Shown here: positions 1-64,000 of the stretch, in pieces
Layout of the letters: each line of letters begins with the position of its first letter
How positions within the stretch are numbered: position 1 is the first letter of the stretch
Source of the DNA: a virus
Lineage: Duplodnaviria; Heunggongvirae; Uroviricota; Caudoviricetes
Reading direction: 5' to 3' (one strand)
Length of the DNA stretch: 64,000 nucleotides
IMG/VR virus record: IMGVR_UViG_2724679539_000005
Coordinates: 12,292 to 76,291 of that record
Notes under the pieces: generated by a model
What the model saw: the letters and a program-made list of their open reading frames with translations, nothing else
Told to the model about the DNA's origin: nothing
Database searches by the model: none
Position numbers and translations under genes: made by a program

Positions 1-1
1 A

Positions 2-1840
2 GCCGCAATTCAGTCTCTACAGCAGAAGTTAGCGGCAAAACCATCAACCGCACAAGATGTTGGTGAGTTCGTTGGACAAGCAGCGCCATTTGTTAGTGGT
101 GGTGGGATTATTTCTCAGGTTCCCAAAGGGGCGGCAAGACTGGCTGCCGCCGCAGGGCTTGGTGCTGGAGAAGGGGCTATTGTAGCCAATGGAACAAATA
201 GCGATGTTGCTTCCGGCGCTGCTATTGGCGCTGTGGCTGGCCCTGTAGCCGAACTTGCTGGCCCTGCAATTAATAAAATAGCTGGGAAATTAACCAAGAA
301 GAATGTTTCTTCGATTCCAGATATTGAGGGGATTACTCCTGCCGAAGAGAAAATTCGTAAGTTATCTGCACAAGGCAACCCAAATCTTGCCTCTTCGCTT
401 GAAGGGCTAGATCTAAAACCTCAGAAAGAAATTGTTGAGGCTGCAAATAGGCTTCATGTTGATTCAGTTCTTCCTTCTCATTTATCAGGAAATGAGCAAT
501 ACCAAGCTGTAGAGCAAGCCCTAAAGTCACGGACAGGATCAGCGTTAAAAGCTCAAGAAGATAAAGCAATAAGCGAATTAGCCTCTAGTGCTGGCAAGAT
601 AATCGATGATGTTGCTGGTGCGCCAGATGCGTTAGCTATGAGCGAAAAATATATTTATCAGATAAATAGTAGAATGGAAGCACTAAAAAACCGTAGTGAT
701 CAGTTATATAAACGTGTTGATTCCGCTCTATCACCAAGAACAAAAGTCGAAGCAAATAACACAAGCACTATGCTGGAAAAAATCGCTGATGATTTAGGAG
801 GGTGGGATAATCTTGACCCAATAGAAAAGCGAGTTTTTACAGCAATAAACCCCGGACCAGATAGCATCCTAACGTATGCAAATTTAAACAGGCAAAGGCG
901 TTTAGTTGGTGATGCCCTAAATAAAAAGCAGGGGCCATACAAAGATGCTGATAAAGAAACGCTATCAAGACTATATGGAGCTTTAGCTGAAGACCAAAAA
1001 TCTGTCTTATCCAATACTGGATACTTGCGAGATTTCGAAGTCGCACAACGCCTTGTAGCTATGAGAAAAAACTTAGAAAGGCAAATGGTAAATCTTCGCG
1101 GGAAAACACTTAATGGGGATATAGCGTATAAAGTAACGAATTCTCTTCAATCTATGGCAAAAGGTGATGCGAGAGGGTTTCGTGAGATTATGCAAAATAC
1201 TCCATCAAGAACATTGCGAAGGGAGCTAGTAGGAACAGCATTAAGAGATATGCTTTCCTCTGGGAAGCGTGGGGCCGACTTTAATCCATCTGGCTTTGCA
1301 GATTGGTGGCAAAACTTGCAACACAGTGGACAGCTAAAGACTTTGGCTGAACATTTGCCAAAAGAAACAATGAGCGGACTATATGATGTATACAAAGTTG
1401 CCAGAGCAATAAAAAATGCTAAAGCGCATGAAATATCTACTGGTAAGCTGAATGAGTTTGTAAACAGATTTAATCGGGTAACAGCTCCATACGAACTAGC
1501 AGCAAAACACATTCAAAAAATAGGCACGATGGTAGGCGCTCATTTTGGATCGCTTGGAGCCATTGCTGGGGCTGATATTGGAGCAAGATTGGCGAGTAAA
1601 GCTCGATTAGCTGGTGGAGCAGGGGCGGCTGATGCTGCGGATAAATTAATTGCCTCGCCAGCCTTCCAGAGCGCAGTAAAAAATCTACACGGAAAAGCGC
1701 CTGGGCACATTGTTGATTCACGTATCAGGCGCTCCCCTCAATGGAAGAGTTTTTTTAACTCTCTTCCTGAACAGGAAAAACGGACCATCGCCAGACTGGG
1801 CATCATTACTTGGCTATCTAATGATCCAGATAATGACTAG
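2..1840 (+). CDS. C-terminal part (>=612 aa) of a large Gly/Ala-rich protein of unknown function; 5' end lies outside the window
   Basis: Frame is open from position 2 to the TAG at 1838-1840; the track's first Met is at 233. Gly/Ala-rich stretches near both ends. No family recognised. Confidence 0.5.
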   Translation, partial: AAIQSLQQKLAAKPSTAQDVGEFVGQAAPFVSGGGIISQVPKGAARLAAAAGLGAGEGAIVANGTNSDVASGAAIGAVAGPVAELAGPAINKIAGKLTKKNVSSIPDIEGITPAEEKIRKLSAQGNPNLASSLEGLDLKPQKEIVEAANRLHVDSVLPSHLSGNEQYQAVEQALKSRTGSALKAQEDKAISELASSAGKIIDDVAGAPDALAMSEKYIYQINSRMEALKNRSDQLYKRVDSALSPRTKVEANNTSTMLEKIADDLGGWDNLDPIEKRVFTAINPGPDSILTYANLNRQRRLVGDALNKKQGPYKDADKETLSRLYGALAEDQKSVLSNTGYLRDFEVAQRLVAMRKNLERQMVNLRGKTLNGDIAYKVTNSLQSMAKGDARGFREIMQNTPSRTLRRELVGTALRDMLSSGKRGADFNPSGFADWWQNLQHSGQLKTLAEHLPKETMSGLYDVYKVARAIKNAKAHEISTGKLNEFVNRFNRVTAPYELAAKHIQKIGTMVGAHFGSLGAIAGADIGARLASKARLAGGAGAADAADKLIASPAFQSAVKNLHGKAPGHIVDSRIRRSPQWKSFFNSLPEQEKRTIARLGIITWLSNDPDND

Positions 1841-1859
1841 TGAATGGCCACGGATGGCC

Positions 1860-2285
1860 TCAATCTTTATTCTTTGAAATAGAGTCATTGATCTTTTCGA
1901 AACACCAATGAAATCCACAAAAGAGAGCTACACCAATATAACAATACAAAACTATCAACCACCTTTCAGTGTCCGAAGGGTAAAAAACATCAATTACATA
2001 AGCAACACCAATTGGTATTAATGCTAGTAATAACATCGACACAGGACGTACAAACTTCTGAACTATATCAATTTTATAGAACCACAAGGCGGTATGTTTA
2101 ATGATATAAGTAAAGATGGCTGCGCCAATAATGGCAAAAAACACCATCGATAAAGTCGGGTATAACTTTGCGACAATTAAACCCAACAAAATAATTATAA
2201 CTGCCTGCCCCCTCACACCAACCCTCCCTTTAGCTTTGTTTAGAATGGCAATCATCATATATCCAAGACATGGCATTTGGTACAT
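1860..2285 (-). CDS. small integral membrane protein (about 3-4 TM helices); start uncertain
   Basis: Track ORF 1860-2474; the hydrophobic body starts at internal Met codons (2255-2285). Convergent with and immediately downstream of the large ORF. Confidence 0.4.
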   Translation of the reverse strand: MYQMPCLGYMMIAILNKAKGRVGVRGQAVIIILLGLIVAKLYPTLSMVFFAIIGAAIFTYIIKHTALWFYKIDIVQKFVRPVSMLLLALIPIGVAYVIDVFYPSDTERWLIVLYCYIGVALFCGFHWCFEKINDSISKNKD

Positions 2286-2408
2286 AGCTTGGGTCGGGAT
2301 TTCAAATCCGCCCCCGTTGATGGGGTCGTTACAGTACGCGCATATCCGCTTTATGTGAAACAGGAAGATTTTTCTGATATCACTGCCACAGCAAAACACC
2401 AATTTCGT

Positions 2409-2710
2409 GACCAGTACGCGCGCGAGGGGTATCAGTTGCAAAATTTTTTGCAACTGCGTCCGACCAGTACGCACACGATGGCGGGGGATACCATGAAACT
2501 GTTCTCTACACGAGACAGAGTGGTGGTGATGTGTTGATTATCGGCGTATATGCGCACAGGACGCGCTATGACGATGTTTTATGCGGGTACACCAATCACA
2601 TGTATCTGGTGTGATAAATCGCGTTACATGACCTCTCATGTTGTGCTGGTGGTTATCACGACGTTCTGAATCTGGCTTTTGTCTGATATTTTGCGACAAG
2701 TACGCGCGCG
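2409..2710. repeat. three copies of the 16-bp motif GAC(C/A)AGTACGC(G/A)C(G/A)CG plus a 24-bp perfect palindrome; a fourth motif copy lies at 5410-5427
   Basis: Motif at 2409-2424, 2462-2477, 2695-2710 and 5410-5427. Palindrome CAGTTGCAAAATTTTTTGCAACTG at 2433-2456. Confidence 0.5.
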
Positions 2711-3047
2711 TAACATCGAAATTATCGGATGGCGTATGTTGCTGGCAAGATAAAGTCGGCGTAATACAAAGGCGTTACTTGATAGCAGCAAGATTACAAC
2801 AATGGTTGTTGAATTTGAGCGATGTAAGGAATTGATTTAGGGAGGCGCTGATGGCTAAAAAGTTCCACTACCAGCGGATGAATGCGCCAGCGATGGCCGT
2901 TTGGTAGTAAAAGAGGAGCCATTCCTCAATCAGTTGAATACATTATGCCAACTAAATGGGTGGGGGCACTGTGTGGGTATTCAGCGGTGACGGTATTTTT
3001 TAAGCCAAGGACTATCCGTAGCAGGGGGACTCATTTTGAAATATTTA

Positions 3048-3485
3048 TCATATGTAACTTATTATTTTAGATAAAGATTTCCAGTTAAAGAAAAAAGTTA
3101 TCATTGATATAATCAAATATGCCCCTGCGAGTAGCAGGGCATAATAATCCAGAGGCAGATTGCTGACAACAGGGGCAAACATCGAGATCATTGCTAATAG
3201 GCAGGCTGTGATCAGCGTAGTTCCTGTATCAAAAAGCCCCTCAATAATGCCTTTTAGTACTCCGTTACTTTTTAGAGCGCCTACAATTCCCTTTGAACTA
3301 TCAAAGCTACTTAGCATGGTGACTGATGCCAAAACAAAACCAAAGAGAACTCCAGAAATAGTTGAAAGAGCACCAGCAGCCGAAATGACAGCATTGTGAT
3401 CTAGGTCGTGTAAAAAATGGGCACCAGCAATAGCCATAGCTAGAGCAAACAATGACTTGGCAGCAAACAATTTCCGAGAACTCAT
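3048..3485 (-). CDS. small multi-pass membrane protein (145 aa), second gene of a two-gene cassette
   Basis: About four hydrophobic helices; starts 12 bp after the stop of the upstream 361-aa ORF on the same strand; AT-rich. Confidence 0.6.
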   Translation of the reverse strand: MSSRKLFAAKSLFALAMAIAGAHFLHDLDHNAVISAAGALSTISGVLFGFVLASVTMLSSFDSSKGIVGALKSNGVLKGIIEGLFDTGTTLITACLLAMISMFAPVVSNLPLDYYALLLAGAYLIISMITFFFNWKSLSKIISYI

Positions 3486-3497
3486 AATGTATTCCTG

Positions 3498-4583
3498 TTA
3501 CGTTTGACTAACCAAATAGTACTGGGTTAGATACCTAAGGTTGTCATTCTTTGCTTGTAGCATAGCATTTTTAACGTCAGTATCGGTCGGATACCCATCT
3601 GCTTGGATAGGCACCATCTTCTTTACCGTAAGAACTTCGTCTACAAGACTTTTCTTCTTTTTATCGCCCTGAGCAACAACATTTGCTTTCTCAAAAGTTA
3701 AACGACCATCACCACCAGGGAACTTTTCTAGCATCTCCTTAAGGCTTTTTTTAACGTCATCCTCAAGCCATCCCTTTGCTTTTCTTTTTAATGGAGAATG
3801 TCCGCGTAACGAAATAGTCAGGTGGCTTGAACTGGTGCCTCTGATCATCTCAATCATCTGATTCGCGAACATTCCATCGAGTTGATACTGTGCGGCATTG
3901 AAGTTTCTTGGGATGGCCACAGAAATCTCGCAGCTTCTTAGATTGGATCCAGTTTCGAGTAGTTCTTTGATGCTTTCTTCTTTCCAAATGGCTTCAAAAG
4001 AAACAGGGACTCCGCGATCACTGGAGTTGAAAAGAAGGAAGGCTAAGTCACTATGGCGTGGACCTAAATGATTTAAAGACAATACTAGAATGTCTGTCTG
4101 AGGATAATAAATAAAGTATGTACGTTCTGAAAGAGTCTTTGCCCCGGCTAGAGGGATTTTCTCTTCCACCCACTCTTTATCTGTAATATATGCCAGTGTT
4201 GCGCTTTTTCTTCTTCGAGACATGAATCCGAAGTAGGAGCCATCCTCGGGTGAGATGTCTAGAAAATGAATTTTAAGTTCTCTTTCACCAAAGTCTGCAT
4301 AGTGGGTCATCTTGAAGTCTTTAGAACACCGATCATACAGATTTTTAAAGGCCTCTGCGGTTAACCCCTTGTTACTAGTGCGAATATTCTCAGAGCTTGT
4401 GTAAAAGCCCACCCTTACAGATTTCAAACTTTGATCTTTTGGTGCCACAGTCATTTGAGCTCCATTGTACTCTGCGATAGTTTTTGCACACCTTGAAATC
4501 AAAATCTCCATGTCAGTCACGAGAAAATAACTATGGATGAAACCCATCAAAGGCATTGAATACAGGTGGCTTTTGAGAATCAT
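3498..4583 (-). CDS. hypothetical cytoplasmic protein (361 aa), first gene of the two-gene cassette
   Basis: Long uninterrupted ORF with no recognisable motif; AT-rich codon usage unlike the flanking DNA; followed directly by the membrane-protein gene. Confidence 0.65.
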   Translation of the reverse strand: MILKSHLYSMPLMGFIHSYFLVTDMEILISRCAKTIAEYNGAQMTVAPKDQSLKSVRVGFYTSSENIRTSNKGLTAEAFKNLYDRCSKDFKMTHYADFGERELKIHFLDISPEDGSYFGFMSRRRKSATLAYITDKEWVEEKIPLAGAKTLSERTYFIYYPQTDILVLSLNHLGPRHSDLAFLLFNSSDRGVPVSFEAIWKEESIKELLETGSNLRSCEISVAIPRNFNAAQYQLDGMFANQMIEMIRGTSSSHLTISLRGHSPLKRKAKGWLEDDVKKSLKEMLEKFPGGDGRLTFEKANVVAQGDKKKKSLVDEVLTVKKMVPIQADGYPTDTDVKNAMLQAKNDNLRYLTQYYLVSQT

Positions 4584-4934
4584 CCTAACCTGGTGACGGT
4601 GGTTCGCATATCCTGATGGATGATCAGTGATTAATCAATGCGCCAAGCAGATGTGTCTATGTGTTTGTTAATCATTGCATGACAGTAGATCGACATGGGA
4701 GATCACGTTATATAGTTGAATTGTTAGGATATCCATGCACCGATCAACTGACTAGGCTGATGTGCTTTTTAGCAGGTGCCATATAGTAGTTAGGCGGTTC
4801 TGTGAAATGATTACTGTTCCAGCATAACTGCGGCATAAAGCGGTGCTATATAAGCTATTTGCTGGCGGATTTAGTCTTCACCGTTAATATATGTAGTGAC
4901 TATTTGACAGAGTGTTAGTTCACGGACACTTTTT

Positions 4935-5043
4935 GTTGGTTCAAAATGAGTTGATGTTGGTTCAATATTTTAGAAAAAACACAATAAAAACAACGCTCTT
5001 TACAAATTGAACCAACTGAACCAACTGAACCAACTGAACCAAC
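4935..5043. repeat. iteron-like 9-bp repeats TGAACCAAC: two inverted copies and four perfect tandem copies
   Basis: GTTGGTTCA at 4935-4943 and 4958-4966; (TGAACCAAC)x4 at 5008-5043. Lies in the divergent intergenic region between the 361-aa cassette and the PerC-like gene. Confidence 0.6.
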
Positions 5044-5079
5044 ACCTTTTTGCTTATCTATATAATCTGAGAGGCAGAA

Positions 5080-5361
5080 ATGATAAGGGACAGGAAAGCT
5101 GAAGAGCTGGAGTCAAAAGGGCTATACCGGAGAGCTGCCGCACGATGGATGGAAGTCATGCTGTTATGCACCGAGGACGATGATCGGGAATGGATAAAGC
5201 GCCGCCGTGAAACGTGTCTGGAGAACGTGAAGCGCCCGCCCGTGAAGGTTGAGGAATTTGGCGACCTGCATAAAGCTGTTACCGAAACGCAACACCGCAT
5301 GGGGATAGCGCAACCGAACGGTAACGCCTTCCGGTTAAATGGCGGCAAGAGGCAAAGGTAG
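5080..5361 (+). CDS. PerC-like small transcriptional activator (93 aa)
   Basis: Size and N-terminal pattern (KAEELE..GLYRRAA.RW.EV) recalled as PerC/Pch family; not verified by search. Confidence 0.45.
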   Translation: MIRDRKAEELESKGLYRRAAARWMEVMLLCTEDDDREWIKRRRETCLENVKRPPVKVEEFGDLHKAVTETQHRMGIAQPNGNAFRLNGGKRQR

Positions 5362-5658
5362 ACCACCAGAGGGAAATCATCCTCTGGCTGGCGGTTTCTG
5401 GTATTTCGGGACAAGTACGCGCACGCGTAGCACCCAATCGGTGAGGAAATAGCGGCGACCTGAATGGTCAAAATCACAACGCAGCTATCCCCGTAAGCAT
5501 CGCTTAACGGAATAGCAGTAACCTGAATCCAGTGGGGAGGGGGTAGTCAAATCTCTACAGGCCTGACTATCCGGGACTGCCCGCCCCATCGTTTTTTTAT
5601 ACCCGCGAAAAATGAAATTTAATCCGGGCGTGTTTCATCCTTCCAGAGGGTATGACGT

Positions 5659-5844
5659 ATGGCACCACGCGAAATAGCCTTATTGACCATCGCCAAACTT
5701 GAGCACGGAGGCCACCAGCTTACACAGGCAGATCAACGGGAGATAGAACGATCAGTTAATGCCGATATAGCCCGGCGCGACAGGTTCCGCGAAATGATGC
5801 GAGCACCTGCCTACCAGTGGAAGAAGCCAGCGCCGCGCAGGTAG
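5659..5844 (+). CDS. hypothetical small protein (61 aa)
   Basis: ORF with a charged/basic C-terminus; no family recognised. Confidence 0.3.
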   Translation: MAPREIALLTIAKLEHGGHQLTQADQREIERSVNADIARRDRFREMMRAPAYQWKKPAPRR

Positions 5845-5964
5845 ATATGGGATTATTCCACATGTAACTTATGCGTATTAAGCAAATTTCCTTTATTCAC
5901 CTTTACAGAATTGTGAGTACGTCAGTATCGTTATCCTTCCGATTCGCATTTATTCAGGATTTGC

Positions 5965-6507
5965 ATGTACCAGCTAAAGATAACCATCCGAGACAGCAAA
6001 CCACCTATATGGCGGCGTGTGCTGGTTCCAGAGCAAATCCCCTTTAGTAAACTTCATGCCGTGATCCAGTTAGCTTTTGGCTGGAATGACGAACACCTGT
6101 ATATGTTCGAGAAAGGGCGTAAAGGTGATCCAGGTAGCGAGTATCGCGTATGGGGTGAGGATGAAAGCATGGGTAACGCGGCAATCACGCCACTATGGGC
6201 GGCGCTCCAGAATGAGGGTGACAAGCTGGTTTACACGTATGACTTTGGCGACTGGTGGGATTGCGTCATTGTGCTGGAGAAGCAAACACACGATACGAGT
6301 AATCAGCCCATTAGCTGCCTGCGTGGGAAAGGCACCACCCCGGCGGAAAACTCAGGCGGCTTGCATGGTTACAATGAATTGCTATTACAGGCCAGAGAGT
6401 CTGATAATCCTGAGCAGGCCGAGATCCACAATTTCCTGATGCTGGATATTGAACGCCGGGTTTACGACCTGAGCCGCATCAACGACAGATTGCAGGCTAT
6501 TAACTGA
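5965..6507 (+). CDS. pRiA4b ORF-3-like family protein (180 aa)
   Basis: N-terminal pattern IxIT(I)RDSKPPIWRR..VP..F..LH..IQ.AFGW...HLY.F recalled as the PF07929-like family. Confidence 0.5.
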   Translation: MYQLKITIRDSKPPIWRRVLVPEQIPFSKLHAVIQLAFGWNDEHLYMFEKGRKGDPGSEYRVWGEDESMGNAAITPLWAALQNEGDKLVYTYDFGDWWDCVIVLEKQTHDTSNQPISCLRGKGTTPAENSGGLHGYNELLLQARESDNPEQAEIHNFLMLDIERRVYDLSRINDRLQAIN

Positions 6508-6859
6508 CCCGCATGTATTCACCTGATATTGCGTTATCAGCGCCGCCAGTATCGCGCATAACAGCACAATGACCGGGTAAACCGTAACGCACGACCGTTG
6601 CGTTAGTCTCACCGCCGCGCCGTATCTGGCGCGATTCATACACTGTCACCCGCTCAAGCAGTCCACCAGCAACCATGCTTTCCAGTGTGCGCCGGGTTGA
6701 TTCGAGCTGGTGACGCTTATCGAACGACACCATGCCATGAAGCAGGTAGGCCACACCCGACACATCGAACGGCGGCGCACCAATCTCACCAGTCACCCAT
6801 TCGAGGTTATCCGGTTCAAAGTAGCTAAGTATCTCTTTTTTGCGGCTGGTCATTCTCAT
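6500..6859 (-). CDS. hypothetical protein (119 aa), possible winged-helix fold
   Basis: ORF convergent with the preceding gene, overlapping by 8 bp. Confidence 0.35.
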   Translation of the reverse strand: MRMTSRKKEILSYFEPDNLEWVTGEIGAPPFDVSGVAYLLHGMVSFDKRHQLESTRRTLESMVAGGLLERVTVYESRQIRRGGETNATVVRYGLPGHCAVMRDTGGADNAISGEYMRVS

Positions 6860-7060
6860 GGCTGGCTGATTCCTTATTGTGGGATAGCACTATCATACAA
6901 TAAGTGGGTTAAAGGGAGAGCGTTACCGCCTGATATGCTGTATGAATAACAACCAAATTTCAGGGGCGGAAAAAGATATGGGGGTACTTTTGGGGGTATC
7001 TATAAAAAATGAACAATAAAAAAGGCAACAAAAACAAAGCTTATCGCCTATGTGTATTGT

Positions 7061-7077
7061 TCCTATTATCGCACCAT
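7061..7077 (+). other. att core, copy 1 (thrW 3'-end-like TCCTATTATCGCACCAT), next to the integrase 3' end
   Basis: 17-nt match to the tRNA-Thr(CGU) 3' end as recalled; the same core recurs at 48847-48863 and 62056-62072, each followed by an AAATCAATAA-like flank. Confidence 0.6.
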
Positions 7078-7090
7078 CTAAATCAATAAG

Positions 7091-8251
7091 TTACCTCGCA
7101 TTTAAGTAAACTACGTTCTCCTCTTGTGCCGTATTTGTGCCATTGCGACTTATAATCGCATCGATTTTGCTCGCGTGCTCGGTGAGATGCCCAGCTGAAA
7201 GGTGGGCGTATCTTTGAACCATTTCGAGAGTTTCCCATCCTCCCATCTCTTTAAGTGCAAGAAGAGAGACACCGGACTGAACCAGCCAGCTTGCCCAGGT
7301 ATGCCTCAGGTCATGGAAGCGGAAGTTGCTAATGCCTGCCCGCTTTAACGCTCCCTTCCATGCCTTGTTGCTGTCGGTTCTCATCTTCCTTACCGCTGCT
7401 GTTTTTGTTCCGTCGCTTCGGTAGGCAGGTTTGGTGTGGACAAATACCCATCTCTTATGGAGCCCCTGCTGTTTTCTTAATATCTGGCATGCGGTTTCGT
7501 TAAGAGGAACTCCGATCGCATTGCCAGCTTTTGTTTCATCAGGGTGCATCCATGCCATTTTCTTATCCAGATCGACCTGTGACCACTCAAGGTCTGTAAC
7601 GTTGGAACGACGAAGGCCTGTCGTGATTGCAAACATGACCACAGGGAAGAAATGAGGAGCAATTTCTGCAAACAGGCGCTTCGATTCCTCCTCTGTAAGC
7701 CATCTGATTCGTCCATTCTTAACGCGTGGTGTTGATATTTTGGGCGCCCTGTCAAGCCATCCCCATTCAACAGCCATATTGAGAATAGCGCGAAGTATTG
7801 CCAGATGCCGCGTCTTCGTTCCTTTGCTTGCCAGCTTTGGTTTATACTCCGGCACTGGCTTGCCAAGCCGCAAACACCTATCCCGGCTCATCTCCCAGTT
7901 CAGGCGATGGCGGCGGTTTTCCATCCCGTCTACCGCCTCCATTATTTTTTCTGTTGTTATGTCAGAGAGAATGGTTTCTCTGAAGTGCAACATCCAGAAC
8001 GATATAATGCTCTTGTCATCATCAATGGACTTCTTATCCGATTTCTCACGCAGCCACCGTATGCAGGCTTCCTTGAATAGCTTTTTCGGTGATTCCCCGA
8101 GATTTTTTACTCTCCACGCTTCTGCTTTCAGACGATCGTGAAGTTCTTGCGCTTGCCTCTTGTCCGATGTTTCAAGAGAGCGTCTAACTCTTGATCCATC
8201 TGGCGCGACGAAATCGCAGTGCCATGTGCCACCGCGCAGTTTGATTGACAT
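7091..8251 (-). CDS. int: tyrosine integrase (P4/CP4-type)
   Basis: C-terminal catalytic region with [13 protein letters not shown] and the conserved Tyr region (VQRYAHL); 386 aa; adjacent to the att core. Confidence 0.9.
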   Translation of the reverse strand: MSIKLRGGTWHCDFVAPDGSRVRRSLETSDKRQAQELHDRLKAEAWRVKNLGESPKKLFKEACIRWLREKSDKKSIDDDKSIISFWMLHFRETILSDITTEKIMEAVDGMENRRHRLNWEMSRDRCLRLGKPVPEYKPKLASKGTKTRHLAILRAILNMAVEWGWLDRAPKISTPRVKNGRIRWLTEEESKRLFAEIAPHFFPVVMFAITTGLRRSNVTDLEWSQVDLDKKMAWMHPDETKAGNAIGVPLNETACQILRKQQGLHKRWVFVHTKPAYRSDGTKTAAVRKMRTDSNKAWKGALKRAGISNFRFHDLRHTWASWLVQSGVSLLALKEMGGWETLEMVQRYAHLSAGHLTEHASKIDAIISRNGTNTAQEENVVYLNAR

Positions 8252-8547
8252 GCTTTAACCTCCTGCACATCAACCGCATTCACCGCGCCATTGTGTCTCA
8301 CAGACTTAAGCGCCGCAATGCAGTCTGACTTGCAAATGCGATATGGGCTTTTAGGTTTATCTGGATTTATCTTTGCGGCTTGAAGTCGTCCACTTCGTAT
8401 CCACTGCGTGATAGTGCCTTTGTCTACCTTCAGATACGACGCAGCCTCTTCACGAGTGAAGATTTCTTCTTCCACTTGGAGTCTCCATTTATTGGATTGA
8501 CATGATTGCTGTAGGTCTGGATATCTTGAGAAGCTGGCAGGCCTCAT
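8128..8547 (-). CDS. xis: excisionase / AlpA-like HTH DNA-binding protein; 3' extent uncertain
   Basis: HTH segment (EEAASYLKVDKGTITQWIRSGRL); directly upstream of int and overlapping its start in another frame. Confidence 0.55.
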   Translation of the reverse strand: MRPASFSRYPDLQQSCQSNKWRLQVEEEIFTREEAASYLKVDKGTITQWIRSGRLQAAKINPDKPKSPYRICKSDCIAALKSVRHNGAVNAVDVQEVKACQSNCAVAHGTAISSRQMDQELDALLKHRTRGKRKNFTIV

Positions 8548-8822
8548 CGAGTGTGAGGCTGTATGATTCCATGGTTACCTCTGCTTTTTGAACGCATGTC
8601 ACGTAACTTCTTAATGTGTTCTGCCGTTTCGATCTCTTCTGCTATCCGATCTGCATCAGCTTTATTCACAGGTTCAAAGTCATGATTAAATCGGAACATG
8701 CTGGCGATACATGTTCTGCCTTTTCGGATGTAGTGAACTTTGTTGTGGGTAGAACGCAGGATTTTGCAGGGAGTGCCGTGGTGATCGACGTACCAGGTGT
8801 TAGGAAAAATGATTCTGAACAT
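8544..8822 (-). CDS. hypothetical early protein (92 aa)
   Basis: ORF in the early-left operon between xis and the TraR-like gene. Confidence 0.35.
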   Translation of the reverse strand: MFRIIFPNTWYVDHHGTPCKILRSTHNKVHYIRKGRTCIASMFRFNHDFEPVNKADADRIAEEIETAEHIKKLRDMRSKSRGNHGIIQPHTR

Positions 8823-8869
8823 TTTTACACCTCAGTTGGACGATGTTGAAATTTGCTGCTTTGAGGCCA

Positions 8870-9088
8870 TCACAGTCCCCATTGTTTGTTCTTAAGTTCG
8901 ATCTCCTCCTGGCAACTTGCACAAGTCCGACAACCCTGAACAGCCAGGCGTCTTCGCTCATCTATCGGATCGCCACACTCACAACAATGAGTTGCGGATA
9001 CAGTCTGGTAGTTCAGACGACGCATTTTTATTGCTGTATTGCGCTGTAATTCTTCGATTTCTGATGCTGAATCAATGATGTCTGCCAT
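8870..9088 (-). CDS. TraR/DksA-family C4 zinc-finger protein
   Basis: 72 aa with CxxC...CxxC (CCECGDPI...CRTCASC), typical of phage TraR-like proteins. Confidence 0.7.
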   Translation of the reverse strand: MADIIDSASEIEELQRNTAIKMRRLNYQTVSATHCCECGDPIDERRRLAVQGCRTCASCQEEIELKNKQWGL

Positions 9089-9186
9089 CTTCCATTAATC
9101 CCTGAATTGTTGGTTAATACGCTTGAGGATGAATGCGAACAATAAAAAAGGAGCCTGTAGCTCCCTGATGATTTTGCTTTTCATGT

Positions 9187-9405
9187 TCACCGTTCCTTAA
9201 AGAGGCCGTTTAACATGCCGATCGCCAGGCTTAAATGAGTCGGTGTGAATCCCATCAGCGTTACCGTTTCGCGGTGCTTCTTCAGTACGCTACGGCAAAT
9301 GTCATCGACGTTTTTATCCGGAAACTGCTGTCTGGCTTTTTTGATTTCAGAATTAGCCTGACGGGCAATACTGCGAAGGGCGTTTTCTTGCTGAGGTGTC
9401 ATTGA
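9187..9405 (-). CDS. hypothetical small early protein
   Basis: ORF trimmed to an internal Met; sits between the dam and TraR-like genes. Confidence 0.3.
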   Translation of the reverse strand, partial: SMTPQQENALRSIARQANSEIKKARQQFPDKNVDDICRSVLKKHRETVTLMGFTPTHLSLAIGMLNGLFKER

Positions 9406-9478
9406 ACAAGTCCCATGTCGGCAAGCATAAGCACACAGAATATGAAGCCCGCTGCCAGAAAAATGCATTCTGTGGTTG

Positions 9479-10036
9479 TCATGCAGCCTCCCGACGGGCA
9501 AGAATCCTTGAGCCGAACGCCATCAACTCTCCACGATCAACGGTCGTAAAGTGGCAGTGTGTACGGGGATATGGGTGCCAGATAATGAGCATCGAGCCTT
9601 TATTATTTCCACTGACGGGTTTCCCGGTGAGTGGGTTAATAAATGCCAGTCGTCCTGCCGTGATGAATCTGACCTCACTGGCGGTTTGTATCGCTTCATG
9701 AAACCATCCGACAGACGTGTCAGCAGGCAATAACATTACACATCCCACACTACTGAATTTGTTTTCAGTGGCTGCCTTTTTAACAAAAGGGGAAATATTG
9801 CTGTATGGTGGATTCAGCCAGACATAACCAGAGGCATATCCCATTGCTTCAGGCCATGAAGTGGTTAATGTGTTCTGCTCCTGTGAGATAAAAAGCCGAC
9901 ATAGTCGGTTTTTTTCACTGGCTGCAGCATCAAGTTGAAAAACGAACTCTGCATTAAGCGCAGCAAAAATCTCTGGTGGTGTGCACCAGCTGTCGCGATG
10001 TTCTGCAGGAGTATTGCTTCCGGTGAAATCAGTCAT
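9479..10036 (-). CDS. phage DNA N6-adenine methyltransferase
   Basis: Motifs WCTPPEIF and NPPY (WLNPPYS) characteristic of the phage Dam methyltransferase family. Confidence 0.8.
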   Translation of the reverse strand: MTDFTGSNTPAEHRDSWCTPPEIFAALNAEFVFQLDAAASEKNRLCRLFISQEQNTLTTSWPEAMGYASGYVWLNPPYSNISPFVKKAATENKFSSVGCVMLLPADTSVGWFHEAIQTASEVRFITAGRLAFINPLTGKPVSGNNKGSMLIIWHPYPRTHCHFTTVDRGELMAFGSRILARREAA

Positions 10037-10187
10037 ACAGCCCCCCGTTTATTATTTATCTCCTCAGCCAGCCGCTGGGCTTTCAGTGGATTTCGGATAA
10101 CAGAAAGGCCGGGAAATACACAGCCTCGCTTTGTAACGGAGTAGACGAAAGTGATCGCGCCTACCCGGATATTATCGTGAGTATGCT

Positions 10188-10868
10188 TCATCGCCATTGC
10201 TCCCCAAATACAAAACCAATTTCAGCCAGTGCCTCGTCCATTTTTTCGATGAACTCCGGCACCATCTCGTCAAAACTCGCCATGTACTTTTCATCCCGCT
10301 CAACCACGACATAATGCAGGCCTTCACGCTTCATTCGCGGGTCATAGTTGGCAAAGTACCAGGCATCTTTTCGCGTCACCCACATGCTGTACTGCACCTG
10401 GGCCATGTAAGCCGACTTTATGGCCTCGAAACCACCGAGCCGGAATTTCATGAAATCCCGGGAGGTAAACGGGCATTTCAGTTCAAGGCCGTTGCCATCA
10501 CTGCATAAACCATCTGGAGAGCAGGCGGTACGCATACTTTCGTCGCGATAGATGATCGGGGATTCAGTAACATTCACGCCGGAAGTAAACTCAAACAGGG
10601 CCCTGGCGTCGTTCTCGTACTGTTTTCCCCAGGCCAGCGCCTTAGCATTAACTTCCGGAGCCACACCGGTGCAAACCTCAGCCAGCAGGGTGTGGAAGTA
10701 GGACATTTTCATGTCAGGCCACTTCTTTCCTGAGCGGGGCTTTGCTATCACATTGTGAACTTCTGAAGCGGTGATGACGCCGAGCCGTAATTTGTGCCAT
10801 GCATCATCCCCCTGTTCGACAGCTCTCACGTCGATCCCGGTACGCTGCAGTATAATGTCCGGTGTCAT
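10188..10868 (-). CDS. YqaJ-like viral recombinase-associated exonuclease
   Basis: 226 aa; N-terminal pattern ...[17 protein letters not shown]... typical of the YqaJ family; adjacent to recT. Confidence 0.75.
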
Positions 10869-11650
10869 GCTGCCACCTTCTGCTCAGTGGCTTTCTGTTT
10901 CAGGAATCCAAGAGCTTTCACTGCTTCGGCCTGTGTCAGTTCTGACGATGCGCGAATGTCGCGGCGAAATATCTGGGAACAGAGCGGCAATAAGTCGTCA
11001 TCCCATGTTTTATCCAGGGCAATCAGCAGAGTGTTAATCTCCTGCATGGTTTCATCGTTAACCGGAGTGATGTCGCGTTCCGGCTGACGTTCTGCAGTGT
11101 ATGCGGTATTTTCGACAATGCGCTCGGCTTCATCCTTGTCATAGATACCAGCAAATCCGAAGGCCAGACGGGCACACTGAATCATGGCTTTATGCCGTAA
11201 CATCCGTTTGGGATGCGACTGCCACGGCCCCGTAATTTCTCTGCCTTCGCGGGTTTTGAATGGTTCGCGGCGGCATTCATCCATCCACTCGGTAACGCAG
11301 ATCGGATGATTGCGGTCCTTGCGGTAAATCCGGCATGTACAGGATTCGTTGTCCTGCTCAAAGTCCATGCCATCAAACTGCTGGTTTTCATTGATGATGC
11401 GGGACCAGCCATCAACGCCCACCACCGGAACGATGCCATTCTGCTTATCAGGAAAGGCGTAAATTTCTTTCGTCCATGGATTAAGGCCGTACTGGTTGGC
11501 AACGATCAGTAATGCGATGAACTGCGCATCGCTGGCATCACCTTTAAATGCCGTCTGGCGAAGAGTGGTGATCAGTTCCTGTGGGTCGACAGAATCCATG
11601 CCGACACGTTCAGCCAGCTTCCCTGCCAGCGTTGCGAGTGCTGTACTCAT
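10865..11650 (-). CDS. recT: RecT-family single-strand annealing recombinase
   Basis: 261 aa with RecT-like core; overlaps the start of the downstream exonuclease gene (coupling). Confidence 0.8.
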
Positions 11651-11655
11651 CCGTT

Positions 11656-11952
11656 TTATACCTCTGAATCAATATCAACCTGGTGGTGAGCAATGGTTTC
11701 AACCATGTACTGGATGTGTTCTGCCATGCGCTCCTGAAACTCAACATCGTCATCAAACGCACGGGTAATGGCTTTTTTGCTGGCCCCGTGGCGTTGCAAA
11801 TGATCGATGCATAGCGATTCAAACAGGTGCTGGGGCAGGCCTTTTTCCATGTCGTCTGCCAGTTCTGCCTCTTTCTCTTCACGGGCGATCTGCTGGTAGT
11901 GACGCGCCCAGCTCTGAGCCTCAAGACGATCCTGAATGTAATAAGCGTTCAT
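11656..11952 (-). CDS. gam: Gam-like host-nuclease (RecBCD) inhibitor
   Basis: 98 aa, [21 protein letters not shown]...[10 protein letters not shown]; near-identical to lambda Gam (short form) as recalled. Confidence 0.9.
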
Positions 11953-12027
11953 GGCTGACCTCCTGAAAATGGCTGTGAAAATATCGCCCGCGAAATGCCA
12001 GGCTGATTAGGAAAACAGGAAAGGGGA

Positions 12028-12438
12028 TTAGTGATTCAGGCCGTTACCGCGTCCGTCGAGAAAAACTTCCACGAGCAAATCACGGGTATAAGTGCGCTCG
12101 ATGCCGCGATGCAGATAAAGCCGTCCGCGTAAATTAGCTGATGCAGTCCAGGTACCATCTTTGTGTTTGACCAGCATTCCTGGCATGACCGCACCTCGAT
12201 TAACGGTCTGCGTTCCATAATGTTGATGAACCATAAAAACTCCTGCCCGTAAGCTGGGCTGCTGAACATATAGAGACTTCTGCGCGTATTCAGGCGGTGG
12301 ATGGCCGCCGGTTGTCATAACTAAGCCGCCTCGTTGAAGCGACTGAGGTATGAGGTGTTGAGTTGATTTCAGCTGGTCACACCGACGTTCACGCGTCCGT
12401 TTCACCCCTCGCACTCCCCGGAGCCTGCCGAAATTCAA
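12028..12438 (-). CDS. hypothetical early-left protein with Arg-rich N-terminus (possible N-like antiterminator or Kil-position gene)
   Basis: First ORF downstream of the putative OL/PL; N-terminal [10 protein letters not shown] motif resembles an arginine-rich RNA-binding motif. Assignment not established. Confidence 0.3.
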
Positions 12439-12499
12439 GCTGCGGATCTAAGCGGTCATCGCAACGGTGAATCAGGCGGTTGCCGTATCGTTGTGTTGT

Positions 12500-12640
12500 T
12501 GCGACATGGTAATAATAGCTATTGCTATTGGTGGTATCAATACTTATTGCTATTGATTGATGTGTTTTGATATTAACTGTTTGATAGCAAAAAGAATTAA
12601 TTTTGTGACTTGCATCGCATAGCGATAACTGAAGGGAGGT
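12500..12640 (-). promoter_or_regulatory. putative OL/PL operator-promoter region
   Basis: Repeated TTGCTATTGATTG-like half-sites (12516-12558) that match copies in the cI-cro intergenic region (15197-15233). Confidence 0.5.
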
Positions 12641-12679
12641 TGTGGTGGTTTTTCGAACGGTTTGTGTGATGAGGGGAGG

Positions 12680-12707
12680 GGACAAAAGAAAACCCGGCAC
12701 GGTGGCC
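12680..12707 (-). terminator. rho-independent terminator closing the cI-kinase operon (minus strand)
   Basis: On the minus strand: GC stem CCCGGC/GCCGGG followed by a T-run (TTTTCTTTT). Confidence 0.5.
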
Positions 12708-12710
12708 GGG

Positions 12711-12874
12711 CTAGATCTTAAAGTATTTATCTTTTAGAGATGTAGATGCAAAATTTTTTGCCTTTGAAAATTTTTTGTCATCAGAAGAGCTTATGAACTC
12801 ATCTTTTTTGTAGGGAACCGCTAATGCTGCATCACGTCTGCGAGGCAGCTTACTTACTTCCTCGCACTTTTTCA
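12711..12874 (-). CDS. hypothetical small basic protein (54 aa) downstream of the kinase
   Basis: ATG 4 bp after the kinase stop; ends just before the terminator; below the 60-aa track cutoff. Confidence 0.3.
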
Positions 12875-12877
12875 TGA

Positions 12878-13924
12878 TCAGTTATCCTTTAATAACCTAT
12901 ACAGTTTTGTAGGGGTACATCCTGAGGATATTGTTAAGTTCGTAGCACGCCTTTTCCGCCCACCATCGTATAAACGAAAACCAGTAGTAGACGAATTTTC
13001 TGCGTCAAAAACTATAGACAGTATAACGTCCCCAGACTTTTTTTGCCATTCATATGTGCCGTTAGTTGGTTTTGTCATCTGTAGACGCCAGTCAAGAACG
13101 CCATCACTTATAGCTGAGAGATCGTTTAGTACGTCTAGTACGGATTGATATCTTTCATTTGGATCTACATGAATGCATTTGTTTACTATTGTTATCAATT
13201 TTTTATGTATGTGGGAAGGATACTCTTTTAATGGATAGGAGCCATTAATTATCGACTCTCTGAGTTGTTCAATCGTTCTAAATGCAGATCTTTCTCTTTC
13301 AAAATTATCATATCCAACACACATTCTATATATGGTTAATCCTGCCTGATATATGTCATATGTGAAATTATAATCATTTGTTGATAAAGAAAAATATTCC
13401 GGTGGCACATGAAAATGATATCCAAACTCAGGCGCAGCTCTCGATTCCTCATTGACTAACTGAGACAATCCAAAGTCAGATAGCATGGCCTCATTTCTGT
13501 TTGATATCATGATGTTATTAGGTTTTATATCAAAATGCATAAGACCTTTTGAGTGTATATGATAAAGCCCACTTAAAAATTGAATAGAATACCGTATTAT
13601 CTCCCTGCTCGTAAGATTAATCTTTTTTATTAATTGGTTTAGCGAACCATTATGATAAAATGGCATGGCTATATAGATATTGCTCTCACATTGAGCAGCA
13701 TACTGAACTTGCACAATATTTGGATGTGCATGTTTATAGAGAAGCCTTGCTTCATTAAAGTAGTCGTCGTGGTTAGTGTTTTCTTTTTTTTCTATTTCTT
13801 TAATCACCAAGTCATGAGCTAGGTGTCTGTCATGAGCCAGATATACTTTTGAAAAACAACCCTGTTCTTCTAGATCACGAATCCATTCGAATGCTACATC
13901 AGCTCTTTTGTATGGAGTCAGCAT
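12878..13924 (-). CDS. eukaryotic-like Ser/Thr protein kinase (348 aa)
   Basis: Kinase motifs: VIK (beta3 Lys), HFDIKPNN (catalytic loop), DFG, PPE; very AT-rich. Confidence 0.85.
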   Translation of the reverse strand: MLTPYKRADVAFEWIRDLEEQGCFSKVYLAHDRHLAHDLVIKEIEKKENTNHDDYFNEARLLYKHAHPNIVQVQYAAQCESNIYIAMPFYHNGSLNQLIKKINLTSREIIRYSIQFLSGLYHIHSKGLMHFDIKPNNIMISNRNEAMLSDFGLSQLVNEESRAAPEFGYHFHVPPEYFSLSTNDYNFTYDIYQAGLTIYRMCVGYDNFERERSAFRTIEQLRESIINGSYPLKEYPSHIHKKLITIVNKCIHVDPNERYQSVLDVLNDLSAISDGVLDWRLQMTKPTNGTYEWQKKSGDVILSIVFDAENSSTTGFRLYDGGRKRRATNLTISSGCTPTKLYRLLKDN

Positions 13925-14379
13925 CCCCTTACCTCCGCAGATAGTGCAGCCAAAACAGCTTCATTTGTTTCAGTTGTAAAACCAGAATTATCGATTCCAT
14001 TTATATTACGGTGTGACTTCAATATTTCTTTATACTCGATCTCTGTTAGGTTCAATGATGACTTCATACCAGATTTTCTAATGGTGTAATATCTTCTTAC
14101 ATCACTGCTTGAAAATGCTTCTTGAATAACAGCTTCTATATAAAGGCGGTCAATGCTAAGATTATCAGAGTTTGATTCAGTAACGCGTATAGCAGCTAAT
14201 TCAACATTATATAAATTAAGAATGTCGAGGATGTTATTTCGCACATACTTTAATTTTTCTGGTGTGTCTAAGGTCGAAGGTATTTTAATAACATCAACAC
14301 ATTTGAGTGCAGACTCATCAGTGCAATATACAACAAAAGATGTAACTTTGGGCGCCGCCCTAACACCTAGTATTCTCAT
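13918..14379 (-). CDS. hypothetical protein (153 aa) co-transcribed upstream of the kinase; N-terminus resembles a RuvC/YqgF-like RNase H fold with the catalytic Asp replaced
   Basis: MRILGVRAAPKVTSFVV resembles the RuvC N-terminus (ILGIDPG..TG); overlaps the kinase start by 7 nt. Confidence 0.5.
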   Translation of the reverse strand: MRILGVRAAPKVTSFVVYCTDESALKCVDVIKIPSTLDTPEKLKYVRNNILDILNLYNVELAAIRVTESNSDNLSIDRLYIEAVIQEAFSSSDVRRYYTIRKSGMKSSLNLTEIEYKEILKSHRNINGIDNSGFTTETNEAVLAALSAEVRGC

Positions 14380-14459
14380 TTTTTATATCCCATTTTAGAA
14401 TCAGGCTGCGTTTCTGCAGCCTCTCTCATCACCCAAATGTCTAATCAGGCTATTATTGA

Positions 14460-15188
14460 TTATCCATGTTTCCTGTATGTTTGCGGCATGCTCCCAATAA
14501 CTTTCCCGAAGATAAACACCCGGTTCATCTCGTCTTTCTCGATTGGGTCCCACGGTGAGTAGCTCTTGTTATCAGAGATAACCAGCAGTTTATCCTTCAT
14601 CATTTGCAGGCGCTTAACATGGGCTGTGTCGTCATACAGAAACGCATAGATACCATCACCGTCGAAAGATTTAACAGTGATATCAACGAACAGAAGATCA
14701 CCTGGTTCGATCGTTCCTGACATGCTGTCACCGCGTACGTTAATGATGCGGATATTTTCTGCCTTCCTGCCATCGAACATGTGACGAGCATCGTCAAACG
14801 AGTACTCAACCGAGCGTAGAACTTCTACAAACTCACGGTTGATGACTCCCGGCCCGGCACTCACTTCTATATCAAGAACGTCAATCTTGAAGTATTTGGG
14901 ATGGTTGGCAGCAGGCTTCCCTGATTGTTGACCGTCATTTCTCATCGGGCCTATGCCTGATGAGAGCCACTCTGTTCGAACACCCAATGCATTAGCTATT
15001 TCAACAATTTTTGTTGAGCCGCGTGCGTTGCCGCTTGTCAGTCTCCAGATTGTGGGTTGAGCTACGCCAGACGCCTTTGCAAGAGCGCCTTGAGACATTC
15101 CAGATTGTTCCATCGCTAGGTTTAAGCGATCAGCAAGAGTTTCTTTTTTCATAAGTTTTAATTTATACGCTTGCGTATTGATGGTCAA
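14460..15188 (-). CDS. cI: CI-type prophage repressor (HTH plus S24 LexA-like peptidase domain)
   Basis: N-terminal HTH (MSQGALAKASGVAQPTIWRL), C-terminal VRGDSM...GDLLFVD...KRL autocleavage domain; true start may be Met13 (15152). Confidence 0.85.
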   Translation of the reverse strand: MTINTQAYKLKLMKKETLADRLNLAMEQSGMSQGALAKASGVAQPTIWRLTSGNARGSTKIVEIANALGVRTEWLSSGIGPMRNDGQQSGKPAANHPKYFKIDVLDIEVSAGPGVINREFVEVLRSVEYSFDDARHMFDGRKAENIRIINVRGDSMSGTIEPGDLLFVDITVKSFDGDGIYAFLYDDTAHVKRLQMMKDKLLVISDNKSYSPWDPIEKDEMNRVFIFGKVIGSMPQTYRKHG

Positions 15189-15256
15189 AACACGTTTTGC
15201 TATTGATTGGGTTAATACGCATTGCTATTATCCATTCATTGTAATACCAATAGGAA
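15150..15256. promoter_or_regulatory. putative OR/PR-PRM operator region between cI and cro
   Basis: Divergent cI/cro intergenic region with TTGCTATTGATTG and CATTGCTATTA repeats and an ATACGC..GCGTAT inverted repeat. Confidence 0.5.
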
Positions 15257-15490
15257 TTGATAATGACAAATCAAACCATTCAACTCGCAATCAGTATTAC
15301 AGGTAGTCAAAAACGACTGGCAGATCTATGCGGTGTAGCCCAGCCCACTGTTTGGCGTTGGCTACACGGTGGCGGAATTGATGCCCGCTATGTAATGAAA
15401 ATTGTCTCAGCCACTGGTGGAAAGATTAAACCAGCAGATATTCGTCCCGACCTTGCACCATTGTTTAACGCGAGTAATTCTGCCGCCTAA
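15257..15490 (+). CDS. cro: Cro/YdaS-like HTH regulator
   Basis: 77 aa, HTH (SQKRLADLCGVAQPTVWRWL); divergent from cI. Confidence 0.7.
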   Translation: MIMTNQTIQLAISITGSQKRLADLCGVAQPTVWRWLHGGGIDARYVMKIVSATGGKIKPADIRPDLAPLFNASNSAA

Positions 15491-15514
15491 ACTGCGGCGT
15501 TAACTGATAAGGCA

Positions 15515-16060
15515 ATGATTATGCAACCACTTACATACCAACAGACTAGCGGATTTAGCCCGACTGCGGTGATAAATCGTTCTCAAATAAAACAGGTGCC
15601 AGGCCACGAAAAAATCCGTGATGCCGTTCGCGCCTGGTCGGCTGCAGATAATCAGGATGTTGTTGCCGCACTCATTGTGAATGAGTATCGGGAGCAGGGC
15701 GGCGGCACCATCGATTTCCCTGATGATGTCAGCCGTGCACGCCAGAAGCTGTTCCGCTTCCTCGATAACAAATTCGATTCTGAAAAATACCGAAATAACG
15801 TGCGTGAACTGACCCCGGCAATTCTGGCGGTACTACCGCTGGAATATCGCGGCCACCTGGTTGAGCAGGATAGCTTCATGGCTCGGCTGGCTGAAATGGA
15901 AAAGGAACTCTGTGAGGCAAAGCAGGCGGTCATTCTCAACGCACCACGCCACCAGAAACTGAAGGAGATGAGTGAAGGTATTGTGTCGATGTTTCGTGTG
16001 GACCCGGATCTGGCTGGTCCATTGATGGCGATGGTCACCACCATGCTGGGGGCAATATGA
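15515..16060 (+). CDS. YdaT-like protein (functional CII-position gene)
   Basis: Motifs EYREQGGG and LTPAILAVLPLEYRGHL resemble Rac YdaT as recalled. Confidence 0.55.
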   Translation: MIMQPLTYQQTSGFSPTAVINRSQIKQVPGHEKIRDAVRAWSAADNQDVVAALIVNEYREQGGGTIDFPDDVSRARQKLFRFLDNKFDSEKYRNNVRELTPAILAVLPLEYRGHLVEQDSFMARLAEMEKELCEAKQAVILNAPRHQKLKEMSEGIVSMFRVDPDLAGPLMAMVTTMLGAI

Positions 16061-16146
16061 CAGGTTCAGAAATGGCGAAAGCCGGTCTGCGGGAACAGAG
16101 CCGACTTTCAGGTGCAAATCGTAACGCACTCATTGCGGGAGGAATT

Positions 16147-17076
16147 ATGGCAAACACTGCTGAGATATTCAATTTTCCAGTGCCGGATGTGGCACAAAAG
16201 GAGCCGCGCGTGGCAGATCTTGATGATGGTTATACGCGCATTGCTAATGAGTTGCTGGAAGCTGTGATGCTGGCGGGATTAACACAGCACCAGCTTCTGG
16301 TCTTCCTGGCTGTCATGCGCAAAACATATGGCTTTAATAAAAAACTGGATTGGGTGAGCAACGAGCAACTTTCCGAATTGACCGGGATATTGCCGCACAA
16401 GTGTTCTGCTGCAAAAAGTGTTCTGGTAAAGCGTGGGATTTTAATTCAGAGCGGGCGGAATATCGGCATTAATAATGTGGTCAGTGAATGGTCAACATTA
16501 CCCGAATCAGGTAAGAAAAATAAAGTTTACCTGAAAGAGGTAAATTTACCTGAATCAGGTAAGAAAAGTTTACCCAAATCAGGTAAAGGCGTTTACCCGA
16601 ATCAGGTAAACACAAAAGACAAACTAACAAAAGAAAATATAAAACCTTTTTCGTCCGAGAATTCTGGCGAATCCTCTGACCAGCCAGAAAACGACTTTCC
16701 TTTGGAGAAACTGGATGCTGCAATTCAGAGCGGCAGCAAGTGGGGGACAGCAGAAGACCTGACCGCCGCAGAGTGGATGTTTGACATGGTGAAGACCATC
16801 GCGCCCTCAGCCAGAAAACCGAATTTTGCAGGGTGGGCTAACGATATCCGCCTGATGCGTGAACGTGACGGACGTAACCACCGCGACATGTGCGTGCTGT
16901 TCCGCTGGGCATGCCAGGACAACTTCTGGTCCGGTAACGTGCTGAGTCCGGCCAAACTCCGCGACAAGTGGACCCAACTCGAAATCAACCGTAACAAGCA
17001 ACAGGCTGGCGTGACAACCGGAAAATCAAAACTCGACCTGACAAACACTGACTGGATTTACGGGGTGGATTTATGA
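16147..17076 (+). CDS. O: replication initiator O (lambda O-like)
   Basis: N-terminal ...RVADLDDGYTRIAN...RKTYGFNK... resembles lambda O; iterons lie inside the gene. Track ORF begins at 16057; Met at 16147 is the likely start. Confidence 0.85.
   Translation: MANTAEIFNFPVPDVAQKEPRVADLDDGYTRIANELLEAVMLAGLTQHQLLVFLAVMRKTYGFNKKLDWVSNEQLSELTGILPHKCSAAKSVLVKRGILIQSGRNIGINNVVSEWSTLPESGKKNKVYLKEVNLPESGKKSLPKSGKGVYPNQVNTKDKLTKENIKPFSSENSGESSDQPENDFPLEKLDAAIQSGSKWGTAEDLTAAEWMFDMVKTIAPSARKPNFAGWANDIRLMRERDGRNHRDMCVLFRWACQDNFWSGNVLSPAKLRDKWTQLEINRNKQQAGVTTGKSKLDLTNTDWIYGVDL
16498..16610. repeat. origin iterons inside the O gene (4-5 copies of about 19 bp, TTTACCCGAATCAGGTAAA-like)
   Basis: Direct repeats TTACCCGAATCAGGTAAG / TTTACCTGAATCAGGTAAG / TTTACCCAAATCAGGTAAA / TTTACCCGAATCAGGTAAA. 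Confidence 0.8.
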
Positions 17077-17774
17077 AAAACATCGCCGCACAGATGGTTA
17101 ACTTTGACCGTGAGCAGATGCGCCGGATCGCCAACAACATGCCGGAACAGTACGACGAAAAGCCGCAGGTACAGCAGGTAGCGCAGATCATCAACGGTGT
17201 GTTCAGCCAGTTACTGGCAACTTTCCCGGCGAGCCTGGCTAATCGTGACCAGAACGAACTGAACGAAATCCGCCGCCAGTGGGTTCTGGCTTTCCGGGAA
17301 AACGGGATCACCACGATGGAACAGGTTAACGCAGGAATGCGCGTAGCCCGTCGGCAGAATCGACCATTCCTGCCATCACCCGGGCAGTTTGTTGCCTGGT
17401 GCCGGGAAGAAGCATCCGTTACCGCCGGGCTGCCAAACGCCAGCGAGCTGGTTGATATGGTTTACGAGTATTGCCGGAAACGTGGCCTGTATCCAGATGC
17501 AGAGTCTTATCCGTGGAAATCAAACGCGCACTACTGGCTGGTTACCAACCTGTATCAGAACATGCGGGCCAATGCGCTGACTGATGCGGAATTACGGCGC
17601 AAGGCTGCCGATGAACTGGCCTGTATGACAGCGCGAATTAACCGTGGTGAGGCGATACCTGAACCAGTAAAACAACTTCCTGTCATGGGCGGGAGACCGC
17701 TTAATCGTGTTCAGGCTCTGGCGAAGATCGCAGAAATCAAAGCGAAGTTTGGGCTGAAAGGAGCAAGTGTATGA
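17073..17774 (+). CDS. P: replication protein P (DnaB helicase loader)
   Basis: 233 aa, near-identical to lambda P as recalled (MKNIAAQMVNFDREQMRRIANNMPEQYDEKPQ...). Confidence 0.95.
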   Translation: MKNIAAQMVNFDREQMRRIANNMPEQYDEKPQVQQVAQIINGVFSQLLATFPASLANRDQNELNEIRRQWVLAFRENGITTMEQVNAGMRVARRQNRPFLPSPGQFVAWCREEASVTAGLPNASELVDMVYEYCRKRGLYPDAESYPWKSNAHYWLVTNLYQNMRANALTDAELRRKAADELACMTARINRGEAIPEPVKQLPVMGGRPLNRVQALAKIAEIKAKFGLKGASV

Positions 17775-18058
17775 CGGGCAAAGAGGCAATTATTCATTAC
17801 CTGGGGACTCATAAGAACTTCTGTGCGCAGGACGTTGCCGCGGTAACAGGCGCAACCGTAACCAGCATAAATCAGGCTGCGGCTAAAATGGCGCGGTCAG
17901 GAATCCTGGTCGTTGATGGTAAGGTCTGGCGAACGGTGTATTACCGGTTCGCTACCAGAGAAGAACGGGAAGGAAAGGTGAGCACGAATCTGATTTTTAA
18001 GGAGTGTCGTCAAAGTGCCGCGATGAAGCGGGTGTTGGCTTTATATGGAAGAGAGTAG
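17771..18058 (+). CDS. ren: Ren protein
   Basis: 95 aa, MTGKEAIIHYLGTH... close to lambda Ren as recalled; start overlaps the P stop. Confidence 0.9.
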   Translation: MTGKEAIIHYLGTHKNFCAQDVAAVTGATVTSINQAAAKMARSGILVVDGKVWRTVYYRFATREEREGKVSTNLIFKECRQSAAMKRVLALYGRE

Positions 18059-18122
18059 GTATGAGCAATTATTGTTACTAATTTTAGTTTTACGACATTC
18101 GTGATAACTAAATAATTGATGT

Positions 18123-18377
18123 GTGGAACTGAATTATAAAGGGGATGATGTTTTGGGAAATAAAGAAAATATCGATTGTAAGCACACAAGAAGCTCATGC
18201 TATAAAAACAAGCAGATGAAAGATGTTATTTATATTACATTGCCTAAACTCACTGAAGAAGAAGTAGAAATTTTTAAGGGACCAATGCATAAAGCATTGC
18301 TTGCAGGGATAAATGTTACAAAAAAGGCAGTTTCTGATGCCCTGCTAAACAAAGGGATAAAAGTTGAATTTAAATAG
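18123..18377 (+). CDS. hypothetical protein (84 aa), AT-rich, convergent with the 472-aa gene
   Basis: ORF with Lys-rich composition; no family recognised. Confidence 0.35.
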   Translation: MELNYKGDDVLGNKENIDCKHTRSSCYKNKQMKDVIYITLPKLTEEEVEIFKGPMHKALLAGINVTKKAVSDALLNKGIKVEFK

Positions 18378-18428
18378 AGTAATTCAGTGGCAACAATAGC
18401 ACTCATTTGTGAGTGCTATTGAAATTTA

Positions 18429-19847
18429 TTAGAAAATAATGTTTGCTATATCCGAGATAGCATTTAAAGAACCTCTGTGGTCACTTCCTGTTTTAGGTAA
18501 AATATAGGAATATCGAGGGTCTTCATTATATGTTAACTTCCAGTGTTTTCCATCGCTTGACGCACTGAAACCTAAGTCCTTTAAATTTCTTTGTGTTGCG
18601 CTATCCATGCTTCTGTAACCTGTTAAAGTCCTTTTAAGTAATTGGCGGCGACTCTCGGTTTCTTTATTGTATTCATTATTGGCAATTAGGGATGATAAGA
18701 TATGGTAGCTTCTACCAAATTCATTTTTATTTTTTATGGCAGTTTTTAGCGCGTCAATAATTATATTTTTGATTTCTCCATCAAAAAAATCAGTCTCTTC
18801 ACCAGCATTAAGCACAATGCTTCCTTGGGCTGAAGCTTGTGATTGAAGAGTGCGTACTCTGTGCTCTAAAGAGGAGATCTTATGCTTAAGATCTTCTATT
18901 TGGTCATCTTTCGCAACATTATCGGCTTCGTAAAGCGCCATCAGTTCGCGTGTGTATTCTCCTCTTTCTTTGAGTGAGTTAATAGAGTCTTTCGTTTTTC
19001 TGGTTTGTATCTCACTCCATCCACTATCTGAGACAGGAGCCATTGTAGTCGTAGCTCTTACAACATCATCAAATAACTCATCTTCAAATTCTTTTGCGGT
19101 TTTCTCACCACGGCGATAAAAACTGATATTTTGACCCCGTGGCCAATAGATACCAACAGCACCAGCATAGGCATTTTTAGCATTTGTCTCATTTTTTAGC
19201 TTAATAGAAAATAGTCTATTGCTAGGCTCAATTAATACATGTGCTAATCCGCATACCTTTCTTGCAAGGCGTTCTGGGATGATATTGTGAGCATGTTCAT
19301 TAAAAAAATACTTGGAGCTAACGTATATTATTGGTAGTCTGTTGTCAGTTTCACCATTTATAACTTTAGCTGCTATATTTAAATGTTCATCAGTATCATC
19401 TAAGGAATGAGGTTCGACTGACACCTTGAAAATATCATCAAGACCACCAGAAAATTTATCAATCAATCTCATAACAACTAATGGTTTCTTAGGTTGCGGG
19501 GCTAGATAAGCTGCATCTTGGCTTACAACGCTAGATTCCACCTGAATCCACATGGTATCAGTTTTGAGATTTTTATTAATTGAAATATCTGTTACCCATT
19601 TGTGTGGCTCAGATATTTTCGAATACCTAAAACAGCCTAAACTAGTATCTTTGTTTTTATAAGTTATTATATCAATTCTTTCATTTTTAGACTCTATGAA
19701 GTACTCCTCGCTTTTATAATCACATACTAATTGTGCTGGAATAAAAGTTGTATGTGGTGAGTCGTTTACCCAAGAAAAACATTCATTAAAGATCTCAGCT
19801 AGAGATGTGGAGTTTGAAACATAAAAACCAGTTGAGAAATATTTCAT
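18429..19847 (-). CDS. uncharacterised 472-aa protein (nin-region moron on the antisense strand)
   Basis: Long clean ORF, strongly AT-rich, opposite to the phage early-right operon; coiled-coil segment (EDLKHKISSLEHRVRTLQ); no family recognised. Confidence 0.7.
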   Translation of the reverse strand: MKYFSTGFYVSNSTSLAEIFNECFSWVNDSPHTTFIPAQLVCDYKSEEYFIESKNERIDIITYKNKDTSLGCFRYSKISEPHKWVTDISINKNLKTDTMWIQVESSVVSQDAAYLAPQPKKPLVVMRLIDKFSGGLDDIFKVSVEPHSLDDTDEHLNIAAKVINGETDNRLPIIYVSSKYFFNEHAHNIIPERLARKVCGLAHVLIEPSNRLFSIKLKNETNAKNAYAGAVGIYWPRGQNISFYRRGEKTAKEFEDELFDDVVRATTTMAPVSDSGWSEIQTRKTKDSINSLKERGEYTRELMALYEADNVAKDDQIEDLKHKISSLEHRVRTLQSQASAQGSIVLNAGEETDFFDGEIKNIIIDALKTAIKNKNEFGRSYHILSSLIANNEYNKETESRRQLLKRTLTGYRSMDSATQRNLKDLGFSASSDGKHWKLTYNEDPRYSYILPKTGSDHRGSLNAISDIANIIF

Positions 19848-19950
19848 GAAATTTCCTTATTAAAAATGAGATTAATCTCATTGGCTATGATAATTGTTAC
19901 CCTCCTTTGGATCTAGTGTTCATTTGACATAAGAACCTATTGATTCATCA

Positions 19951-20092
19951 TAATCAACTCGCCATAATCATGTCATCGGAGCCTAAAAAACTCCGGTGAC
20001 TTCTGCGCTAAACGGGGACGTTTATGCGCACACACAATCCAAACTCTCATCTCCATTCACAGATGCAGAAATGCACCTACGATTTTTTACAT
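19951..20092. repeat. about 140-bp direct repeat, copy 1 (about 90% identical to 21885-22027)
   Basis: Shared sequence ...GCCATAATCATG...CTCCGGTGACTTCTGCGCTAAACGGGGACGTTTATGCGCAC...GATGCAGA(A/G)ATGCACCT(A/G)CGATTTTTT. Confidence 0.8.
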
Positions 20093-20507
20093 TCGGTGTT
20101 TTACTTCGACAGCCAGAATTGGGAGTCTCTATTCGTCTGGCGGCTAAAGGTGATATGGAAATCGTTATGTTTTGGCCTGAGGTAGTTGTAACTGTTGTAG
20201 CAGCTATGGCTGTGATCATCATGGTGTCCATTTACTGGGGTTGACGACATGATTTATCCGGCGCTATATTCTGTGCGTTGCCGCAAAATCGGCACACGGG
20301 ATTGGCGTCCCGGGATACTACTCAACGCATACCGCGTTAAGCGGTTTTTTTGTGCGCTAAGCACGGCTATGCCCAAATTATGGTGGGCTGTGTGAGGGCT
20401 TCTTCGGAAGCGCCGGGTTTGAGTAGCCGGTTACGCCAACCTTACACAGTTCACCACCAGTCGATTGGCGTCGTTGGTGGTGATGGTTAACCTGATGAGG
20501 TGATACT

Positions 20508-21116
20508 ATGACTACTCAATTAGCATTCCACAAAACGACGTTTACCCCGATTTGCCACAATAACAGAATTTGGCTTACTGCCACTGAAGTTGGTTTAGCA
20601 CTGGAATATGCGGACGATAAAGCAGTTCAGCGCATTTACTCTCGGCACTCAGATGAATTCACAGATATGATGACAAGGGTGGTCAAAGTGACCACCCCTC
20701 GTGGAATGCAGGAGTCTCGAGTATTTAGCCTTCGCGGAGCCCATTTGATCGCCATGTTTGCTCGTACTCCTGTGGCCAAAGAATTCCGCCGCTGGGTTCT
20801 GGATATTCTCGATCGAGAAGTTCAACAATCCCCAATCACAAAACAATTCACTGATAACGAACTTTGCACACTCGCCTGGTTATGGCGAGCAAGTGATACG
20901 ATGTTAACCGCCTGCCAGAACGTTACGCCCCTTCTTCAGGTCGCAGAGCATCGCGAAGCAGGTAGATTCACTTCAATCGAACAAGAATATCCTCGGATAC
21001 TCAACAGGGCGCGAGAAATCCTTGCCAGAGAAACGGCGCATGTAAAATTCCAACCGTGGCAGGATGATAAGTGGAGTCGTGTGTTACCATATTTCCGTCA
21101 GAATCTGTTGCAATAA
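20508..21116 (+). CDS. Bro-N / KilA-N-like domain protein (antirepressor/Roi-like)
   Basis: N-terminal pattern IWLTATEVGLALEY...RVFSLRGAHLIAMFARTPVAKEFRRWVLD typical of Bro-N family DNA-binding proteins. Confidence 0.55.
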   Translation: MTTQLAFHKTTFTPICHNNRIWLTATEVGLALEYADDKAVQRIYSRHSDEFTDMMTRVVKVTTPRGMQESRVFSLRGAHLIAMFARTPVAKEFRRWVLDILDREVQQSPITKQFTDNELCTLAWLWRASDTMLTACQNVTPLLQVAEHREAGRFTSIEQEYPRILNRAREILARETAHVKFQPWQDDKWSRVLPYFRQNLLQ

Positions 21117-21351
21117 AGTCACTAGTTAGAAATACTGCCAGCATTCTGCGATGACGGAAGTGCTGGCATTTTTTTTGGTAATGTGCGAGTCCATTTCATA
21201 AAATACGGGTACTGGAACTGGACGATATAATCTAAAAGATACCATTATCAGTAGCATTAAAATCGCTATGTGCCGATACGGATATAAATTATATTGATTG
21301 TTCACATACCTTATTGGATATTACTGAGGGGTGTTTATATAAGGTGTAACG

Positions 21352-21861
21352 ATGATGTGGAACTTTGACAGTGCCGACTTAAGTGCAATAGCAGCAGGCA
21401 TTTCTGCGTTTGGCACATTAGCCGCAGCGGGGTCGGCGCTTGCAAGTTGGTACACGTCAAAAAAAGCGCTGCAGCTACAAAATAGAGTTTACCTTTATGA
21501 GTCTTTAAAGGCTTGCGCTGAGAGAGCCAATTCATCAGCTAAAGATAAGCGCGGATCTGAATGGAGCGTTAATGATGCAGCGGATATCATCAGGTGCCTA
21601 GTACGGGCGATGGAGATCATCAAGCAGGATAGCCAGCAGAAAGAAGGTAATCAGGCATTAATGTTGAAACAGTACTTTGTTAATCTGCTAATAATGGAAC
21701 TGTACGAGGAAGTTCATAACGGTGATGCGGCTGATTCTGTTTTTAAAAGTACGGAACCTACACAAGTACTTGATAACTTATGGAGCAAATGGCAGGAGGC
21801 TATAGCTTTTTTTGATATTTGGAATTACCCAGTTGCGACTGAGGAAGACTTGGCAGACTAA
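21352..21861 (+). CDS. hypothetical protein (169 aa) with N-terminal transmembrane helix
   Basis: Hydrophobic N-terminus (LSAIAAGISAFGTLAAAGSALASW); AT-rich; inside the repeat-bounded cassette. Confidence 0.45.
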   Translation: MMWNFDSADLSAIAAGISAFGTLAAAGSALASWYTSKKALQLQNRVYLYESLKACAERANSSAKDKRGSEWSVNDAADIIRCLVRAMEIIKQDSQQKEGNQALMLKQYFVNLLIMELYEEVHNGDAADSVFKSTEPTQVLDNLWSKWQEAIAFFDIWNYPVATEEDLAD

Positions 21862-21884
21862 TTTTCAGCACATTTGATTTCCAA

Positions 21885-22027
21885 TAATCAACCAGCCATA
21901 ATCATGCCATTGGAGCTTGAACAACTCCGGTGACTTCTGCGCTAAACGGGGACGTTTATGCGCACATACAATCCAAACTCTCTTCTCCCTTCACAGATGC
22001 AGAGATGCACCTGCGATTTTTTGCATC
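21885..22027. repeat. about 140-bp direct repeat, copy 2, immediately upstream of ybcN
   Basis: See copy 1. Confidence 0.8.
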
Positions 22028-22055
22028 CAGCGTTTGACCTCTGCGGAGGTGAAGC

Positions 22056-22511
22056 GTGAACCTCCCACAAGACGGCATCAAATTGCATCGTGGTAACTTC
22101 ACTGCTATCGGTCAGCAGATCCAGCCTTATCTGGAGGAAGGCAAATGCTTTCGCATGGTGCTTAAACCGTGGCGTGAGAAACGCAGTCTTTCCCAGAATG
22201 CACTCAGCCACATGTGGTACAGCGAAATCAGTGAATACCTCATCAGCAGGGGTAAAACGTTCGCCACTCCAGCTTGGGTAAAAGATGCTCTCAAACACAC
22301 ATATCTCGGTTATGAAACCAAAGACCTGGTTGATGTCGTAACCGGTGAGATCACCACTATCCAGTCGTTACGCCATACCTCCGATCTTGATACCGGAGAG
22401 ATGTATATCTTCCTGTGTAAGGTTGAAGCCTGGGCGGTGAATATTGGCTGCCACCTGACTATTCCGCAGAGCTGCGAGTTCCAGCTGCTCCGCGACAAGC
22501 AGGAGGCGTAA
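22056..22511 (+). CDS. ybcN: YbcN-like nin-region protein
   Basis: 151 aa, GTG start preceded by GGAGG; [21 protein letters not shown] motif; matches DLP12 YbcN as recalled. Confidence 0.75.
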
Positions 22512-22681
22512 TGGCTACACCGCTTATTCGTGTCATGAACGGACACATCTACAGAGTATCAAATCGTCGTAAGCGTAAACCTGAGCTGAAGCCATCCGAA
22601 ATACCAACTCTGCTCGGATATACCGCCAGCCTGGTTGATAAAAAATGGTTGCGACTGGCAGCAAGGAGGAATCATGGCTGA
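22511..22681 (+). CDS. ninE: NinE-like protein (56 aa)
   Basis: Small basic ORF (RRKRKP...YTASLVDKKWLR) in the ninE position; below the track cutoff. Confidence 0.55.
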   Translation: MATPLIRVMNGHIYRVSNRRKRKPELKPSEIPTLLGYTASLVDKKWLRLAARRNHG

Positions 22682-22964
22682 TTTGAGAAAAGCAGCGCGT
22701 GGTCGGGAATGCCAGGTAAGAATCCCTGGCGTATGTAATGGCAATTCTGAAACGTCTGTACTGGCACATATCCGGCTGGCTGGATTGTGCGGTACCGGTA
22801 TCAAACCGCCAGACCTGATTGCCACCATCGCATGTTCTGCCTGTCACGACGAAATCGACCGCCGCACACATTTTGTCGATGCTGAGTATGCAAAAGAATG
22901 CGCGCTGGAAGGTATGGCGAGAACACAGGTTATCTGGCTGAAAGAGGGGGTTATTAAGGCGTGA
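22674..22964 (+). CDS. ybcO: YbcO-like (DUF1364) putative nuclease
   Basis: Cys-rich motif ([20 protein letters not shown]...CSACHDEID); AAGGAGG RBS 7 nt upstream of the ATG at 22674. Confidence 0.7.
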
Positions 22965-23323
22965 ATACCTACAGCATCACATTACCCTGGCCTCCGAGCA
23001 ATAATCGCTATTACCGCCATAATCGCGGGCGCACGCACGTCAGCGCAGAGGGGCAGGCATACCGCGATAACGTCGCCCGAATCATTAAAAACGCAATGCT
23101 GGATATCGGCCTGGCTATGCCTGTGAAAATCCGTATTGAGTGCCACATGCCGGATCGCCGTCGCCGTGACCTGGATAATCTGCAAAAAGCCGCTTTTGAC
23201 GCACTCACCAAAGCAGGTTTCTGGCTGGATGATGTTCAGGTCGTTGATTACCGTGTTGTGAAGATGCCCGTTACCAAAGGTGGGAAGCTGGAGCTGACCA
23301 TCACTGAACTGGGGAATGAATGA
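22961..23323 (+). CDS. rusA: RusA Holliday-junction resolvase
   Basis: 120 aa, [31 protein letters not shown]...; matches RusA as recalled. Confidence 0.9.
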
Positions 23324-23460
23324 TGTTTGAGTCTTATATGGCAGAACGTCTTCGCCACCGCTGGATGCGCCTGCGCTTATATCGTTTCCCCGGTTCTGTT
23401 TTGACCGATTACCGGATACTGAAGAATTATGCCAAAACCCTGACAGGAGCAGGAGTATGA
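23320..23460 (+). CDS. ylcG: YlcG-like small protein (46 aa)
   Basis: [46 protein letters not shown]; overlaps the rusA stop. Confidence 0.6.
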
Positions 23461-23530
23461 AGTCAGAGATAACAATCAACTAATACTGTTTTGTTGATTT
23501 TTGCTTGTAATTGGCGTTCTGGTCTGATTT

Positions 23531-23923
23531 TTGTGGAGTAAGTTGATGCGTGATATTCAGATGGTTCTTGAGCGTTGGGGAGCGTGGGCGGCTAATAATC
23601 ATGAAGATGTGACCTGGTCGTCCATTGCCGCCGGTTTTAAGGGATTAATTACTTCAAAAGTAAAATCTCGCCCGCAATGTTGTGACGATGACGCGATGAT
23701 CATTTGCGGGTGCATGGCCCGTCTGAAAAAGAACAACAGCGATTTGCATGATTTATTGGTGGACTATTATGTCGGCGGCATGACTTTTATGGCGCTTGCA
23801 CGTAAGCATGGGCGATCTGATTGTTGGGTTGGCAGGATGCTCCAGAAAGCTGAGGGCGTAGTGGAGGGTATGCTGATGGTGTTGGATCTCCGATTGGAGA
23901 TGGATGCTGATTGTTCGAAATAA
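23531..23923 (+). CDS. late-gene antiterminator Q (21/82-type)
   Basis: About 127-130 aa Cys-containing protein in the Q position, followed by a promoter-like sequence and terminator hairpin. Confidence 0.7.
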
Positions 23924-24022
23924 TTAAAGGAAAAGTTGCTGTCTGATTGTCATTAGTCTAATATTTTAAATGTTGGAATCGCAACGTAGTTATTATCATA
24001 TAACAGCTTGTTTCCTGATTTA

Positions 24023-24050
24023 GCCAGCCTCCCCAAAGGCTGGTTTTTTC
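24023..24050 (+). terminator. putative tR' terminator downstream of Q (qut/PR' region)
   Basis: Stem CCAGCCT/AGGCTGG followed by TTTTTT; upstream TTGCTG-17-TAATAT promoter-like sequence. Confidence 0.5.
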
Positions 24051-24077
24051 TAATAAGTATTATTTCGAGTAGGGATT

Positions 24078-24602
24078 TTATTGTTTAACCCATAATAATT
24101 CATTGACATTGAATCCCAACTTTTGAGCGGTTCGCACATAGTCTGCTTTTACTTTATCTGGAATAGTTGGGGTCCTTGCCAGAATCCATAGGTATTCTCT
24201 GTTCGGACCACTGACAAGAGCATACTTATACTTATCATCCAGTTTGATTACATTATAGCCACCATAGAAGGGGCCAAAAAACGAAACCTTCAACGCTGCA
24301 GTTTTAGTATCTCCAGTAAAGTATGCTTTACCTTCGCTCTCGCTCCATTTATTTTTCGTTGGATCGTATCCACGGTTAAGTACACGAATCCCTCCGTCGT
24401 TCCGTTTTCCATAAGTAGCGCTGACCTGTTCCAGACCACGTTCGAACCGGTTCTCGAGGCGAGCTATTTCATACCATTTTCCGAGGTAGCGGTTGGCGTC
24501 AAAATTTGTAATCGGCTGCACACCTTTAGGTGGTGTCGGGGCCTTACATGCTATAAGAGTGAAAGAGAGTGCAATGCCAGTCAACACAGGCCATAACTTC
24601 AT
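24078..24602 (-). CDS. blc: outer-membrane lipocalin Blc
   Basis: 174 aa; lipobox (LIAC); lipocalin signature NFDANRYLGKWYEIARL. Confidence 0.85.
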   Translation of the reverse strand: MKLWPVLTGIALSFTLIACKAPTPPKGVQPITNFDANRYLGKWYEIARLENRFERGLEQVSATYGKRNDGGIRVLNRGYDPTKNKWSESEGKAYFTGDTKTAALKVSFFGPFYGGYNVIKLDDKYKYALVSGPNREYLWILARTPTIPDKVKADYVRTAQKLGFNVNELLWVKQ

Positions 24603-24794
24603 AATAAATCCTGTACTTTTGATAGTTGAGAGTAAGTATGAAAGATAGATGATTACGACCGATCACTTAAAGAACTTTCATACTATATTAGGAATAGTCC
24701 ATAACAGGAAAATTGTCAGTGATGACGCCAGAAAGGCAATTTATTCCATGCACTACACAGTTTATGTGTTAATGAATTAGTCAAGGGGGAGAAT

Positions 24795-25754
24795 ATGATA
24801 AAAAAACCTGTGATTGGAATCAGCGGTTGTTTGGCCGGTTCTGCTGTTCGTTTTGATGGTGGTCACAAAAGAGCTGACTTTTTAATGGACAAATTAGTGG
24901 AATGGGTAACATTCAGACCAGTATGTCCAGAAATGGCTATAGGGCTGCCAGTTCCGCGTCCTGCTCTACGTCTTGTGCGCTCGACGCAAGGGAATATACG
25001 GATGTGTTTCAGCCACGACCAGAATGAGGATGTGACAGAGAGAATGACAGAGTTTAGTCGTTCTTATATGGACAAATTAAAGGATGTATCGGGATTTGTG
25101 GTTTGTGCTAAATCTCCCAGCTGTGGCATGGAGCGCGTGCGTGTCTATGATGAAAATGGTAATCGAGGTCGTAAAGATGGAGTGGGACTATTTACGAGCA
25201 CTTTGATGGAAAAGTTTTCCTGGCTACCGGTTGAAGAGGATGGGCGATTACATGATCCAGTGCTTCGTGAGAATTTTGTTGAAAGAGTTTTTGCTTTGCA
25301 TGAGCTCAATCACCTTTACAAGGAGAAATTATCAAGAAGAGAGTTATTAGCTTTTCATAGTCGTTATAAGCTTCAGTTGTTGGCGCATAGTCAGGCAGGC
25401 TATAAAGATATGGGACCATTTGTGGCTGCAATACACGAGTGGGCGGACCTTGAATCATACTTTGAGGTGTATCGTGATAAGCTGATGGCGATTCTCAGAA
25501 AACCTGCATCACGTAAAAATCACACGAATGTGCTGATGCATATACAGGGGTATTTTAGTAACTACTTAAGTACACGCCAGCGTAAAGAGTTGAGCGAGGT
25601 TATACTTAACTATCGTTCTGGCACATTACCTCTTCTTGCGCCGTTGACTCTGCTGAAGCATTATCTGGGTGAGTATCCTAATGATTACTTGCTTACACAG
25701 AATTACTTCGATCCCTATCCGGACGAACTGGCTCTAAGACTGATGGTAAATTAA
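24795..25754 (+). CDS. DUF523/DUF1722-like two-domain protein (319 aa)
   Basis: N-terminal GISGCLAG...FDGG pattern and overall size recalled as the DUF523-DUF1722 fusion family; not verified. Confidence 0.5.
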   Translation: MIKKPVIGISGCLAGSAVRFDGGHKRADFLMDKLVEWVTFRPVCPEMAIGLPVPRPALRLVRSTQGNIRMCFSHDQNEDVTERMTEFSRSYMDKLKDVSGFVVCAKSPSCGMERVRVYDENGNRGRKDGVGLFTSTLMEKFSWLPVEEDGRLHDPVLRENFVERVFALHELNHLYKEKLSRRELLAFHSRYKLQLLAHSQAGYKDMGPFVAAIHEWADLESYFEVYRDKLMAILRKPASRKNHTNVLMHIQGYFSNYLSTRQRKELSEVILNYRSGTLPLLAPLTLLKHYLGEYPNDYLLTQNYFDPYPDELALRLMVN

Positions 25755-26094
25755 TTGTATGCGATATCATCCAAAAGGATGAGTTCCTGCATGCAGGATA
25801 TTTACAATCGTAAAAACTACACTATGATACCCAGAGTGTCAGTTTGTATAAAAACTCTGTTTACGCTGAAGAAACCATTGAGATGCAACTTAAAGTTGGT
25901 AAACATGCCAGTCAAAATATAATATTATGATTCCACGCAGCTATATATAATATAACAGATTGGTTTAATAATTTGTCTTTGTGAGTTAAATACATAATTT
26001 TATACTTGTGATGCAATGAGATTTTCCTTATTGTTGAACTGGCGAATATTGATTTTCCACCTATACTTACCTGGTGTAACCTCAATGATATCAG

Positions 26095-26835
26095 GTGGAT
26101 AATATGCCATACATATGTTCTATCATTTTGGTGTTGAACTCGTTTGATGCCCGAATTGGTAAAGAAGATATTTTGTTTAAAAAGGGAAGTGCTGTTCTCA
26201 TTGATTACAATTTAAAAGATTTTTTTTCATCAAATATAGATCATGTAATGATCGTAGATGTTGAAGAGAAAACAGTTAATGATTTCTTTAAAAGCAACAC
26301 ACTCTCACCTTTTTCTGTAAGAAGGTTTTATCCGGCATACTTGATGGTGGAATGTGAAGATTTTTCATTGTTAAAGAACTTGATTGCATGCTTGAATTGT
26401 GATGGCAGAACTGTAGATTTTGTTAGAAATCAAATATCACTTGCATGTCTTGCTATCTTATCTTCAGAGAAAATAGTGCAAAGTTTTTTATTTGGATGTC
26501 TTAATAGTTTAGGAAGTAAAGTTAAGGCTATTATTCACACGGATATATCTGCAGCATGGAGACTTTGTGATATATCTTCAAGACTGTATCTGAGTGAAAG
26601 TCTGTTAAAAAGAAAATTAAAGCACGAAGGCTTATCATTTAGTAAGTTAATTCTTGAAGAGCGAATGGTGATGGCGGAAAGGTTATTAAGCTACAATTTA
26701 TATTCTGTTGGAAAAGTTGCTGAGATATGCGGTTATGGAAACACGTCATATTTTGTAAGTGTTTTCAGAAGATATTTTGGTGTTCCTCCCCATCAATATT
26801 CATCAAGATTTTTTTTAGAAAAAGACATGATGTAA
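26095..26835 (+). CDS. AraC-family transcriptional regulator (AppY/GadX-like)
   Basis: C-terminal AraC HTH (GYGNTSYFVSVFRRYFGVPPHQY); strongly AT-rich. Confidence 0.8.
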   Translation: MDNMPYICSIILVLNSFDARIGKEDILFKKGSAVLIDYNLKDFFSSNIDHVMIVDVEEKTVNDFFKSNTLSPFSVRRFYPAYLMVECEDFSLLKNLIACLNCDGRTVDFVRNQISLACLAILSSEKIVQSFLFGCLNSLGSKVKAIIHTDISAAWRLCDISSRLYLSESLLKRKLKHEGLSFSKLILEERMVMAERLLSYNLYSVGKVAEICGYGNTSYFVSVFRRYFGVPPHQYSSRFFLEKDMM

Positions 26836-27023
26836 CGTGATGCGTTTTAATGATTTTGTAATTTTCGTATTTGATAATTGTATGATGCTTTCAGCTACGC
26901 CAGAATAATCGCTGGCGTTTTTCTTTTTGAATAGATGTTCAAGCCTTACGCTAATGTAACTTCTATACCTTTCCTCTTCGTTCCGAACCGTGTACACCAT
27001 CCGTTATTTGCGGAGGTGAGGCT

Positions 27024-27239
27024 ATGAAATCCATGGATAAGTTAACAACGGGCATTGCCTACGGCACCTCCGCAGGCAGTGCTGGCTACTGGTTTTTACA
27101 GCTGCTCGATAAAGTCACGCCCTCACAGTGGGCAGCAATAGGTGTGCTGGGTAGCTTGGTATTTGGCCTGCTGACGTACCTGACAAACCTTTATTTCAAG
27201 ATTAAAGAAGATAAGCGCAAGGCTGCGAGAGGTGAATAA
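27024..27239 (+). CDS. class II holin (phage 21 S-like pinholin)
   Basis: 71 aa, two TM segments, charged C-terminus; very similar to DLP12 EssD / S21 as recalled. Confidence 0.85.
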
Positions 27240-27736
27240 TGCCTCCATCATTACGAAAAGCTGTTGCTGCTGCTATTGGTGGCGGGGCTATTGCTATAGC
27301 ATCTGTGTTAATCACTGGCCCAAGTGGTAACGATGGTCTGGAAGGTGTGAGACATAATCCTTACAAAGACATAGTTGGTGTATGGACTGTATGTTACGGA
27401 CACACCGGAAAAGACATTATGCTCGGTAAAACGTATACCGAAGCAGAATGCAAAGCCCTCCTGAATAAAGACCTTGCCACTGTCGCCAGACAAATTAACC
27501 CGTACATCAAAGTCGATATACCGGAAACAACGCGCGGCGCTCTTTACTCGTTCGTCTACAACGTGGGTGCTGGCAATTTCAGAACATCGACGCTTCTTCG
27601 CAAAATAAACCAGGGTGATATCAAAGGCGCATGTGATCAGCTACGGCGCTGGACATACGCTGGCGGTAAGCAATGGAAAGGTCTCATGACTCGTCGTGAG
27701 ATTGAGCGTGAAATCTGTTTGTGGGGTCAGCAATGA
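27239..27736 (+). CDS. SAR endolysin (lysozyme, R21-like)
   Basis: N-terminal signal-anchor-release segment ([18 protein letters not shown]) followed by a lysozyme-like domain. Confidence 0.85.
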
Positions 27737-28194
27737 ACAGAGTAACCGCGATTATCTCCGCTCTGGTTATCTGCATCATCGTCTGCCTGTCATGGGCTGT
27801 TAATCATTACCGTGATAACGCAATCGCCTACAAAGAGCAGCGCGATAACAAGGCCAGTGAACTGAAGCTGGCGAACTCGACAATTACTGATATGCAGCTT
27901 CGCCAGCGTGATGTTGCTGCGCTCGATGCAAAATACACGAAGGAGTTAGATGATGCGAAATCTGAAAATGATGCTCTGCGTGATGATGTTGCCGCTGGTC
28001 GTCGTCGGTTGCGCATCAAAGCAGTCTGTCCGTCCGTGCGTGAATCCACCACCGCCTCCGGCGTGGATAATGCAGCCTCCCCCCGACTGGCAGACACCGC
28101 TGAACGGAATTATTTCACCCTCAGAGATAGACTGATAATAATGCAGAAACAACTGGAAGGGACTCAGCAGTATATTAAGGAACAGTGCAGATAA
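27733..28194 (+). CDS. Rz: i-spanin Rz
   Basis: N-terminal TM helix then coiled coil; immediately after the endolysin. Confidence 0.8.
27950..28135 (+). CDS. Rz1: o-spanin Rz1 (embedded lipoprotein)
   Basis: Embedded in the +1 frame of Rz; lipobox (VVGCAS) and Pro-rich body. Confidence 0.75.
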
Positions 28195-28225
28195 AGTTGC
28201 CCATATTGATGGGCAACTCATGCAA

Positions 28226-28519
28226 TTATTGTGAGCAATATACCCGTGCTTCCAGCGGAGTATAAATGCCAAAAGTGATGAAACCGAGCAATCCATTTAC
28301 GAATGTTTGCTGGGTTTCTGTTTTAACAACATTTTCTGCGCCGCCACAAATTTTGGCTGCATCAACAGTTTTCTCCTGTCCAATTCCCGAAACGAAGAAG
28401 TGATGGGTGATGGTTTCCTTTGGTGTTACTGCTGTCGGTTTGTTTCCAACAGTAAACGTCTGTTGAGCACATCCTGTAATAAGCATTGCCAGAGCGGCAG
28501 AAAACAACATTTTTTTCAT
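28226..28519 (-). CDS. bor: Bor lipoprotein (serum-resistance protein)
   Basis: MKKML...LITGCAQQTFTV...; near-identical to lambda Bor as recalled. Confidence 0.85.
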   Translation of the reverse strand: MKKMLFSAALAMLITGCAQQTFTVGNKPTAVTPKETITHHFFVSGIGQEKTVDAAKICGGAENVVKTETQQTFVNGLLGFITFGIYTPLEARVYCSQ

Positions 28520-29099
28520 CTTATTATCCTGCATTGTTAAAAACGGCAGAATCCTATGTGACAACAATTAAACGATAGTTAAATGAATTGATGAAAATTA
28601 AAACTACACAGGTGGACGCTCAGACTATTGGAGGGAGTTGGGGACATTCAGAATCCTGTGGAATGAAATAAACCGCTCTATCTGTCCTTTACCCTTTTAG
28701 CTGCGCTGTATCGTCGCCGTATTCCCGCATTAACAATGACCGTAGCCCGACGGGGAACTCCTCTGCGCGAGTGTGCGGAAATAATCAAAAACGATGCACA
28801 CCGGGTTTTTACCGCGCTAATTATTCGCGGGTTTGTCCCTCATGCTCGCAAGTTCTGTGTGGGGGGGAAGAAACAGGACATGTATTCTAGTCTGTGCGAC
28901 CGTGGTCGTTCAGATTTTCATTCGTTTTGCGGAGTAAACCAGAGCGGTTGGCGGGTCCTCCTGGCGATTTGAAACACCGGGGGGCTGCGGACACGCGGAA
29001 AACGGCTGGTTTTTTGCATTTTATCGGCATCATCATCTTTTATCTAACCTGTTGATATTTCAGTTGTGAAGTTATTCATGATGTCGATTCGCTTAAATA

Positions 29100-29618
29100 T
29101 TGTTCACCATCATGGATAACGAACTGAAAAATCTTCGCCTCAATATTAACCAGCTGGCGGCGCTGACTAATCTGCATCGTCAGACCGTCGCAAGTAGACT
29201 GAACAATGTTGAGCCTGCCCCCGGAAGTAACTCCCGCCTCAAGCTGTATTCGGTTCTGGATATTCTCAGGGAATTACTGGGCAGGACTACGACGCCGGAG
29301 CTGGTTGCTGTTGACAAAATGACACCGCCGGATCGAAAGGCGTGGTTTCAGTCTGAGCGGGAGCGCCTCAAGTTTCAGCAGGAGACCGGAGAGCTTATCC
29401 CGGCCTCAGAAGTCAGCCGGGAGTTTGCCTCAATGGCAAAAGCTGTCGTTCAGGTACTGGAAACGCTACCGGATATTCTCGAGCGTGACTGTGCAATGAC
29501 ACCGTCAGCCGTCGTCAGGGTGCAAAAAGTCATAGATGACCTGCGGGATCAGATTGCCATGAAGGTTGAGCTGGCAGAGTCGCCGGAACAGGAGGACAGT
29601 TTGTCACAAGAGGAGTAA
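29100..29618 (+). CDS. terminase small subunit
   Basis: N-terminal HTH (NINQLAALTNLHRQTVASRL); directly upstream of the large subunit. Confidence 0.7.
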   Translation: MFTIMDNELKNLRLNINQLAALTNLHRQTVASRLNNVEPAPGSNSRLKLYSVLDILRELLGRTTTPELVAVDKMTPPDRKAWFQSERERLKFQQETGELIPASEVSREFASMAKAVVQVLETLPDILERDCAMTPSAVVRVQKVIDDLRDQIAMKVELAESPEQEDSLSQEE

Positions 29619-29621
29619 GCC

Positions 29622-31739
29622 ATGCGACAGGCCACGGCGGCGGAAGTCAGAAAGAATACCGCCGGGATCATAAAGGCACCGCGTCGGATGCCTGTTGCCG
29701 AGGCCGTTCATAAGTACATGCGGGTTCCCGTGGGCGTCGGAAACTCCGTCGAATGGGATCCGCAACTCGCCCCCTATGTCGTGGAGCCGATGAACTGCCT
29801 GGCATCACGTGAGTATGATGCTGTTATTTTTGTTGGTCCGGCCCGAACAGGTAAAACAATTGGGCTGATTGACGGCTGGGTGGTGTACAACGTGGTGTGT
29901 GACCCGTCGGATATGCTTATCGTCCAGATGACGGAAGAAAAAGCGCGTGAACACTCCAAAAAACGTCTGGCCAGAACATTTCGCGTCAGCCCGGAAGTGG
30001 CATGCAGGCTGAGTCCGTCGCGTAACGATAACAACGTTCATGACCGCACGTTTCTTGCCGGAAACTACCTCAAGATTGGCTGGCCCTCCGTCAACATCAT
30101 GTCATCCTCGGATTTTAAATGCGTTGCACTGACGGATTACGACCGTTTTCCGGAGGATATCGACGGGGAAGGCGATGGTTTTTCGCTGGCCTCAAAACGA
30201 ACCACCACATTTATGTCGGCGGGCATGACCCTGGTGGAGAGCTCGCCAGGGCGGGAAATCACCAATACCAAATGGCGACGAAAATCACCCCATGAAGCGC
30301 CACCCACTACCGGTATTCTGGCTTTATATAATCGCGGTGATCGCCGTCGCTGGTACTGGCCCTGTCCGCACTGTGGTGGGTACTTTCAGCCTGCTATGGA
30401 GGCGATGACCGGTTACCGCGATATTGCCGATCCGGTAAAAGCCAGTGAAGCGGCACATATCGTCTGCCCGCACTGTAACGGGGTGATCACAGCTGATAAA
30501 AAGCGGGAGCTTAACGGACGTGGCGTCTGGCTCAGAGAAGGTCAGAGCATTGATAAAGCCGGGAATATATCGGGTGATGCCCGTCGTTCCCGCATCGCGT
30601 CCTTCTGGATGGAAGGTCCCGCCGCGGCTTACCAGACCTGGGCACAGCTGGTTTACAAATTACTGACGGCAGAGCAGGACTATGAAACCACAGGCAGTGA
30701 AGAAACACTGAAAACGGTGATCAACACTGACTGGGGCTTACCTTATCTGCCACGCGCGGCGACCGAACAGCGCAGGGCTGATGTACTGATGCAGCGGGCG
30801 GAGGACTACGGTAAACGTCTGGTACCACCGAAGGTGCGTTTTCTGCTGGCATCGGTGGATGTACAGGGCGGGAAGAAACGTCGTTTTGTGGTGCAGATTA
30901 TCGGTTACGGTGAGAACGGCGAACGCTGGCTGGTGGATCGCTATAACATTCGTCAGTCCCTGCGCTGTGATGAAAACGGCGAGGCACTGACGATTCATCC
31001 GGGCTCTTACCCTGAGGATTGGCAGTTGCTGATCACGGATGTGCTGGAGAAAACATACCCTCTCCAGTCAAATCCTTCCCGCCGTATGCCCGTGCTGGCT
31101 ATGGCTGTGGACAGTGGGGGTGAGGATGGTGTGACGGATAATGCGTATAAGTTCTGGCGCACATGCCGCCGTGATGGTCTGGGAAAACGGGTATACCTGA
31201 TAAAAGGTGACAGTACCCGTCGCCAGAAAGTGATCACCCGAACACACCCTGATAATACCGGACGAAGCGATCGCCGGGCTGATGCCCGCGGCGAAGTACC
31301 GGTATATCTGTTGCAGACCGATCTGCTCAAAGATCAACTCAGCAATAATCTGGAGCGTGAAACCCCGGGGGCCGGGTATATCCATTTTCCCGACTGGCTC
31401 GGTGAGTGGTTTTACGAGGAGCTGACTTATGAGGAGCGGGGCAGCGACGGAAAATGGCGCAAGCCAGGTAAAGGGAACAACGAAGCATTCGACCTGTTCT
31501 GCTATGCCCATGCCGTCGCTATTCTGCGTGGTTACGAAAAAATCCGAGACTGGGAGCAGCCGCCTGCCTGGGCGGCATCTCAGGACACAAATCCGGACAT
31601 TATTGACGGGGAACGCCCCGGGGAGAGGGGAGTGAAAAAAGCGATATCCGCTCGTTCATCTCCGGTTGCCGTCACCGAACAGGCCAGCCCACTGTCTGGC
31701 GGCTGGCTGGGGGTCAGTGGTAACGGAGGCTGGCTATGA
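29622..31739 (+). CDS. terminase large subunit (lambda gpA family)
   Basis: 705 aa; Walker A-like VIFVGPARTGKT. Confidence 0.9.
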   Translation: MRQATAAEVRKNTAGIIKAPRRMPVAEAVHKYMRVPVGVGNSVEWDPQLAPYVVEPMNCLASREYDAVIFVGPARTGKTIGLIDGWVVYNVVCDPSDMLIVQMTEEKAREHSKKRLARTFRVSPEVACRLSPSRNDNNVHDRTFLAGNYLKIGWPSVNIMSSSDFKCVALTDYDRFPEDIDGEGDGFSLASKRTTTFMSAGMTLVESSPGREITNTKWRRKSPHEAPPTTGILALYNRGDRRRWYWPCPHCGGYFQPAMEAMTGYRDIADPVKASEAAHIVCPHCNGVITADKKRELNGRGVWLREGQSIDKAGNISGDARRSRIASFWMEGPAAAYQTWAQLVYKLLTAEQDYETTGSEETLKTVINTDWGLPYLPRAATEQRRADVLMQRAEDYGKRLVPPKVRFLLASVDVQGGKKRRFVVQIIGYGENGERWLVDRYNIRQSLRCDENGEALTIHPGSYPEDWQLLITDVLEKTYPLQSNPSRRMPVLAMAVDSGGEDGVTDNAYKFWRTCRRDGLGKRVYLIKGDSTRRQKVITRTHPDNTGRSDRRADARGEVPVYLLQTDLLKDQLSNNLERETPGAGYIHFPDWLGEWFYEELTYEERGSDGKWRKPGKGNNEAFDLFCYAHAVAILRGYEKIRDWEQPPAWAASQDTNPDIIDGERPGERGVKKAISARSSPVAVTEQASPLSGGWLGVSGNGGWL

Positions 31740-31951
31740 CGAAATCTGAAATCCAGCAGATGCTGGTCACGGTACGCCAGGCGTATCGTGATTCTCTGGA
31801 CGGGAAAAGCGTGTCTTTTACTGGCGTGAATGGGCGCGCCATTACCAACCATGATCCCGTCGCACTTCGTAAAGAGCTTGAATACTGGGAAAAACGCTGG
31901 CAGGCCGTCAACGGTCGCGGCACCAACTTCAAACTCGCTAACTTTCTGTAA
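31736..31951 (+). CDS. gpW-like head-tail joining protein
   Basis: 71-aa protein between terminase and portal, as in lambda. Confidence 0.5.
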   Translation: MTKSEIQQMLVTVRQAYRDSLDGKSVSFTGVNGRAITNHDPVALRKELEYWEKRWQAVNGRGTNFKLANFL

Positions 31952-31959
31952 GGTCATTC

Positions 31960-33471
31960 ATGGGCATTTTTGACAGGGCACTTGGCGCGATTGCGCCAGG
32001 GTGGGCTGTTTCGCGCGCCAGAAACAGAATGCTTCTTCGCGCCTACGAGGCGGCGCACCCCTCCAGAGTGAACAAAACAAAACGTGAGAGTCGGGCGGCA
32101 GATACTGCGGTGGGTGTGGCTGGCGTATCTCTGCGTGAGCAGGCACGGGCACTGGATGAAGACCATGACATAGTGATTGGTCTGCTGGATAAGCTGGAAG
32201 AACGTGTTATTGGTGCGCAGGGGATCCAGGTGGAGCCGCAACCGCTCAGTCTGGACGGTAAGCTGCATGAAGAATTTGCAGCACAGATATCTGCACTCTG
32301 GTCGGAATGGTCGGTGCGTCCGGAGGTGACGGGGGTGTTTACCCGTCCGGAAGCCGAGCGACTGGCGCTGCGTTCAGCACTGCGTGATGGTGAGATGTTC
32401 ACGCAGCTGGTGCGGGGCCCGGTTGCCGGACTGACGCACGCTACCCGAGTGCCGTTTTCACTGGAACTGCTGGAAGCTGATTTTGTCCCGTTCAGTCTGA
32501 ACAGCACATCGGGGCAGCAGATCCGCCAGGGCATTATCGTTAACGACTGGGGGCGTCCTGTTGGTTACCGGGTTTACAAATATCACCCGGCCAGTATGAC
32601 GCGCTTCAGCGCTGAACTGAAAACCATTGCGGCAGAGAACATGCTGCACCTTGCCCAGCGTAAACGCCTTCACCAGTTACGTGGCATAAGTCTGCTTCAT
32701 GGGGTGATCCGCCGTCTGGGTGACATTAAGGACTACGAAGAGAGCGAACGTGTGGCTGCCCGCATTGCTGCCGCGCTGGGCTTCTACATCAAGCGTGGTG
32801 ATGCCGCCAGCTTTCCGGCGGATGAAGACTGGAAACCCTCAGGACAAAAGTACCGCCACTTTGATATTGCGCCAGGCATGATTTTCGACGACCTGGCGCC
32901 GGGGGAAGATCTGGGCATGGTTGAGTCAAACCGTCCGAACGTCCACCTCCATGAGTTTCGTAACGGGCAACTGCGGGCGGTTGCCGCCGGGAGTCGCGGT
33001 AGCTATTCCAGTATTGCCCGTGACTATAACGGCACCTACAGCGCACAACGTCAGGAACTGGTGGAAAGTTACGAAGGTTATAACGTCCTGCAGCAATGGT
33101 TTGTGGGGCAGTTCAGCCGTCCGGTGTACCGCGCCTGGCTGGCAATGGCGCTGCTTGACATGGATATCCCGCCTGATATCGACAAAACCACGCTCTTTAA
33201 CGCGACCTATCTTGGTCCGGTGATGCCGTGGATTGATCCCGTCAAAGAGGCTGCAGCATGGCGGGCCATTCTTCGTGGTGGAGCAGGAACGGAAGCCGAG
33301 TGGATCCGTGCCAGAGGGCAGTCACCGCAGGAGGTCAAACGCCAGCGAATGCGTGAAACCGAATTTAACCGACAAAACGGGCTGGTGTTCGATTCTGACG
33401 CCGCCAACGATAAAGGAGTGCTCCCTGATGCAGCAAATGATAAGCCCGCCCTGTCGCGGGATGACGATTAA
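31960..33471 (+). CDS. portal protein
   Basis: 503-aa protein in the portal position after terminase and gpW. Confidence 0.7.
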   Translation: MGIFDRALGAIAPGWAVSRARNRMLLRAYEAAHPSRVNKTKRESRAADTAVGVAGVSLREQARALDEDHDIVIGLLDKLEERVIGAQGIQVEPQPLSLDGKLHEEFAAQISALWSEWSVRPEVTGVFTRPEAERLALRSALRDGEMFTQLVRGPVAGLTHATRVPFSLELLEADFVPFSLNSTSGQQIRQGIIVNDWGRPVGYRVYKYHPASMTRFSAELKTIAAENMLHLAQRKRLHQLRGISLLHGVIRRLGDIKDYEESERVAARIAAALGFYIKRGDAASFPADEDWKPSGQKYRHFDIAPGMIFDDLAPGEDLGMVESNRPNVHLHEFRNGQLRAVAAGSRGSYSSIARDYNGTYSAQRQELVESYEGYNVLQQWFVGQFSRPVYRAWLAMALLDMDIPPDIDKTTLFNATYLGPVMPWIDPVKEAAAWRAILRGGAGTEAEWIRARGQSPQEVKRQRMRETEFNRQNGLVFDSDAANDKGVLPDAANDKPALSRDDD

Positions 33472-35506
33472 CCCCCGCGCCAGCCTTGCGGGTGTCGATG
33501 CCGCAAACGGTCAGTGCTGGTACGAAATCCGTGCACAGGCAACCGGACGGGTGGAAATTTTCCTCTATGACGTGATTGGTGGATGGGGCATCACCGCGCA
33601 GCAGTTTATCACTGACTGTAAAGATGCGGGGGTGTTTGAGGCCAGCGCCATTGATCTGCATATCCACAGCCCGGGCGGTGATGTGATGCAGGGCTTTGCC
33701 ATCTTTAACACGCTGTCACGCCTGAAAGCGAAGGTGGATATCTGGGTGGATGGTGTCGCTGCCAGTATGGCATCGATGATCGTCTGCCTTCCCGGAGCCA
33801 CAGTACATATGCCTGAAAACGCCTGGATTATGGTGCATAAGCCCTGGGGCGGGATCGCCGGTGATTCCGATGATATGCGTGATTATGCCGACTGGCTGGA
33901 TCGCAACGAGGCGCTGATGCTGTCTGCCTACATGAATAAAACCGGACTGGGGCAGGAGGAGCTGGAGGCCATGCTGAAAGCGGAAACCTGGCTCAGCGGC
34001 GCTGAAGCTGTGGAAAAGGGCTTTGCAGACTCCCTCGAACCCGAATTACAGGCTGCGGCCTGTGTGAACCAAAATAAACTGAAGGATTATCAGAATATGC
34101 CAGAACAGGTTAATGCTCTTTTTGCTCCGCGTGCAGAAACTCAGGTTACCCCACCGCAGGCCAGCCAGCCTCCGGCACCACAGGTATCTCAGGACACGCA
34201 GCAGCCAGGCGCCGTAGATATTGCCGCGCTGGCCACTCAGCTTCAGCAGCAGATGCAGGCTGCCAATGCGGAACGTGTGAACGCTGTCTCTGCCGTGTTC
34301 GACGCATTTCCGGCATTTGCCTCGCTGAAAGCGGAATGCCTGAGCGATTTCACCTGCTCGGCTGAAAAAGCCCGTGAACGACTGCTGCAGGCGCTGGCGG
34401 CGGGTACCACGCCCTGTGCCGGGCCGGGAGCAGCACACATTTACGCAGGCAACGGCAATCTGGTGGGTGATTCCATCCGTGCAGCAGTGATGGCTCGCGC
34501 AGGGTACAGCGAAGCCGAAAAAGACAATGCCTATAACGGCTTTACGTTACGCGAACTGGCGCGTGCCTCACTGGTGGATCGCGGCATAGGGATTTCAGGA
34601 CATGCCGCACCGATGGCAATGGTGGGGCTGGCATTCACCCACAGTGGCAGTGACTTTGGCAATATCCTGATGGATGTTGCTCACAAAGCGGCACTGCAGG
34701 GCTGGGACAGCGCCAGTGAAACGTTTGATCAGTGGACCCGCAAGGGCACACTGTCAGATTTTAAAACTGCCCACCGTGTGGGGCTGGAGGCTTTCCCGAC
34801 CCTGCGACAGGTTCAGCCGGGCGCTGAATATAAGTATGTAACCCTTAAAGATCGTGGTGAGCCCATTGCGCTGGCTACGTATGGCGAACTCTTCAGCATT
34901 GATCGCCAGACCATCATTAACGATGACCTGGATATGCTGACCCGTATTCCGATGGCAATGGGAGCAGCAGCGCGTACCACAGTGGGCGATCTTGTCTGGG
35001 CCGTACTGACCAGCAACCCGAAAATGTCTGATGGTAAACCGTTGTTCCATGCCGATCACGGCAACCTGGTGACTGCGGATCTGTCCATTGAAGGACTGGA
35101 TGCAGGGCGTAAAGCCATGTTGCTGCAAAAGTCCGGTAGCCGCCGCCTGAATATTCGTCCGGCCTTTATGCTGACACCTGTTGCCATTGAATCCCGGGCA
35201 AGTCAGTTAATTAAATCTTCCAGTGTACCGGGGGCAGATGCCAACAGCGGCATTGTTAACCCGATCCAGAACTTTGCCACCGTTCTGTCAGAAGCCCGTC
35301 TGGATGACAGCAGCCCGACCGATTATTACCTGGTGGCGGCACAGGGGCGTGACACGATTGAAGTGGCTTATCTTGACGGTATCGATACTCCGTATCTGGA
35401 ACAGCAGCAGGGCTTTACCGTTGACGGGGCCGCATTCAAAGTGCGCATTGATGCCGGGGTCGCACCGCTTGACTGGCGTGGCATGGTTAAAGTCAAAAAA
35501 CAGTAA
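33428..35506 (+). CDS. fused head-maturation protease (ClpP/S14-like), scaffold and major capsid protein
   Basis: N-terminal ClpP-like region (IDLHIHSPGGDVMQGFAIFNTL...), central Ala/Gln-rich linker, C-terminal capsid-like domain; AAAGGAG RBS before the ATG at 33428. The track start at 33233 overlaps the portal gene. Confidence 0.65.
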   Translation: MQQMISPPCRGMTINPRASLAGVDAANGQCWYEIRAQATGRVEIFLYDVIGGWGITAQQFITDCKDAGVFEASAIDLHIHSPGGDVMQGFAIFNTLSRLKAKVDIWVDGVAASMASMIVCLPGATVHMPENAWIMVHKPWGGIAGDSDDMRDYADWLDRNEALMLSAYMNKTGLGQEELEAMLKAETWLSGAEAVEKGFADSLEPELQAAACVNQNKLKDYQNMPEQVNALFAPRAETQVTPPQASQPPAPQVSQDTQQPGAVDIAALATQLQQQMQAANAERVNAVSAVFDAFPAFASLKAECLSDFTCSAEKARERLLQALAAGTTPCAGPGAAHIYAGNGNLVGDSIRAAVMARAGYSEAEKDNAYNGFTLRELARASLVDRGIGISGHAAPMAMVGLAFTHSGSDFGNILMDVAHKAALQGWDSASETFDQWTRKGTLSDFKTAHRVGLEAFPTLRQVQPGAEYKYVTLKDRGEPIALATYGELFSIDRQTIINDDLDMLTRIPMAMGAAARTTVGDLVWAVLTSNPKMSDGKPLFHADHGNLVTADLSIEGLDAGRKAMLLQKSGSRRLNIRPAFMLTPVAIESRASQLIKSSSVPGADANSGIVNPIQNFATVLSEARLDDSSPTDYYLVAAQGRDTIEVAYLDGIDTPYLEQQQGFTVDGAAFKVRIDAGVAPLDWRGMVKVKKQ

Positions 35507-35577
35507 TTCACCGCCGCGTCAGGCGGTTTTTTTTACTCAGGCGGCACCGTCGGGAGCCGCTTATACCGGAGGTAAAA

Positions 35578-35907
35578 ATGTCAAAAAATTATGTTCAGGA
35601 CGGTACGACCGTTGAATGGGTGAACGATAGCGGTAAAACAGTCTTATCCGGGGAACTGGTCGTTAAAGACAATCTGATCGGGGTGGCGCATGCGGATATT
35701 CTGCAGGATGGCTCAGGTGTTTTGCATACCACGGGGATTTTTGCATTACCCAAAGAAGCTGAAGAACTGACACAGGGAAAACGGGTATATCTCAGGTCTG
35801 ATACTGCCACGCTGACAGCAACAGAATCGGGCAATGCGCTGGTGGGAACCGTATGGGCAGCGGCAGAAACCAGCGATGCTACCGTGTGTGTGCGTCTCGG
35901 TTACTGA
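35578..35907 (+). CDS. putative head decoration / capsid accessory protein (109 aa)
   Basis: Small ORF immediately after the capsid gene. Confidence 0.4.
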   Translation: MSKNYVQDGTTVEWVNDSGKTVLSGELVVKDNLIGVAHADILQDGSGVLHTTGIFALPKEAEELTQGKRVYLRSDTATLTATESGNALVGTVWAAAETSDATVCVRLGY

Positions 35908-36263
35908 TGGGCAATTTCCATGAACGGCTGATGCGGGCAGAGGCCCGCATAACGCGACTTTTTGCGCAGCCATACCCCGCAGTGTTGTACATCGGTAATG
36001 AATGTCGTCAGGTGAATGTGATTTTTGAAACGCCGGATGCTCCGGTCAGTGTTCCGGGTGGCGGAGAAATCAGCAATCACGCCCCGGCATTCAGTGCGAT
36101 GACGACGGATATTGTCGGACTGTCCAGGCATGATGAGGTGGTGGTGAACAATATTCGCTACCGGGTAACGCATGTCGGTGCGAACGAAGCCGGGCGCACC
36201 CGTGTCACACTGGCGTATGGCGCACCGGGAAACGTTCAGCCACCGATTGAACAATGGAGCTGA
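35907..36263 (+). CDS. putative head-tail connector/adaptor protein
   Basis: ATG overlaps the preceding stop (TGATG); sits between head and tail genes. Confidence 0.4.
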   Translation: MGNFHERLMRAEARITRLFAQPYPAVLYIGNECRQVNVIFETPDAPVSVPGGGEISNHAPAFSAMTTDIVGLSRHDEVVVNNIRYRVTHVGANEAGRTRVTLAYGAPGNVQPPIEQWS

Positions 36264-36264
36264 T

Positions 36265-36921
36265 ATGGCGCGAGGATTCAGACTGCGACGGGATTTACCG
36301 ATCGATATTGATGTGGATGCTATCTGGCAGATTGCGGACAGTATCGGTGCCACACAAAAACAGTTTCGGGCAGCCTACTCCCGGGCGCTCAGACGAACTG
36401 CTGCCACCCTGCGCAAAAAAGCGCTGGCTGATCTGAAAGACGGGCTGGCGCCGCGCAGTATCGGGCTGGTACGCCGCCGTCTGCTCTCTTTTCGCCTCGA
36501 CAGAGGCTCCCGGCTGGATAATTTCAGGATCTGGTTTGGTCTCAACGCCATTAAGGTTAAAGACCTGAAAGGGCGAATTAACGGGCGGCTACGCCCGCGC
36601 CATACCCTGCGGGATAAATCCACGGGGCGTTTTATCAAAGCTCGTCGACAGGTAAAAAATGCCGGGTTTACGCCTAAAGGCAGTCTGCTTTCGACACTGA
36701 CCTTCGAAAATGGCGAAGTCGCCCGCTCAAAACGAGAGAATCGGCGAACGGTGGTTATTCGTGATCCGCAAACCCGGCGTACCCGGGAAGCTGAGGTGGA
36801 TATTTATGAACCGATGCTCAATTACATTGAAGATAACGCCTTTGCCGAAGCAATGGACATTTTCATGCACCATTTTGAAACAGATATCCGTGGGCGGGTG
36901 AAAGCCAGGATATCTGTATGA
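36265..36921 (+). CDS. putative virion morphogenesis / tail completion protein
   Basis: 218 aa, basic; called by position only. Confidence 0.4.
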   Translation: MARGFRLRRDLPIDIDVDAIWQIADSIGATQKQFRAAYSRALRRTAATLRKKALADLKDGLAPRSIGLVRRRLLSFRLDRGSRLDNFRIWFGLNAIKVKDLKGRINGRLRPRHTLRDKSTGRFIKARRQVKNAGFTPKGSLLSTLTFENGEVARSKRENRRTVVIRDPQTRRTREAEVDIYEPMLNYIEDNAFAEAMDIFMHHFETDIRGRVKARISV

Positions 36922-36931
36922 GGTCATCACA

Positions 36932-37483
36932 ATGGCTGAACCTTTATCTCTGGCCCGATACCACGATGCGGTTATCAGTGCGCTGAAGCAGATAACGTGG
37001 GTAAGTGATGCCGGAGCTTATCCTGAAAAAAATATTCCCCGTTTCACCGGGCTGGTGACGCCTGCCGTGTATTTCACCATTAACAGCTGGGAGCAGAACG
37101 GCGGCAATGAGGGGCAACTCAATGTTGAACTCTCGTGCGATCTTTATGTGGTGGTTGATGCCGCGTCTGGTCTCAGTTGTCCGGAAATCTTCCTGCGAAC
37201 AGCGGCAGCAGATATTACGCAGTGGATTGACGGGCAACAGTTTGGTCTGACTCACATTTCACCCGCCGTATTCACTGCTGCAGAGCGTGACGAATTTGAT
37301 CCTCGCATGGATGACTACCTGGTGTGGCGGGTGTCGTTTACCCAGGAGGCAGCTTTTGGCGTGGATCCGTTCGCCCGCACCGCTATGCCACTGAGTCAGG
37401 TCTGGCTGGGAGTAGCACCGGATACGGGGCGGCAGCATGTGGACGACTATTACCTTATCCTGGAGGCAGGAGCTGATGAGTGA
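36932..37483 (+). CDS. putative tail completion protein
   Basis: 183-aa ORF in the tail-completion position. Confidence 0.4.
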   Translation: MAEPLSLARYHDAVISALKQITWVSDAGAYPEKNIPRFTGLVTPAVYFTINSWEQNGGNEGQLNVELSCDLYVVVDAASGLSCPEIFLRTAAADITQWIDGQQFGLTHISPAVFTAAERDEFDPRMDDYLVWRVSFTQEAAFGVDPFARTAMPLSQVWLGVAPDTGRQHVDDYYLILEAGADE

Positions 37484-38093
37484 CATTACAGGGGATTTGC
37501 AACGCAGACTGGCAAATCTGGTACGACGCGGTGTGATTCATTCTGTCCGGCATGATGGTATCCCCAAATGCCGGGTTGATCTGGGCGATATCATCACGAC
37601 CTGGCTGCCGCTGTGTCAGGGTTTTTCTGGCGCAAACCGGGCTGATTCGAATCCTTATGCCGTCGGTGATGCGGTGACAGTGTTGTCGGAGGCCGGAGAG
37701 TTAAACAACGGGCGGGTGTTTCCTGGCTGGAACACCGGGAAATTACCCGTGCCGGAGGGCAGCGACAGCGAACATATTACCCGTTACAGCGACGGCACAG
37801 AGATCCGGTATGACCGGGCAGCTCATGCCCTGACGATCACCCTGACCGAAGGAGGCACTTACAAAATCACCGGTAAGGGTACGCTTGATGGTCCGGTTGA
37901 AATCACCGATACCCTGACTGTACAGGGGAAAACGCAGATTAACGCCGATACGACGGTGAAGGGTAATATTGGTGCCTCTGCAGAAATTACCGACAAAACC
38001 GGCAGTATGAGCGGGATCCGCAACATCTTTAACGAGCACAACCACCCCGGCGACAGTGGCGGGAGTACGGATAAACCTAATCAGAAAATGTGA
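37476..38093 (+). CDS. gpV-like baseplate spike/assembly protein
   Basis: C-terminal HNHPGDSGGST motif resembles P2 gpV (HKHPGDSGGTT) as recalled. Confidence 0.55.
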   Translation: MSDITGDLQRRLANLVRRGVIHSVRHDGIPKCRVDLGDIITTWLPLCQGFSGANRADSNPYAVGDAVTVLSEAGELNNGRVFPGWNTGKLPVPEGSDSEHITRYSDGTEIRYDRAAHALTITLTEGGTYKITGKGTLDGPVEITDTLTVQGKTQINADTTVKGNIGASAEITDKTGSMSGIRNIFNEHNHPGDSGGSTDKPNQKM

Positions 38094-38130
38094 CCTGCTG
38101 CGGCAGGTTTTTTTATGGCTGGAGAAAGAC

Positions 38131-39600
38131 ATGTCTCAGTTACATGGTGTTGAAACAATTGAACTGACCTCGGGAACTGTGGCGGTGACCACTATCCAGA
38201 CGGCTATTATCGGTCTGGTGGGCACGGCACCGGAGTCGTCTGCCGGGAGTGCGGCAGCGGTCACCACCGGGACGCCGATTCTGGATAACGTTCTGAACTT
38301 CACAGCAAAGGAGAGGGGCCGGGCTGGCAATGTTATCCAGGTGGACGCGGTGGCGGCGGTACCAGATACGGAAAGCCCGCAGGCTGTTAACACATCGGCA
38401 TCCTGGGATGACGTTACGCACAAACTGACGGTGACACTGGGCTGTGATGAGCAGGGGGTGATCACGGCGCGACCTGCTGATGTGGTCAGTGTGGTCAATG
38501 CGCTGGATGGCGTCAAAGTTCAGGCCGAAGGCAGTGGCGAGGGGCTGTTGGTAACGTTCAGTGTAAAGCTGGAAGGGGGCGAAGATGAGCCTTTTCCGTT
38601 AAATACGCCTGTGGCTGTGGCGGGCACCGCGCTCATTAATCGTCTGGGAGACAAGGGGACTCTCAAACAGGCGCTGACAGAGATTAATGATCAGCGTAAT
38701 GCGCTGACAGTGGTGGTGCGGGTGGCTGATGAAACTGACGGGGCAAAAAAACGGGCAGCCATACTGAAAGGGATTGGACTTCTGTCATCAGCAAAATCCA
38801 TTACCACGTATCAGCCACGTATTGTGATTGCGCCGGGATTCAGTGAGGACGATGCGGTCGGGAAAGCCCTGGAAACGGTGGCCGGGAAATTACGCGCGGT
38901 GGCTTATGTTGACTGTGCTTCCGGAGCAACGTTGCAGGAGGTGGTACAGCGCCGTCAGTCCTATGGTGCCCGTACTGAACTGTTGCGACCGCGTGTTCAG
39001 GCTGCCGATGCGGATGGCCAGTTAGTGTATCGCCCTTACTCTGCTTTTGCCGCCGGATTACGTGCCCGTATCGACTACGAAAAGGGCTGGTGGTGGAGCA
39101 AATCGAACCAGGACATCAACAATATCCTCGGAGTGGAGCAGATCGACGAATTTATTCTCGGGGATGAAAACTGCGATGCGAACCTGCTCAACATGCAGAA
39201 CGTATCCACCATTATCCGTCGTGCGGGCTTTAAACACTGGGGAAACCGTCTGTGCGCAACCGATCCGCAGTGGCGTTTTGAATCCGTACGACGTACAGCA
39301 GATGTTATCGAGGACAGCATTCAGGAAACCATGCTGGAGTATGTTGACCGTCCGCTGGATCGCGAAAATGCCGATGACATTATCGGCACCATTAATGCCT
39401 ATATGCGACAACTGGTCGGACTGGGCGCCATCTTCGGTGGTCGGGCCTGGCTGGATGAAGAACTTAATACCGCAGAGAGCATGGCGGCAGGTGTTCTGTA
39501 TATCAACTATGACTTTGGACCGAAATCGCCGACTGAACTTATCAGTCTGCGCGTCCGGGTGAATAATAACTATGCGCTTGAGGAGATGCTGGCAGCATGA
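38131..39600 (+). CDS. contractile tail sheath protein
   Basis: About 490 aa, located before the tube gene. Confidence 0.8.
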   Translation: MSQLHGVETIELTSGTVAVTTIQTAIIGLVGTAPESSAGSAAAVTTGTPILDNVLNFTAKERGRAGNVIQVDAVAAVPDTESPQAVNTSASWDDVTHKLTVTLGCDEQGVITARPADVVSVVNALDGVKVQAEGSGEGLLVTFSVKLEGGEDEPFPLNTPVAVAGTALINRLGDKGTLKQALTEINDQRNALTVVVRVADETDGAKKRAAILKGIGLLSSAKSITTYQPRIVIAPGFSEDDAVGKALETVAGKLRAVAYVDCASGATLQEVVQRRQSYGARTELLRPRVQAADADGQLVYRPYSAFAAGLRARIDYEKGWWWSKSNQDINNILGVEQIDEFILGDENCDANLLNMQNVSTIIRRAGFKHWGNRLCATDPQWRFESVRRTADVIEDSIQETMLEYVDRPLDRENADDIIGTINAYMRQLVGLGAIFGGRAWLDEELNTAESMAAGVLYINYDFGPKSPTELISLRVRVNNNYALEEMLAA

Positions 39601-40103
39601 GCGATAAAAATACACTACGTGCCTGGACTTTCTTCCGGCAGGGGATCCGTATTCAGGGGGCGCATGAGTTTACGCCGCCATCGCTGACAATCGTGAAAAC
39701 TGACCTGCGAACTGGTGCCCAGGATGCGCCCACGCCCGTGGATGACGGGATGGAAGCACTGACCTGTCAGGTGAAATTTTACGGTCTGGACACGGATATG
39801 CTGGCCAGCTTTGGATTTGTCAGTGGCAGTCGTTCCCGCTTTACGGCCTACCAGGGGTATCTCGGCAACGGTACTGCTCGCGGTACTGTTGAGGAAATTG
39901 AAGGGTTTATTCAGGCTGTCACGCCAGATGCGCGGGGTAAGGATAATCTTTCTGAAAATGCCATCACGGTCGATATTGCGGTCAGTTATTACCGACAGAC
40001 GCTGGATGGTCGTGAACTGTTTGCCATTGATACCGAGCGCTTTTCCCGTCGGGTAAATGGTGTCGATATGTTGTCGGGTCTGGCGGCAAAAGTTCGTCTC
40101 TGA
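39597..40103 (+). CDS. tail tube protein
   Basis: 168 aa immediately after the sheath gene. Confidence 0.7.
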   Translation: MSDKNTLRAWTFFRQGIRIQGAHEFTPPSLTIVKTDLRTGAQDAPTPVDDGMEALTCQVKFYGLDTDMLASFGFVSGSRSRFTAYQGYLGNGTARGTVEEIEGFIQAVTPDARGKDNLSENAITVDIAVSYYRQTLDGRELFAIDTERFSRRVNGVDMLSGLAAKVRL

Positions 40104-40149
40104 TTATTCCCGTTCTTTAACTACCTGACGGCCTGCGGGCCGTTTTTTA

Positions 40150-40461
40150 ATGGAGGTGATTATGCCTTTTCCCGGTGAAACCCGCGTTATCCGATTGTTT
40201 TCCCCTGTCACTCTGGAGGGTGGCGTGATCCTTGAGGAAGTGACGATGCGTGAACCGCTGGTGCGCGATCGTATTGCTCATGCCAAAGATCGTGGCAATG
40301 AAGAAGAAAAAGAAGCCCGGATGATTGCGCTGTTGTGCAACCTCAGTGAAAAGGACATCTGGCAACTGACGGCTGCAGACTATGCGCAACTGCTGGATGC
40401 CTTCAATGTTTTTATGCTGCCGCCCGCGAAGCGTCCGAAAGACACCTCCTCCGGGCGATAA
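40150..40461 (+). CDS. tail assembly chaperone (gpE/gpG-like)
   Basis: Small acidic protein between tube and tape measure; the -1 frame stays open to about 40590 (possible frameshift extension). Confidence 0.5.
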   Translation: MEVIMPFPGETRVIRLFSPVTLEGGVILEEVTMREPLVRDRIAHAKDRGNEEEKEARMIALLCNLSEKDIWQLTAADYAQLLDAFNVFMLPPAKRPKDTSSGR

Positions 40462-40563
40462 AACTCCTTGGACGGCGACTGCATTTTCCTATGTCGGACT
40501 ATCTGGATATGCCGTTCAGCACTTTCTCTGATTTTCTTACTGATGAACTGGAGACGATGAACC

Positions 40564-42474
40564 GTGGGCGGAATAAGCCAGAATCTTAAAGCCGTTATCA
40601 CGTTTGGCGGTAACCTGGACAGTTCATGGAAGCGCTCGGCTGACGGTTTACAAAAGAGCCTGAATGATGTCGGGAAACGTTCAGAACGTCTGACAAAGGA
40701 GCAGGCAAAACTGGCTGCTGAAATTAAACGCGCGAAACTGGCAGGTGAAAGTCTGGGGAATTTGAAACGCCGTTATAGCGAAGTTTCCAGAGAGATCCGC
40801 AAGGCAGAGGCAGAGCAGCAGAAACTGAATGTCCAGATGCAAAAAGCACAGCGGATTGAGGCATTCAAAGGTGCCGGGAAGGGATTGTTCCGGCGTGGTC
40901 TGGGGATTGCCGGTCAGGTCGGAGGTATGTTCGGTACCGGACTGGCATTTGGTGGCGGTGGTGTGGTGGCCTCAGCGCTCGGCACGCTTATCGCCCCGGC
41001 GGCAACGAATGCTGAAACTGCCACCCGCGCCAGTGTGGCGAAAAGCTACGGTGTGGATGTCGCCACCTTCAGTGCGTGGGACTCCCTGGCCCGTCAGTAC
41101 GATATGAATGCCGAAAATATTGGTGACCTTTTTGAGGAGTATCTGCACAAAGCGGGTGAGTATAAGCAAAATGGGAAACAGGGCTCTCTGCAGGATGCCT
41201 TTGAAACGCTGGGGTTTAAAGAGGGCGATTTTGCCGGGCTCAGTGATATGGCGCAGTTCGATAAAATTGTTGAGCGGGCGCTCAGTCTCCAGGATGAGGC
41301 AAAAGCATCTTTTGCGCTGGACTCTCTTTTTGGCGGGGAGGCCAGTAAGCTGCTGATGCTGATCAAACAGTCGGGCAGAAGCTACCGGGAGCTGATGGAC
41401 GAGCAGCGTCGTTATAACCTGGTGACCCGGGAGGGGGCAGAAGGTGCGATTGCCGGTAATCAGGCTATCAGTAATCTGCGCACGGTGTTCTCTTCGGCGG
41501 TGGCGGAGATTTCCGGGCAACTGGGTAATGAGCTGGCACCTGATATCCGGCGATTAACGGACGATTTGGCAGACTGGTTTAAAGGGGGCGGCGTCAGGCG
41601 TATTGTCACTTTCCTGCGTAACGATCTTTATCCCGGGGTGTTGAGCTTTGGTCAGGGCGTGGTTTTTGTTGGCAAAATTGTCTATGCGCTGGCTAAAAAA
41701 CTGGCCTGGCTGTTACCGGATGAGCGTGAAGATCAGCGTGATGTGCTGAAGGCGCTCGCCAGAAGTGGTTCCGTTGACCTTGCCAGACTGACCGCGCAGC
41801 GAAGTGGACAGGGGGAATGGTTTGAACAGCAGTTAACAGCGCATCCGGACTTACCGGAAAAGGTGAAACGGTCCTGGACATCGACACGTGGTTATTTTGG
41901 TTTTGATTCGGATGATGAGGCATTTAACCAGTCTGTTGATCACTATCTGACCCCGGAAAGCCACGAATCCTTATTAAACTGGAATACCGCTTTACAGCGT
42001 AACCAGCGGGAGTCTGCATCGTTTCCCCCGGTAACAACGGAAAATAACACAGTTATTCATACCGCTCCGATGACGACAGAAAACAACACATTTATGCATT
42101 ACGTTCCGGCAATGACGGAGAACAATACCGAAGCCTGGAATAAAGATGTGTTACCTCCCGTCTTTCCTGCTGTTCTACCGGAATTCACATTTTCTTCACG
42201 ACAACAACAAGCCGCGGATCCGCGTTCTGCCAGAGAGCAGGAGGACAAAACAGGGGGCTACTGGGAAAATCTGCTGCAGAAAATGGACGCACTGGATAAA
42301 CAGCCGCCGTCCAGGCAGGTTATCGATAACCGGAAGTTTGATTATCACTTCGAAATTAATGCAGCTCCCGGGCAGGATGAAAAAGCCATTGCCGATGAAC
42401 TGACCACGGTCACCCGAAATAATCCGGCTTTTAACGGGGACAACCGTCTGACGGATGGAGGACTGGTCTGGTGA
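40564..42474 (+). CDS. tail tape measure protein
   Basis: 636 aa, coiled-coil N-terminus, Gly-rich hydrophobic segment, internal TTENNT repeats; GTG start. Confidence 0.85.
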   Translation: MGGISQNLKAVITFGGNLDSSWKRSADGLQKSLNDVGKRSERLTKEQAKLAAEIKRAKLAGESLGNLKRRYSEVSREIRKAEAEQQKLNVQMQKAQRIEAFKGAGKGLFRRGLGIAGQVGGMFGTGLAFGGGGVVASALGTLIAPAATNAETATRASVAKSYGVDVATFSAWDSLARQYDMNAENIGDLFEEYLHKAGEYKQNGKQGSLQDAFETLGFKEGDFAGLSDMAQFDKIVERALSLQDEAKASFALDSLFGGEASKLLMLIKQSGRSYRELMDEQRRYNLVTREGAEGAIAGNQAISNLRTVFSSAVAEISGQLGNELAPDIRRLTDDLADWFKGGGVRRIVTFLRNDLYPGVLSFGQGVVFVGKIVYALAKKLAWLLPDEREDQRDVLKALARSGSVDLARLTAQRSGQGEWFEQQLTAHPDLPEKVKRSWTSTRGYFGFDSDDEAFNQSVDHYLTPESHESLLNWNTALQRNQRESASFPPVTTENNTVIHTAPMTTENNTFMHYVPAMTENNTEAWNKDVLPPVFPAVLPEFTFSSRQQQAADPRSAREQEDKTGGYWENLLQKMDALDKQPPSRQVIDNRKFDYHFEINAAPGQDEKAIADELTTVTRNNPAFNGDNRLTDGGLVW

Positions 42475-42941
42475 GTAATTTCATGTCTTTTATTGATGAA
42501 TTTGGTCAGCAACAGGCTGAAAACCTGCGTTCGGCAGGAGCCGCCCGCGTGATGATGATGCTGGGAGATTTTGCTTTTTCGATTGATACGACAGCCTATA
42601 ACCAGCTGACCCGCGAAGCAACCTGGCGCTGGAGCGAACAGGAGCGCATTGGTAAGCAGGATCTTCTCCAGTACACCGGAAAGCCGGGGCGTACCGTCAG
42701 ACTTGAAGGCGAATCCCATGCCTTTTTTCGAAAAGGTGTTGGCCCCGTCAATGACCTGTTTGCTCTTGCCGACCAGGCGAAGCCACTGCAGCTGGTCAGT
42801 GGAGAAGGGGATGTTCTGGGATGGTGGGTGGTAACTGACTTTACTGACACCACTAACCGGTTCCTGCCGGGAGGTGGTCACCGTAATAAAAACTGGACAA
42901 TGACACTGAAACACTATGCCGACGATATATCAAACCCGTGA
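42471..42941 (+). CDS. gpU-like tail protein
   Basis: 156 aa directly after the tape measure. Confidence 0.5.
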   Translation: MSNFMSFIDEFGQQQAENLRSAGAARVMMMLGDFAFSIDTTAYNQLTREATWRWSEQERIGKQDLLQYTGKPGRTVRLEGESHAFFRKGVGPVNDLFALADQAKPLQLVSGEGDVLGWWVVTDFTDTTNRFLPGGGHRNKNWTMTLKHYADDISNP

Positions 42942-43131
42942 CGGTGATGTGCTGGATGCGATTTGCGCCGCGCACTATGGCAGCGAAAATCTCGCTGACA
43001 CGATAATCCAGGTTCTGGAGGCAAATCCCGGGCTGGCTGATCGTGGCGCGGTATATCCCTCCGGTCTGTCTGTTATTCTGCCGGAACGGGTGATCCCGGT
43101 TGTGGAGTCTGCTTTCAGCTTATGGGATTAA
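42916..43131 (+). CDS. gpX-like tail protein
   Basis: 71 aa between the gpU-like and gpD-like genes. Confidence 0.55.
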   Translation: MPTIYQTRDGDVLDAICAAHYGSENLADTIIQVLEANPGLADRGAVYPSGLSVILPERVIPVVESAFSLWD

Positions 43132-44251
43132 TATGGTTTCTCAGACGATGACTCCTGAATATGCGCCAGCATTCCGCATAAAGGCAGAAGGGAAAGATAT
43201 TACCCGCATACTTGAGCAATGCCTTTCTGAACTGACGCTGACAGATTACGGTGGCGCGACCGCCAGAGCCGATGAACTGAAAATTACCCTGCTTTCTGAA
43301 ACGCTGACACTTCCGCCCAGAGGGGCGCGACTACAGGTTGCGCTGGGATTTAATGAGCAGCTTGTCGATAAAGGCTGGTTTGTTGTCAGCGGAGTTGCCA
43401 GCAGTGGGCCACCGAGGCGCATTGAAATTTATGCCACCGCAGCGCCCATGAATGCACGGAAGCAACCCGGTGACGTCACCAGTCAGAAAACACGAAGCTG
43501 GGATAACATTCGTCTGGAGGATGTGGTGAAAACCGTGGCCACCGATAATGGCCTGATCCCCAGAGTCGCTGCCGTGCTGAAAGATATTCACATTAACCAC
43601 ATCGACCAGGTGGCTGAATCTGATGCTAACCTGCTGTCCCGGCTTGCCCGCATCTACAACGCGGTGAGTAAACCTTCCGGTGGTTACTGGCTTTTTCTGC
43701 CGCAGGGGGCGACAGCGACCGTTTCCGGTAAACAGATTGACAGTATCACCATTACGCCTGCAGACGTGACAACGTGGTCATACAGTGAAGGTGAGCGGGG
43801 GAGTTCCACGGGTAAGGTCACGGAAAGTGGGGGTAAAGCAAAAGAGAAAATCGGGGTTCGCTATTACGATGAAGTGGATGGCAGGACAAAAACCGCAGCG
43901 GTCGAACATGACGGACCGGCAATGACCAACCCGTATACCCAGTCAGAAAAGGATACGGCAGAGAAGCAGGCGAAAGCACGAAAAACACAGGTAAGACGGA
44001 ATGAGCAGAAAATGACGCTCACCGGCCCCTGCCGACCACAGCATATTCCCCTGACGGCAGAAGCAGGGGTGGCAACCTCAGGATTTGGTACCCGGGAAGA
44101 CAGAGCCTGGGTGGTTGAGTCGCTGGTCTTTTCACTGACCGCTGCCGGATTCAGTTATACCTGCAATCTGGTGGTGGATATTCACAAACCACAAAAATCC
44201 GCAAAAAAATCGAAGCAACAGGATAAAACTGGTCCGGCTTACTTCGGTTAA
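43100..44251 (+). CDS. gpD-like late control / tail protein
   Basis: About 370-380 aa in the P2 gpD position. Confidence 0.65.
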   Translation: MWSLLSAYGINMVSQTMTPEYAPAFRIKAEGKDITRILEQCLSELTLTDYGGATARADELKITLLSETLTLPPRGARLQVALGFNEQLVDKGWFVVSGVASSGPPRRIEIYATAAPMNARKQPGDVTSQKTRSWDNIRLEDVVKTVATDNGLIPRVAAVLKDIHINHIDQVAESDANLLSRLARIYNAVSKPSGGYWLFLPQGATATVSGKQIDSITITPADVTTWSYSEGERGSSTGKVTESGGKAKEKIGVRYYDEVDGRTKTAAVEHDGPAMTNPYTQSEKDTAEKQAKARKTQVRRNEQKMTLTGPCRPQHIPLTAEAGVATSGFGTREDRAWVVESLVFSLTAAGFSYTCNLVVDIHKPQKSAKKSKQQDKTGPAYFG

Positions 44252-44291
44252 TCCATCGCGCCATCCGGCGCTTTTGTAACGGAAAATCATC

Positions 44292-44645
44292 ATGAACGGT
44301 GTAAACAGCCGGACAGGCAAACGTCTGTCTGGCGTGGCGCATTTGCGCCAGTCTGTCCGGGACATTCTGACCACGCCCGTCGGGAGTCGTGTGCTGATCC
44401 GTGACTATGGCAGTGAACTGTTTTCGTTGCTGGATAACCCACGGGATGACCTGACGCGCCTGCGGATAATCGCCGCCTCAGCGACTGCACTGGCTCGCTG
44501 GGAGCCGCGTTTAAAGGTGACGCGGGTGATGGTCTCCTTCCCGGCGGGCGAATCCGGTTGTGTTCTGGATATCGAAGGGATCAACAAAGAAGACGGCTTA
44601 CCCGTCAGAACAGGAGAAATAACGCTAAATGCCCAACAGTTATGA
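44292..44645 (+). CDS. gpW / gp25-like baseplate wedge protein
   Basis: 117 aa; the pattern SVRDILTTPVGSRVLIRDYGSEL is typical of the gp25/GPW family. Confidence 0.7.
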   Translation: MNGVNSRTGKRLSGVAHLRQSVRDILTTPVGSRVLIRDYGSELFSLLDNPRDDLTRLRIIAASATALARWEPRLKVTRVMVSFPAGESGCVLDIEGINKEDGLPVRTGEITLNAQQL

Positions 44646-45549
44646 TGTGATCAATCTGTCTGAACTCGCTGTTCCTGATGCGCTTGTAGTGCCGGATGCC
44701 ACAGAGATTTTCTCCCGATGGCTGGCACGTCTGCAGGAGCTGGATCCGCAGTTTGATGCGCTGGTAGAGTCCGATCCGGCGTTTAAACAGGGAGAGGTGA
44801 ATGCATATCAGCTGACGCTGGCCTTTCAGCGTGTCAATGATGCAGTGCGGGCAGTATTTCTTGCCAGCGCCAGAGGCGCAGACCTTGATCAGATTGGCGC
44901 TGCCTTCAATGTTAAACGCCAGGTTATCAGACCGGGTGATCCGGATGCCGTTCCCCCCGTCGAAGTGGAACTGGAAGATGACGGCGCATTTCGTGAACGT
45001 ATTCAGTTGTCCTGGGCACAGTTAAATACGGCGGGTGCCCGCAACGCTTACCGCTTCCATGCGAAATCGGCGGATACCGATGTGCTGGATGCTGAAGCTT
45101 ATGGCCCCGAAACACACAGCCGCCCGGGGTGTGTTGATGTGTATGTGCTTTCCCGTACGGGAGACGGAACAGCAGCTGCACCACTGCTGGATAAAGTTAA
45201 CAGCACACTGAATGCCGATGAAATCCGTCCATTGACAGACTACGTGACGGTGAAGAGCGCCACTATCAAAAATTATGCCATCACGGCTGAACTGGAGATC
45301 CCGGACGGCCCGGACGCCACGACAGTTCTGAACAATGCCATTGAAGCCTTGCAGTCCTACACCATGCTGTCTCACCGGATTAACACCGTGGTGCCGTTAT
45401 CTGCCATCTATGCCGCTTTACAGCAATCCGGTGTGGTTCGCGTCAGACTGATCTCCCCCGTGGCTGATCTGGAAGCCGAAGCCGGAAAAGCACCGTGGTG
45501 TACTGCCATCAACGTCACCCGCAGGGAGGTAAGCAGCCATGACGGATAA
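44629..45549 (+). CDS. baseplate J-like protein
   Basis: 306 aa following gpW. Confidence 0.7.
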   Translation: MPNSYDVINLSELAVPDALVVPDATEIFSRWLARLQELDPQFDALVESDPAFKQGEVNAYQLTLAFQRVNDAVRAVFLASARGADLDQIGAAFNVKRQVIRPGDPDAVPPVEVELEDDGAFRERIQLSWAQLNTAGARNAYRFHAKSADTDVLDAEAYGPETHSRPGCVDVYVLSRTGDGTAAAPLLDKVNSTLNADEIRPLTDYVTVKSATIKNYAITAELEIPDGPDATTVLNNAIEALQSYTMLSHRINTVVPLSAIYAALQQSGVVRVRLISPVADLEAEAGKAPWCTAINVTRREVSSHDG

Positions 45550-46102
45550 ATTTCGCTCCCTGCTGCCGCCGGGCGCATTTCATGAAGAACGGGTGCAGGA
45601 GCAGGCGACGACAGAACACATCATCGCACTGGATACCAACATGGTGCGTAAGGTGAAAGATGCGGCCAGCTGCCCGGCACATCTTTTACCGTGGCTTGCG
45701 TGGGAACATGCCGTCGATTTCTGGGATGACAGCTGGACAGAGACACAAAAGCGCCAGGTGATTAAGGACGCCGCTTACGTGCATCAGCACCGGGGAACGG
45801 CGGGTGCGGTCAGGCGTTCTCTGGGGGCGGTAAACCTGCCGACCACTGTCGTGGAGTGGTGGCAGGATTCACCGCAGGCTGCACCCTACACATTCCGGAT
45901 TGAAGTTCACAGCAGTCAGGGCGTCAGCGATGCACTGTATCACCAGATTCGTCAGCTTACTGACCGGGCTAAAAACCTGCGCAGTCATCTGAGCAAAATA
46001 GATGTTCTGGCGAATATCGGGATGGATGGCGCTTTTTATATTTCAGGTGCGACGACAGCACATATCGATGTGGATATTTTTGCCGGGGAGTCTCATGGCT
46101 GA
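45539..46102 (+). CDS. gpI-like baseplate/tail protein
   Basis: 187 aa between the J-like and tail-fibre genes. Confidence 0.6.
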
Positions 46103-47792
46103 ATATTATTCAATTATTACTAACCGGGGAAAAGAACTGGAGGCGGAAGCGCTTGCCAGTGGTAGCCAGATTATTCTGACACAGTTTGTGGTTGGCGACA
46201 GTAATGGCAAACCGCTGAAACCCGATCCGGCACAAACGCAGCTTGTTAATGAAACCTACCGTGGAGATATTGCAGAGCTGGTGGTATCACCGGAACAGCC
46301 GACACAGCTCATGGCCAGAATTGTGCTGCCAACGGGAACGGGGGGGTTTACAGTCCGCGAAGTGGGACTGATGACTGATGGGGGGGAATTGTATGCCGTG
46401 GCGAACTGCCCGGCGATTGACAAACCGGTTGGCGGTGTCAGCGTCAATATGCAGTTCCGGCTTGCTGTATCTGACACCTCAAACATCACGTTAAATGTGG
46501 CAACGGGAGACGGACTTTTTCTGCGCATTGACCAGAACCTGAAGGAAATCAAAGCGCGCGGAGCTGGCGCGCAAAAAGAATCCCGCGAGTCTCTTGGTGT
46601 TCTGGATGCCACGACTAAGCAAAAAGGTCTGGTGCAACTGAACAGTGCGGTGAACAGCACCAGTGAGACACAGGCAGCGACATCAAAGGCGGTTAAGACA
46701 GCATATGACCTTGCTGATGGCAAATACACTGCACAGGACGCCACCACGGCACGAAAAGGGATTGTTCAGTTAAGCAGCGCCACTAACAGTGATTCTGAAA
46801 CGCTTGCCGCGACTCCGAAAGCGGTGAAAGCTGCCAATGACAATGCAAACGGGCGTGTGCCCTCAGGACGTAAGGTTAATGGCAAACCACTGAACAATGA
46901 TGTCAATGTTACATCGCAGGATATTTTTAACGGTCAGAGTATTGAGATTGGTGCAAACCAGAATCTGGATAATTACAAAACGCCGGGGCTGTACCATCAG
47001 CCACTGAATGCCAATACAAGCGCAGTGCTGAAATACCCTGAGAATCTTTCAGGTACTCTGGTTGTGCTTAAAAATGCCGGAATAACACAAATTTACTATG
47101 TGTATAACACATCCAGAAGCTATACCCGCAGCCAGTACTCAACGGGTGGCTGGACACCATGGACGCCGCAGGATTCATTTCCGGTAGGTGCGGCGATTCC
47201 GTGGCCTTCTGATTCAGTACCTACAGGCTATGCCATTATGCAGGGGCAGACTTTTGACAAGGCAGCCTATCCCCTGCTTGCAGGAGCTTATCCGTCAGGA
47301 GTGATTCCCGATATGCGGGGCTGGACAATCAAGGGCAAACCCGCCAGTGGCCGCGCTGTATTGTCTCAGGAACAGGACGGTATTAAATCGCATACTCACA
47401 GCGCCAGTGCGTCAAATACGGATTTAGGAACGAAAACGACAAGTTCATTTGATTACGGCACGAAGACAGTCAGCACGTTTAACCATGGTACCAAAACCAC
47501 CAATACAACAGGTAATCATACCCATACAATTTACAGGGGTAATGCCAGAACCAACAGTGAAACCGGTTATACGGGTTTTGATAATCCATCATTTAATGGA
47601 ACATCAAGTGCAGCAGGGAACCATGCTCATACTGTTGACATTGGTCAACATAACCACACCGTAGGTATTGGTGCCCATGCACACACTGTGGCATTGGGGG
47701 CGCACGGACACACCATCACGGTCAATGCTACGGGGAATGCAGAGAACACCGTAAAAAACGTTGCATATAACTATATTGTGAGGCTGGCATAA
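46098..47792 (+). CDS. tail fibre protein with His-rich HxH repeat tip
   Basis: Conserved N-terminus ([12 protein letters not shown]...), variable C-terminus with repeated HTH/HAH/HxH motifs. Confidence 0.8.
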
Positions 47793-48376
47793 TGACTTTC
47801 AGAATGAGTGCAGAGGCACAAACTATTCGTGTATTTAATTTACTGGATGGAAGCAATGAATTTATTGGCGAAAGCGATGCATATATTCCACCGTATACAG
47901 GTCTGCCTGCAAACAGTACAGATATTGCACCTCCAGATATTCCAGCTGGCTATGCTGCCGTTTTCAATGCAGACGAAATGAAATGGCATTTGACAGAGGA
48001 CCATCGTGGGAAAACTGTCTATGAAACAAAAACAGGAGCAGCCATTTATATTTCTGAACTTGGTGCATTACCTCCTGACGTGACAACAATTTCCCCGACT
48101 GGCAATTATCAGAAATGGAACGGGAATGCGTGGGTCGATGATGTAGATGCGGAGCGTGTGGCACTTATCAACGAAGCCGAATCGCAGAAGAAAGAGCTGC
48201 TCAGACATGCAAGTGAAATCATCGCCACCTTACAGGACGCTGTTGATTTAGATATGGCGACCGATGAGGAAAAATTACGTCTGAATGAATGGAAAAAATA
48301 TCGAGTTTTATTGAATCGTATCCGACCGGAGAATGCTCCGGATATCGAGTGGCCGGTAATCCCTGTCATGGAATAA
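47792..48376 (+). CDS. tail fibre assembly protein (Tfa)
   Basis: 194 aa directly after the fibre gene, with a Tfa-like C-terminus. Confidence 0.7.
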
Positions 48377-48817
48377 TCGTTTTGTGATATGCCGCAGACA
48401 CGTAGCATGCAATAACGTGCTGCGGCTGGCTGGTGAACTTCCGATAGTGCGAGTATTGAATGATTTCCAGCCGTTACCGATTTTACGTGTTAATACTTCC
48501 ACATCATTTAAACGGTTTGTAAGTTCCTGGTAGGTAATTCTCCCGTTAACATGCCTATGGCGCCGTTTGGTTTCAGGCTTATCTTTTTTTGCGTAATAAA
48601 AGGTGAGACAAAAATGAGACACACAAAGCTTTGTACTGGATTGCAAGGCTTTGCGCTCTTCTGTGGATGTGTGGCTACATGTTTGAAGATCGTTGTGCCG
48701 TATTTGTGACATACACATGACAACATCATGCATCAACTTTCTGTTTGTGCCATCAACTATAGCTTAGTGAATGCGGTTAATGCTTGCTAAAACAGATAGT
48801 TATGATTGGTGCTACAG

Positions 48818-48863
48818 ATTCGTAATGCGAAGGTCGTAGGTTCGACTCCTATTATCGCACCAT
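48818..48863 (+). other. att copy 2: 45-nt remnant of the tRNA-Thr (thrW-like) 3' end; not a complete tRNA
   Basis: ATTCGTAATGCGAAGGTCGTAGGTTCGACTCCTATTATCG-CACCA matches the thrW 3' end from the anticodon loop onward, with one deletion; no acceptor or D arm upstream. Confidence 0.8.
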
Positions 48864-49467
48864 CAAGAAAATCAATAACTTAGCTTAACTTCTCTAAGAA
48901 ATTGTATCTTCTGTTATCACTTACAAACGCCTATACGTTGTTATGGGCTTTGGTAGTGTAACACGTATGGGCGAGTAGTTCCCAGGCTCAACCTCGTAAC
49001 AAGTTCCTTTGAAGCTGGAAGACGTGCCACCGTCTCTAAACCTTCTACCAAAACTCTTAGCAAGATGTTCCACACCTGGCGCGGTGTCCAATGATGCTAC
49101 ACGTCGTGAGACGTTGCAGAGGATAAACAGGCTAAATGATGGGAAGAGTTTTAAGTGCAATAGTGGATTAAAGCCCACCTCTTCAAAACCTAACTTGATC
49201 GGGAAAGAATCAAGCTCTAGCACGGTTTCGTCCACCGGAGTACAACGGGTGCCTGATAAGAGAAGAACTGCTAAGACTTCATAGCTTTTGTGAAAAAGCC
49301 CTTTTTAGTGGATACGCCTACGGCGCTTATTTTTTGGTATAACCATCAAAGGCGCTTTATGGCTCCTATTGTCTTGAAAATGTATCTTTACTTGTATTGT
49401 GTTTTATGCGTAGTCTCCCTGTGTAGTATGTAACTTGTTAATTTTCATATGAATACAGAGGCACACG

Positions 49468-64000: not shown

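Follow-up and report, generated by a model that had tools for sequence, protein, structure and literature searches.

A predicted P22-type ejection-protein cassette with a convergent membrane-protein gene on an EcCIMP1-family satellite island of Escherichia coli

The window, i. e. the whole stretch of 64,000 nucleotides that was analysed, opens with a gene whose product is very probably a virion-internal DNA-ejection protein at the gene-16 position of a P22-like module, as judged from its identity and its context. Comparison with matching DNA places this locus in an approximately 18.7-kb phage-inducible chromosomal island (PICI) of the EcCIMP1 family at tRNA-Thr (thrW), not in a phage. The genes can be identified by homology and position, they belong to the island, they form a cassette composed of the gp20 C-half, gene 16 and a slot gene, and the linkage between gene 16 and the slot gene is conserved. 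The identities of the genes are ordinary; the modestly novel part is a satellite-borne cassette of cognate ejection proteins together with a slot gene. Satellites are known to hijack or remodel the capsids, the packaging and the tails of their helpers. If the reading developed here is true, islands of this type would be satellites that supply virion-internal DNA-delivery proteins, and to provide the proteins of the DNA-entry conduit would be to intervene at yet another point.

The island and its relatives

The first 7145 nt of the window are 99.7% identical to DNA of E. coli Ec1120 (100% over the first 5000). Of the island backbone, only the right part from the slot gene to att is inside the window, and the rest was read in Ec1120: it consists of an integrase, an AlpA-like regulator, an AntA/B antirepressor, Ash and a P4-alpha-like primase, and no capsid, portal, terminase, tail or lysis genes were found in the Ec1120 island. 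The features of the window are as follows.

2..1840, plus strand: C-terminal 612 codons and stop codon of the predicted gene-16-position ejection (E-) protein of the P22-like type (open reading frame, homology)
68..298, plus strand: first Gly/Ala-rich segment, residues 116-192 of the full-length protein (composition scan)
1523..1699, plus strand: second Gly/Ala-rich segment, residues 601-659, 46-105 residues before the C-terminus (composition scan)
1846..1859, no strand: short hairpin GGCCACGGATGGCC, covering most of the 19-nt intergenic gap (read from the sequence)
1860..2216, minus strand: small membrane protein of 118 aa with four predicted TM helices in the "sieA slot", probable GTG start (open reading frame, TM prediction, start-site comparison)
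2291..2755, minus strand: conserved leader/promoter region upstream of the slot gene (95% identical to L008 18697-19164)
3048..4583, minus strand: variable cargo, a 145-aa membrane protein (3048-3485) and a 318-361-aa protein (3498-4583), matching phrog_8552 and phrog_7651, both uncharacterised families
5080..5361, plus strand: PerC/ANR-family regulator, a hallmark of EcCIMP1-like PICIs (domain match; PMC11773190)
7061..7070, plus strand: att core TCCTATTATC, right boundary of the island (same sequence as the att core published for EcCIMP1, PMC11773190)

Copies of this core are present in L001 at 8315-8324 and 27052-27061. A 22-bp imperfect direct repeat (L001 8444 and 26969) that had been considered as the att site was given up in favour of the published 10-bp core, which is found both in the tRNA and at window position 7061.

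EcCIMP1 is a PICI of E. coli MP1 (Pick, Stadel & Raivio, ISME J 2025; PMC11773190). It is induced and transduced in a helper-dependent manner by the P22-like phage Kapi1, it leaves the titres of Kapi1 unchanged, its transduction occurs only at low frequency, and it confers superinfection immunity by a mechanism that was not explained (PMC11773190). No phage-like structural genes were identified in that study, and a role in packaging was suggested (PMC11773190); the genes described here were not recognised as a P22 ejection module. The island of the window shares with EcCIMP1 the att core, the tRNA-Thr site, the backbone (integrase, AlpA, AntA/B, Ash, primase, PerC-like protein), an E-protein module downstream of the primase and a right arm that is 98% identical (window 4912-7081). 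EcCIMP1 itself has genes for gp14-like, gp7-like and gp20-like proteins, a 906-aa SLT-bearing protein at the gene-16 position and a lipoprotein in the slot, whereas the island of the window carries a different gp20 C-half/gene-16 cassette and the 4-TM slot protein. P4-like satellites are similar in having Ash (epsilon-like), an alpha-like primase/helicase (Zn-ribbon, Toprim, DUF5906), an AlpA-like regulator and variable cargo. However, homologs of Sid, Psu and Delta were not detected in the window-type island, and the demonstrated helper of the type member EcCIMP1 is a P22-like podovirus rather than P2.

Among 5426 complete E. coli genomes, at least 365 have the E-module joined to an island-specific leader, with several allelic types, i. 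e. a PICI family present in roughly at least 7% of these genomes carries a P22-type ejection-protein module. In five of the six islands inspected all open reading frames are intact, and the island L009 contains a truncated pseudogene of the P22-gp16 family. A second chromosomal site harbours the same backbone, there with another integrase. Sister islands have ImmA/IrrE or Abi genes at the cargo position, and no PADLOC defence model matched the E-proteins, the membrane protein or the nearby cargo of the window. The neighbouring prophage in the window was discarded as a helper: it is lambda-type, without P22-like virion markers. "Salmonella phage S.Kent 1-2-1" (23.5 kb), which had been considered as a packaged satellite, turned out to be an incomplete contig, from terL to tailspike, of a genuine P22-like phage. 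A search of the literature on satellites carrying ejection proteins found nothing direct.

The large protein and its gp20 neighbour

The reading frame is open from window base 2 to the TAG at 1838-1840, and the 612 codons are identical (100%) to residues 94-705 of the 705-aa protein WP_046076940.1 of Ec1120. As the original prediction had stated, an open reading frame of at least 612 aa thus runs off the start of the window; with homologs at E = 0 it is far beyond chance. Judging from the identical or near-identical DNA of other strains, the N-terminal 93 aa would lie upstream of the window, and the gene that precedes them, a gp20 homolog with the Pfam domain Inj_translocase (2.5e-73), would be the upstream neighbour here as well. 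The cluster of the 705-aa protein (P0017) has 433 member sequences. The Gly/Ala-rich segments noted originally are real but localised: glycine and alanine make up 21.3% of the whole protein, and the content of at least 45% G+A in 30-aa windows that served as our criterion is found in residues 116-192 and 601-659. The first segment is probably disordered, as the low confidence of the AF2 model suggests, and it is near-identical in the homologs of L007 and Kapi1, though the whole proteins are only 41-44% identical. The second segment is analogous by position only to the C-terminal region of P22 gp16 to which the SieA-escape changes G532W and P546S map (PMC10883804). Most other gene-16-position proteins that we examined exhibit the same two-segment pattern.

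The assignment to the gene-16 class had to be made indirectly. A pairwise comparison of the large protein with P22 gp16 revealed no detectable similarity (BLASTP E 0.5), and the gp16 models of NCBIfam and Pfam did not match it; the gp16 types are only 22-26% identical to each other (PMC10883804). Since there is no direct match to gp16, the assignment rests on position, on mosaic proteins and on PHROG profiles. (i) The position after gp20/Inj_translocase and before the tailspike region is occupied by homologs in Kapi1, Sf101, L007, L023 and the long GTDB loci, and all phage and prophage homologs found are inside a P22-type virion gene cluster. Kapi1_058, E212 and EC.P3, whose genes come directly after gp20, are 41-45% identical to the large protein over the full length. 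In Xenorhabdus, Erwinia and Symbiopectobacterium, the gene order is portal, coat, gp4, gp10, needle, gp7, gp20, the homolog and tailspike in every long genome locus found; the Pandoraea loci are less complete. In the sister island L006, the slot of the large gene encodes a protein of 701 aa with 30% identity to P22 gp16 (E 6e-52). (ii) Sf101 gp13 is a mosaic: its residues 196-358 share 71% identity with P22 gp16, its residues 357-907 share 58% identity with the protein of the window (58-63% for the C-terminal part). (iii) The large protein matches phrog_6704 at 2e-126 and phrog_770, annotated as "DNA transfer protein", at 3e-50. The AF2 model has an all-alpha core (residues ~225-585, pLDDT ~90) for which BFVD yielded 40 phage proteins at E <= 1e-3; some of these bear SLT, LT_GEWL or M15B domains, and one carries the name "Injection protein". 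Relatives have a lytic transglycosylase domain attached to the same C-terminal module. Neither the sequence search nor the fold search of the PDB gave a significant match to a solved structure.

P22 gp16 travels inside the capsid and leaves it when the phage adsorbs. With gp20 and gp7 as partners it forms a trans-envelope conduit for DNA entry, in which gp16 acts at the inner membrane (PMC10883804). The likeness of the locus to genes 16 and 20 of P22, a Lederbergvirus, extends from the order gp20 homolog, window gene and convergent small gene, over the Inj_translocase-bearing gp20 partner and the N- and C-proximal Gly/Ala-rich segments in both proteins, to the co-variation of the gp20 C-half with the gene-16 type and the occurrence of the homologs as virion-operon genes in Kapi1, Sf101 and many prophages. 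It differs in that the window protein is another sequence type (phrog_6704, the module of Kapi1_058 and the C-terminus of Sf101 gp13), and that its gene sits on a satellite island without virion genes other than the E-module.

The island gp20 shares 75% identity with the whole of Kapi1 gp20 and 54% with the N-half of P22 gp20. Upstream of the window gene, two architectures occur in matching strains, one with genes 14 and 7 and one, as in Ec1120, without both. The shortest module thus retains exactly gp20 and gene 16. These are the two proteins that must be cognate according to experiments in which gp7 was interchangeable (PMC10883804). In 9 of the 10 elements compared, the exception being Sf101, the C-half of gp20 co-varies with the gene-16 type, whatever the N-half. 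This co-variation fits the experimental requirement for cognate gp16 and gp20, and the travelling of the gp20 C-half with the gene-16 type provides comparative evidence in agreement with the genetic finding. The C-half is likely the part of gp20 that contacts gp16. Since the boundary of the cassette is inside gp20, the C-half remains with gene 16.

The nature of the large protein bears on two ideas that had been raised from the layout of the locus. A toxin or bacteriocin with an immunity gene on the opposite strand was suggested by a large protein with hydrophobic Gly/Ala-rich stretches beside a small polytopic membrane protein, and a few Foldseek matches fall on alpha-pore-forming toxins; these were disregarded since they had E > 1 and TM < 0.1, and the PDB fold matches are all non-significant. 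We consider this idea very improbable: no toxin, colicin, translocation, secretion or lysis domain was detected in the Pfam, NCBIfam, PADLOC and PDB searches, the phage and prophage homologs are all in virion operons, and the partner in the slot is not conserved among close homologs of the large protein. The second idea, a tape-measure-like structural protein, was right in kind, as the protein is predicted to be part of the virion interior, and a large, alpha-helical, Gly/Ala-rich virion protein of a phage would be compatible with it. As a tape measure proper, however, it is the least probable of all the readings considered here: all contexts are short-tailed P22-like operons with the gene after gp20 and before the tailspike, and neither Pfam nor PHROG gave a match to tape measure proteins. 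To our knowledge, P22-like podoviruses have no tape measure protein, and the large protein is therefore not one.

The membrane-protein gene in the sieA slot

The stop codon of the convergent gene is at 1860-1862, and the gap between the two stop codons is 19 nt; the hairpin in this gap was not called by the prediction of intrinsic terminators. The original prediction of a small polytopic membrane protein encoded convergently is borne out by four predicted TM helices in an N-in/C-in topology, whereas the end at 2285 is probably too far upstream. Three starts are available, ATG 2285 (141 aa), 2255 (131 aa, chosen by PGAP) and GTG 2216-2214 (118 aa). The GTG is preceded at a distance of 6 nt by the Shine-Dalgarno sequence GGGAGG (2228-2223), and both divergent homologs (P0008 and P0137) as well as the alternative cassette gene in L006 begin at the equivalent residue. 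GTG 2216 is therefore likely to be the true start of a protein of 118 aa. The protein belongs to a small new family, with only three full-length clusters among 1.84 billion representatives. In all three, the gene is convergent to the same gene-16 family at a distance of 17-21 nt, and the two proteins diverge roughly in parallel, with identities of the gene-16 protein and the membrane protein of 100%/100%, 62%/48% and 26%/39%. The family members L023 and L027 are within true P22-like genomes. Matches to Bax1-I (1e-5) and CBO0543 (4e-5) are under the curated cut-offs and were rejected as generic similarity of TM helices. The leader upstream of the slot gene is common to EcCIMP1 and to cassettes that encode other envelope proteins; the homologs P0009, P0015 and P0016 have this 5' leader and differ downstream of it. 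A promoter-like site is present in the leader at 2748-2721 on the minus strand.

The gene occupies the slot that is taken by sieA in P22, in the prophage HS1 and in a sister PICI; in P22-like genomes this slot lies between the homologs of genes 16 and 9. In P22, gene 16 and sieA are convergent with a gap of 22 nt; HS1 has a type-B SieA at the same location, and the slot of the PICI L009 encodes a real SieA homolog (E 1e-9 to HS1, 3e-8 to P22). The protein of the window resembles P22 SieA (Leavitt et al., mBio 2024; PMC10883804) in being a small membrane protein with several TM helices whose gene lies about 20 nt past the gene-16-position gene in convergent orientation, but it differs in size (118 aa vs 162-212 aa) and shares neither sequence nor profile similarity with SieA: in a comparison that covered types A and B, BLASTP gave E 2.9 and hhalign gave probabilities of 1.3% (type A) and 0.1% (types A plus B), and the SieA motif FxRYPxEAxxFNK is absent. 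Most proteins encoded in the slot belong to the envelope (SieA in three cases, a lipoprotein, secreted proteins); in other elements such as L007 and Sf101 they are soluble or unrelated, and the position in the slot is thus by itself no proof of an exclusion function. We tentatively predict, by analogy, that the membrane protein is an exclusion factor against P22-like phages, a prediction somewhat more open to failure than to success. A functional tie between the membrane gene and its neighbour, as originally proposed, has a real precedent in SieA, and by this analogy its logic would be the exclusion of incoming phages rather than immunity to a toxin.

Possible functions of the cassette

It is tempting to speculate how the island might use these genes. 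Upon induction of a P22-like helper, the island gp20/gene-16 pair would be expressed and loaded into the capsids built by the helper, and the particles that carry the island would thereby obtain their own matched DNA-delivery conduit. Such a role of the island E-proteins in the capsid is possible, though we lean against it. The approximately 600-bp region upstream of the island E-module, which we compared with regard to control by a helper via a late promoter antiterminated by Q/gp23, has no similarity to the late promoter region of L007, HS1, P22, Kapi1, Sf101 or L023, and a sigma-70 scan of the region upstream of the E-module found nothing. In the resting island, the membrane protein would be made from its own promoter and might interfere with the injection of P22-like DNA at the inner membrane, as an analog but not a homolog of SieA. 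Taken together, EcCIMP1-like satellites would have a portable "injection/exclusion cassette" (cognate gp20 C-half, gene-16-class protein and slot envelope protein) that loads their own proteins into particles and excludes phages by means of the slot protein; in this complete form the idea is rather unlikely. It is testable, and if true, it would explain the superinfection immunity conferred by EcCIMP1, for which the slot envelope proteins are candidates, one island having a true SieA homolog and the window a protein of the new family. The conduit specified by the island could moreover escape SieA-type blocks in recipients.

The module might instead be an inert remnant, i. e. a fragment of a P22-like late operon that recombined into the PICI and passively serves neither island nor host. 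Decayed derivatives do exist, among them the fusions and truncations P0019, P0020 and P0058 of the 705-aa gene in addition to the L009 pseudogene, the unaltered helper titres (PMC11773190) are compatible with passivity, and the 705-aa gene itself yields no informative dN/dS, with 3 non-synonymous and 0 synonymous differences between the island copies and saturation in the distant comparisons. That the module is inert is nevertheless improbable in our view: it recurs with the island-specific leader and in several allelic types in the genomes counted above, its reading frames are mostly intact, the dN/dS of the island gp20 is 0.066 vs a prophage copy, the shortest form is exactly the cognate pair, and the boundary of the cassette keeps the gp20 C-half with gene 16. 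For the membrane gene, the alternative is an ordinary moron at the end of a late operon, perhaps transporter-like or stress-related, that is linked to gene 16 by proximity only. We give this alternative a substantial but minority chance: the slot cargo is unrelated between elements and includes soluble proteins, and the protein lacks homology to SieA of types A and B, with the sub-threshold Bax1-I and CBO0543 similarities as the sole matches outside the family. Against the moron speak the superinfection immunity of EcCIMP1-type islands, the envelope location of most slot cargo, and the three clusters of the family, which all keep the convergent arrangement with the same gene-16 family and diverge roughly in parallel with it.

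The large protein

Homology and gene order show that the window opens within the gene for an ejection protein of the P22 type, which has a cognate gp20, lies on an EcCIMP1-like PICI and is followed by a membrane gene in the slot, i. e. the convergent position where P22 carries sieA.

Features in the first part of the window
2-1840 (+): large-protein gene, 612 open codons in the frame of base 2, stop at 1838-1840
1860-2216 (-): membrane gene, four hydrophobic helices, end at 1860-1862, 19 nt from the large-protein stop
3048-3485 and 3498-4583 (-): two-gene unit in variable cargo, 145-aa membrane protein (phrog_8552) and 318-361-aa protein (phrog_7651)

The 612-codon frame, its two Gly/Ala-rich stretches and the four-helix ORF confirm the original prediction of a long Gly/Ala-rich ORF with a small convergent membrane gene. 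Window positions 1-5000 are 100% identical to DNA of Escherichia coli Ec1120, and the first 7145 nt are 99.7% identical. In this strain, the full-length ORF encodes a 705-aa protein (WP_046076940.1), and the identical sequence is present in the protein database in a cluster with 433 members; for the N-terminal 93 residues and the gene upstream, we rely on identical or near-identical DNA of other strains, which have two architectures. Gly and Ala make up 21% of the protein, with peaks at residues 116-192 and 601-659.

Pfam and NCBIfam searches with the large protein gave no match, and PHROGs assigned it to phrog_6704 (2e-126) and phrog_770 'DNA transfer protein' (3e-50). By tblastn, it has a homolog over its entire length, at 41-45% identity, in temperate P22-like podoviruses (Kapi1, E212 and EC.P3), and Sf101 gp13 matches its final ~500 aa with 58-63% identity. 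In Kapi1 and Sf101, the homolog is encoded behind the gp7-like and gp20-like 'DNA ejection/transfer' genes and ahead of the tailspike region, and this corresponds to the position of P22 gene 16; L007, a complete P22-like prophage of E. coli, has this order too. When one genome per species was scanned, homologs were found at 13 loci: The long loci of Xenorhabdus, Erwinia and Symbiopectobacterium encode portal, coat, gp4, gp10, needle, gp7, gp20, the homolog and the tailspike, and the Pandoraea locus has part of this set. P22 gp16 itself shows no pairwise similarity to the large protein, which represents a different sequence type at the same gene position. Despite this, two bridges connect them: Sf101 gp13 is a mosaic, with 71% identity to P22 gp16 over residues 196-358 and 58% identity to the large protein over residues 357-907, and at the place of the large-protein gene a sister island (L006) encodes a 701-aa protein with 30% identity to P22 gp16 (E 6e-52). 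The gp16 proteins of different P22-like phages share only 22-26% identity (Leavitt et al., PMC10883804).

In many relatives, the C-terminal module of the large protein is fused to an SLT lytic transglycosylase domain. In the AF2 model, built on 38 aligned sequences, residues ~225-585 form an all-alpha core of high confidence (pLDDT ~90), and confidence is low over the N-terminal 224 residues, including the first Gly/Ala-rich stretch. No solved structures resembling the model were found; 40 predicted phage proteins resembled it at E <= 1e-3; several of these carry cell-wall hydrolase domains, and one is called 'Injection protein'. We therefore assign it as a gene-16-position ejection protein; this identity and its context on the island are very probable. 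The original prediction noted that the layout of a large protein and a convergent membrane gene resembles a toxin with its immunity gene, and this reading was not borne out: homology and position make it very improbable. The idea of a tape-measure-like structural protein was correct in so far as the protein is of a phage virion type, but the gene-16 position in a P22-like order leaves a tape measure hardly conceivable.

The island and its ejection module

The locus lies in an island of the satellite type and not in a phage. The Ec1120 element, 18.7 kb adjoining tRNA-Thr, encodes an integrase, an AlpA-like regulator, an AntA/B antirepressor, an Ash-family protein and a P4-alpha-like primase (Zn-ribbon, Toprim, DUF5906); 3' of the cassette there is variable cargo and then a PerC-like regulator. 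When virion proteins of P22, Kapi1 and Sf101 were compared to this element by tblastn, only the gp20 and gene-16 homologs matched, and the island backbone was not found in 50,697 deposited phage genomes. A second site of the backbone is the yicC-dinD interval, where the integrase is a different one (29% identity). A commoner form carries a fuller module (gp14-like (DUF2824), gp7-like, gp20-like and gene-16-class genes), and E. coli MS15236 combines this module with the 705-aa allele and the membrane gene of the window. Based on megablast coverage thresholds rather than curated annotation, the junction of the island leader with gp20 is present in 108 and that with gp14 in 257 of 5426 complete E. 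coli genomes.

In Ec1120, the gene directly upstream encodes a 447-aa protein with the Pfam domain 'DNA/protein translocase of phage P22 injectosome' (2.5e-73); this protein shares 54% identity with the first 212 aa of P22 gp20 and 75% with full-length Kapi1 gp20. Wherever the gene-16 protein resembles the 705-aa protein over its full length among the ten elements compared, the C-half of gp20 is homologous as well (100, 100, 93, 93, and 50%), and other gene-16 types go along with an unrelated gp20 C-half, even in L006 with its 96% identical N-half. In MS15236, the N-half is only 60% but the C-half 100% identical. The sole exception is Sf101 with a 58% identical gene-16 C-part and a gp20 C-half without similarity. 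Since the gp20 C-half covaries with the gene-16 type, the mobile unit consists of the gp20 C-half, gene 16 and the slot gene. In line with this, experiments have shown that gp16 and gp20 need to match each other, whereas gp7 can be exchanged (Leavitt et al., PMC10883804).

Strain MP1 carries EcCIMP1 (the element L008; Pick, Stadel & Raivio 2025, PMC11773190). This PICI requires alpA and int, excises only in the presence of its induced P22-like helper Kapi1, and is transduced by Kapi1 at low frequency (PMC11773190). Its right arm is 98% identical to window 4912-7081, and its published att core TCCTATTATC is found at 7061-7070 and also flanks the Ec1120 island. No phage-like structural genes were identified in EcCIMP1, and a packaging role was suggested for 'DNA transfer/DUF2824-like' genes (PMC11773190); our comparisons identify these as the P22 ejection module. 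EcCIMP1 also increases superinfection immunity to Kapi1 by an unexplained mechanism (PMC11773190). A candidate for the source of this immunity is the gene next after its gene-16-class gene (L008 17897-18595(+)), whose product is a lipoprotein of 232 aa (lipobox LLAGC).

Ejection proteins of relatives are packaged in the capsid, are released upon adsorption and build a DNA conduit, and foreign sets enter P22 virions and function there (PMC10883804). It is tempting to speculate that the island's gp20/gene-16 pair would be loaded into helper capsids, giving island-carrying particles a matched conduit; we offer such loading as a tentative proposal. An inert fragment that was captured by the island seems an unlikely explanation of the module; island gp20 differs from the L007 copy by 84 synonymous and 24 non-synonymous changes (dN/dS 0.066). 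In some E. coli genomes, chimeric proteins (clusters P0019, P0020 and P0058) combine an integrase Arm domain or the N-terminal Inj_translocase domain of gp20 with the C-terminal part of the 705-aa protein (52-68% of its length, 98-100% identity), which indicates cassette deletions or rearrangements.

The two-gene unit at 3048-4583 is candidate anti-phage cargo: Both families are of unknown function and PADLOC was negative for the unit, and in the corresponding place sister islands have either ImmA/IrrE with further genes or an Abi-family protein. About 2.3 kb before the window begins, clustered direct and inverted repeats of GGTACAGGTG (L001, the Ec1120 locus, 17615-17740) lie directly 3' of a 245-aa gene that is itself downstream of the primase; they are iteron-like and may mark the replication origin of the island. 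Next come a terminator-like hairpin (18098-18113) and a 57-aa ORF, the latter immediately before the ejection module.

The membrane gene in the sieA slot

The GTG at 2216 is 6 nt past a GGGAGG Shine-Dalgarno sequence, and the equivalent residue is the start in both divergent homologs and in the alternative cassette gene of L006, giving a protein of 118 aa. The 131-aa version of PGAP and the originally predicted 141 aa, with an ORF end at 2285, are thus probably too long, although the convergent membrane gene itself stands. The P22 genes sieA and 16 converge, leaving 22 nt between them. Homology of the 118-aa protein to SieA of types A and B was ruled out by BLASTP (E 2.9), by hhalign (probability 1.3% with type A and 0.1% with the type A plus B profile) and by the missing FxRYPxEAxxFNK motif; the type-B SieA of prophage HS1 used here was confirmed by its motif. 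The slot of a sister PICI at yicC-dinD in E. coli 23CRST013 (L009 16437-17051(-)) encodes a 204-aa protein with four transmembrane helices, E values of 1e-9 to HS1 SieA (33% identity) and 3e-8 to P22 SieA, and an NRYPGEA motif. By these measures it is a genuine SieA homolog borne on a PICI; every sieA examined by Leavitt et al. was in a P22-like prophage (PMC10883804).

Slot content in other elements
EcCIMP1: lipoprotein
L006 and Kapi1: secreted proteins
L007: soluble protein
Sf101: Mnt-like protein

The variants have a common 5' leader and then diverge, which indicates an exchange of slot genes as cassettes behind one expression signal. When 1.84 billion representatives were searched exhaustively by profile, three full-length clusters of the 118-aa family were recovered, with no link to any known family; all three are convergent to this gene-16 family at a distance of 17-21 nt.

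Identity of gene-16 protein/membrane protein to those of the window
Window: 100%/100%
L023 (true P22-like contig): 62%/48%, then Arc/Mnt/antirepressor region
L027: 26%/39%, adjoins P22-type tailspike

This parallel divergence argues for a long co-inheritance of the two genes, and does not prove a functional tie. We suggest that the four-helix protein, made in the resting island, would interfere with injection by P22-like phages; we regard such an exclusion role as quite possible, if short of probable. Set against it, an unrelated moron is a possibility to be held with some doubt.

Three elements in tandem at tRNA-Thr

Three plus-strand copies of the thrW/EcCIMP1 att core TCCTATTATC (0.09 expected by chance) bound three elements in tandem at tRNA-Thr.

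Att cores and elements
7061-7070, 48847-48856 and 62036-62045 (+): att cores
to 7070: PICI
7071-48856: lambda-type prophage, ~41.8 kb, with integrase 7091-8251(-), Bet, replication protein P, gpA-type large terminase 29622-31739, lambda-family portal 31960-33471 and tail fibre 46002-47792
48857-62045: small low-GC (36-40%) element, ~13.2 kb, with integrase 60614-61978(-) (Phage_integrase plus DUF6538)
56626-57663: major-capsid-protein-E-like gene (PF03864, 4.7e-14), then a 608-aa ORF

The prophage at 7071-48856 is not an obvious helper of the neighbouring PICI because it has no P22-like virion markers. In the third element, the 608-aa ORF behind the capsid-like gene had no match in Pfam; this element could be a capsid-forming satellite of the cf-PICI-like type.

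Follow-up and report, generated by a model that had tools for sequence, protein, structure and literature searches.

Positions 1-7076 of the window, which is the whole stretch of 64,000 nucleotides of DNA analysed here, are the right end of an integrative satellite of ~19 kb located at tRNA-Thr in Escherichia coli. The satellite carries a P4-type int, AlpA, the isrK/C4 immunity RNAs and a primase together with P22-type ejection proteins. Its tRNA-targeting integrase is the only recombinase encoded by these elements, and AlpA (PF05930) was found in all elements examined. A protein-pattern search with the ejection protein returned a single near-identical locus and no others, and a literature search found nothing on this satellite family or on a Vis/AlpA site resembling the motif described below. 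The features of the region are, by position:

1860-2285, minus strand: slot-1 cargo gene, encoding a multi-pass membrane protein (ORF list).
2212-2719, unstranded: block A, conserved and mostly non-coding, between two variable cargo slots (breakpoints and alignment).
2329-2341, plus strand: partial motif copy 0, TACAGTACGCGCA, with the core AGTACGCGC at 2333-2341 (core search).
2363-2383, plus strand: repeat-unit box 1, GGAAGATTTTTCTGATATCAC, the partner of copy 1 on its upstream side (sequence comparison).
2402-2424, plus strand: motif copy 1 with its 5' extension, ATTTCGTGACCAGTACGCGCGCG (motif search).
2433-2456, unstranded: inverted repeat, CAGTTGCAAAA-TT-TTTTGCAACTG, with perfect 11-bp arms and a non-symmetric centre of 2 nt.
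2462-2477, plus strand: motif copy 2, GACCAGTACGCACACG (motif search).
2682-2719, plus strand: motif copy 3 (2695-2710) with its flanks (motif search).
2720-4933, minus strand: slot-2 cargo with two genes (3048-3485 and 3498-4583), replaced by other genes in relatives.
4934-5361, plus strand: PerC promoter region (GTTGGTTCA / GAACCAACT repeats) and PerC-family gene (5080-5361; PHROG and annotation matches).
5397-5434, plus strand: motif copy 4 (5410-5425) with its flanks, 49 nt past the PerC stop (motif search).
5529-5635, plus strand: cos-like region just downstream of copy 4, outside the repeat family (prophage comparison).
7061-7076, plus strand: attR core, TCCTATTATCGCACCA, a copy of the tRNA-Thr 3' end (attL/attR comparison of L001 and the window).

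Block A breaks off from its relatives at 2212 or 2291 on the left and at 2719 on the right. Its left 75 bp (2212-2285) encode the N-terminus that the minus-strand slot-1 genes have in common, and copies 0-3 lie in the remaining ~430-500-bp non-coding block, with variable cargo on either side. Of 5426 E. coli genomes, 545 contain positions 2300-2730 at 95-99% identity, and translations of block A matched nothing in Pfam, including the Ash domain (PF10554). The slot-1 protein of the window has a weak Bax1-I-like match (PF01027, E = 4e-5, under the curated cut-off); L002, L004, L005 and L351 hold other genes in this slot, still with common first residues and upstream DNA. An isrK-like leader on the minus strand before the slot-1 gene was rejected, being suggested by one tblastn match (E = 2e-4) with an unsupportive Rfam model. 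The slot-2 gene pair belongs to PHROG 8552 and 7651, has no match in PADLOC and is present in 41 genomes, each time within this satellite element. To its right, positions 4934-5163 are kept in all relatives, and the PerC region is the right anchor of slot 2.

The 16-bp motif, GACMAGTACGCRCRCG, matches without mismatch at 2409, 2462, 2695 and 5410, throughout on the plus strand. These are exactly the four copies claimed by an earlier reading of the sequence only; 0.15 matches with ≤2 mismatches are expected by chance, and four were matched in 0 of 100 shuffles. The fifth, partial copy 0 was found by a search with the 9-nt core AGTACGCRC, is kept in every related locus of the alignment and corresponds to ACAGTACGCGCA in the second immunity-region copy of L358. 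Likeness among the copies runs past 16 bp: copies 3 and 4 agree at 25/29 nt (TCTGRTATTTYGSGACAAGTACGCGC...), and copies 3 and 4 and the copy 4' of L003 each follow a degenerate version of box 1. Copy 3 with its flanks, a region that includes the palindrome TACGCGCGCGTA, is the right end of block A and the last sequence common to all cargo classes. Copy 2 is the most variable (5/16 columns differ among 12 sequences). Elements at the dinD site have a diverged copy 4' (CAATTTCACGAGCAATACGCGCGCG) with unalignable surroundings, so that copies 4 and 4' sit in mutually unalignable DNA. A search of the whole element for a reverse-complement copy, allowing ≤3 mismatches, found none.

The non-coding nature of the motif region, stated by that reading, is supported: ORFs across it are unsupported, and most genomes annotate nothing there. 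A small peptide ORF after copy 2 was dismissed for its frameshifting indel in L010 and L114. RNA structure around the copies gave z-scores of -0.9 to +1.6 on both strands, a significant fold being limited to the inverted repeat (z = -2.85), and Rfam models run against 1500-7200 at E ≤ 5 found no RNA family. Prediction of sigma-70 promoters and terminators called none at the copies or the inverted repeat; promoters built by hand there were weak and were discarded. The DNA after copy 1 agrees with DUF4222 gene 3' ends at 16/17 nt (E = 0.05-0.2), which is too weak to use. The inverted repeat at 2433-2456 had been described as a perfect 24-bp palindrome; it is present, and 22 of its 24 positions are symmetric (self-match 91.7%). 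Its centre varies between TT, AA and AG, the arm changes A2453G and G2456A are uncompensated, and it is missing from L126 and L127. No intrinsic terminator was called at 2433-2456 on either strand, the stem being followed by CGTCCG and ATACCC and by no U-tract. This repeat between copies 1 and 2 is a putative dispensable hairpin or operator-like element.

About 10% of the complete E. coli genomes contain the satellite family, and motif matches in E. coli are limited to its unannotated intergenic DNA, at 1-5 places per genome; the rest of the 64-kb window holds no further match. The motif is thus confined to this element family rather than scattered over the host genome, and a host-wide interspersed repeat of the REP or MITE kind was rejected, none of the matches being dispersed over the chromosome. 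As a multi-copy feature the motif is absent from 185,579 species-representative genomes, and among 50,697 phage records nothing matched block A or the region of copies 1-2, even at E ≤ 10. Scans with the 16-mer (viral contigs) and with 22-23-mers (species genomes and metagenomes) gave mostly single chance matches; the truly related ones are L010, L042, L092, L114 and L119 among viral contigs and seven metagenome loci.

A counterpart of the motif lies in the immunity region. In related E. coli, Citrobacter and Klebsiella satellites, 1-3 co-oriented copies of the motif core AGTACGCGCRCG stand just upstream of the immunity promoter. In L355-L360 and L092 the shared sequence measures 20-23 nt and its 1-3 copies end 73-148 nt before isrK (RF01394) and C4 (RF01695); across genera the core has a fixed position ~73-88 nt before the isrK 5' end. 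Across genera the core hardly varies at this native site, whereas the spacers from copy to copy cannot be aligned, which argues for a molecular function, most simply protein binding. Homology to the window comprises 20-23-nt matches for copies 1, 3 and 4 and the 21-nt box 1, in the same order: the copy 1 region matches the immunity-region copies of L356-L360 over 20-23 nt, copy 4 agrees with that of L357 at 21/22 positions of a 22-nt match, and box 1 is 20/21 identical to the spacer between the two copies of L358, a Citrobacter satellite. Given this homology to arrays upstream of the isrK/C4 promoter, the window copies look like displaced copies of an immunity-region cis element. The isrK and C4 RNA models matched nothing inside block A in the Rfam search (1500-7200, E ≤ 5), and block A, having no Pfam or Rfam match, corresponds to no more than what precedes the immunity promoter. 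In its own immunity region the window element has a degenerate copy (TTCGTCCACGCGCGTGAC), its accessory copies being intact. A target of C4/CI RNA of the seqA/seqC type was rejected because the motif lies upstream of the promoter and has no reverse-complement copy (≤3 mismatches), and because matches to the c4-a1b1 model fall within the isrK leader, not the motif. In the immunity region the motif is translated as a near-invariant 'FETSTR' of Ash/Icd-like ORFs; it is mis-annotated there as the N-terminus of "Ash" proteins. The accessible text of PMC13586616 describes core-gene pseudogenes of P4-like satellites as 'typically Ash' and places about half of all their pseudogenes in defence loci.

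Conservation of the core across genera at a fixed position before isrK makes putative binding of a regulator to the motif plausible. An unlikely but serious alternative goes further: the copies would be binding sites for a regulator of the satellite or helper phage, candidates including an AlpA/Vis-like HTH protein and the adjoining conserved 143-aa protein, and the protein acting upstream of the immunity promoter would, in addition, regulate or insulate the accessory genes (slot-1 gene, cargo and PerC), with recombination incidental. Direct-repeat arrays are the usual binding targets of excisionase/AlpA-type proteins, and AlpA occurs in every element examined. The core is nearly invariant over three genera with completely different spacers, copies 3 and 4 contain the dyad TACGCG(N0-2)CGCGTA, and the minus-strand slot-1 gene has copies 0-2 and the inverted repeat upstream of it. 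The distance from the end of the last copy to the isrK 5' end is exactly 73 nt in four elements, as is typical of an upstream operator or an activator site; however, this spacing is not independent evidence because the intervening promoter DNA is itself homologous. Other observations also weigh against such a role: the window element has intact accessory copies but a degenerate immunity-region copy, conservation of copy 2 is poor, elements that otherwise look intact have a deletion of copies 1-2 or 1-3 (L127 and L126), and the copies hold no fixed position or orientation relative to their neighbour genes, which lie on either strand. No evidence linked the motif to PerC specifically.

Replication offers another reading, in which the copies would be iterons, with an ori-like array near the immunity region and block A as a crr-like counterpart, both bound by an alpha-type primase-helicase. 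The layout recalls P4, whose ori and crr hold the same short repeats several kb apart (NC_001609 annotation), and an A/T-rich inverted repeat does lie between the direct repeats of copies 1 and 2. This is nevertheless highly improbable. A different and typical iteron set, ACCTRTACCA, with 5 copies directly after the primase gene and inverted copies 1.1 kb further on (L001 10711-10814 and 11821-11919), already adjoins that gene. Identical motif copies accompany replicases that have only the N-terminal primase half in common, their helicase and C-terminal half being wholly different, as is also the case for L356 vs L360. Furthermore, the window family has no intact immunity-region array, and some elements have lost part of the block A array.

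Comparison of related loci places exchange of DNA at the motif. Of 43 breakpoint classes, counted in 23 loci that are partly related by descent, 5 fall ≤10 bp from a motif edge, as against 0.6 expected from the 1.4% of sequence concerned (binomial p = 3e-4), and behind these lie at least five separate events that differ in copy and cargo. Copy 1 is an endpoint of deletions in both L126 and L127. L126 has a single hybrid copy with the upstream flank of copy 1 and the downstream flank of copy 3. In L127, copy 1 is joined to copy 2 by a 53-bp deletion that ends in copy 2, leaving the hybrid motif GACAAGTACGCGCACG, which shows that a crossover took place within the repeat. In slot 2, the two main cargo classes part 9-10 bp after copy 3. 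At copy 4', the 1.75-kb toxin cargo of L126 and L353 begins exactly at the 3' end and the 1.06-kb cargo of L351 and L352 stops 9 bp before it, so that L351 and L126 have only a 25-bp core in common between unrelated flanking DNA. Many breakpoints lie elsewhere than at the motif, cargo classes also diverging at ~+34, +45 and +180 bp after copy 3. Targeting of the motif by IS66 was rejected, since a second case (L092) proved to be the immunity region of another satellite and not an IS end; one IS insertion near the motif remains, 4 bp past copy 2 in L119. The sequence-only reading had offered remnants of a small repeat element or recombination sites as an explanation, and in substance this is borne out by the homology of the copies to the immunity-promoter array and by deletion and cargo-swap endpoints at the motif.

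The clustering has a sceptical explanation, according to which the copies would be inert relics of duplicated immunity DNA and the apparent enrichment would arise from a small, related sample and from alignments that end at repeats. Within E. coli, variable columns amount to 6-31% in motif copies vs 11% elsewhere in block A; motif columns are therefore no better conserved than the rest, and the motif does not stand out within the block. The loci lack independence, and small remnants are common in satellite hotspots in the accessible text of PMC13586616. Yet the enrichment (p = 3e-4) stems from at least five different events, the L127 hybrid reflects a crossover inside the repeat, and 545 genomes retain block A at 95-99% identity with variable neighbours on both sides. 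Inert relics are improbable.

Whether a dedicated cassette-exchange system comparable to integron attC or Xer acts at the copies, a recombinase supplied in trans moving cargo at the 25-bp core, bears on the same breakpoints. The flanks of copy 4' are shuffled independently around this core, the copies are all co-oriented, crossovers occur inside the motif and breakpoints are enriched there. However, the two-gene cassette is flanked by copies 3 and 4, as had been proposed, in the literal sense only: the strain-variable segment is 2720-4933, and its right edge falls in the PerC promoter repeats rather than at copy 4. The anticipated motif pairs bounding cargo in relatives give way to a single motif-copy edge per variable slot, the right edges of slots 2 and 3 being the PerC promoter repeats and att-proximal DNA, respectively, and other breakpoints lie nearby. 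The motif also has neither the inverted-repeat-plus-spacer architecture of tyrosine-recombinase core sites nor that of attC, and other satellites have it in the immunity region, which is not a cargo position. There is no sign of a dedicated site-specific recombinase at the motif, and the one integrase has an unrelated att core, TCCTATTATCG(G)CACCA. Such a system is very improbable, and the 25-bp core ATTTYNNGASMARTACGCRCRCG is a correspondingly doubtful candidate for the recognition site of a recombination activity of satellite, helper phage or host that would move accessory cassettes. If it were one, it would reveal an integron-like cassette system native to the satellite, with the immunity-region array as its primary site.

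Two further identities were rejected. The motif is not an att-core mimic or an integrase core or arm site, given the unrelated att core and the position of the copies outside the att arms; the window copies lie 1.6-4.7 kb from attR, directly after whose core a lambdoid prophage starts. Nor is it a lambda-type cosB or cosN: GCGGCGACCT at 5452-5461 is lambda-like but alone not significant, and copies 1-3 lie 3 kb away from the cos-like region. That region (5529-5635) is ~85% identical to the intergenic region between HNH and small-terminase (P27 family) genes of prophages, with a perfect 48-nt stretch, and HNH/P27-type matches make up most of the 1288 best hits in the 80-90% identity band.

On balance, the motif copies are probably portable short homologies that drive cargo exchange and derive from the immunity-control array. 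The motif would be the conserved core of a ~25-55-bp unit made of a T-rich box GATTTTTCTGAYATCAC, a variable spacer and TTTNNNGAN-AGTACGCGCRCG. Its native site would be the control region that, in P4-related satellites, directly precedes the PLE-type immunity promoter, which would drive an isrK-like leader and the C4/CI antisense RNA. Block A, with copies 0-3, would be a decayed partial copy of the immunity array moved to the accessory-gene region, where one further copy (4 or 4') would complete a set placed in the same orientation at slot edges. Recombination between copies within an element would lose the DNA between them; recombination of a copy with one beside different cargo in another element would replace the cargo, the second crossover falling in other shared sequence such as the PerC promoter, att-proximal DNA or another copy. 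We infer that exchange is driven by homology of ~16-25 bp, through host RecA or a single-strand-annealing recombinase of a phage, and not by a dedicated recombinase. Lengths of 16-25 bp are at or below the usual minimum for efficient RecA recombination, which counts against homology as the driver. The alternating purine-pyrimidine CG tract may make the motif spots fragile. The accessory copies may also still perform their native function, putatively protein binding, and recombination would then be a by-product.

Phage satellites are major carriers of anti-phage and accessory genes, whose turnover is very fast and whose physical mediator is poorly defined. The motif provides a specific, searchable marker of swap points, traceable to the satellite's own immunity-control region, and can be used to locate slot edges and new cargo, for instance the uncharacterised gene pair at 3048-4583. 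It raises the questions of whether a repeat of ~16-25 bp suffices for cargo exchange, and with which recombinase, and whether a regulator bound at the immunity region would also see the cargo slots. Moreover, 'Ash/Icd-like protein' annotations in these elements largely translate non-coding features, namely the motif array together with the promoter and the RNAs isrK and C4.

Several known systems resemble this arrangement. Defence hotspots of P4-like satellites, in the accessible text of PMC9122126 and PMC13586616, share int, AlpA, 'ash' (the isrK/C4 immunity region) and an alpha-type primase with the present family, along with fast cargo swaps between conserved anchors and ash-like fragments in the cargo area. 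That text notes pseudogenes and describes no specific repeated motif at slot edges or breakpoints within one. Unlike P4-like satellites, the family is without psu, delta and sid and has P22-type ejection genes and a cos-like site of HNH/P27-terminase phages. P4 ori/crr type-1 iterons similarly place one repeat in two arrays kb apart, near the immunity/early region and downstream of the primase; they are 8-bp repeats (NC_001609) of unrelated sequence, whereas here separate iterons adjoin the primase and the motif does not co-vary with replicase type. Integron attC and Xer module sites are likewise short, co-oriented and situated between cassettes, with flanks shuffled around a common core. In contrast to attC, no inverted-repeat structure (R''/L''-L'/R') exists in or around the copies and there is no integron integrase; in contrast to both, the motif stands on one side of each cargo segment, breakpoints extend beyond it, and it is also found in a cargo-free regulatory region.

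Another parallel is found in mosaic phage genomes, where Juhala (in 2000), Clark (2001) and Arbiol (2010) reportedly described short boundary or linker sequences at module junctions. Examples are the lambdoid phages HK620 and HK97 and the promoter-stem-loop 'PeSL' cassettes of T4-type phages. Such linkers are thought to give phage or host recombinases homology for module swaps and may also regulate. Like the motif, they are tens of bp conserved between unrelated modules, at junctions where the genes of relatives differ, and the present repeat behaves as a module-boundary repeat in that its core is common to elements with unrelated flanks and breakpoints fall at it above chance. Unlike phage linkers, the motif resides in a satellite, is present in several same-orientation copies per accessory region and can be traced to a source, namely the array that precedes the P4-type immunity promoter.

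Pattern searches of the window recover the 16-bp motif GACMAGTACGCRCRCG without mismatch at 2409, 2462, 2695 and 5410 (copies 1 to 4), always on the plus strand, as the sequence-only reading had reported. With up to two mismatches allowed, chance would give 0.15 matches, and none of the shuffles reached four. The core AGTACGCRC reveals a fifth, partial copy at 2333-2341, also on the plus strand. The likeness reaches beyond the 16 bp: copies 3 and 4 have 25 of 29 nucleotides in common, including a T-rich 5' part whose ATTTCGT is present at copy 1 too, and a box (GGAAGATTTTTCTGATATCAC, box 1) lies 20 bp further upstream of the 5' part of copy 1. The copies contain an alternating purine-pyrimidine CG tract of 11-15 nt. 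Such tracts are prone to adopt Z-DNA.

The right end of an integrative element of about 19 kb at tRNA-Thr, beside proA (locus L001), occupies window 1-7076; attL and attR of this element have TCCTATTATCG(G)CACCA in common. Its genes are ordered integrase, AlpA-type HTH (PF05930), antirepressor, DUF4222, 'ash' ORF, primase-helicase and P22-type ejection proteins, followed by an accessory region that includes a PerC-family gene and a pRiA4b-ORF3 gene. Under the 'ash' ORF Rfam places two RNAs, an isrK-type leader and an antisense RNA of C4/CI type. They constitute the immunity module of phage P4, which makes the element a P4-related satellite, one without psu, delta and sid. In place of these capsid-size genes stand homologues of P22-type ejection proteins (DUF2824, gp17-like, gp20-like and gp16-like). 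The upstream part of the PLE-type immunity promoter, GAGTCCATAAA, is present twice just ahead of the ejection-protein operon, which suggests a second promoter of this type. ACCTRTACCA occurs as five direct copies immediately 3' of the primase-helicase gene and two inverted copies 1.1 kb downstream, likely the replication origin of the satellite and its crr-like partner.

Features of the satellite and related loci (window positions unless a locus is named)
233-1840; L001 12596-16041; L004 2873-8041; L126 574-4945: P22-type ejection-protein homologues
3048-4583, minus strand: two-gene cargo pair
4935-4965 and 5002-5042: PerC promoter repeats
L001 4341-4544: AlpA-type HTH protein, beside a protein of 143 aa
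L001 5990-7057; L092 10641-11399; L355-L360 about 10000-10600: 'ash' or 'Icd-like' ORFs
L001 10711-10814 and 11821-11919: ACCTRTACCA copies
L001 12228-12260: two copies of GAGTCCATAAA

Downstream of copy 4, window 5529-5635 is about 85% identical to the intergenic region between the HNH endonuclease and P27-family small terminase genes of prophages, including a perfect 48-nt stretch, GGACTGCCCGCCCCATCGTTTTTTTATACCCGCGAAAAATGAAATTTAA. The match extends to prophages of over a thousand E. coli genomes, and this intergenic region is where the cos sites of HK97-like phages lie; a helper cos site is probably present here in the satellite. The satellite's gene set with ejection proteins is unusual, and an odd fit with a cos-like site of the kind that HNH/P27-terminase phages have. 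The DNA from copy 4 to the cos-like region holds an 18-nt direct repeat, AATAGCGGCGACCTGAAT (5448-5465) and AATAGCAGTAACCTGAAT (5511-5528), the first unit of which contains GCGGCGACCT, matching 10 of 12 nt of the lambda cohesive-end sequence, a match that is not significant alone. A lambdoid prophage begins directly after the attR copy of the tRNA-Thr 3' end (window 7061-8251; integrase 7091-8251, minus strand), and thus satellite and prophage are integrated in tandem at the same site. In one genome (L125 4795-5117) a truncated lambdoid prophage RusA gene is fused to block A of the satellite (described below) at about window 2603, a deletion joining tandem prophage to satellite accessory region.

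Of 5426 complete E. coli genomes, 545 contain window 2300-2730 at 95-99% identity, either at tRNA-Thr or beside dinD. Pairwise comparison resolves three parts: block A, which is mostly non-coding, holds the partial copy and copies 1 to 3 and extends from 2212 or 2291 to 2719; a variable segment at 2720-4933 (slot 2); and a conserved segment at 4934-5163, comprising the PerC promoter and the 5' half of the PerC gene. In other elements slot 2 holds small minus-strand pairs, an Abi-family gene or an HTH pair; the window's pair (PHROG 8552 and PHROG 7651) is found in 41 genomes. The smaller of its two products (145 aa) has predicted membrane segments; the other has 361 aa. All 41 E. coli genomes carry the pair in this satellite slot. 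PADLOC and Pfam gave it no assignment, and it is a candidate for an uncharacterised defence or exclusion system. In a second variable slot, left of block A (slot 1), minus-strand genes differ; their first residues and upstream DNA are shared and form the left part of block A. A third slot follows PerC, and dinD-site elements have a diverged counterpart of copy 4 (copy 4', CAATTTCACGAGCAATACGCGCGCG) in DNA that otherwise fails to align with the window. A 9-bp repeat (GAACCAACT) stands four times in tandem directly ahead of the -10 region of PerC, and inverted copies (GTTGGTTCA), two to four in number, lie farther upstream; in related elements the right edge of slot 2 falls within these repeats.

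Block A also holds the 24-bp sequence at 2433-2456 that was first described as a perfect palindrome. The inverted repeat is real but imperfect, with 11-bp arms around a non-symmetric TT centre (22 of 24 positions symmetric). In relatives the arms are conserved and the centre is TT, AA or AG. Neither of two arm changes is compensated; one of them would still allow wobble pairing, in plus-strand RNA only. The repeat is missing from L126 and L127, two related loci. It may serve the slot-1 gene on the minus strand as an operator, or it may act as a hairpin.

The motif recurs in the immunity region of other elements. The 'ash' ORF of L092, a viral contig from a different host (GC 52.5%), contains an identical copy of 22 nt. 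Homologues of the N-terminus of this ORF show a near-invariant 'FETSTR', the motif in translation, with a hypervariable stretch after it. Six contigs, L355-L360, whose sources include E. coli, Citrobacter and Klebsiella, carry one to three co-oriented copies of the core AGTACGCGCRCG. Successive copies start 26-117 bp apart, and their spacers cannot be aligned; from the end of the last copy to isrK there are 73-148 nt, which puts that copy just upstream of a PLE-type promoter. P4 itself has no motif copy, and in the window's family the immunity-region copy is degenerate. Because block A and the immunity arrays have both the motif and box 1, in the same order, block A is best viewed as a copy of the immunity upstream array that has been displaced and has decayed. 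In keeping with this, PMC13586616 remarks that the core-gene pseudogenes found in P4-like satellites are 'typically Ash'. That gene callers translate the motif in differing frames (FETSTR or FRDQYAR) supports its being a non-coding element. The 'ash family' or 'Icd-like' ORFs cover the motif array, the PLE-type promoter, the isrK-type leader (RF01394) and the C4/CI antisense RNA (RF01695). Since their conserved protein motifs (FETSTR, ESIKKGLP and YGYSAPAKSGAGIGV) are translations of those non-coding features, the family looks largely like an annotation artefact.

Invariance of the core across genera favours a molecular function at this native site, and the main rival reading is that the accessory-region copies still bind a protein presumed to recognise the immunity-region array. 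Among E. coli elements, however, conservation of the motif does not exceed that of the remainder of block A, some elements have lost copies, and the geometry of copies relative to neighbouring genes is not consistent.

The best-supported reading of the comparisons is that the copies act as portable short homologies. The one copy in L126 has the upstream flank of copy 1 and the downstream flank of copy 3, and in L127 copy 1 is joined to copy 2 through a hybrid motif. The two main slot-2 cargo classes part 9-10 bp beyond copy 3. At copy 4', a 1.75-kb cargo with a Doc-family toxin begins exactly at the 3' end in L126 and L353, and a 1.06-kb cargo stops 9 bp ahead in L351 and L352; L351 and L126 have 25 bp in common there and nothing more. 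One viral contig, L119, carries an insertion sequence 4 bp beyond copy 2 (9244-9755; transposase with HTH_Tnp_1, end reading GTAAGCG). When 23 loci were compared all against all, the breakpoints fell into 43 classes. Five of these are at most 10 bp from the edge of a motif, a zone that makes up 1.4% of the sequence (p = 3e-4). Breakpoints are not confined to the motif: cargo classes also part about 34, 45 and 180 bp after copy 3, and the right edges of slots are non-motif sequences, namely the GTTGGTTCA repeats and att-proximal DNA. Taken with the homology to immunity upstream arrays, these breakpoints leave the initial suggestion of a repeat remnant or recombination site largely right.

Recombination between two copies would delete the intervening DNA. 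If a copy in one element recombined with one that adjoins different cargo in another element, the cargo would be replaced, given a second crossover in another shared sequence. We infer that exchange is homology-driven, with a recombinase presumably involved and the CG tracts perhaps contributing. This reading and protein binding are mutually compatible. Known-RNA and structure searches argue against a known or structured RNA, and the lack of a consensus match against a promoter or terminator. An att-core mimic is rejected by the core of attL and attR. A C4/CI RNA target is likewise rejected: the c4-a1b1 model matches within the isrK leader, and a search for complementary copies of the motif found none. 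A replication iteron is unlikely, given the separate ACCTRTACCA set after the primase gene and identical motifs beside replicases unrelated in their helicase and C-terminal halves. Searches of genome collections found the motif neither dispersed in host genomes nor in multiple copies in other phyla.

The findings demonstrate no new machinery. They provide a concrete, testable handle on satellite cargo exchange and expose an annotation artefact in the 'ash' ORFs. The motif copies are the same kind of feature as the module-boundary repeats of mosaic mobile elements.

Follow-up and report, generated by a model that had tools for sequence, protein, structure and literature searches.

The question raised by this locus is whether the phage genes in the 64,000-nt stretch of DNA analyzed here (the window) belong to one complete phage, and to which known phages its modules are related. 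We consider it likely that positions 7061-48864 represent one complete temperate, lambdoid-organised mosaic phage genome with a contractile tail, inserted via a thrW-derived att core (Table 1). The element is a complete-looking mosaic E. coli prophage, and every module is of an already known kind. All parts of the single mosaic prophage proposed in a first-pass annotation (lambda-type recombination and replication genes, 21-type lysis, a protease-capsid fusion, and a contractile tail) were found.

Table 1. Features of the prophage, with window coordinates
Feature	Position	Strand	Basis
attL, left att core	7061..7078	+	18 bp of thrW 3' end with 1-bp G deletion
Tyrosine integrase, P22/SfV thrW type	7091..8251	-	PF00589; 55% identical to SfV Int
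Excisionase (HTH_17)	8128..8547	-	PF12728; 41% identical to SfV Xis; gene calls in loci L012 and L014
Early-left accessory genes: DUF4222, TraR/DksA zinc finger, small ORF, Dam-type methyltransferase	8544..10036	-	PF13973, PF01258, PF05869
Dam-type N6-adenine methyltransferase	9479-10036	-	PADLOC orphan MTase
lambda Red module exo, bet, gam	10188..11952	-	YqaJ, RecT, Gam Pfam matches
kil (KilR-type septation inhibitor)	12028..12234	-	phrog_294; PF27398 KilR call in L012
Non-coding PL/OL region and ~190-nt leader	12235..12710	-	no credible ORF
rex-position cassette: Stk Ser/Thr(/Tyr) kinase and RuvC-like protein	12878..14379	-	phrog_2361, phrog_3875; PADLOC PD-T4-6/mad6
Stk kinase	12878-13924	-	Pkinase E=2.5e-46; 96.8% identical to stk of 933W-type Stx phages
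RuvC-like protein	13918-14379	-	in stk cassette
cI (HTH and S24 peptidase)	14460-15188	-	immunity-region Pfam set PF01381, PF00717, PF15943, PF06254
cro (YdaS family)	15257-15490	+	same Pfam set
cII-position gene (YdaT family)	15515-16060	+	same Pfam set
Replication genes O, P and ren	16057..18058	+	identity to lambda
Low-GC (35%) insert: 84-aa ORF (+) and 472-aa protein (-)	18123..19847		composition
Conserved 472-aa protein, no assigned function	18429-19847	-	75 homologues of conserved length
isrK sRNA	20279-20351	+	Rfam, isrK/C4 module: RF01394 58.7 bits, RF01695 74.8 bits
C4 antisense RNA	20376-20461	+	same Rfam matches
Bro-N/P22_AR_C antirepressor	20508-21116	+	PF02498, PF10548
nin region and late antiterminator: phrog_1779 ORF, YbcN/NinB, NinE, YbcO, RusA, YlcG, Q (PF06530)	21352..23923	+	Pfam/PHROG; gene calls in identical locus L019
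Cargo between Q and lysis: Blc-type lipocalin (-), DUF523/DUF1722 (YbgA-like), AraC-family regulator	24078..26835		PF08212, PF04463 and PF08349, PF12833
Lysis cassette	27024..28194	+	pinholin, SAR endolysin, Rz/Rz1
S21-family pinholin, 71 aa	27024-27239	+	PF04971 'P21 holin S', E=1.4e-33
SAR endolysin, 165 aa	27239-27736	+	full-length matches to RrrD and R21 structures
Rz	27733-28194	+	PF03245; 87.6% identical to lambda Rz
Rz1, embedded in Rz	27950-28135	+	lipobox (lipoprotein) ORF
bor-like lipoprotein gene	28226..28519	-	translation; PF06291 call in L019
Packaging and head module: TerS (DUF1441), TerL (GpA), 71-aa W-like protein, lambda-family portal, protease-capsid fusion, cement/decoration protein	29100..35907	+	Pfam
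ClpP protease-major capsid fusion, single ORF	33464-35506	+	CLP_protease and Phage_capsid_4
Head-tail connector genes: Phage_attach; Neck1/tail completion (phrog_27); phrog_1072	35907..37483	+	Pfam/PHROG; gene calls in L019
Contractile tail, one cluster: V, sheath (FI), tube (FII), E, tape measure, U, X, D, W, J, I, tail fibre, Tfa	37476..48376	+	Pfam
attR, right att site	48818..48864	+	45/46 bases of SfV/P22-type thrW att core; last 18 bp equal left repeat

Boundaries and insertion site

An exact 18-bp direct repeat, TCCTATTATCGCACCATC, is present in the whole window only at 7061-7078 and 48847-48864 (0.02 occurrences expected by chance), in agreement with the extent originally proposed (7061-48863). 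The repeat corresponds to the 3' end of tRNA-Thr (thrW) and flanks a 41.8-kb prophage, and a stretch that includes its right copy (48818-48863) matches the 46-bp attP core of SfI, SfII, SfV, SfX, and P22 at 45 positions. The element has only one int-xis pair, at its left end, with the excisionase called as 115 or 139 aa depending on the gene caller. An identical Int protein adjoins intact thrW-proA in many genomes, and locus L012, whose early region is 97-98% identical, lies at the canonical thrW-proA site.

The att core and the integrase are of the thrW type, but no intact thrW was found within the window; the prophage occupies a secondary copy of att with another island on either side, and no functional thrW adjoins it. 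attL is the junction of a neighbouring island (island A) with the int arm of the prophage, and the same 17-bp att core terminates island A in strains Ec1120 and MS15236. The prophage is flanked by 18-bp and 45-bp thrW-derived repeats inside a tandem array of islands. We propose that its own P22/SfV-type tyrosine integrase would have inserted it through the thrW-derived att core, with the short att copy at the right end of the neighbouring island, and not thrW itself, as the target. Insertion into this leftover copy would account for its present place within a tandem array of thrW islands. The 1-bp deletion relative to thrW is identical in both att copies and counts against this reading, since one simple crossover between thrW-type DNA and a canonical attP would not yield it.

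Early region

The annotation of Gam, P, and Ren as close to lambda was borne out (96.9%, 97.9%, and 88.2% amino acid identity), and Exo (98.2%) and Bet (99.6%) are equally close, whereas O is a hybrid with only 65%. The label "lambda-type" fits exo-bet-gam, P, and ren, but not the rest of the early region, which has a cI/YdaS/YdaT immunity region with a 933W-type stk, lacks N, and continues into a DLP12-like nin/Q region. The immunity region is non-lambda, with a LexA-like (S24) repressor; inspection of cI revealed the Ala-Gly, Ser, and Lys motifs found in repressors that cleave themselves, and the repressor is predicted to be SOS-inducible.

No N gene was detected, as 12235-12710 holds no credible ORF. 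This region contains the sequence TTGATA-17-TATTAT and, just upstream, a terminator-like hairpin (~12690-12712). The region, N-less leader included, is 95-97% identical to its counterpart in 4A7, Perceval, and PhiR30_1, all of them isolated, plaque-forming phages. Nor was there evidence of a put-like RNA (fold z-score -0.13; no HK022 similarity), and early antitermination consequently lacks an explanation, which we count against the favoured reading.

Lysis, packaging, and head

The predicted pinholin and SAR-endolysin set was confirmed by the holin family match and by the endolysin, which aligns over its full length with RrrD (4zpu; E=4e-108, ~96% identical in the alignment) and phage 21 lysozyme (3hde; E=2e-107). 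The cassette shares with that of phage 21/DLP12 (S21, R21/RrrD, Rz/Rz1) the 71-aa holin with an MKSM dual-start motif, the 165-aa endolysin with an N-terminal SAR segment, and Rz/Rz1; there is no notable difference, and the same cassette simply sits in another phage background.

The head and packaging module is of the Gifsy-2 type. Amino acid identities to Gifsy-2 are 49%, 70%, 56%, 47%, and 38% (TerL 70%, portal 56%, fusion 47%), and Gifsy-2, like mEp213, mEp460, and LLS, shares this set of packaging and head genes, in which prohead protease and coat are fused in one gene; the LLS fusion protein is 53% identical to ours. Such a fusion in Gifsy-2-type heads has been described in literature cited in PMC12315714, and the single ORF that the first-pass annotation reported here indeed holds both domains. 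In Gifsy-2 and the mEp/LLS phages this head is joined to a lambda-like non-contractile tail, whereas in the prophage it is joined to a P2-type contractile one. A search for a cos site in the prophage did not identify one, which also counts against the favoured reading.

Tail

All tail genes listed previously (gpV, sheath, tube, tape measure, and gpU/X/D/W/J/I-like) are present, with Pfam matches to Phage_base_V, sheath, tube FII, TAC_7 (gpE), GpU, Tail_X, GPD, gp25/W, Baseplate_J, Tail_P2_I, a tail-collar fibre, and Caudo_TAP. The -1 frame stays open past the end of E, which makes it a candidate E' extension. By tblastn, 11 P2 tail proteins (V, FI, FII, U, X, D, W, J, I, H, and G) matched at 25-49% identity, while the only matches to Mu were tail-fibre and fibre-assembly pieces and the endolysin. 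Of the "P2/Mu-type" designation, only the P2 half is retained, and by sequence the tail is P2-type rather than Mu-type. Homologues of P2 V, FI, FII, E, U, X, D, W, J, I, H, and G form a contiguous V-FI-FII-E-T-U-X-D-W-J-I-H-G order in the prophage, whereas P2 has separate V and F operons with X elsewhere; ogr and the P2 head, lysis, and replication genes are all absent from the prophage. The tail fibre is P2 H-like at its N-terminus and lambda Stf-like at its C-terminus (60% to lambda), and Tfa is 66% identical to that of lambda.

Comparison with whole phages

Among isolated phages, Citrobacter phage Chris1 (ON041214) comes closest in the late genes. Its late region is collinear from terS to gpI at 76-93% amino acid identity (TerS, TerL, W-like protein, portal, and fusion 80-92%), with lower values for the decoration protein (44%) and the head-tail attachment protein (63%), both products of small head-proximal genes. 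The shared set comprises the GpA terminase, lambda-family portal, ClpP-capsid fusion, V-sheath-tube-E-T-U-X-D-W-J-I, and the fibre N-terminus, and the gene order of Chris1 is lambdoid too. However, nucleotide identity is only ~80%, the integrase, recombination, immunity, replication (P), and lysis genes differ, and an ars operon is present in Chris1, as is an invertible fibre segment. The fibre tip and Tfa of the prophage are lambda-like.

Lambda (NC_001416) has an identical functional gene order and resembles the prophage in Exo, Bet, Gam, and P (97-99.6%), Ren (88%), Rz (88%), the C-terminal part of O, the side tail fibre tip, and Tfa. Its int/att, N, cIII, cI/cro/cII, rexAB, Q, S/R, head, and non-contractile tail genes are absent from the prophage, with TerL and portal merely 21-24% identical. 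Bievrevirus-type coliphages (4A7, Lambda_4C10, and Perceval), PhiR30_1, and IdasGreatGrand are ~95-96% identical at the nucleotide level over much of 8.5-29 kb, which covers the early-left operon with the N-less leader, O-P, nin genes, Q, and 21-type lysis; they have other integrases, cargo inserts, and virion genes, and a late-region match to them was not found.

Collectively, the mosaic comprises lambda Red and P/ren with a hybrid O, non-lambda immunity, 933W-type Stk, and DLP12-like nin/Q, followed by phage 21-type lysis, a Gifsy-2-type head, a P2-type tail and baseplate, and a lambda Stf/Tfa-like fibre tip.

Integrity of the element and alternative readings

The initial impression of an intact element was upheld: there are no frameshifts, gene lengths match those of relatives, the late genes are full-length and collinear with Chris1, and Rz1, NinE, YlcG, and Bor are all present. 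Five other assemblies carry the late genes at 99% identity and with matching gene lengths; in one of them (L020) the tape-measure gene is split, whereas in this prophage it is whole. This completeness suggests that the element could excise, be induced, and form virions, and on sequence grounds its inducibility is plausible. Just one assembly and one sequencing run (SRR1916804) contained the prophage's Tfa, a marker of the exact combination; there is no population sign of movement of this mosaic, which again counts against the favoured reading.

We regard it as unlikely that the prophage is defective (cryptic or domesticated), for example through a degenerate secondary att site, a missing early antiterminator, or inactivating missense changes. 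The absent N gene, the lack of an adjoining functional thrW, the left core of only 18 bp, and the deletion in both cores would fit such a state, as would related integrase-gene remnants at the same junctions in other strains, indicative of decay at the locus, and a remnant of this tail module, truncated by IS1, at ssrA of strain SW071611. Against this, all modules are full-length, the two cores match each other exactly, as Int/Xis excision requires, isolated phages have the same N-less leader, and the 99% conservation of the late module across genomic backgrounds is as expected under selection.

A junction of two adjacent elements, namely a lambdoid early-region remnant and an independent P2-like prophage or tailocin, is highly improbable. 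GC content does step from ~41-50% (early and cargo) to 52-58% (late), and the closest relatives of the two halves differ, but there is a single integrase and a single att repeat pair, and P2 replication, immunity, and ogr genes were not found. Moreover, the late module's own terminase and head genes directly follow the lysis cassette, as in lambdoid phages, and the same lysis-to-terS join occurs in other genomes and in Chris1, a single phage genome. Membership in the SfV/SfI group of Shigella serotype-converting myoviruses has next to no chance of being correct. The SfV likeness noted at first holds for the att core, Int, Xis, and the combination of lambdoid order with a contractile tail, but does not extend to the virion: tblastn with SfV proteins matched no protein of the head or tail body, its one structural hit being to a C-terminal portion of the tail fibre assembly protein, and refuted SfV/SfI identity for the structural modules. 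SfV has an HK97-type head with separate protease and capsid proteins and a Mu-type tail, with no detectable similarity to those of the prophage, and the prophage lacks gtrABC, which adjoins att in SfV, and has no oac beside att.

Accessory loci

The prophage also carries the exclusion kinase cassette of 933W-type phages. The uncharacterised 472-aa cargo protein has no Pfam match and a weak PADLOC HEC-07 match (1e-9), and its AF2 model has a pLDDT of 83.5. In addition, the layout of the isrK/C4-antirepressor module (20279..21116) is as in the Gifsy-1 isrK-orf45-anrP locus.

Virion modules: a head of the Gifsy-2 type and a tail of the P2 type

The prophage at 7061-48864 was analyzed by translating 58 candidate genes, which were compared by tblastn with lambda, SfV, Citrobacter phage Chris1 (ON041214), P2, Mu, and Gifsy-2, and searched against Pfam, PHROGs, and PADLOC. 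The gene order (int-xis-rec-cI-cro-cII-replication-nin-Q-lysis-head-tail) is that of lambda, with N absent from its place between the recombination genes and cI. The element adds a new member to the mosaic lambdoid phages, and all of its parts are of known kinds.

Features of the prophage and of the islands on either side of it (window positions)
Feature	Position	Strand	Remarks
Right end of island A (left neighbor)	1-7060		Also in strains Ec1120 and MS15236, at 99.5-99.7% identity
PerC-family regulator	5080-5361		In island A
pRiA4b ORF-3-like protein	5965-6507		In island A
attL core	7061-7078		
Int		minus	Left arm; PF00589; 55% to SfV Int
Xis		minus	Left arm; HTH_17; 41% to SfV Xis
DUF4222, TraR/DksA zinc finger, Dam-type methylase		minus	Left arm
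Exo, Bet, Gam		minus	98.2%, 99.6%, 96.9% to lambda
kil, KilR-type		minus	Left arm
Stk eukaryote-like Ser/Thr(/Tyr) kinase and RuvC-like ORF	12878-14379	minus	rexAB position beside cI
cI repressor		minus	HTH_3 and Peptidase_S24
Cro; cII-position gene		plus (Cro)	Right arm; YdaS family; YdaT family
O, P, Ren			Right arm; 65%, 97.9%, 88.2% to lambda
84-aa ORF	18123-18377		Same low-GC insert as next gene
472-aa protein gene	18429-19847	minus	35% GC insert, ren-nin slot
isrK sRNA (RF01394), C4 antisense RNA (RF01695), Bro-N/P22_AR_C antirepressor	20279-21116		Rfam
nin region			DLP12-like; YbcN/NinB, NinE, YbcO, RusA, YlcG
Q-type late antiterminator			Upstream of lysis genes; PF06530, E=1.9e-49
Blc-type lipocalin, DUF523/DUF1722 (YbgA-like), AraC-family regulator	24078-26835		Between Q and holin
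bor-like lipoprotein gene	28226-28519	minus	After Rz
TerS, TerL, 71-aa W-like protein, portal			DUF1441; GpA ATPase and nuclease (PF05876/PF20454); lambda-family portal (PF05136)
Protease-capsid fusion, one ORF	33464-35506		CLP_protease (PF00574) and Phage_capsid_4 (PF25209)
Cement (decoration) protein and head-tail connector genes			After fusion ORF
gpV, sheath, tube, gpE chaperone, tape measure, U, X, D, W, J, I, tail-collar fiber, Tfa	40564-42474 (tape measure)		
attR core	48847-48864		
Further element	48865-62052		Between right att copy and third core
Lambda-E-like capsid gene	56626-57663		In 48865-62052 element
Dit-like tail protein	59819-60532		In 48865-62052 element
DUF6538-type integrase	60614-61978	minus	Far end of 48865-62052 element
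Truncated P22/SfV-type integrase 3' end remnant	62053-62400		Right after third att core

The head module is of the Gifsy-2 type, with identities to Gifsy-2 of 49% for TerS, 70% for TerL, 56% for the portal, 47% for the fusion protein, and 38% for the decoration protein. Protease and capsid had been read as a single fused ORF from the sequence alone, and both Pfam domains do lie in one ORF. The literature (cited in PMC12315714) describes fused prohead protease and coat genes in Gifsy-2 and a head type common to mEp213 and LLS; LLS is also the second-best phage match of the fusion protein (53%). In Gifsy-2, mEp213, and LLS, such a head carries a lambda-like non-contractile tail, whereas here it is followed by a P2-type contractile one. 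A cos sequence of the lambda/mEp213 type, GGGCGGCGNNCT, was looked for near terS and gave no match there.

Pfam families cover the P2-type tail set of V, FI, FII, E, T, U, X, D, W, J, I, H, and G, in which T was assigned from its position and from PHROG tape-measure matches, and 11 tail proteins match P2 at 25-49% identity by tblastn. Of the "P2/Mu-type" tail proposed in the first-pass annotation, the P2 part therefore stands, but Mu contributes matches to fiber pieces and the endolysin alone, and its sheath, tube, N, P, and gp45-48 have no tblastn match in the prophage. From P2 itself, only the tail genes and a weak integrase match were recovered, with no tblastn match to the head genes (Q, P, O, N, M, L), Ogr, or A/B replication. 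Unlike the split tail operons of P2, the genes here form one uninterrupted cluster that begins with V and has X placed between U and D. After E ends, the -1 frame remains open until T begins, with a run of T's at the overlap, which would be a candidate site for a programmed E/E' frameshift. The tape measure lacks a Pfam family; in its C-terminal third, a short motif of the TTENNT type occurs three times in tandem (…VTTENNTVIHTAPMTTENNTFMHYVPAMTENNTEAW…).

Relatives and circulation of the modules

For the virion genes, sequence comparison places Chris1 nearest among isolated phages; it is collinear from terS to gpI at 76-93% amino acid and about 80% nucleotide identity, two small head-proximal genes being lower (44% and 63%). 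Among 50,697 phage records, Chris1 alone combines this head with this tail. The likeness to SfV that had been suggested holds for Int, Xis, and the thrW att core, whereas the HK97-type head (with separate protease and capsid genes) and Mu-type tail body of SfV gave no tblastn match, the only structural match being to the C-terminal part of the fiber assembly protein. In addition, no family match of any kind, gtrABC and oac included, was obtained between Tfa (48376) and att (48818), and the SfV gtr genes had no tblastn match.

Pieces of the early half (8.5-29 kb) match isolated coliphages of the kind represented by 4A7/Perceval/PhiR30_1/IdasGreatGrand at about 95-96% identity. A 100% identical TerL protein occurs in 59 collection blocks, and in the loci that were read in other assemblies (L017, L018, L020-L022) the late module (99% nucleotide identity) has one of several distinct early or lysis regions in front of terS, the joints falling near 27.7, 28.7, or 28.95 kb in window coordinates. 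The partners include an SfV-like early region with Dam, LexA_DNA_bind, RusA, KilA-N, DUF968, Q, N6_N4 methylase, and holin_3_1. An identical Int was found in 1941 blocks, with many lambdoid and P22-like early regions beside thrW-proA. Every module is accordingly known and circulating. The present combination, tracked by its Tfa protein, was found in one assembly and one sequencing run (SRR1916804) only, and no complete RefSeq E. coli genome carries at least 80% of the late half (best, 81% identity over 47%). An apparent mosaic joint at about 39.9 kb, suggested by a 98% match to strain SW071611, is no recombination joint, the match being to an IS1-truncated prophage remnant at ssrA.

Collectively, the prophage, whose ends are exactly defined, illustrates how a lambdoid phage can be assembled from lambda, 933W, DLP12/21, Gifsy-2, and P2 modules; its value is mainly that of a clean annotation. 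The partner swapping of its late module is a neat illustration of modular exchange and introduces no new principle.

Early region, immunity, and lysis

Gam, P, and Ren had been described as nearly lambda-identical, in agreement with their tblastn identities to lambda in the table. The immunity region has divergent cI and cro genes and, by Pfam, a LexA-like repressor of the self-cleaving type. Since cI carries the motifs for RecA-stimulated self-cleavage, SOS induction would be the expected trigger. A second induction switch is suggested by the antirepressor locus, in which both small RNAs sit directly upstream of the antirepressor gene; this layout is the same as that of the isrK-orf45-anrP locus of Gifsy-1 and resembles immI of P1, and by analogy the antirepressor may be under RNA control.

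The kinase beside cI shares 96.8% identity with the stk product of 933W-type Stx phages and also matches the PADLOC kinase defense families PD-T4-6 and mad6. Stk of 933W has been reported to exclude HK97 (PMC3681748). Together with the 472-aa protein and the isrK/C4-antirepressor module, it makes up the candidate cargo for phage exclusion.

The lysis genes likewise agree with the pinholin and SAR endolysin recognized in the first-pass annotation. The 71-aa holin belongs to PF04971 (P21 holin S; E=1.4e-33), and an MKSM dual start is visible in its sequence. The 165-aa endolysin aligns end to end with RrrD (4zpu), to which it is about 96% identical in the printed alignment, and with the phage 21 lysozyme R21 (3hde), both at E about 1e-108; the alignment takes in residues 1-30, i.e., the N-terminal SAR segment. 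Rz is present, with an Rz1 lipoprotein ORF embedded in it. The cargo genes at 24078-26835 and the bor-like gene flank the late promoter region, and the DUF523/DUF1722 protein belongs to the YbgA-like 2-thiouracil desulfurase family.

Intactness and functional status

No essential gene is interrupted, and gene lengths equal those in Chris1 and five other assemblies, so that the earlier impression of no obvious frameshifts in essential genes is borne out. The tape-measure gene is split in one of the compared loci (L020), and the prophage copy is therefore the intact form. The tail genes also equal those of the SW071611 remnant. The gene content points to a complete phage genome that is probably functional. 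That it is a complete-looking but defective prophage we regard as quite improbable; the absence of N would favor this reading, as no N ORF is present in 12235-12878, where the PL/OL region comprises 475 bp of noncoding DNA with a good promoter (TTGATA-17-TATTAT). However, the noncoding PL leader of ~190 nt is common, at 95-97% identity, to the isolated phages 4A7, Perceval, and PhiR30_1, and LLS is an accepted lambdoid phage that likewise lacks N (PMC12315714). An HK022-type put RNA in place of N is unsupported: the leader has no sequence similarity to HK022 and folds no better than shuffled versions of it (z = -0.13).

The first-pass interpretation was right in outline, and some of its labels were wrong: the tail is of the P2 and not the Mu type, the head is that of Gifsy-2, only Int, Xis, and att are SfV-like, N is missing, and the site is not thrW proper. 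The element is a candidate for an inducible myovirus, with a Citrobacter phage as its only close relative among isolated phages.

A 472-aa cargo protein of the ren-nin slot

The 472-aa protein belongs to no Pfam family; its match to PADLOC HEC-07 is weak (E=1e-9), and its PHROG match is confined to the last 57 residues. Its 75 homologues, from Enterobacterales, Pseudomonas, and Caulobacter, are of near-constant length, all unnamed, and share 26 invariant residues. They occur as single cargo genes in prophages, in a Dickeya ICE, and in a Pseudomonas island beside HipA-like and UmuDC genes, i.e., the protein behaves as mobile-element cargo.

AF2 models the protein with confidence (pLDDT 83.5), and fold searches returned generic START-like and thioredoxin-like matches only; against the PDB, Foldseek found nothing below E=0.01. 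The layout that we propose puts START-like and thioredoxin-like domains at the N terminus, followed by a long coiled coil and, at the C terminus, a small domain resembling HicA. The last of these is faintly HicA-like by eye over 68 residues, with an invariant His435 in a G-K-H-x-K context, and HicA_toxin is the top Pfam family in 4 of 22 members, a weak match (best E=0.005); a profile search with the C-terminal domain found no solved HicA. A role in defense is a tentative reading, and a somewhat unlikely one. Also unlikely is a fuller version, in which the protein would be a new single-gene anti-phage (abortive-infection) factor combining START-like and thioredoxin-like domains, a coiled coil, and a HicA-like nuclease, carried by a functional prophage of an unclassified lineage with a Gifsy-2 head and a P2 tail.

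Probable insertion at a secondary att copy within a tandem island array

The window comes from the thrW island region of E. coli: its flanking parts match E. coli chromosomes at 99.5-99.7% identity, and contig JZWQ02000012.1 of assembly GCA_000968905.2 is 100% identical to positions 19622-41739. ARAGORN found no tRNA gene in the whole 64 kb. Positions 48818-48863 are the final 46 bases of thrW minus one G, and thus 45 of the 46 bases of the attP/attL/attR core published for SfI, SfII, SfV, SfX, and P22 (PMC3636060). The last 18 bases of the core, TCCTATTATCGCACCATC, have a second copy at 7061-7078, just beyond the integrase stop codon, and no further copy exists in the window with up to 3 mismatches allowed (chance expectation, 0.02). 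Because this 18-bp core lies at just these two flanking sites, the proposed limits of 7061-48863 are the real ends of a single integrated element. A repeat search found no second element or att pair within the prophage interval.

Both flanking cores (7061-7078 and 48847-48864) lack a G of thrW, reading TATCGCACCA instead of TATCGGCACCA. With a canonical attP, a single crossover should yield one canonical core, not two G-less ones. The same G deletion ends island A in other strains too: in Ec1120 and MS15236, the island closes with the same 17-bp core, deletion included, and is followed by a decayed integrase 3' end and yagP/paoD in one strain and by the vat island in the other. In strain 20KM2222, the DNA right of 48864, i.e., the 48865-62052 element, directly follows an intact thrW. 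In the simplest history, Int would have inserted the phage into the short att copy that closes the neighboring island on its right. Such an insertion would be predicted to give an attL of island end, 18 bp, and int arm, and an attR in which the phage arm is followed by 28 bp of thrW homology brought by the phage itself, then by the 18 bp and the old downstream DNA. The observed attL and attR match this layout exactly. The use of thrW expected from SfV-like phages accordingly holds for the att core, Int, and Xis, but the site itself is a secondary att copy and not thrW proper. A compared locus with a 97-98% identical early region and an identical Int (L012) has the canonical site and an intact thrW. 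The prophage also shows how a phage can insert at a secondary thrW att copy within a tandem array of islands.

At 62034-62052 there is a third copy of the core, which has the canonical GG. The truncated integrase remnant that follows it marks another unit, so that the window contains at least 4 units arrayed in tandem. In Ec1120 and MS15236, island A continues upstream of the part present here with a DUF5906 primase-like gene and one annotated as "DNA ejection protein", so that it resembles a P4 or satellite element. It also carries large proteins without a Pfam match. The 48865-62052 element, which additionally encodes an HTH_36 protein, may be either a satellite or the remnant of a prophage.

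What the first reader, a model, noticed from the sequence alone, without database searches (positions are those of the whole stretch)
12680..14379. Ser/Thr kinase operon occupying the rexAB slot directly downstream of cI
Seen in sequence: cI (14460-15188, minus) is followed on the same strand by a 153-aa gene, a 348-aa eukaryotic-like Ser/Thr kinase that overlaps it by 7 nt, a 54-aa ORF and a terminator, all AT-rich, lying between the repressor and the OL/PL-like operator repeats. Established knowledge: this is the position where lambda carries rexA-rexB, expressed with cI in lysogens, and prophage 933W is reported to carry an exclusion kinase (Stk) active against HK97. Inference: this is a lysogen-expressed anti-phage module. 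The 153-aa partner has a RuvC/YqgF-like N-terminus with the catalytic Asp apparently replaced, which suggests a sensor or substrate rather than a nuclease. I know of no described system with this 153-aa protein plus kinase plus small basic ORF composition.
Basis: partly seen in the sequence, partly recalled or inferred. Interest (0 to 1): 0.8.

Follow-up and report, generated by a model that had tools for sequence, protein, structure and literature searches.

The report
The phage 933W Stk kinase operon
This is a near-identical copy of the three-gene kinase cassette of Shiga-toxin phage 933W, whose kinase is already reported to make lysogens abort infection by phage HK97; only its two small partner genes remain unstudied.

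Summary
On the minus strand, cI is followed by a 153-aa gene, a 348-aa Hanks-type kinase (7-nt overlap), a 54-aa gene and an intrinsic terminator. The block is AT-rich and lies between cI and OL/PL-like operators.

The claim that this composition is undescribed is wrong. The block (12685-14442) is 96.9% identical in DNA to L0083-stk-L0081-tM of phage 933W (AF125520). Protein identities are 152/153, 337/348 and 50/54. It occurs in 225 of 5426 complete E. coli genomes. Papers I could read report that 933W Stk is co-transcribed with cI and aborts HK97 infection.

New here:
- The trio is an obligate unit. A kinase follows the 153-aa homologue in 72 of 73 loci fetched through it, and a 153-aa homologue precedes the kinase in four distant hosts, down to about 32-40% identity.
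- All three genes are under purifying selection.
- A phage with a 99% identical cI carries unrelated cargo in the same slot.

Verdict: already known system. The roles of the two partner genes are the open question.

The parts
14460..15152 (-). cI-type repressor (HTH_3 + Peptidase_S24), 230 aa from ATG 15152. The longest ORF extends to TTG 15188.
   Evidence: RefSeq annotation of identical DNA. It is 99% identical to CI of phage Perceval and only 53/269 identical to 933W CI.
15153..15256 (.). OR-like region between cI and the rightward cro-like gene. It holds operator-like words and divergent promoter-like sites. The PRM-like -10 ends at 15160, which would give a near-leaderless cI mRNA.
   Evidence: Promoter assignments are consensus matches only (inference).
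14404..14421 (-). Conserved hairpin GGCTGC-AGAAAC-GCAGCC in the cI to 153-aa spacer, at the upstream edge of the cassette.
   Evidence: 933W has GGTCGC-AGAGAT-GCGGCC, with one compensatory pair (T-A to C-G) and one wobble change. Function unknown.
13918..14379 (-). 153-aa RuvC-fold protein, orthologue of 933W L0083 (PHROG 3875). It lacks the canonical RuvC catalytic tetrad.
12878..13924 (-). 348-aa Hanks-type protein kinase, orthologue of 933W Stk. Kinase domain spans about aa 20-260, followed by an about 90-aa C-terminal alpha/beta domain with no recognisable family.
12711..12875 (-). 54-aa hydrophilic, basic protein, orthologue of 933W L0081 (PHROG 4063). It is probably translationally coupled to the kinase.
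   Evidence: A 50-66 aa ORF follows the kinase within -3 to +11 nt in 16 of 17 representative loci. Weak shared motif R-R-x-x-A-L-A-x-P-Y. dN/dS 0.20-0.32.
12681..12712 (-). Intrinsic terminator (8-bp stem, 6 GC pairs, then a T-run), equivalent to tM of 933W. It marks the downstream edge of the cassette.
   Evidence: 933W annotation 'tM; putative terminator for pM transcript'.
12512..12590 (-). OL/PL-like region: operator-like repeats and a leftward sigma-70-like promoter (TTGATA, 17 nt, TATTAT).
   Evidence: This region is 96.5-96.7% identical in lambdoid phages 4A7, Perceval and others.

Best explanation
Window 12685-14442 is the stk cassette of Shiga-toxin phage 933W (L0083-stk-L0081-tM), carried here by a lambdoid prophage with a different immunity region.

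Proposed working:
- The cassette is transcribed with cI from the maintenance promoter in lysogens and stops at its own terminator before OL/PL.
- The kinase is catalytically competent but stays quiet in uninfected cells.
- Infection by a heterologous phage (HK97 for 933W) activates it. Broad phosphorylation then aborts the infection at the cost of the cell.

My added inference is that the three genes form one functional unit. The RuvC-fold protein has Arg and Arg/Lys in place of the RuvC metal-binding Asp7 and Glu66. I read it as a non-canonical, probably non-cleaving, sensor or regulator subunit of the kinase. I read the 54-aa basic protein as a small adaptor or pseudosubstrate-like regulator.

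Rough confidence:
- Identity with the 933W operon: about 0.97.
- Lysogen-expressed abortive-infection function: about 0.8.
- The partner genes are required parts of the system: about 0.5.
For: Shown here:
- DNA is 96.9% identical to 933W and many Stx phages over 12685-14442. Proteins are 152/153, 337/348 and 50/54 identical, and 933W has the same gene order and terminator.
- The anatomy fits a PRM operon: same strand as cI, an 80-nt spacer, 7-nt and 2-nt gene junctions, and a terminator right after the last gene. Promoter-like sites inside the block do not exceed chance (10 found against 9.5 expected).
- Kinase catalytic residues are invariant across 43 homologues.
- The trio is linked. A kinase follows the 153-aa homologue in 72 of 73 loci fetched through it. 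A 152-155 aa homologue (E 1e-41 to 1e-52) precedes the kinase in Pseudomonas, Acinetobacter, Vibrio and Crocinitomicaceae. A small ORF follows the kinase in 16/17 and 3/4 loci.
- All three genes are under purifying selection, strongest on the 153-aa gene.
- Neighbours are defence-type or mobile: cI-like repressors in 6 of 10 distant loci, Wadjet JetC/JetD, Abi_2 plus integrase, and type I R-M plus integrase.
- The slot exchanges cargo. Perceval has a 99% identical CI and the same OL/PL but unrelated genes in between.

From literature I could read:
- The 933W kinase is co-transcribed with cI and aborts HK97 infection (PMC3564112).
- Stk is activated on HK97 infection and has little activity in uninfected cells (PMC3681748).
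- stk is under pRM control and expressed in stable lysogeny (PMC3430580).
- stk expression behaves like cI on induction (PMC4651098).
Against: - No experiment exists on this allele. It differs from 933W Stk at 11 residues, none of them invariant family positions.
- The primary papers (Tyler & Friedman 2004; Friedman et al. 2011) are not in the held library. I could not check whether stk alone, without L0083 and L0081, sufficed for exclusion. If it did, the partners are dispensable at least for HK97 exclusion.
- Co-transcription from PRM in this prophage is inferred from anatomy, not measured. The conserved hairpin upstream of the 153-aa gene might attenuate read-through.
- The non-cleaving reading of the RuvC-fold protein rests on alignment and a predicted model. 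Invariant E68, E82, E87 and E140 could form a different active site.
Confidence: 0.8

Rival explanations
1. The kinase acts alone. The 153-aa and 54-aa genes are independent passenger genes that happen to travel with it.
For: Published work, as cited in the papers I could read, speaks only of Stk. The single-gene kinase system PD-T4-6 gives strong HMM hits to the kinase domain, which shows that stand-alone defence kinases exist.
Against: - The genes are adjacent with overlapping or near-abutting junctions in 72 of 73 loci, and in 4 of 4 distant hosts reached through the kinase, down to about 32-40% identity.
- Identities of the two proteins fall in parallel across loci.
- The 153-aa gene is the most constrained of the three.
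- The trio also moves together outside prophage immunity regions.
Confidence: 0.15
2. The module is toxin-antitoxin-like. The kinase is a growth-arresting toxin, and the upstream 153-aa protein or the 54-aa protein is its antitoxin. The main role would be stabilising the element (addiction) rather than defence.
For: The gene pair is tightly overlapped, with the smaller gene first. Kinase activation is reported to be self-inflicted and lethal (title of Friedman 2011, cited). The module sits on mobile elements next to integrases.
Against: - The reported phenotype is phage-triggered abortive infection.
- The module sits in a slot that swaps exclusion cargo.
- No antitoxin-like DNA-binding domain was found in either partner.
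- The two models are not exclusive. An inhibitor released on infection is one form of the best explanation.
Confidence: 0.2
3. The 153-aa protein is an active structure-specific nuclease, a divergent RuvC. It would work in phage recombination or as the effector that degrades invading DNA, with the kinase as its regulator.
Against: - The positions of RuvC Asp7 and Glu66 are Arg (140 of 141) and Arg/Lys (148 of 148) family-wide. The Asp138 position is variable.
- The Pfam RuvC score is 13.6 bits, below the 22.2-bit threshold.
- It is expressed from the lysogenic operon, not with the recombination genes.
- The prophage region already carries exo, bet and gam, and related E. coli prophages also carry rusA.
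Confidence: 0.12
4. The kinase has a non-defence role, modifying bacterial or eukaryotic host physiology or virulence.
For: It is a eukaryotic-like kinase carried by Stx phages of pathogens. One review still described it in 2012 as having an 'as yet unidentified impact' (PMC3430580).
Against: - HK97 exclusion is reported.
- The module occurs in non-pathogen hosts and beside R-M, Abi_2 and Wadjet genes.
- This allele lies in a non-Stx lambdoid prophage of commensal and animal E. coli.
Confidence: 0.05

Closest known systems
Phage 933W stk operon (L0083-stk-L0081-tM; GenBank AF125520 / NC_000924); Stk abortive-infection kinase
   Same: Same three genes in the same order, with the same 7-nt and 2-nt junctions and the same terminator. 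DNA is 96.9% identical. Same position between cI and OL/PL on the cI strand.
   Different: - The immunity region differs: cI is only about 20% identical and the operators differ.
- 933W has an extra 113-aa gene, L0084, between cI and L0083. It matches PADLOC candidate PDC-S43 and is absent here.
- 933W has N and nutL to the left of the terminator. Here no N-like ORF was found.
- There are 11, 2 and 4 amino-acid differences in the three proteins.
Lambda rexA-rexB
   Same: Same slot: downstream of cI, transcribed with it in lysogens, and closed by a terminator before OL/PL. Same logic of prophage-encoded exclusion of other phages by abortive infection (PMC3564112).
   Different: The proteins are unrelated. 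Here they are a kinase, a RuvC-fold protein and a 54-aa hydrophilic protein, not a sensor plus membrane channel.
RuvC Holliday junction resolvase (PF02075; PDB 4ld0, 6lw3, 1hjr)
   Different: The catalytic Asp7 and Glu66 positions are Arg and Arg/Lys, the Asp138 position is variable, and only the last acidic position is kept, as Glu140. The Pfam score is below threshold. The gene is always paired with a kinase.
Stand-alone or other defence kinases: PD-T4-6, MADS MAD6, staphylococcal Stk2
   Same: Hanks-type kinase domain used in anti-phage defence. PADLOC hits to mad6 (8e-49) and PD-T4-6 (1.5e-36) cover the kinase domain. From my own knowledge, Stk2 also works by phage-protein-triggered broad phosphorylation.
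   Different: The similarity covers the kinase domain only. The NCBIfam MAD6 score is 113.7 bits against a 460-bit cut-off. Those systems lack the RuvC-fold and small-protein partners and the Stk C-terminal domain.

Membership tests
933W stk operon | Kinase orthologous to 933W Stk over its full length | tested here: met
   337/348 identical with no gaps. DNA 96.9% identical.
933W stk operon | Flanked by L0083 (153 aa) upstream and L0081 (54 aa) downstream, ending at the tM terminator | tested here: met
   152/153 and 50/54 identical. Same junctions and terminator.
933W stk operon | Located downstream of cI on the same strand, before OL/PL | tested here: met
933W stk operon | Excludes HK97 by kinase-dependent abortive infection; tyrosine phosphorylation activity | not testable with these tools
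   Known only from literature on 933W (PMC3681748; PMC3564112). Not measured for this allele.
Hanks-type protein kinase (PF00069) | Profile score above the gathering threshold | tested here: met
   159.7 bits against a 31.7-bit threshold, E=1.2e-46.
Hanks-type protein kinase (PF00069) | Catalytic residues: beta3 Lys, alphaC Glu, HxDxKxxN loop, DFG | tested here: met
   K42, E58, H130, D132, K134, N137, D150 and F151 are invariant; G152 is nearly invariant (at least 90%).
RuvC Holliday junction resolvase | RuvC / RNase H-like fold over the whole protein | tested here: met
RuvC Holliday junction resolvase | Sequence-profile membership (PF02075 gathering score) | tested here: not met
   13.6 bits against a 22.2-bit threshold, E=0.062, N-terminal 65 residues only. 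No PDB sequence match.
RuvC Holliday junction resolvase | Acidic catalytic tetrad (E. coli Asp7, Glu66, Asp138, Asp141) | tested here: not met
   R7 in 140 of 141 aligned, R/K65 in 148 of 148, position 137 variable, E140 kept. Only the first two positions are placed by hhalign, and that match is weak (probability 1.5%, E=0.033). The two C-terminal positions are placed by eye. No model coordinates were available.
Lambda RexAB | Position downstream of cI, ahead of OL/PL | tested here: met
Lambda RexAB | RexA- and RexB-like proteins | tested here: not met
   The three proteins are a kinase, a RuvC-fold protein and a small protein with no family hit. No Rex family appears among the listed PADLOC, Pfam or NCBIfam hits. 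One search shows only the best 25 of 34 kinase hits. I made no direct pairwise comparison with RexA or RexB.
PD-T4-6 / MADS MAD6 defence kinases | Full-length equivalence, not just a shared kinase domain | tested here: inconclusive
   PADLOC hits cover the kinase domain only. NCBIfam MAD6 scores 113.7 bits against a 460-bit cut-off. The obligate partner genes here argue for a separate system.

The most novel reading that the evidence does not exclude
L0083-Stk-L0081 is an obligate three-component abortive-infection system spread from Enterobacterales to Pseudomonas, Acinetobacter, Vibrio and Bacteroidota. In this reading, a RuvC-fold protein has traded its metal-binding carboxylates for arginines and no longer cuts DNA. 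Instead it senses phage recombination machinery or its branched or annealed DNA products and switches on the kinase. The 54-aa protein would tune or gate the switch.

One lead, from my memory only and unverified: the HK97 trigger reported by Friedman et al. 2011 is 'gp41'. By gene order in NC_002167, gp41 is the Erf-like annealing protein.
Probability: 0.25. Interest if true: 0.6.

Novelty: already known. Interest (0 to 1): 0.3.

Why it matters
As flagged, the finding is a re-sighting of a published prophage exclusion operon, so it does not open a new kind of system.

Its residual value is narrower but real:
- The characterised kinase never travels alone. It is always preceded by a highly constrained RuvC-fold protein with a rewired active site, and in most loci checked (16 of 17 and 3 of 4) it is followed by a small basic protein.
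- Neither partner is modelled in PADLOC-DB 2.0, and neither is discussed in the literature I could search.
- If the partners are the sensor or regulator, the 933W Stk model (a phage protein directly activates the kinase) would need revising. A nuclease fold repurposed as a kinase regulator would be a useful addition to the catalogue of defence architectures.
- The locus also gives a clean example of cargo exchange in the cI to OL slot. The same cI carries different cargo, and the same cargo sits next to different cI genes.

Tried and rejected
- **Primary papers.** Tyler & Friedman 2004 and Friedman et al. 2011 are not held. I relied on secondary citations.
- **Literature on the partner genes.** Searches for L0083, for RuvC plus kinase, and for the HK97 trigger found nothing relevant.
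- **PADLOC, NCBIfam and Pfam on the 153-aa and 54-aa proteins.** Only chance-level hits: tm_HEPN 0.015 and EMYY lipoprotein 0.0045.
- **PDB sequence search with the 153-aa profile.** Nothing meaningful. The fold search was needed.
- **Internal promoter for the cassette.** Consensus-like sites do not exceed shuffled expectation, so no claim is made.
- **Rfam on 11900-15700.** No match at E up to 1.
- **PL leader 12270-12505.** Not unusually structured as RNA, z = -0.14. A put-like antiterminator RNA is therefore not supported.
- **Test of the Erf-trigger idea.** No Erf, Abc2, gp40 or gp42 homologue occurs in 80 module-bearing loci, while Bet occurs in 15. This is consistent but weak: the flanks are short and the loci are redundant.
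- **Assumed E. coli MIN6 context.** I assumed the window was collinear with the strain MIN6 DLP12-site prophage. Outside the matched core it is not, and the window has no tRNA gene. I make no claim about integration site or prophage integrity for the window itself.
Full report
**1. Observation**

The six-frame ORF list shows, on the minus strand:
- a cI-like ORF at 14460-15188;
- a 153-aa ORF at 13918-14379;
- a 348-aa ORF at 12878-13924;
- a 54-aa ORF at 12711-12875.

The sequence itself shows the 7-nt overlap ATGCTGA between the first two genes and a 2-nt gap between the kinase stop and the 54-aa start. A stem-loop with 6 GC pairs followed by a T-run sits at 12712-12691, directly after the last stop.

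GC falls to 0.33-0.40 across 12800-14400, against 0.46-0.53 on both sides.

Left of the terminator, at 12512-12590, there are operator-like words. The 13-mer TTGCTATTGATTG recurs upstream of cI at 15197. A leftward promoter-like site is also present.

Pfam confirms HTH_3 plus Peptidase_S24 in the repressor and a protein kinase domain (E=1.2e-46) in the 348-aa protein.

One correction is needed. The likely cI start is ATG 15152 (230 aa), as in RefSeq annotation of identical DNA and in phage Perceval.

**2. What it is**

A megablast of 12600-14460 against phage records gives 52 hits. Phage 933W and many Stx1/Stx2 phages match at 96.9% identity over window 12685-14442.

The 933W record annotates, in the same order, L0083 (153 aa), stk (348 aa), L0081 (54 aa) and 'tM; putative terminator for pM transcript'. 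Protein identities to the window are 152/153, 337/348 and 50/54.

The homology block ends exactly at the terminator T-run on one side. On the other side it ends about 60 nt upstream of the 153-aa start codon. It behaves as a discrete cassette.

The surroundings differ:
- The window's cI is only 53/269 identical to 933W cI.
- 933W has an additional gene, L0084, between cI and L0083.
- 933W has N and nutL to the left of the terminator.

The cassette is present in 225 of 5426 complete E. coli genomes. Thirty carry it at 99% identity or more (this allele) and 196 at 95-99% (the 933W-type allele).

**3. What is known about it**

The two primary papers are not in the held library. Papers I could read state the following:
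[quoted passage not shown] - stk is under pRM control and is expressed in stable lysogeny (PMC3430580).
- stk transcript levels behave like cI on induction (PMC4651098).

None of the papers found by ten full-text searches discusses L0083 or L0081.

**4. New evidence on the partner genes**

*(a) Linkage*
- A search with the 153-aa protein found 75 clusters, mostly Enterobacterales, with outliers such as Terasakiella.
- In loci fetched through this protein, a kinase lies immediately downstream in 72 of 73. The exception is a truncated copy.
- Across these loci the 153-aa identity falls from 100% to 32%, and the kinase identity falls in parallel from 100% to 40%.
- Starting instead from the kinase (536 clusters at E of 1e-20 or better, all about 340-353 aa), four distant hosts were checked: Pseudomonas, Acinetobacter, Crocinitomicaceae and Vibrio. 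In all four, the kinase gene is preceded by a 152-155 aa gene, overlapping it by 4-8 nt in three hosts and ending 2 nt before it in Crocinitomicaceae.
- Those upstream proteins match the 153-aa profile at E 1e-41 to 1e-52.
- A 50-66 aa ORF starts within -3 to +11 nt of the kinase stop in 16 of 17 representative loci, and one follows the kinase (+3, -3 and +38 nt) in 3 of the 4 distant hosts. These small proteins share only a loose R-R-x-x-A-L-A-x-P-Y motif.

*(b) Selection*

| Gene | dN/dS vs 933W | dN/dS vs an 85%-identical relative |
|---|---|---|
| 153-aa gene | 0.08 | 0.04 |
| kinase | 0.21 | 0.08 |
| 54-aa gene | 0.32 | 0.20 |

All three are real genes, and the 153-aa gene is the most constrained.

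*(c) Structure of the 153-aa protein*
- An AlphaFold2 model from a 37-sequence alignment has mean pLDDT 90.8.
- Position 7 is Arg in all 37 close homologues and in 140 of 141 aligned residues among 148 representatives of 50%-identity clusters.
- Position 65 is Arg or Lys in 148 of 148.
- The Asp138-equivalent position is variable.
- The last acidic position is kept as Glu140.
- E68, R47, R78, E82 and E87 are also near-invariant.
- The family has 449 representatives at E of 0.001 or better.

I read this as a RuvC fold that has lost canonical two-metal chemistry, with two basic side chains where the metals would bind. This is an inference. The two C-terminal residue equivalences are by eye, no model coordinates were available, and an alternative acidic site cannot be excluded.

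*(d) The kinase*
- K42, E58, H130, D132, K134, N137, D150 and F151 are invariant, and G152 is nearly invariant (at least 90%). The kinase should be active.

**5. Context**

Upstream of the module, 6 of 10 distant representative loci have an HTH plus S24 repressor. The placement downstream of the prophage repressor therefore recurs with unrelated immunity types.

Elsewhere the trio sits:
- beside Wadjet JetC/JetD;
- beside Abi_2 and an integrase;
- beside type I R-M genes and an integrase;
- inside an Acinetobacter prophage tail region.

Conversely, phage Perceval has a CI 99% identical to the window's and the same OL/PL DNA (96.5%). Its slot holds an unrelated 340-aa protein plus a 168-aa transmembrane protein, with no PADLOC match.

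The slot is therefore a cargo-exchange site and the Stk trio is a portable cassette. This supports a defence role. The published phenotype supports it more directly.

**6. Mechanism**

Best supported:
- The cassette is expressed with cI from PRM.
- It ends at its own terminator.
- The kinase is held inactive.
- A heterologous phage activates it, and phosphorylation aborts the infection.

Expression and phenotype come from the literature on the 97%-identical 933W copy. The anatomy consistent with them is shown here.

My added inference is that the 153-aa and 54-aa proteins are regulatory or sensing subunits. This rests on obligate synteny, gene junctions suggesting translational coupling, and constraint. 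I put it at about 0.5, because published exclusion experiments may have used stk alone.

One lead is worth recording. From memory only, and unverified, the HK97 trigger is 'gp41'. In NC_002167 the gene between Gp40 and Gp43 (kil) is the Erf-like annealing protein. A junction-resolvase fold turned sensor would fit a recombination-linked trigger.

Module-bearing loci contain Bet but never Erf, Abc2, gp40 or gp42 homologues. That test is weak.

**7. Verdict**

- The feature is real and correctly described.
- The defence reading is reasonable and matches published work.
- The module is the known 933W stk operon, not a new composition. Novelty: already known.
- Interest is modest (0.3). It rests on the uncharacterised, obligately linked RuvC-fold and small-protein partners.

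Noticed in passing
window 14404-14421 (minus strand): A hairpin, GGCTGC-AGAAAC-GCAGCC, lies in the spacer between the cI stop and the 153-aa start, at the upstream edge of the 933W-homologous block. 933W keeps the stem with one compensatory change and one wobble change. It could be a processing, stability or attenuation element.
   Followed up: partly
window 12235-12511: No N-like antiterminator ORF lies between the PL-like promoter and the kil-like gene (12028-12234), unlike 933W, which has N and nutL there. The leader has no Rfam match and is not unusually structured (z = -0.14). The same leader is 95-97% identical in phages 4A7, Lambda_4C10, Perceval and others.
   Followed up: partly
L001 5263-5604 (933W L0084; absent from the window): The extra 113-aa gene that 933W carries between cI and L0083 matches PADLOC candidate defence family PDC-S43 (E=4.4e-41). 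The 933W slot may therefore hold two stacked defence cargos.
   Followed up: no
L086 4974-6524 (phage Perceval OV696612): With a 99% identical cI and the same OL/PL, Perceval carries a 340-aa protein plus a 168-aa transmembrane protein in the slot. This is a Rex-like layout (soluble plus membrane protein) with no PADLOC hit, and may be an uncharacterised exclusion pair.
   Followed up: partly
window 15152-15188: The longest cI ORF starts at TTG 15188, but ATG 15152 is the likely start. A PRM-like promoter (-35 TTGACC at 15188, -10 ending at 15160) would give a nearly leaderless cI mRNA, as at lambda PRM.
   Followed up: partly
E. coli SFE8 NZ_CP051219 (H26/H41); loci L028, L030, L036, L069: Some copies of the module are damaged. 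In strain SFE8 the match to the module is split in two pieces with an IS3-family transposase annotated under it. In four viral contigs the kinase match lacks its N-terminal 45-100 residues.
   Followed up: no
window 1-8500 and whole window: The window contains no tRNA gene. Its first roughly 8.5 kb does not follow the argU/DLP12-site context seen in E. coli genomes that carry the identical module (where the integrase is split by ISEc22). The host replicon and integration site of this copy are undetermined.
   Followed up: partly
window 15515-16060: The gene in the cII position downstream of the cro-like gene is a YdaT-domain protein (181-aa ORF here; annotated as 'toxin YdaT domain-containing' in identical E. 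coli DNA). The same YdaS/YdaT pairing appears next to the Klebsiella copy of the module.
   Followed up: no

Follow-up and report, generated by a model that had tools for sequence, protein, structure and literature searches.

A prophage moron on the ren side carrying a near-identical copy of the defence gene DS-10, a relative of HEC-07

What does the long open reading frame (ORF) that lies antisense between ren and the nin genes of a lambdoid prophage encode, and is it a phage defence gene? The DNA analysed here, referred to as the window, is a 64,000-nt stretch (positions 12,292 to 76,291) of IMG/VR virus record IMGVR_UViG_2724679539_000005. Read from the left, the lambdoid prophage carries a cI-like repressor gene, cro, a YdaT-like gene, O, P and ren, followed by an AT-rich block that begins at the ren stop codon (18058); to the right of the block, likeness to other lambdoid phages returns at about 19930-19953. 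The preliminary description of this DNA had reported a long, clean antisense ORF of 472 aa, AT-rich compared with its flanks and convergent with an 84-aa plus-strand ORF, and all three features are present (Table 1), with GC at 0.32-0.41 over 18000-19900 compared with 0.50-0.56 in P/ren (17000-18000) and 0.48-0.53 over 20000-23400. Its placement of the ORF between ren and the nin genes also stands, but ybcN is not the immediate neighbour, since a Bro-N/P22AR-C Ant-like gene (20508-21116) and a phrog_1779 gene intervene before ybcN/ninE/DUF1364/rusA. These anti-repressor-like and phrog_1779 genes (202 and 169 aa; 20508-21861, plus strand) are both missing from related prophages (strain MB20), in which the antisense gene is followed directly by ybcN.

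The block has the features of a lambdoid moron: deviant GC, a gene on the opposite strand with a promoter-like site, a Shine-Dalgarno sequence and a hairpin, and a position between conserved phage genes. The hairpin separating the two convergent ORFs is likely a bidirectional terminator. It also lies in the path of early-right transcription arriving from ren, so that read-through may depend on antitermination. The block was found in 24 of 5,426 complete Escherichia coli genomes, compared with about 2,760 for the flanking DNA; in the INPHARED phage collection only the flanking DNA was matched and the 472-aa gene was absent. All RefSeq copies of the protein that were inspected are labelled ‘hypothetical protein’. 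The gene is under strong purifying selection (dN/dS 0.09; 22 synonymous and 8 non-synonymous changes relative to one diverged copy), and it is far beyond a chance ORF because its family has hundreds of members.

Table 1 Positions of the 472-aa gene, its parts and the surrounding features in the window
Feature	Position	Strand	Description or basis
AT-rich inserted block (moron)	18059..19930		Left edge, ren stop; right edge, resumed lambdoid similarity; GC profile
84-aa ORF	18123..18377	+	GTG start; converges on 472-aa ORF
Perfect hairpin, 12-bp stem, 4-nt loop	18394..18421		Between convergent ORFs; terminator scan and sequence
DS-10 gene (472 aa + stop codon)	18429..19847	-	ATG start; ORF listing
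HicA-like domain, aa 416-471	18435..18602	-	Alpha-beta-beta-beta-alpha; invariant His435
Helical bundle, aa 345-408	18624..18815	-	AlphaFold (AF2); invariant E351, E358, R379
Coiled-coil helix, aa 277-337	18837..19019	-	Single long AF2 helix; coiled-coil-only Pfam/PDB matches
Domain 2, about aa 123-270	19038..19481	-	Alpha/beta thioredoxin fold without CxxC
Domain 1, about aa 1-120	19488..19847	-	Alpha+beta helix-grip fold, START/Bet v1-like; W26, S30, P31 conserved
Shine-Dalgarno AAGGA	19854..19858	-	6 nt ahead of DS-10 ATG; sequence reading
Promoter-like site, 5' of DS-10	19947..19976	-	ATGACA, 18-nt spacer, TATGAT; consensus scan 10/12; predicted

The protein has already been described. Searching the supplements of the DefensePredictor paper (Science 2026, PMC13092281; preprint January 2025) for its first residues returned DS-10 (working ID ZAPB, WP_087897267.1), a 472-aa protein from E. 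coli GCF_003334705.1 of the authors’ strain collection. The window protein has the same length, and 395 of the 399 residues compared (the first 399 of 472) are identical (99.0%), the substitutions relative to DS-10 being T62N, V124I, S133P and I215T. On this identity the window gene is close to certain to be an allele of DS-10, and thus a known defence gene, seen here in its native ren-nin prophage setting. DS-10 is a one-gene unit of the class ‘predicted novel defense gene’, its HHblits score against known defence proteins is below zero, and the authors’ HHpred analysis matched aa 416-471 to HicA (6HPB_C, probability 0.91); ‘a HicA mRNA interferase’ is listed among the newly validated defence domains (PMC13092281). 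The single gene, with its native upstream region on a low-copy plasmid, was active in E. coli MG1655: plating of Bas1 was reduced 10^5-fold (-log10 EOP = 5), Bas3 and lambda formed smaller plaques, and the result is marked as validated and replicated in the screen table (PMC13092281). Many other systems of that screen, unrelated to DS-10, restricted Bas1 too (PMC13092281), so this phenotype says little about specificity. The main text contains neither a mechanism nor mutants for DS-10, the mechanistic figure dealing with other systems (PMC13092281), and a literature search found no later papers naming DS-10. The role of DS-10 in defence is thus both published and validated. The label ‘uncharacterised’ in the preliminary description is therefore out of date, whereas its proposal that this prophage moron acts in defence or exclusion agrees with the protection that the 99%-identical DS-10 gives MG1655.

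Relatives of the protein are found in Enterobacterales, Pseudomonas, Caulobacter and gut Firmicutes, all unannotated and, strikingly, nearly all alike in size at 460-480 aa. When a profile was built from the first 275 residues, it matched 1,859 clusters (50% identity) at E ≤ 1e-3, of which 525 had E ≤ 1e-30. Searches of Pfam, NCBIfam and PDB sequences with the whole protein returned coiled-coil noise around aa 280-340 and nothing else; leads came from PADLOC, where the HEC-07 model matched aa 83-334 (model positions 107-366 of 553; E 1e-9), and from PHROG, where PHROG 2053 matched aa 411-467. Weak matches of 2 of 42 family members to PADLOC LmuB are coiled-coil matches and were set aside. The AlphaFold model (pLDDT 83 for the full protein and 91 for aa 345-472) has five parts (Table 1). 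The thioredoxin-fold domain has no CxxC and is redox-dead, and its invariant residues are D137, P172, G200, A202, H203, E207, G229 and P236. In the C-terminal part of the model, three helices at aa 358-408 pack with the HicA-like domain, and the bundle that they belong to may be an in-cis inhibitor or a linker. Remote-homology searches and structure prediction, as suggested in the preliminary description, thus yielded HEC-07 homology, a HicA-like C-terminus and a five-part model. The internal coiled coil noted there corresponds to the one long AlphaFold helix, and the oligomeric sensor or effector that it proposed is compatible with this arrangement, in which N-terminal globular domains, a coiled coil and a C-terminal HicA-like RNase domain fit a sensor-effector fusion.

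The C-terminal domain falls below conventional family cut-offs but has several HicA hallmarks. The window protein itself has no match to the Pfam HicA toxin family (PF07927) at the gathering threshold; among C-terminal pieces of the family, HicA_toxin is the Pfam family most often matched (6/26, all weak; best E 0.0042), and the PADLOC HicA-like model matches 6 of 42 members (best E 2.6e-5). In an hhalign comparison of the family C-terminus with E. coli K-12 HicA (probability 70%, E 4e-5), His435 falls on His23, which we take to be the catalytic histidine of HicA. All 262 full-length relatives collected have the histidine at 435, and 94-99% of these sequences conserve G426, K437, D443, R445, D456, R458 and N462. 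Residues 416-471 adopt the dsRBD-like alpha-beta-beta-beta-alpha fold of HicA. They share with the HicA toxins of type II HicAB modules (PF07927; PDB 5YRZ, 6G26, 6HPB, 1WHZ) this fold of about 56 residues and a G-x-H-x-K strand that holds the histidine, but differ in being fused to a 410-residue N-terminal region, in matching below the Pfam cut-off and in having no HicB neighbour; no adjacent HicB antitoxin gene was present in the window or in the other contexts examined. The domain is therefore HicA-like by fold and key residue, though below the Pfam threshold and without HicB.

The N-terminal half points to a second known defence protein. HEC-07, which occurs embedded in Hma systems, joins an AdoMetDC-like and a CxxC-less thioredoxin-like domain to a RelE-family RNase at the C-terminus, and it was one of the seven candidates found to lower plaquing (Payne et al. 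2024, bioRxiv 10.1101/2024.01.29.577857). The PADLOC HEC-07 model was matched by all 42 aligned members of the DS-10 family (best E 1.9e-14). Against the tested protein (P. aeruginosa WP_033943166.1, listed as target.name, WP_039244286.1 being target.cluster; PADLOC PDLC04158-04161), hhalign gave a probability of 95% and E 2e-8 for aa 82-321 aligned with 102-351, the HEC-07 query being the first 399 residues from Table S2 of Payne et al. The motifs W-I-T-[DE], G-x-A-H-V and LK..G...EL..LYE.DN are common to both, the last aligning at the start of the coiled coil. The homologous stretch thus covers the end of the first domain, the CxxC-less thioredoxin-fold domain and the start of the coiled coil. 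Both proteins are single-protein defences that end in an RNase fold of the mRNA-interferase type with a key histidine, HicA-like in DS-10 and of the RelE family in HEC-07 (549 codons). Judged by these alignments, DS-10 is clearly a relative of HEC-07. It is not a HEC-07 member as defined, because it has no RelE domain, its match spans only about 47% of the HEC-07 model, and it is not Hma-embedded, its setting here being a prophage moron flanked by ren and an Ant-like gene. The string ‘HEC-07’ is absent from the main text of the DS-10 paper, the part searched.

DS-10 thus has the front half of HEC-07 and a different mRNA-interferase fold at its end, which suggests one sensor scaffold with swapped RNase effectors. 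Whether this extends to a general statement is, in our estimate, evenly balanced: DS-10 and HEC-07 would then each form a branch of a single large superfamily of one-protein defences, as yet without a name, in which a START-like domain, a redox-dead thioredoxin fold and a coiled coil form a portable sensor onto which HicA or RelE has been grafted.

The conservation pattern also allows a different division of labour, which is the main rival to an RNase effector. The D137/H203/E207 region of the thioredoxin-fold domain is the densest invariant cluster and, from conservation, could itself be catalytic; the HicA-like domain would then be only an RNA-binding sensor or anchor of the dsRBD type, with the chemistry in the thioredoxin-fold pocket. 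Most invariant residues do lie in domain 2, G-x-A-H-V is also kept in HEC-07, and Gerdes 2024 (PMC10865869) describes the HicA fold as a double-stranded-RNA-binding fold. We nevertheless regard this arrangement as unlikely, given that HEC-07 has neither E207 nor P208 and that an RNase fold of the toxin type occupies the same place in both the DS-10 and the HEC-07 family.

Genomic context bears on whether the gene acts alone. In four other genomic contexts the neighbours of family members differ: a 77%-identical homologue (P0004) adjoins the integrase of a DUF927-primase element, the Pseudomonas homologue sits in a Fic/HipA/BrnA toxin-antitoxin island, the Caulobacter homologue lies beside uvrB, and another is surrounded by housekeeping genes. 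We note that the DUF927-primase element of P0004 (loci L004-L009, about 6275-9419) occupies two chromosomal sites, near dsbD/cutA and near yqgA/speC, so that another kind of mobile element carries this part of the family. The DS-10-family gene is a solitary cargo gene without an antitoxin partner. This distribution across varied mobile and island contexts is difficult to reconcile with a gene that serves chiefly for selfish addiction or stabilisation, or for regulating the prophage, and that affects plaques incidentally, through its expression from a plasmid. HicA domains do derive from toxin-antitoxin modules, and Bas1 was sensitive to many constructs in the screen; but the DS-10 result was obtained from a low-copy plasmid with the native promoter and was replicated, the homologous HEC-07 also defends, and addiction depends on a separate, labile antitoxin, something that one fused polypeptide does not supply. 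We therefore consider such a role very improbable.

The convergent 84-aa ORF was also considered as a partner. A search of 5.8 billion proteins returned only four clusters of it, none below 86% identity and each from this same moron. Calculated from 6-14 changes, its dN/dS is 0.25-1.5, and it has an in-frame 12-nt indel; the dN/dS of the DS-10 gene on the same contigs is 0.09. No family in Pfam, PADLOC, PHROG or NCBIfam matches it, it is absent beside P0004, no copy was found in plasmids, and no good ribosome-binding site is seen in the sequence at its annotated GTG. One RefSeq record calls it ‘phospholipase D-like’, a label we reject, as it has no family match and only near-identical copies. 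The 84-aa ORF is probably not a constrained protein-coding gene. A two-part system would read these data differently: on induction, translation of the early-right transcript would yield the small protein, which would inactivate DS-10 either as an antitoxin or to give the prophage self-immunity. Both ORFs do occur together in every ren-side copy of the moron, even where the small ORF is only 86-92% identical, and the small ORF lies on the early-right strand directly after ren. Set against the selection values and the indel, the lack of homologues outside the moron and of any copy beside other family members, the lack of a good ribosome-binding site, and DS-10 being non-toxic and active on its own, this scheme is very improbable. 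The small ORF has no sign of constraint on its coding sequence and formed no part of the construct that gave protection; it is no partner of DS-10, lies outside the defence unit and is dispensable for defence.

We propose, with a probability of about 0.6, that DS-10 is an autoinhibited RNase released by a phage trigger. DS-10 would be made in the lysogen from its own promoter, as predicted by the consensus scan, and would be inactive there, plausibly as an oligomer held by the coiled coil, with its HicA-like domain masked by the helical bundle or the N-terminal half. The START-like/thioredoxin-like module would sense a phage product or an infection-induced change; the HicA-like RNase would then be freed to cut RNA, and this would shut down translation and stop phage production. 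By analogy, the working model is a fused toxin-sensor of the CapRel type. In CapRel(SJ46), as summarized in Gerdes 2024 (PMC10865869), one polypeptide likewise contains a non-toxin domain that inhibits the toxin and senses a phage protein, but the toxin is a tRNA pyrophosphokinase and the folds are unrelated to those of DS-10, so the resemblance is an analogy only. The same source proposes a defence role for monocistronic fused HicA proteins of its classes 11-14 (Gerdes 2024, mBio, PMC10865869). As far as those class descriptions go, class 13 has a C-terminal HicA, like DS-10, but differs in its mostly helical N-terminal region and length of 340-440 aa, and class 14 differs in being an SMC ATPase fusion (PMC10865869). 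Assignment of DS-10 to class 13 (fused HicBA) or class 14 (SMC-HicA) was rejected on these descriptions, which its N-terminus of START-like, thioredoxin and coiled-coil parts does not fit.

The window contains further cargo. A second AT-rich moron (12878-14379, minus strand; GC about 0.36) is found immediately downstream of the gene for the cI-like repressor, where lambda has rexAB. One of its products is a 348-aa Ser/Thr protein kinase (Pfam Pkinase 1.2e-46; mad6 8e-49) that covers nearly the whole PADLOC PD-T4-6 model (1.5e-36) and is preceded, with a 7-nt overlap, by a 153-aa ‘RuvC-like’ protein (phrog_3875, E 2e-90). The kinase presumably resembles the Stk kinase of phage 933W, and this moron is probably another defence system in the same prophage. 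At 24795-26835 (plus strand; GC 0.33-0.40), a 319-aa 2-thiouracil desulfurase/DUF1722 protein is followed by an AraC-type regulator, unusual cargo for that region of a lambdoid prophage. Finally, a long AT-rich stretch (50000-62000; GC 0.35-0.43) encodes a capsid-E-type protein (56626-57663), a Dit-like tail protein (59819-60532) and an integrase (60614-61978, minus strand), and resembles a separate phage-like element or satellite, of a different kind, that adjoins the lambdoid prophage.

The window thus shows DS-10 in its native setting, in a moron on the ren side of a prophage that also carries a defence-like kinase next to cI. No discovery of the gene is claimed; the value of the case lies in its mechanism and in the effector-swap relationship between DS-10 and HEC-07. 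DS-10 is a compact one-gene system in which an RNase fold of the toxin-antitoxin type is apparently controlled in cis by a thioredoxin-fold module. DS-10 and HEC-07 together amount to a pair of natural chimeras, alike at the front and ending in HicA in one case and RelE in the other, which eases tests of sensing and autoinhibition. If the two are indeed branches of one superfamily, that superfamily would be a natural effector-swap series, suited to finding what the thioredoxin-fold module senses.

Follow-up and report, generated by a model that had tools for sequence, protein, structure and literature searches.

Why is a gene cassette upstream of ybcN flanked by two direct copies of the same sequence, and what does that sequence contain? 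The question arises in the window, the whole 64,000-nt stretch of caudoviral DNA that was analysed (positions 12,292 to 76,291 of IMG/VR record IMGVR_UViG_2724679539_000005). In a preliminary description, the conserved region upstream of ybcN was taken to have been duplicated during cassette capture, and the repeat was put forward as a possible recombination or regulatory module for moron exchange.

The repeat pair

A repeat-family scan of positions 18500-23500 reports a single direct-repeat family, with two members on the plus strand at 19940-20107 (copy A) and 21874-22041 (copy B), which are 168 nt long, 87% identical (86.9% ungapped) and separated by a spacing of 1934. Over a 142-nt core (19951-20092 versus 21885-22026) the ungapped identity is 90.8%; the homology of copy A to copy B stops at about 20092-20107. 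A blastn search with copy A against the whole window returns copy B with an E-value of 2.8e-55, the remainder being 11-12-nt chance words, and an nhmmer profile of the repeat gives exactly two matches in the 64 kb, copies A and B. The ∼90%-identical repeat pair of the preliminary description is thus borne out, and the genes that it placed between the copies, a Bro-N gene and a gene for a 169-aa protein with an N-terminal hydrophobic stretch, are present as claimed.

Both repeats are probably copies of one conserved module of ∼170-185 bp, here called R, which consists of a predicted promoter followed by a leader. In both copies the hexamers TTGATT and CATAAT, 17 nt apart, lie just upstream of the first hairpin (-35 at 19940-19945 and -10 at 19963-19968 in copy A; 21874-21879 and 21897-21902 in copy B), and a covariance model fits both copies end to end, with the hairpins H1, H2 (GGGA/GGGGA loop) and H3 in this order (model R1, 19969-20089, 97.2 bits in copy A; 21903-22023, 91.8 bits in copy B). 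In copy A, H1 spans 19972-20000, H2 20005-20029 (loop GGGA, 20015-20018) and H3 20061-20078; the H1 loop is mutated to CCTAAAAAA, with two private substitutions. Copy B, the intact native module, occupies 21874-22055. Its H1 (21906-21934) and H2 (21939-21963, loop GGGA at 21949-21952) are followed by a C-rich linker, by H3 (21995-22012) and, at the 3′ end, by a predicted anti-Shine-Dalgarno/Shine-Dalgarno pairing (22037-22050) that includes the Shine-Dalgarno sequence GGAGG (22045-22049). The leader ORF of copy B is ylcH (orf33 of phage 82; 21958-22059, plus strand, 33 codons; RefSeq CDS WP_001309322.1), whose ATG lies 5 nt past the H2 loop and whose TGA overlaps the GTG start codon of ybcN (GTGA). 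The ybcN gene (22056-22511, plus strand) encodes an Orf/NinB-family recombination mediator and opens the operon ybcN-ninE-ybcO-rusA-ylcG-Q, an assignment based in part on PMC4118853.

The closest described counterpart of R is the region upstream of orf33-orf151 in phage 82, equivalent to ylcH-ybcN of the K-12 prophage DLP12 (GenBank X92588; Mahdi, Sharples, Mandal and Lloyd 1996), which is 93.7% identical to copy B over 175 nt. The record annotates a putative -35, a putative -10, an inverted repeat corresponding to H1 as a 'possible regulator-binding site', a ribosome-binding site and orf33. Like copy B, the phage 82 region has a 33-codon ORF overlapping the start of an Orf-family gene; unlike the window, in which R is duplicated and brackets a cassette, phage 82 has a single R copy. 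No analysis of the phage 82 region as an RNA or leader-peptide element was found.

Conservation of promoter, hairpins and leader ORF

The promoter, hairpins and leader ORF of R are conserved well beyond the two copies in the window. A sigma-70-like promoter with at least 9 of the 12 consensus positions is present in 106 of the 115 unique R copies, compared with 6.8% of shuffled sequences; its spacer is 17 bp in 105 of the 115, and its distance to H1 is fixed. When folded one by one, all 49 H1 variants and all 40 H2 variants give the same hairpins, and the H2 stem occurs in at least six compensatory alleles. In a covariance-model alignment of 92 distinct R sequences, which is itself fitted to the structure, the paired fraction of cells is 98.2%; shuffling lowers it to 82.5% and sliding the partners to 23-39%. 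In 22 of the 26 base pairs, changes are seen on both sides. H1 and H2 are thus strongly supported by covariation. H3 is nearly invariant, which is partly an effect of ascertainment, as most R copies were gathered with an exact 21-nt anchor inside H3. RNAalifold on a raw MAFFT alignment missed H2 because its alleles were misaligned by one column, a problem that was solved by the per-sequence folding and the covariance-model alignment.

A start codon for the leader ORF is found in 115 of 116 unique R copies, 5 nt after the loop in 101 of them, and the ORF has 31-33 codons in 105 of 115 copies despite unrelated N-terminal sequences; the N-terminal half of the YlcH-type peptides reads MRTYNPNS.., MRPQSELL.. 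or MQTTIRTP... The stop codon overlaps the start of the next gene, as GTGA before ybcN and as ATGA in other types. The conserved predicted promoter, the covarying leader hairpins and the leader ORF support the earlier suggestion that the repeat may be a regulatory module.

Several known elements were considered as equivalents of R and rejected. Neither repeat copy matches a family in Rfam 15, at the gathering threshold or at E-values up to 5. R is not the equivalent of lambda tR2, since the ren-ninB gap of lambda has only a strong terminator and no R; the terminator-like site within R has a weak 5-bp stem, and its U-run is not conserved. Anti-sRNAs of the AgvB/AsxR type and the Pas sRNA are located downstream of PR′ or near lysis genes. 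Identification with nut/boxB, put or ops is contradicted by the position of R and by its stems, which differ between alleles while the loops are fixed; an ops-like string is present in only some R alleles.

The antirepressor cassette

Between the copies lie an isrK-type RNA, a C4 antisense RNA, an antirepressor gene and the gene for the 169-aa protein, all on the plus strand; the two RNAs had not been recognized in the preliminary description. A predicted isrK promoter is located at 20241-20270 (TTGACG, 18-nt spacer, TATATT; 10 of 12 matches in the promoter scan), directly after the left edge of the antirepressor module at 20236-20239, where homology with loci that do not have copy A begins. 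The isrK-type RNA itself (20279-20351) matches Rfam RF01394 with 58.7 bits (gathering score 50) and contains an intrinsic terminator, predicted by the terminator scan at 20331-20345 and followed by a T run. A match to RF03163 (c4-a1b1), the family for the target sequences of C4, overlaps isrK at 39.6 bits, below the gathering score of 46.7. The C4 antisense RNA (20376-20461) matches RF01695 with 74.8 bits (gathering score 45) and is overlapped by an orf45-like ORF of 36-46 codons (start at 20350 or 20380, end at 20490), which ends 18 nt before the start of the antirepressor gene. The AnrP/Ant-like antirepressor (20508-21116, 202 aa) consists of a Bro-N domain (Pfam, 4.4e-10) and a P22AR C-terminal domain (P22_AR_C, 1.7e-17), matches the PHROG anti-repressor Ant families and is named 'P22AR C-terminal domain-containing protein' in RefSeq. 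A predicted intrinsic terminator at 21136-21177 (GCCAGCA...TGCTGGC followed by T8), which is the minimum-free-energy hairpin within a 74-nt fold of -23.2 kcal/mol, closes the unit. The 169-aa gene (21352-21861; phrog_1779 at 1.2e-102) follows outside it; the N-terminal hydrophobic segment of its product has a Kyte-Doolittle 19-residue maximum of 1.59 at residue 13. This gene is variable 3′ cargo, with a HEPN pair standing in its place in O157 and other ORFs doing so in strain LR-50.

By its gene order and RNA matches, the core of the cassette is an independent antirepressor unit of the P1 immI/Gifsy-1 type, with predicted regulation. In phage P1 the immI operon has the order c4-icd-ant. The likeness to isrK-orf45-anrP of Gifsy-1 comprises an isrK with a terminator, a C4-type RNA over a ∼45-codon ORF and an antirepressor, which follow each other in this order on a single strand (PMC4825925). 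The Gifsy-1 locus lies downstream of the Q-like antQ (PMC4825925), whereas the cassette in the window lies upstream of the nin operon. In addition, the cassette has copy A in front and variable cargo behind. In Gifsy-1 the isrK/C4 antirepressor switch triggers prophage induction (PMC4825925); the matches described here would place such a switch in E. coli prophages as well, including those of O157:H7.

Copy A and the 29-codon ORF

Copy A differs from the intact R copies in its leader ORF. Its leader ORF (20024-20185, plus strand) has 53 codons, is ylcH-like in the first ∼24 codons and is not coupled to any Orf-family gene; across lineages, the equivalent ORF has 53, 46 or 14 codons, against 31-33 in intact copies. 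It is truncated in one lineage (L122), and its O157 equivalent is classified by PGAP as a pseudogene missing the C-terminus. From these features, copy A appears as an old, partly decayed R copy fused to a 145-bp segment (orf29), which is kept in 304 of the 308 genomes that have the junction with isrK. The segment carries the 29-codon hydrophobic ORF (MEIVMFWPEVVVTVVAAMAVIIMVSIYWG; 20155-20244, plus strand, from the ORF list), the coding status of which is doubtful. Its PHROG match is to the C-terminal half of phrog_4612 (1.7e-16), and tblastn searches of phages with the 29-aa and 57-aa ORFs gave no match, or only matches in the same context. The ORF exists as stated in the preliminary description; it is not conserved as an ORF, being cut short at its codon 7 by a stop in the O157-type variant (83.6% identical), apparently the commonest one, and 177 of the 308 genomes are within the 80-90% identity band in which this variant falls.

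It is unlikely that copy A and the 29-codon ORF form a working unit for a small membrane peptide, such as a hok-like toxin coupled to the overlapping leader ORF. The peptide is indeed a hydrophobic single helix (Kyte-Doolittle 2.55), the leader ORF overlaps it, a PHROG family exists for it and the segment is widely retained; against this, the reading frame is interrupted in the O157-type variant, no more than 2 nt separate the Shine-Dalgarno sequence from the ATG, L122 has a truncated copy A leader ORF, and the PHROG family consists of gene calls from an AUG inside H3 without a ribosome-binding site. Quite unlikely, too, is the reading by which the repeat is a mere duplicated fragment of the small gene ylcH, with no role at the cassette boundary. 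It would account for the overlap of copy B with an annotated 33-aa CDS and for the truncated pseudogene in O157, but ∼84 of the 168 repeated bases are located upstream of the ORF, with the promoter and H1; the N-terminal half of the peptide is unconserved while the hairpins covary; and the breakpoints of cargo exchange fall inside R.

Empty sites and the origin of the two copies

Over the matched stretch, two relatives without the cassette, L002 and L150, are shorter by 1934 bp, and each retains one R copy. The R of L150 is identical to copy A of the window through 20033 and to copy B from 20049 on. The R of L002 is a single-switch hybrid of the two copies of another two-copy relative, L151, with the switch elsewhere, upstream of H2; L002 is thus not a third, non-hybrid allele. 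In two independent lineages, the R at the empty site is thus copy A on the left and copy B on the right. Such single-crossover hybrids argue for gain or loss of the cassette by homologous recombination between R copies. They fit loss and gain alike, and the direction of the event is one that we can only infer.

The view taken in the preliminary description, that the repeat was made at insertion by target duplication or by copy-paste action of the agent that captured the cassette, is in line with two direct copies around one insert and with a single copy at the empty site. However, the copies diverge by 9-13%, whereas the flanking DNA of different strains shows 97-100% identity; 150-170 bp far exceeds any known target-site duplication; and no transposase, integrase or terminal inverted repeats are found in 19848-22055. 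A transposable element with a target-site duplication was rejected on the same grounds, with 168-nt repeats of 87% identity and neither terminal inverted repeats nor a transposase ORF. Moreover, the two-copy arrangement is found in 308 E. coli genomes, where its sequence falls into three diverged types (84-100% identity), the isrK module is also seen at loci that have no copy A, copy A shows partial decay, and the sequence L103 has another cassette between its R copies, which together make a repeat made at insertion very unlikely. It is highly improbable that R is a site-specific recombination site, with hairpins seen by a recombinase in the manner of integron attC and a fixed exchange point. 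Conserved hairpins do lie at the cassette borders, and several different cassettes lie between R copies; but the two natural hybrids switch differently (20033-20049 versus upstream of H2), alleles reassort at several intervals, no recombinase is consistently linked to R, and the copies, in direct orientation, act like ordinary homology. The reading that we consider best, and likely to hold, is that both repeats are R copies between which homologous recombination takes place. The preliminary interpretation is therefore supported in part, with its comparison of empty and occupied sites yielding the hybrids and its duplication at capture opposed by the divergence and distribution of the copies.

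A hypervariable cargo slot bordered by R

R matches are present in 2759 of 5426 complete E. coli genomes and in the phages 82, phi80, HK639, HK225 and PhiR26_1, which makes R a leader element found in about half of the complete E. coli genomes and without a family in Rfam. Loci retrieved by means of the YbcN protein alone have an upstream R in Escherichia, Enterobacter, Citrobacter, Huaxiibacter, Siccibacter and Phytobacter. The two sides of R differ strongly, with at least 47 protein clusters upstream and two main clusters downstream. Within R, alleles of H1, H2 and the 3′ part are combined in many ways, with sub-segments reassorting at several intervals. The earlier proposal of moron exchange is supported in this respect, R being a mosaic joint. 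In all likelihood R marks the fixed right-hand border of a hypervariable cargo slot, located 3′ of the replication genes in many lambdoid (pro)phages.

In the window, the gene directly upstream of copy A encodes a 472-aa protein (18429-19847, minus strand, from the ORF list) with a weak PADLOC match to HEC-07 at 1e-9. Located in the hypervariable slot between ren and R, it is possibly a defence gene; in phage PhiR26_1 and in the sequence L003, this slot is occupied by PD-lambda-1/DUF4041. Relatives of the 169-aa gene occur directly upstream of R at 15 loci. One promoter-leader unit thus appears to border a slot with at least 47 gene families, PD-lambda-1 and a candidate defence gene among them, which provides a concrete, sequence-level case of cargo trading among lambdoid prophages.

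Phage modules recombine at short conserved sequences. The morons and mosaic joints of lambdoid phages (Juhala et al. 2000, as cited in PMC4104026) resemble the present cassette, which is a predicted autonomous promoter/terminator unit between genes that are adjacent in relatives and is exchanged at a conserved boundary sequence. The insert separates genes that are neighbours in L002 and L150, and it has the predicted isrK promoter and the predicted terminator at 21136-21177. In contrast to the usual morons, the boundary is a predicted promoter-leader unit that is present twice in one genome, so that the occupied and the exact hybrid empty states can both be observed and the crossovers are directly visible. 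From the sequences compared, the locus is ordinary lambdoid mosaicism caught in the act, on a well-defined leader element with a predicted function. The likeness to integron attC cassettes is limited to structured, repeated elements that part exchangeable cargo; R has no integrase, its crossover points vary and it is a promoter-leader and not a recombination site.

Proposed mode of action

R heads an operon that starts with an Orf-family recombination gene (ybcN or ninB) and is ordered as a predicted sigma-70-type promoter, the 5′ hairpin H1, H2 and the leader ORF (ylcH/orf33). H2 presents a Shine-Dalgarno-like GGGGA loop and carries the start codon in its 3′ arm. The leader ORF spans the C-rich stretch, H3 and the next gene's ribosome-binding site and stops on its start codon (ATGA/GTGA). 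In the proposed mechanism, H2 would limit initiation of the leader ORF, and by translational coupling, transcripts from R would express ybcN only via translation of the leader ORF. The activity of the R promoter, the translation of the leader ORF and the coupling are what we infer from this arrangement. Copy A precedes the independent antirepressor unit (isrK promoter, isrK, C4, orf45-like ORF, Ant and terminator), followed by the cargo gene. As the two R copies have the same orientation, their ordinary homologous recombination would delete the 1934-bp cassette or install it from a donor phage, and a crossover within R would also exchange the upstream cargo.

More tentatively, R may be an uncharacterised cis-regulatory leader, composed of three hairpins and a coupling peptide and possibly involving Rho on the C-rich body, that gates the nin-to-Q operon from its own promoter in many lambdoid prophages and at the same time serves as a portable homology anchor for the swapping of defence genes, antirepressor modules and bacteriocin cassettes. 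Positions 21964-22041 of the C-rich body comprise 25 C and 11 G. Since R is located ahead of the genes for the recombination mediator and Q, it may affect how prophage genes are expressed in lysogens. A coupled leader of similar design is orf45-anrP, where a short ORF ends on the next start codon and a hairpin holds the initiation region (PMC4825925). The resemblance of R to such coupled leaders appears to be one of design, with no sequence relationship. Further examples of coupling through a leader ORF are mok/hok and attenuator leaders. The ribosome-binding site of ybcN is not unusually occluded, with a mean unpaired probability of 0.39 compared with 0.27 when the upstream sequence is shuffled. 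In K-12, adequate expression of rusA, which lies downstream of R, depends on promoters supplied by IS elements (PMC4118853), which suggests little productive read-through from R there. A literature search on transcription of ylcH and ybcN found no paper on the R element and no functional study; in one transcriptome table, ylcH RNA is 2.03-fold up under microaerobic conditions.

The cassette and its flanking repeats

The window represents a lambdoid E. coli prophage. Its genes and repeats run in the order O, P, ren, an 84-aa ORF, a minus-strand 472-aa gene, the upstream repeat (copy A), a cassette, the native repeat (copy B) and ybcN-ninE-ybcO-rusA-ylcG-Q. The ~140-bp direct repeat claimed in the preliminary description is present as stated. 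Its core (19951-20092 versus 21885-22026) shows an ungapped identity of 90.8%, and a direct-repeat search of 18500-23500 finds it to be the only family, with 168-nt members at 19940-20107 and 21874-22041 that are 87% identical and 1934 bp apart. A blastn comparison of copy A to the whole window returns copy B with E = 2.8e-55, the remainder being only chance words of 11-12 nt, and a profile of the element detects these two copies and no others across the 64 kb. The repeated element, here called R, is a promoter-plus-leader module of ~170-185 bp. Of the two copies, B belongs fully to the orf33 leader family of phage 82 / DLP12, and A only partially.

Two RNA genes in the interval from copy A to the Bro-N gene were overlooked in the preliminary description: isrK at 20279-20351 (58.7 bits in Rfam) and the C4 antisense RNA at 20376-20461 (74.8 bits), both above the gathering score. 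The module further comprises a predicted promoter (20241-20270), an ORF of 36-46 codons overlapping C4, an antirepressor gene with Bro-N and P22AR_C domain matches and a strong predicted terminator at 21136-21177, which closes it. Since isrK and C4 genes precede the Bro-N gene, the insert is identified, by its RNA and protein signatures, as an antirepressor switch of the P1 immI / Gifsy-1 isrK-orf45-anrP type. In the Gifsy-1 prophage, AnrP translation is switched on by the short IsrK RNA, and induction of the prophage follows (PMC4825925). The isrK/C4 module is also found in O157:H7 prophages. It is independent of copy A: two further loci (L117 and L050) contain the module without an upstream R, in L117 directly after ren, and their homology to the window begins exactly at 20236-20239. 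The 169-aa gene is variable cargo. As 3' cargo of the cassette, O157:H7 (L148, 4834-5630) has a HEPN-domain gene with a partner, and strain LR-50 (L151, 3777-4842) has three ORFs, one of which is a frameshifted DNA polymerase III theta-like gene.

Architecture of the leader element

In copy B, on the plus strand, R comprises a -35 hexamer TTGATT (21874-21879) separated by 17 bp from a -10 hexamer CATAAT (21897-21902), hairpin H1 (21906-21934), whose 9-nt loop has the consensus YYUGAACAM, hairpin H2 with a GGGA loop (21939-21963), a C-rich, G-poor stretch, hairpin H3 with a GNRA loop (21995-22012), a U-rich stretch, and the ybcN ribosome-binding site followed by GTG at 22056. The predicted promoter matches at least 9 of 12 consensus positions in 106 of the 115 unique copies, at a fixed distance to H1, and 105 of them have the 17-bp spacer; merely 6.8% of shuffled sequences reach such a match. 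The -35 hexamer is also half of a palindrome, TTGAT-N8-ATCAA (19940-19957 and 21874-21891; 79/115 unique copies), whose half-sites fit the FNR type perfectly and are spaced non-canonically (N8, not N4).

When sequences are folded singly, the H1 hairpin forms in each of its 49 variants and the H2 hairpin in each of its 40. H2 occurs with at least six stem alleles (e.g., UAAACG/CGUUUA, AUUUAAG/CUUAAAU and UUUGAG/CUCAAA), which differ at most positions and keep their complementarity. In a covariance-model alignment of 92 distinct sequences, which was fitted to the structure and with which the independent single-sequence folds agree, standard pairs occupy 98.2% of the pair cells, versus 82.5% in shuffled sequences and 23-39% with slid partners, and both partners have changed in 22 of 26 pairs. 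The near-invariance of H3 in the main set is by construction, because this set was collected with a 21-nt anchor inside H3; an independently retrieved R from Siccibacter contains a compensatory H3 change (UGCU-GAAA-AGCA; one copy).

The annotated leader ORF, ylcH (orf33 of phage 82; 33 codons, 21958-22059, plus strand), is part of the design of R. Its start codon is present in 115 of 116 unique copies (106 ATG, 8 GTG and 1 TTG) and in 101 copies is located 5 nt past the purine-rich H2 loop, hence inside the 3' arm of H2. The ORF contains 31-33 codons in 105/115 copies, and its stop codon shares bases with the start codon of the following gene (GTGA before ybcN, ATGA in other sequence types). 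The N-terminal halves of the peptides are unrelated among alleles (MRTYNPNS.., MRPQSELL.., MQTTIRTP..). Conservation of frame and length, but not of the peptide, suggests that translation of the leader ORF, rather than its product, has a role. Most likely, the Orf-family gene would be translationally coupled to the leader ORF, and H2 would limit initiation at the latter. A special sequestration of the ybcN ribosome-binding site is not supported by one computational occlusion test (0.39 versus 0.27 in controls). Two published observations give weak hints. Transcripts of ylcH have been detected in E. coli, with a 2.03-fold increase under microaerobic conditions (PMC8910356). Adequate expression of K-12 rusA, downstream of R, requires IS-supplied promoters (PMC4118853), so that R would yield little productive read-through there.

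By its distribution, R is a widespread, conserved module. Copy A has matches in 2759 of 5426 complete E. coli genomes, mostly one per genome, and in phages 82, phi80, HK639, HK225 and several recent isolates; R is absent from lambda, where the ren-ninB interval holds only the tR2 terminator. Among loci fetched via the YbcN protein alone, a retrieval independent of R, an upstream R is found in Escherichia, Enterobacter, Citrobacter, Huaxiibacter, Siccibacter and Phytobacter, and none in Pantoea and Rosenbergiella. Rfam contains no family for R, and no functional study of it was found in the literature. Its parts are already marked in the phage 82 record X92588 (putative -35, putative -10, RBS and orf33, with the H1 inverted repeat labelled 'possible regulator-binding site'), and the phi80 record labels H2 as IR4. 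R, the more interesting by-product of this analysis, is best described as a predicted leader element that occurs in about half of the complete E. coli genomes and combines a conserved promoter with two hairpins of strong covariation and a leader ORF with a presumed coupling role.

Recombination at R

A single repeat copy is kept in relatives without the insert: strains EFF60 (L002) and TUM9868 (L150) have the same 472-aa gene, no cassette and one R each, and are 1934 bp shorter across the matched stretch. The R of TUM9868 carries all copy A-specific bases up to 20033 and all copy B-specific bases from 20049, except at two loop positions, where the window's copy A has private mutations. The R of EFF60 is a one-switch hybrid of both LR-50 copies, in which the first 22 informative sites are of copy A type and the next 45 of copy B type; its switch lies upstream of H2, at a different place than in TUM9868. 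As judged from these patterns, in two independent cases an occupied and an empty allele are connected by a single homologous crossover between direct repeats, either as loss or as gain. Loss of the cassette would take one intramolecular event, and gain would take a donor with two R copies. Empty sites outnumber occupied ones among the best matches of E. coli genomes with the 472-aa gene.

Recombination inside R also swaps upstream cargo. In L003, another relative, and in phage PhiR26_1, the cassette shows full identity starting at H2, and copy A has another allele of the promoter-H1 part, which travels with PD-lambda-1/DUF4041. The 153 R copies are preceded by at least 47 protein clusters, versus essentially two downstream (YbcN type, 99 copies; NinB type, 29 copies), with many combinations of H1, H2 and 3' alleles. 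A viral contig (L103, 6844-11100) contains two R copies 4.1 kb apart with a colicin-like gene and an immunity-like partner between them. The bracketed ORFs there encode 380-aa, 620-aa (colicin/HNH-like) and 84-aa (immunity-like) proteins, and a 271-aa Q-like gene, in place of an Orf-family gene, follows the second R.

A direct repeat around an insert might be read as a target-site duplication, and cargo exchange at R as the work of a site-specific cassette system. Neither reading is supported: the two repeats have diverged from one another, and the single R copies switch type at two different places. A mere gene fragment is not supported either; the promoter and H1 lie upstream of the ORF, and the hairpins covary among alleles whose peptides differ in their N-terminal halves. 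Homologous crossover within R is the preferred reading. Module exchange at conserved boundary sequences is already well known in lambdoid phages, so the finding is a new, unusually clear instance and no new kind of thing.

Decay of copy A and genomic setting

Copy A shows decay. Together with a 145-bp segment containing a 29-codon ORF (19940-20235 in total), it is joined to the isrK module in 304 of the 308 E. coli genomes having this junction. These genomes represent three sequence types, and 177 of the 308 fall in the 80-90% identity band, where the O157-type variant sits. The leader ORF of copy A has 53, 46 or 14 codons, depending on the lineage, and in the O157-type copy the promoter and the upper H1 stem are degraded and H3 has a mismatch. 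The window's copy A has two substitutions, at 19985 and 19988, in the otherwise conserved H1 loop, which are private, since they are common only to the near-identical strain UID2309220033 (L001). The loop reads CCTAAAAAA, versus the conserved CCTGAACAA. The 29-codon ORF, put forward earlier as a small hydrophobic peptide, is doubtful, because codon 7 is a stop in the O157-type variant (83.6% identical), the Shine-Dalgarno-to-ATG spacing is 2 nt, and the phrog_4612 match reflects gene calls beginning at an AUG inside H3. It is probably non-coding or a relic, and a real peptide from it is very unlikely.

The ren-to-R interval looks like a hotspot for defence genes and morons, since the 472-aa gene (18429-19847, minus strand) has a weak PADLOC match to the candidate defence family HEC-07 (1e-9) and relatives have PD-lambda-1/DUF4041 or SNIPE-associated genes in its slot. 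Downstream of the Q antiterminator gene (23531-23923) the window contains a lipocalin-family gene (24078-24602, minus strand) and a YbgA-family gene (24795-25754); in relatives a porin (OmpC/OmpD) takes their place, which makes this a second cargo slot, just past Q. The window's closest relative, UID2309220033, has a truncated replication gene O beside an IS66-family transposase (L001, 1-877), and its prophage is therefore probably defective.
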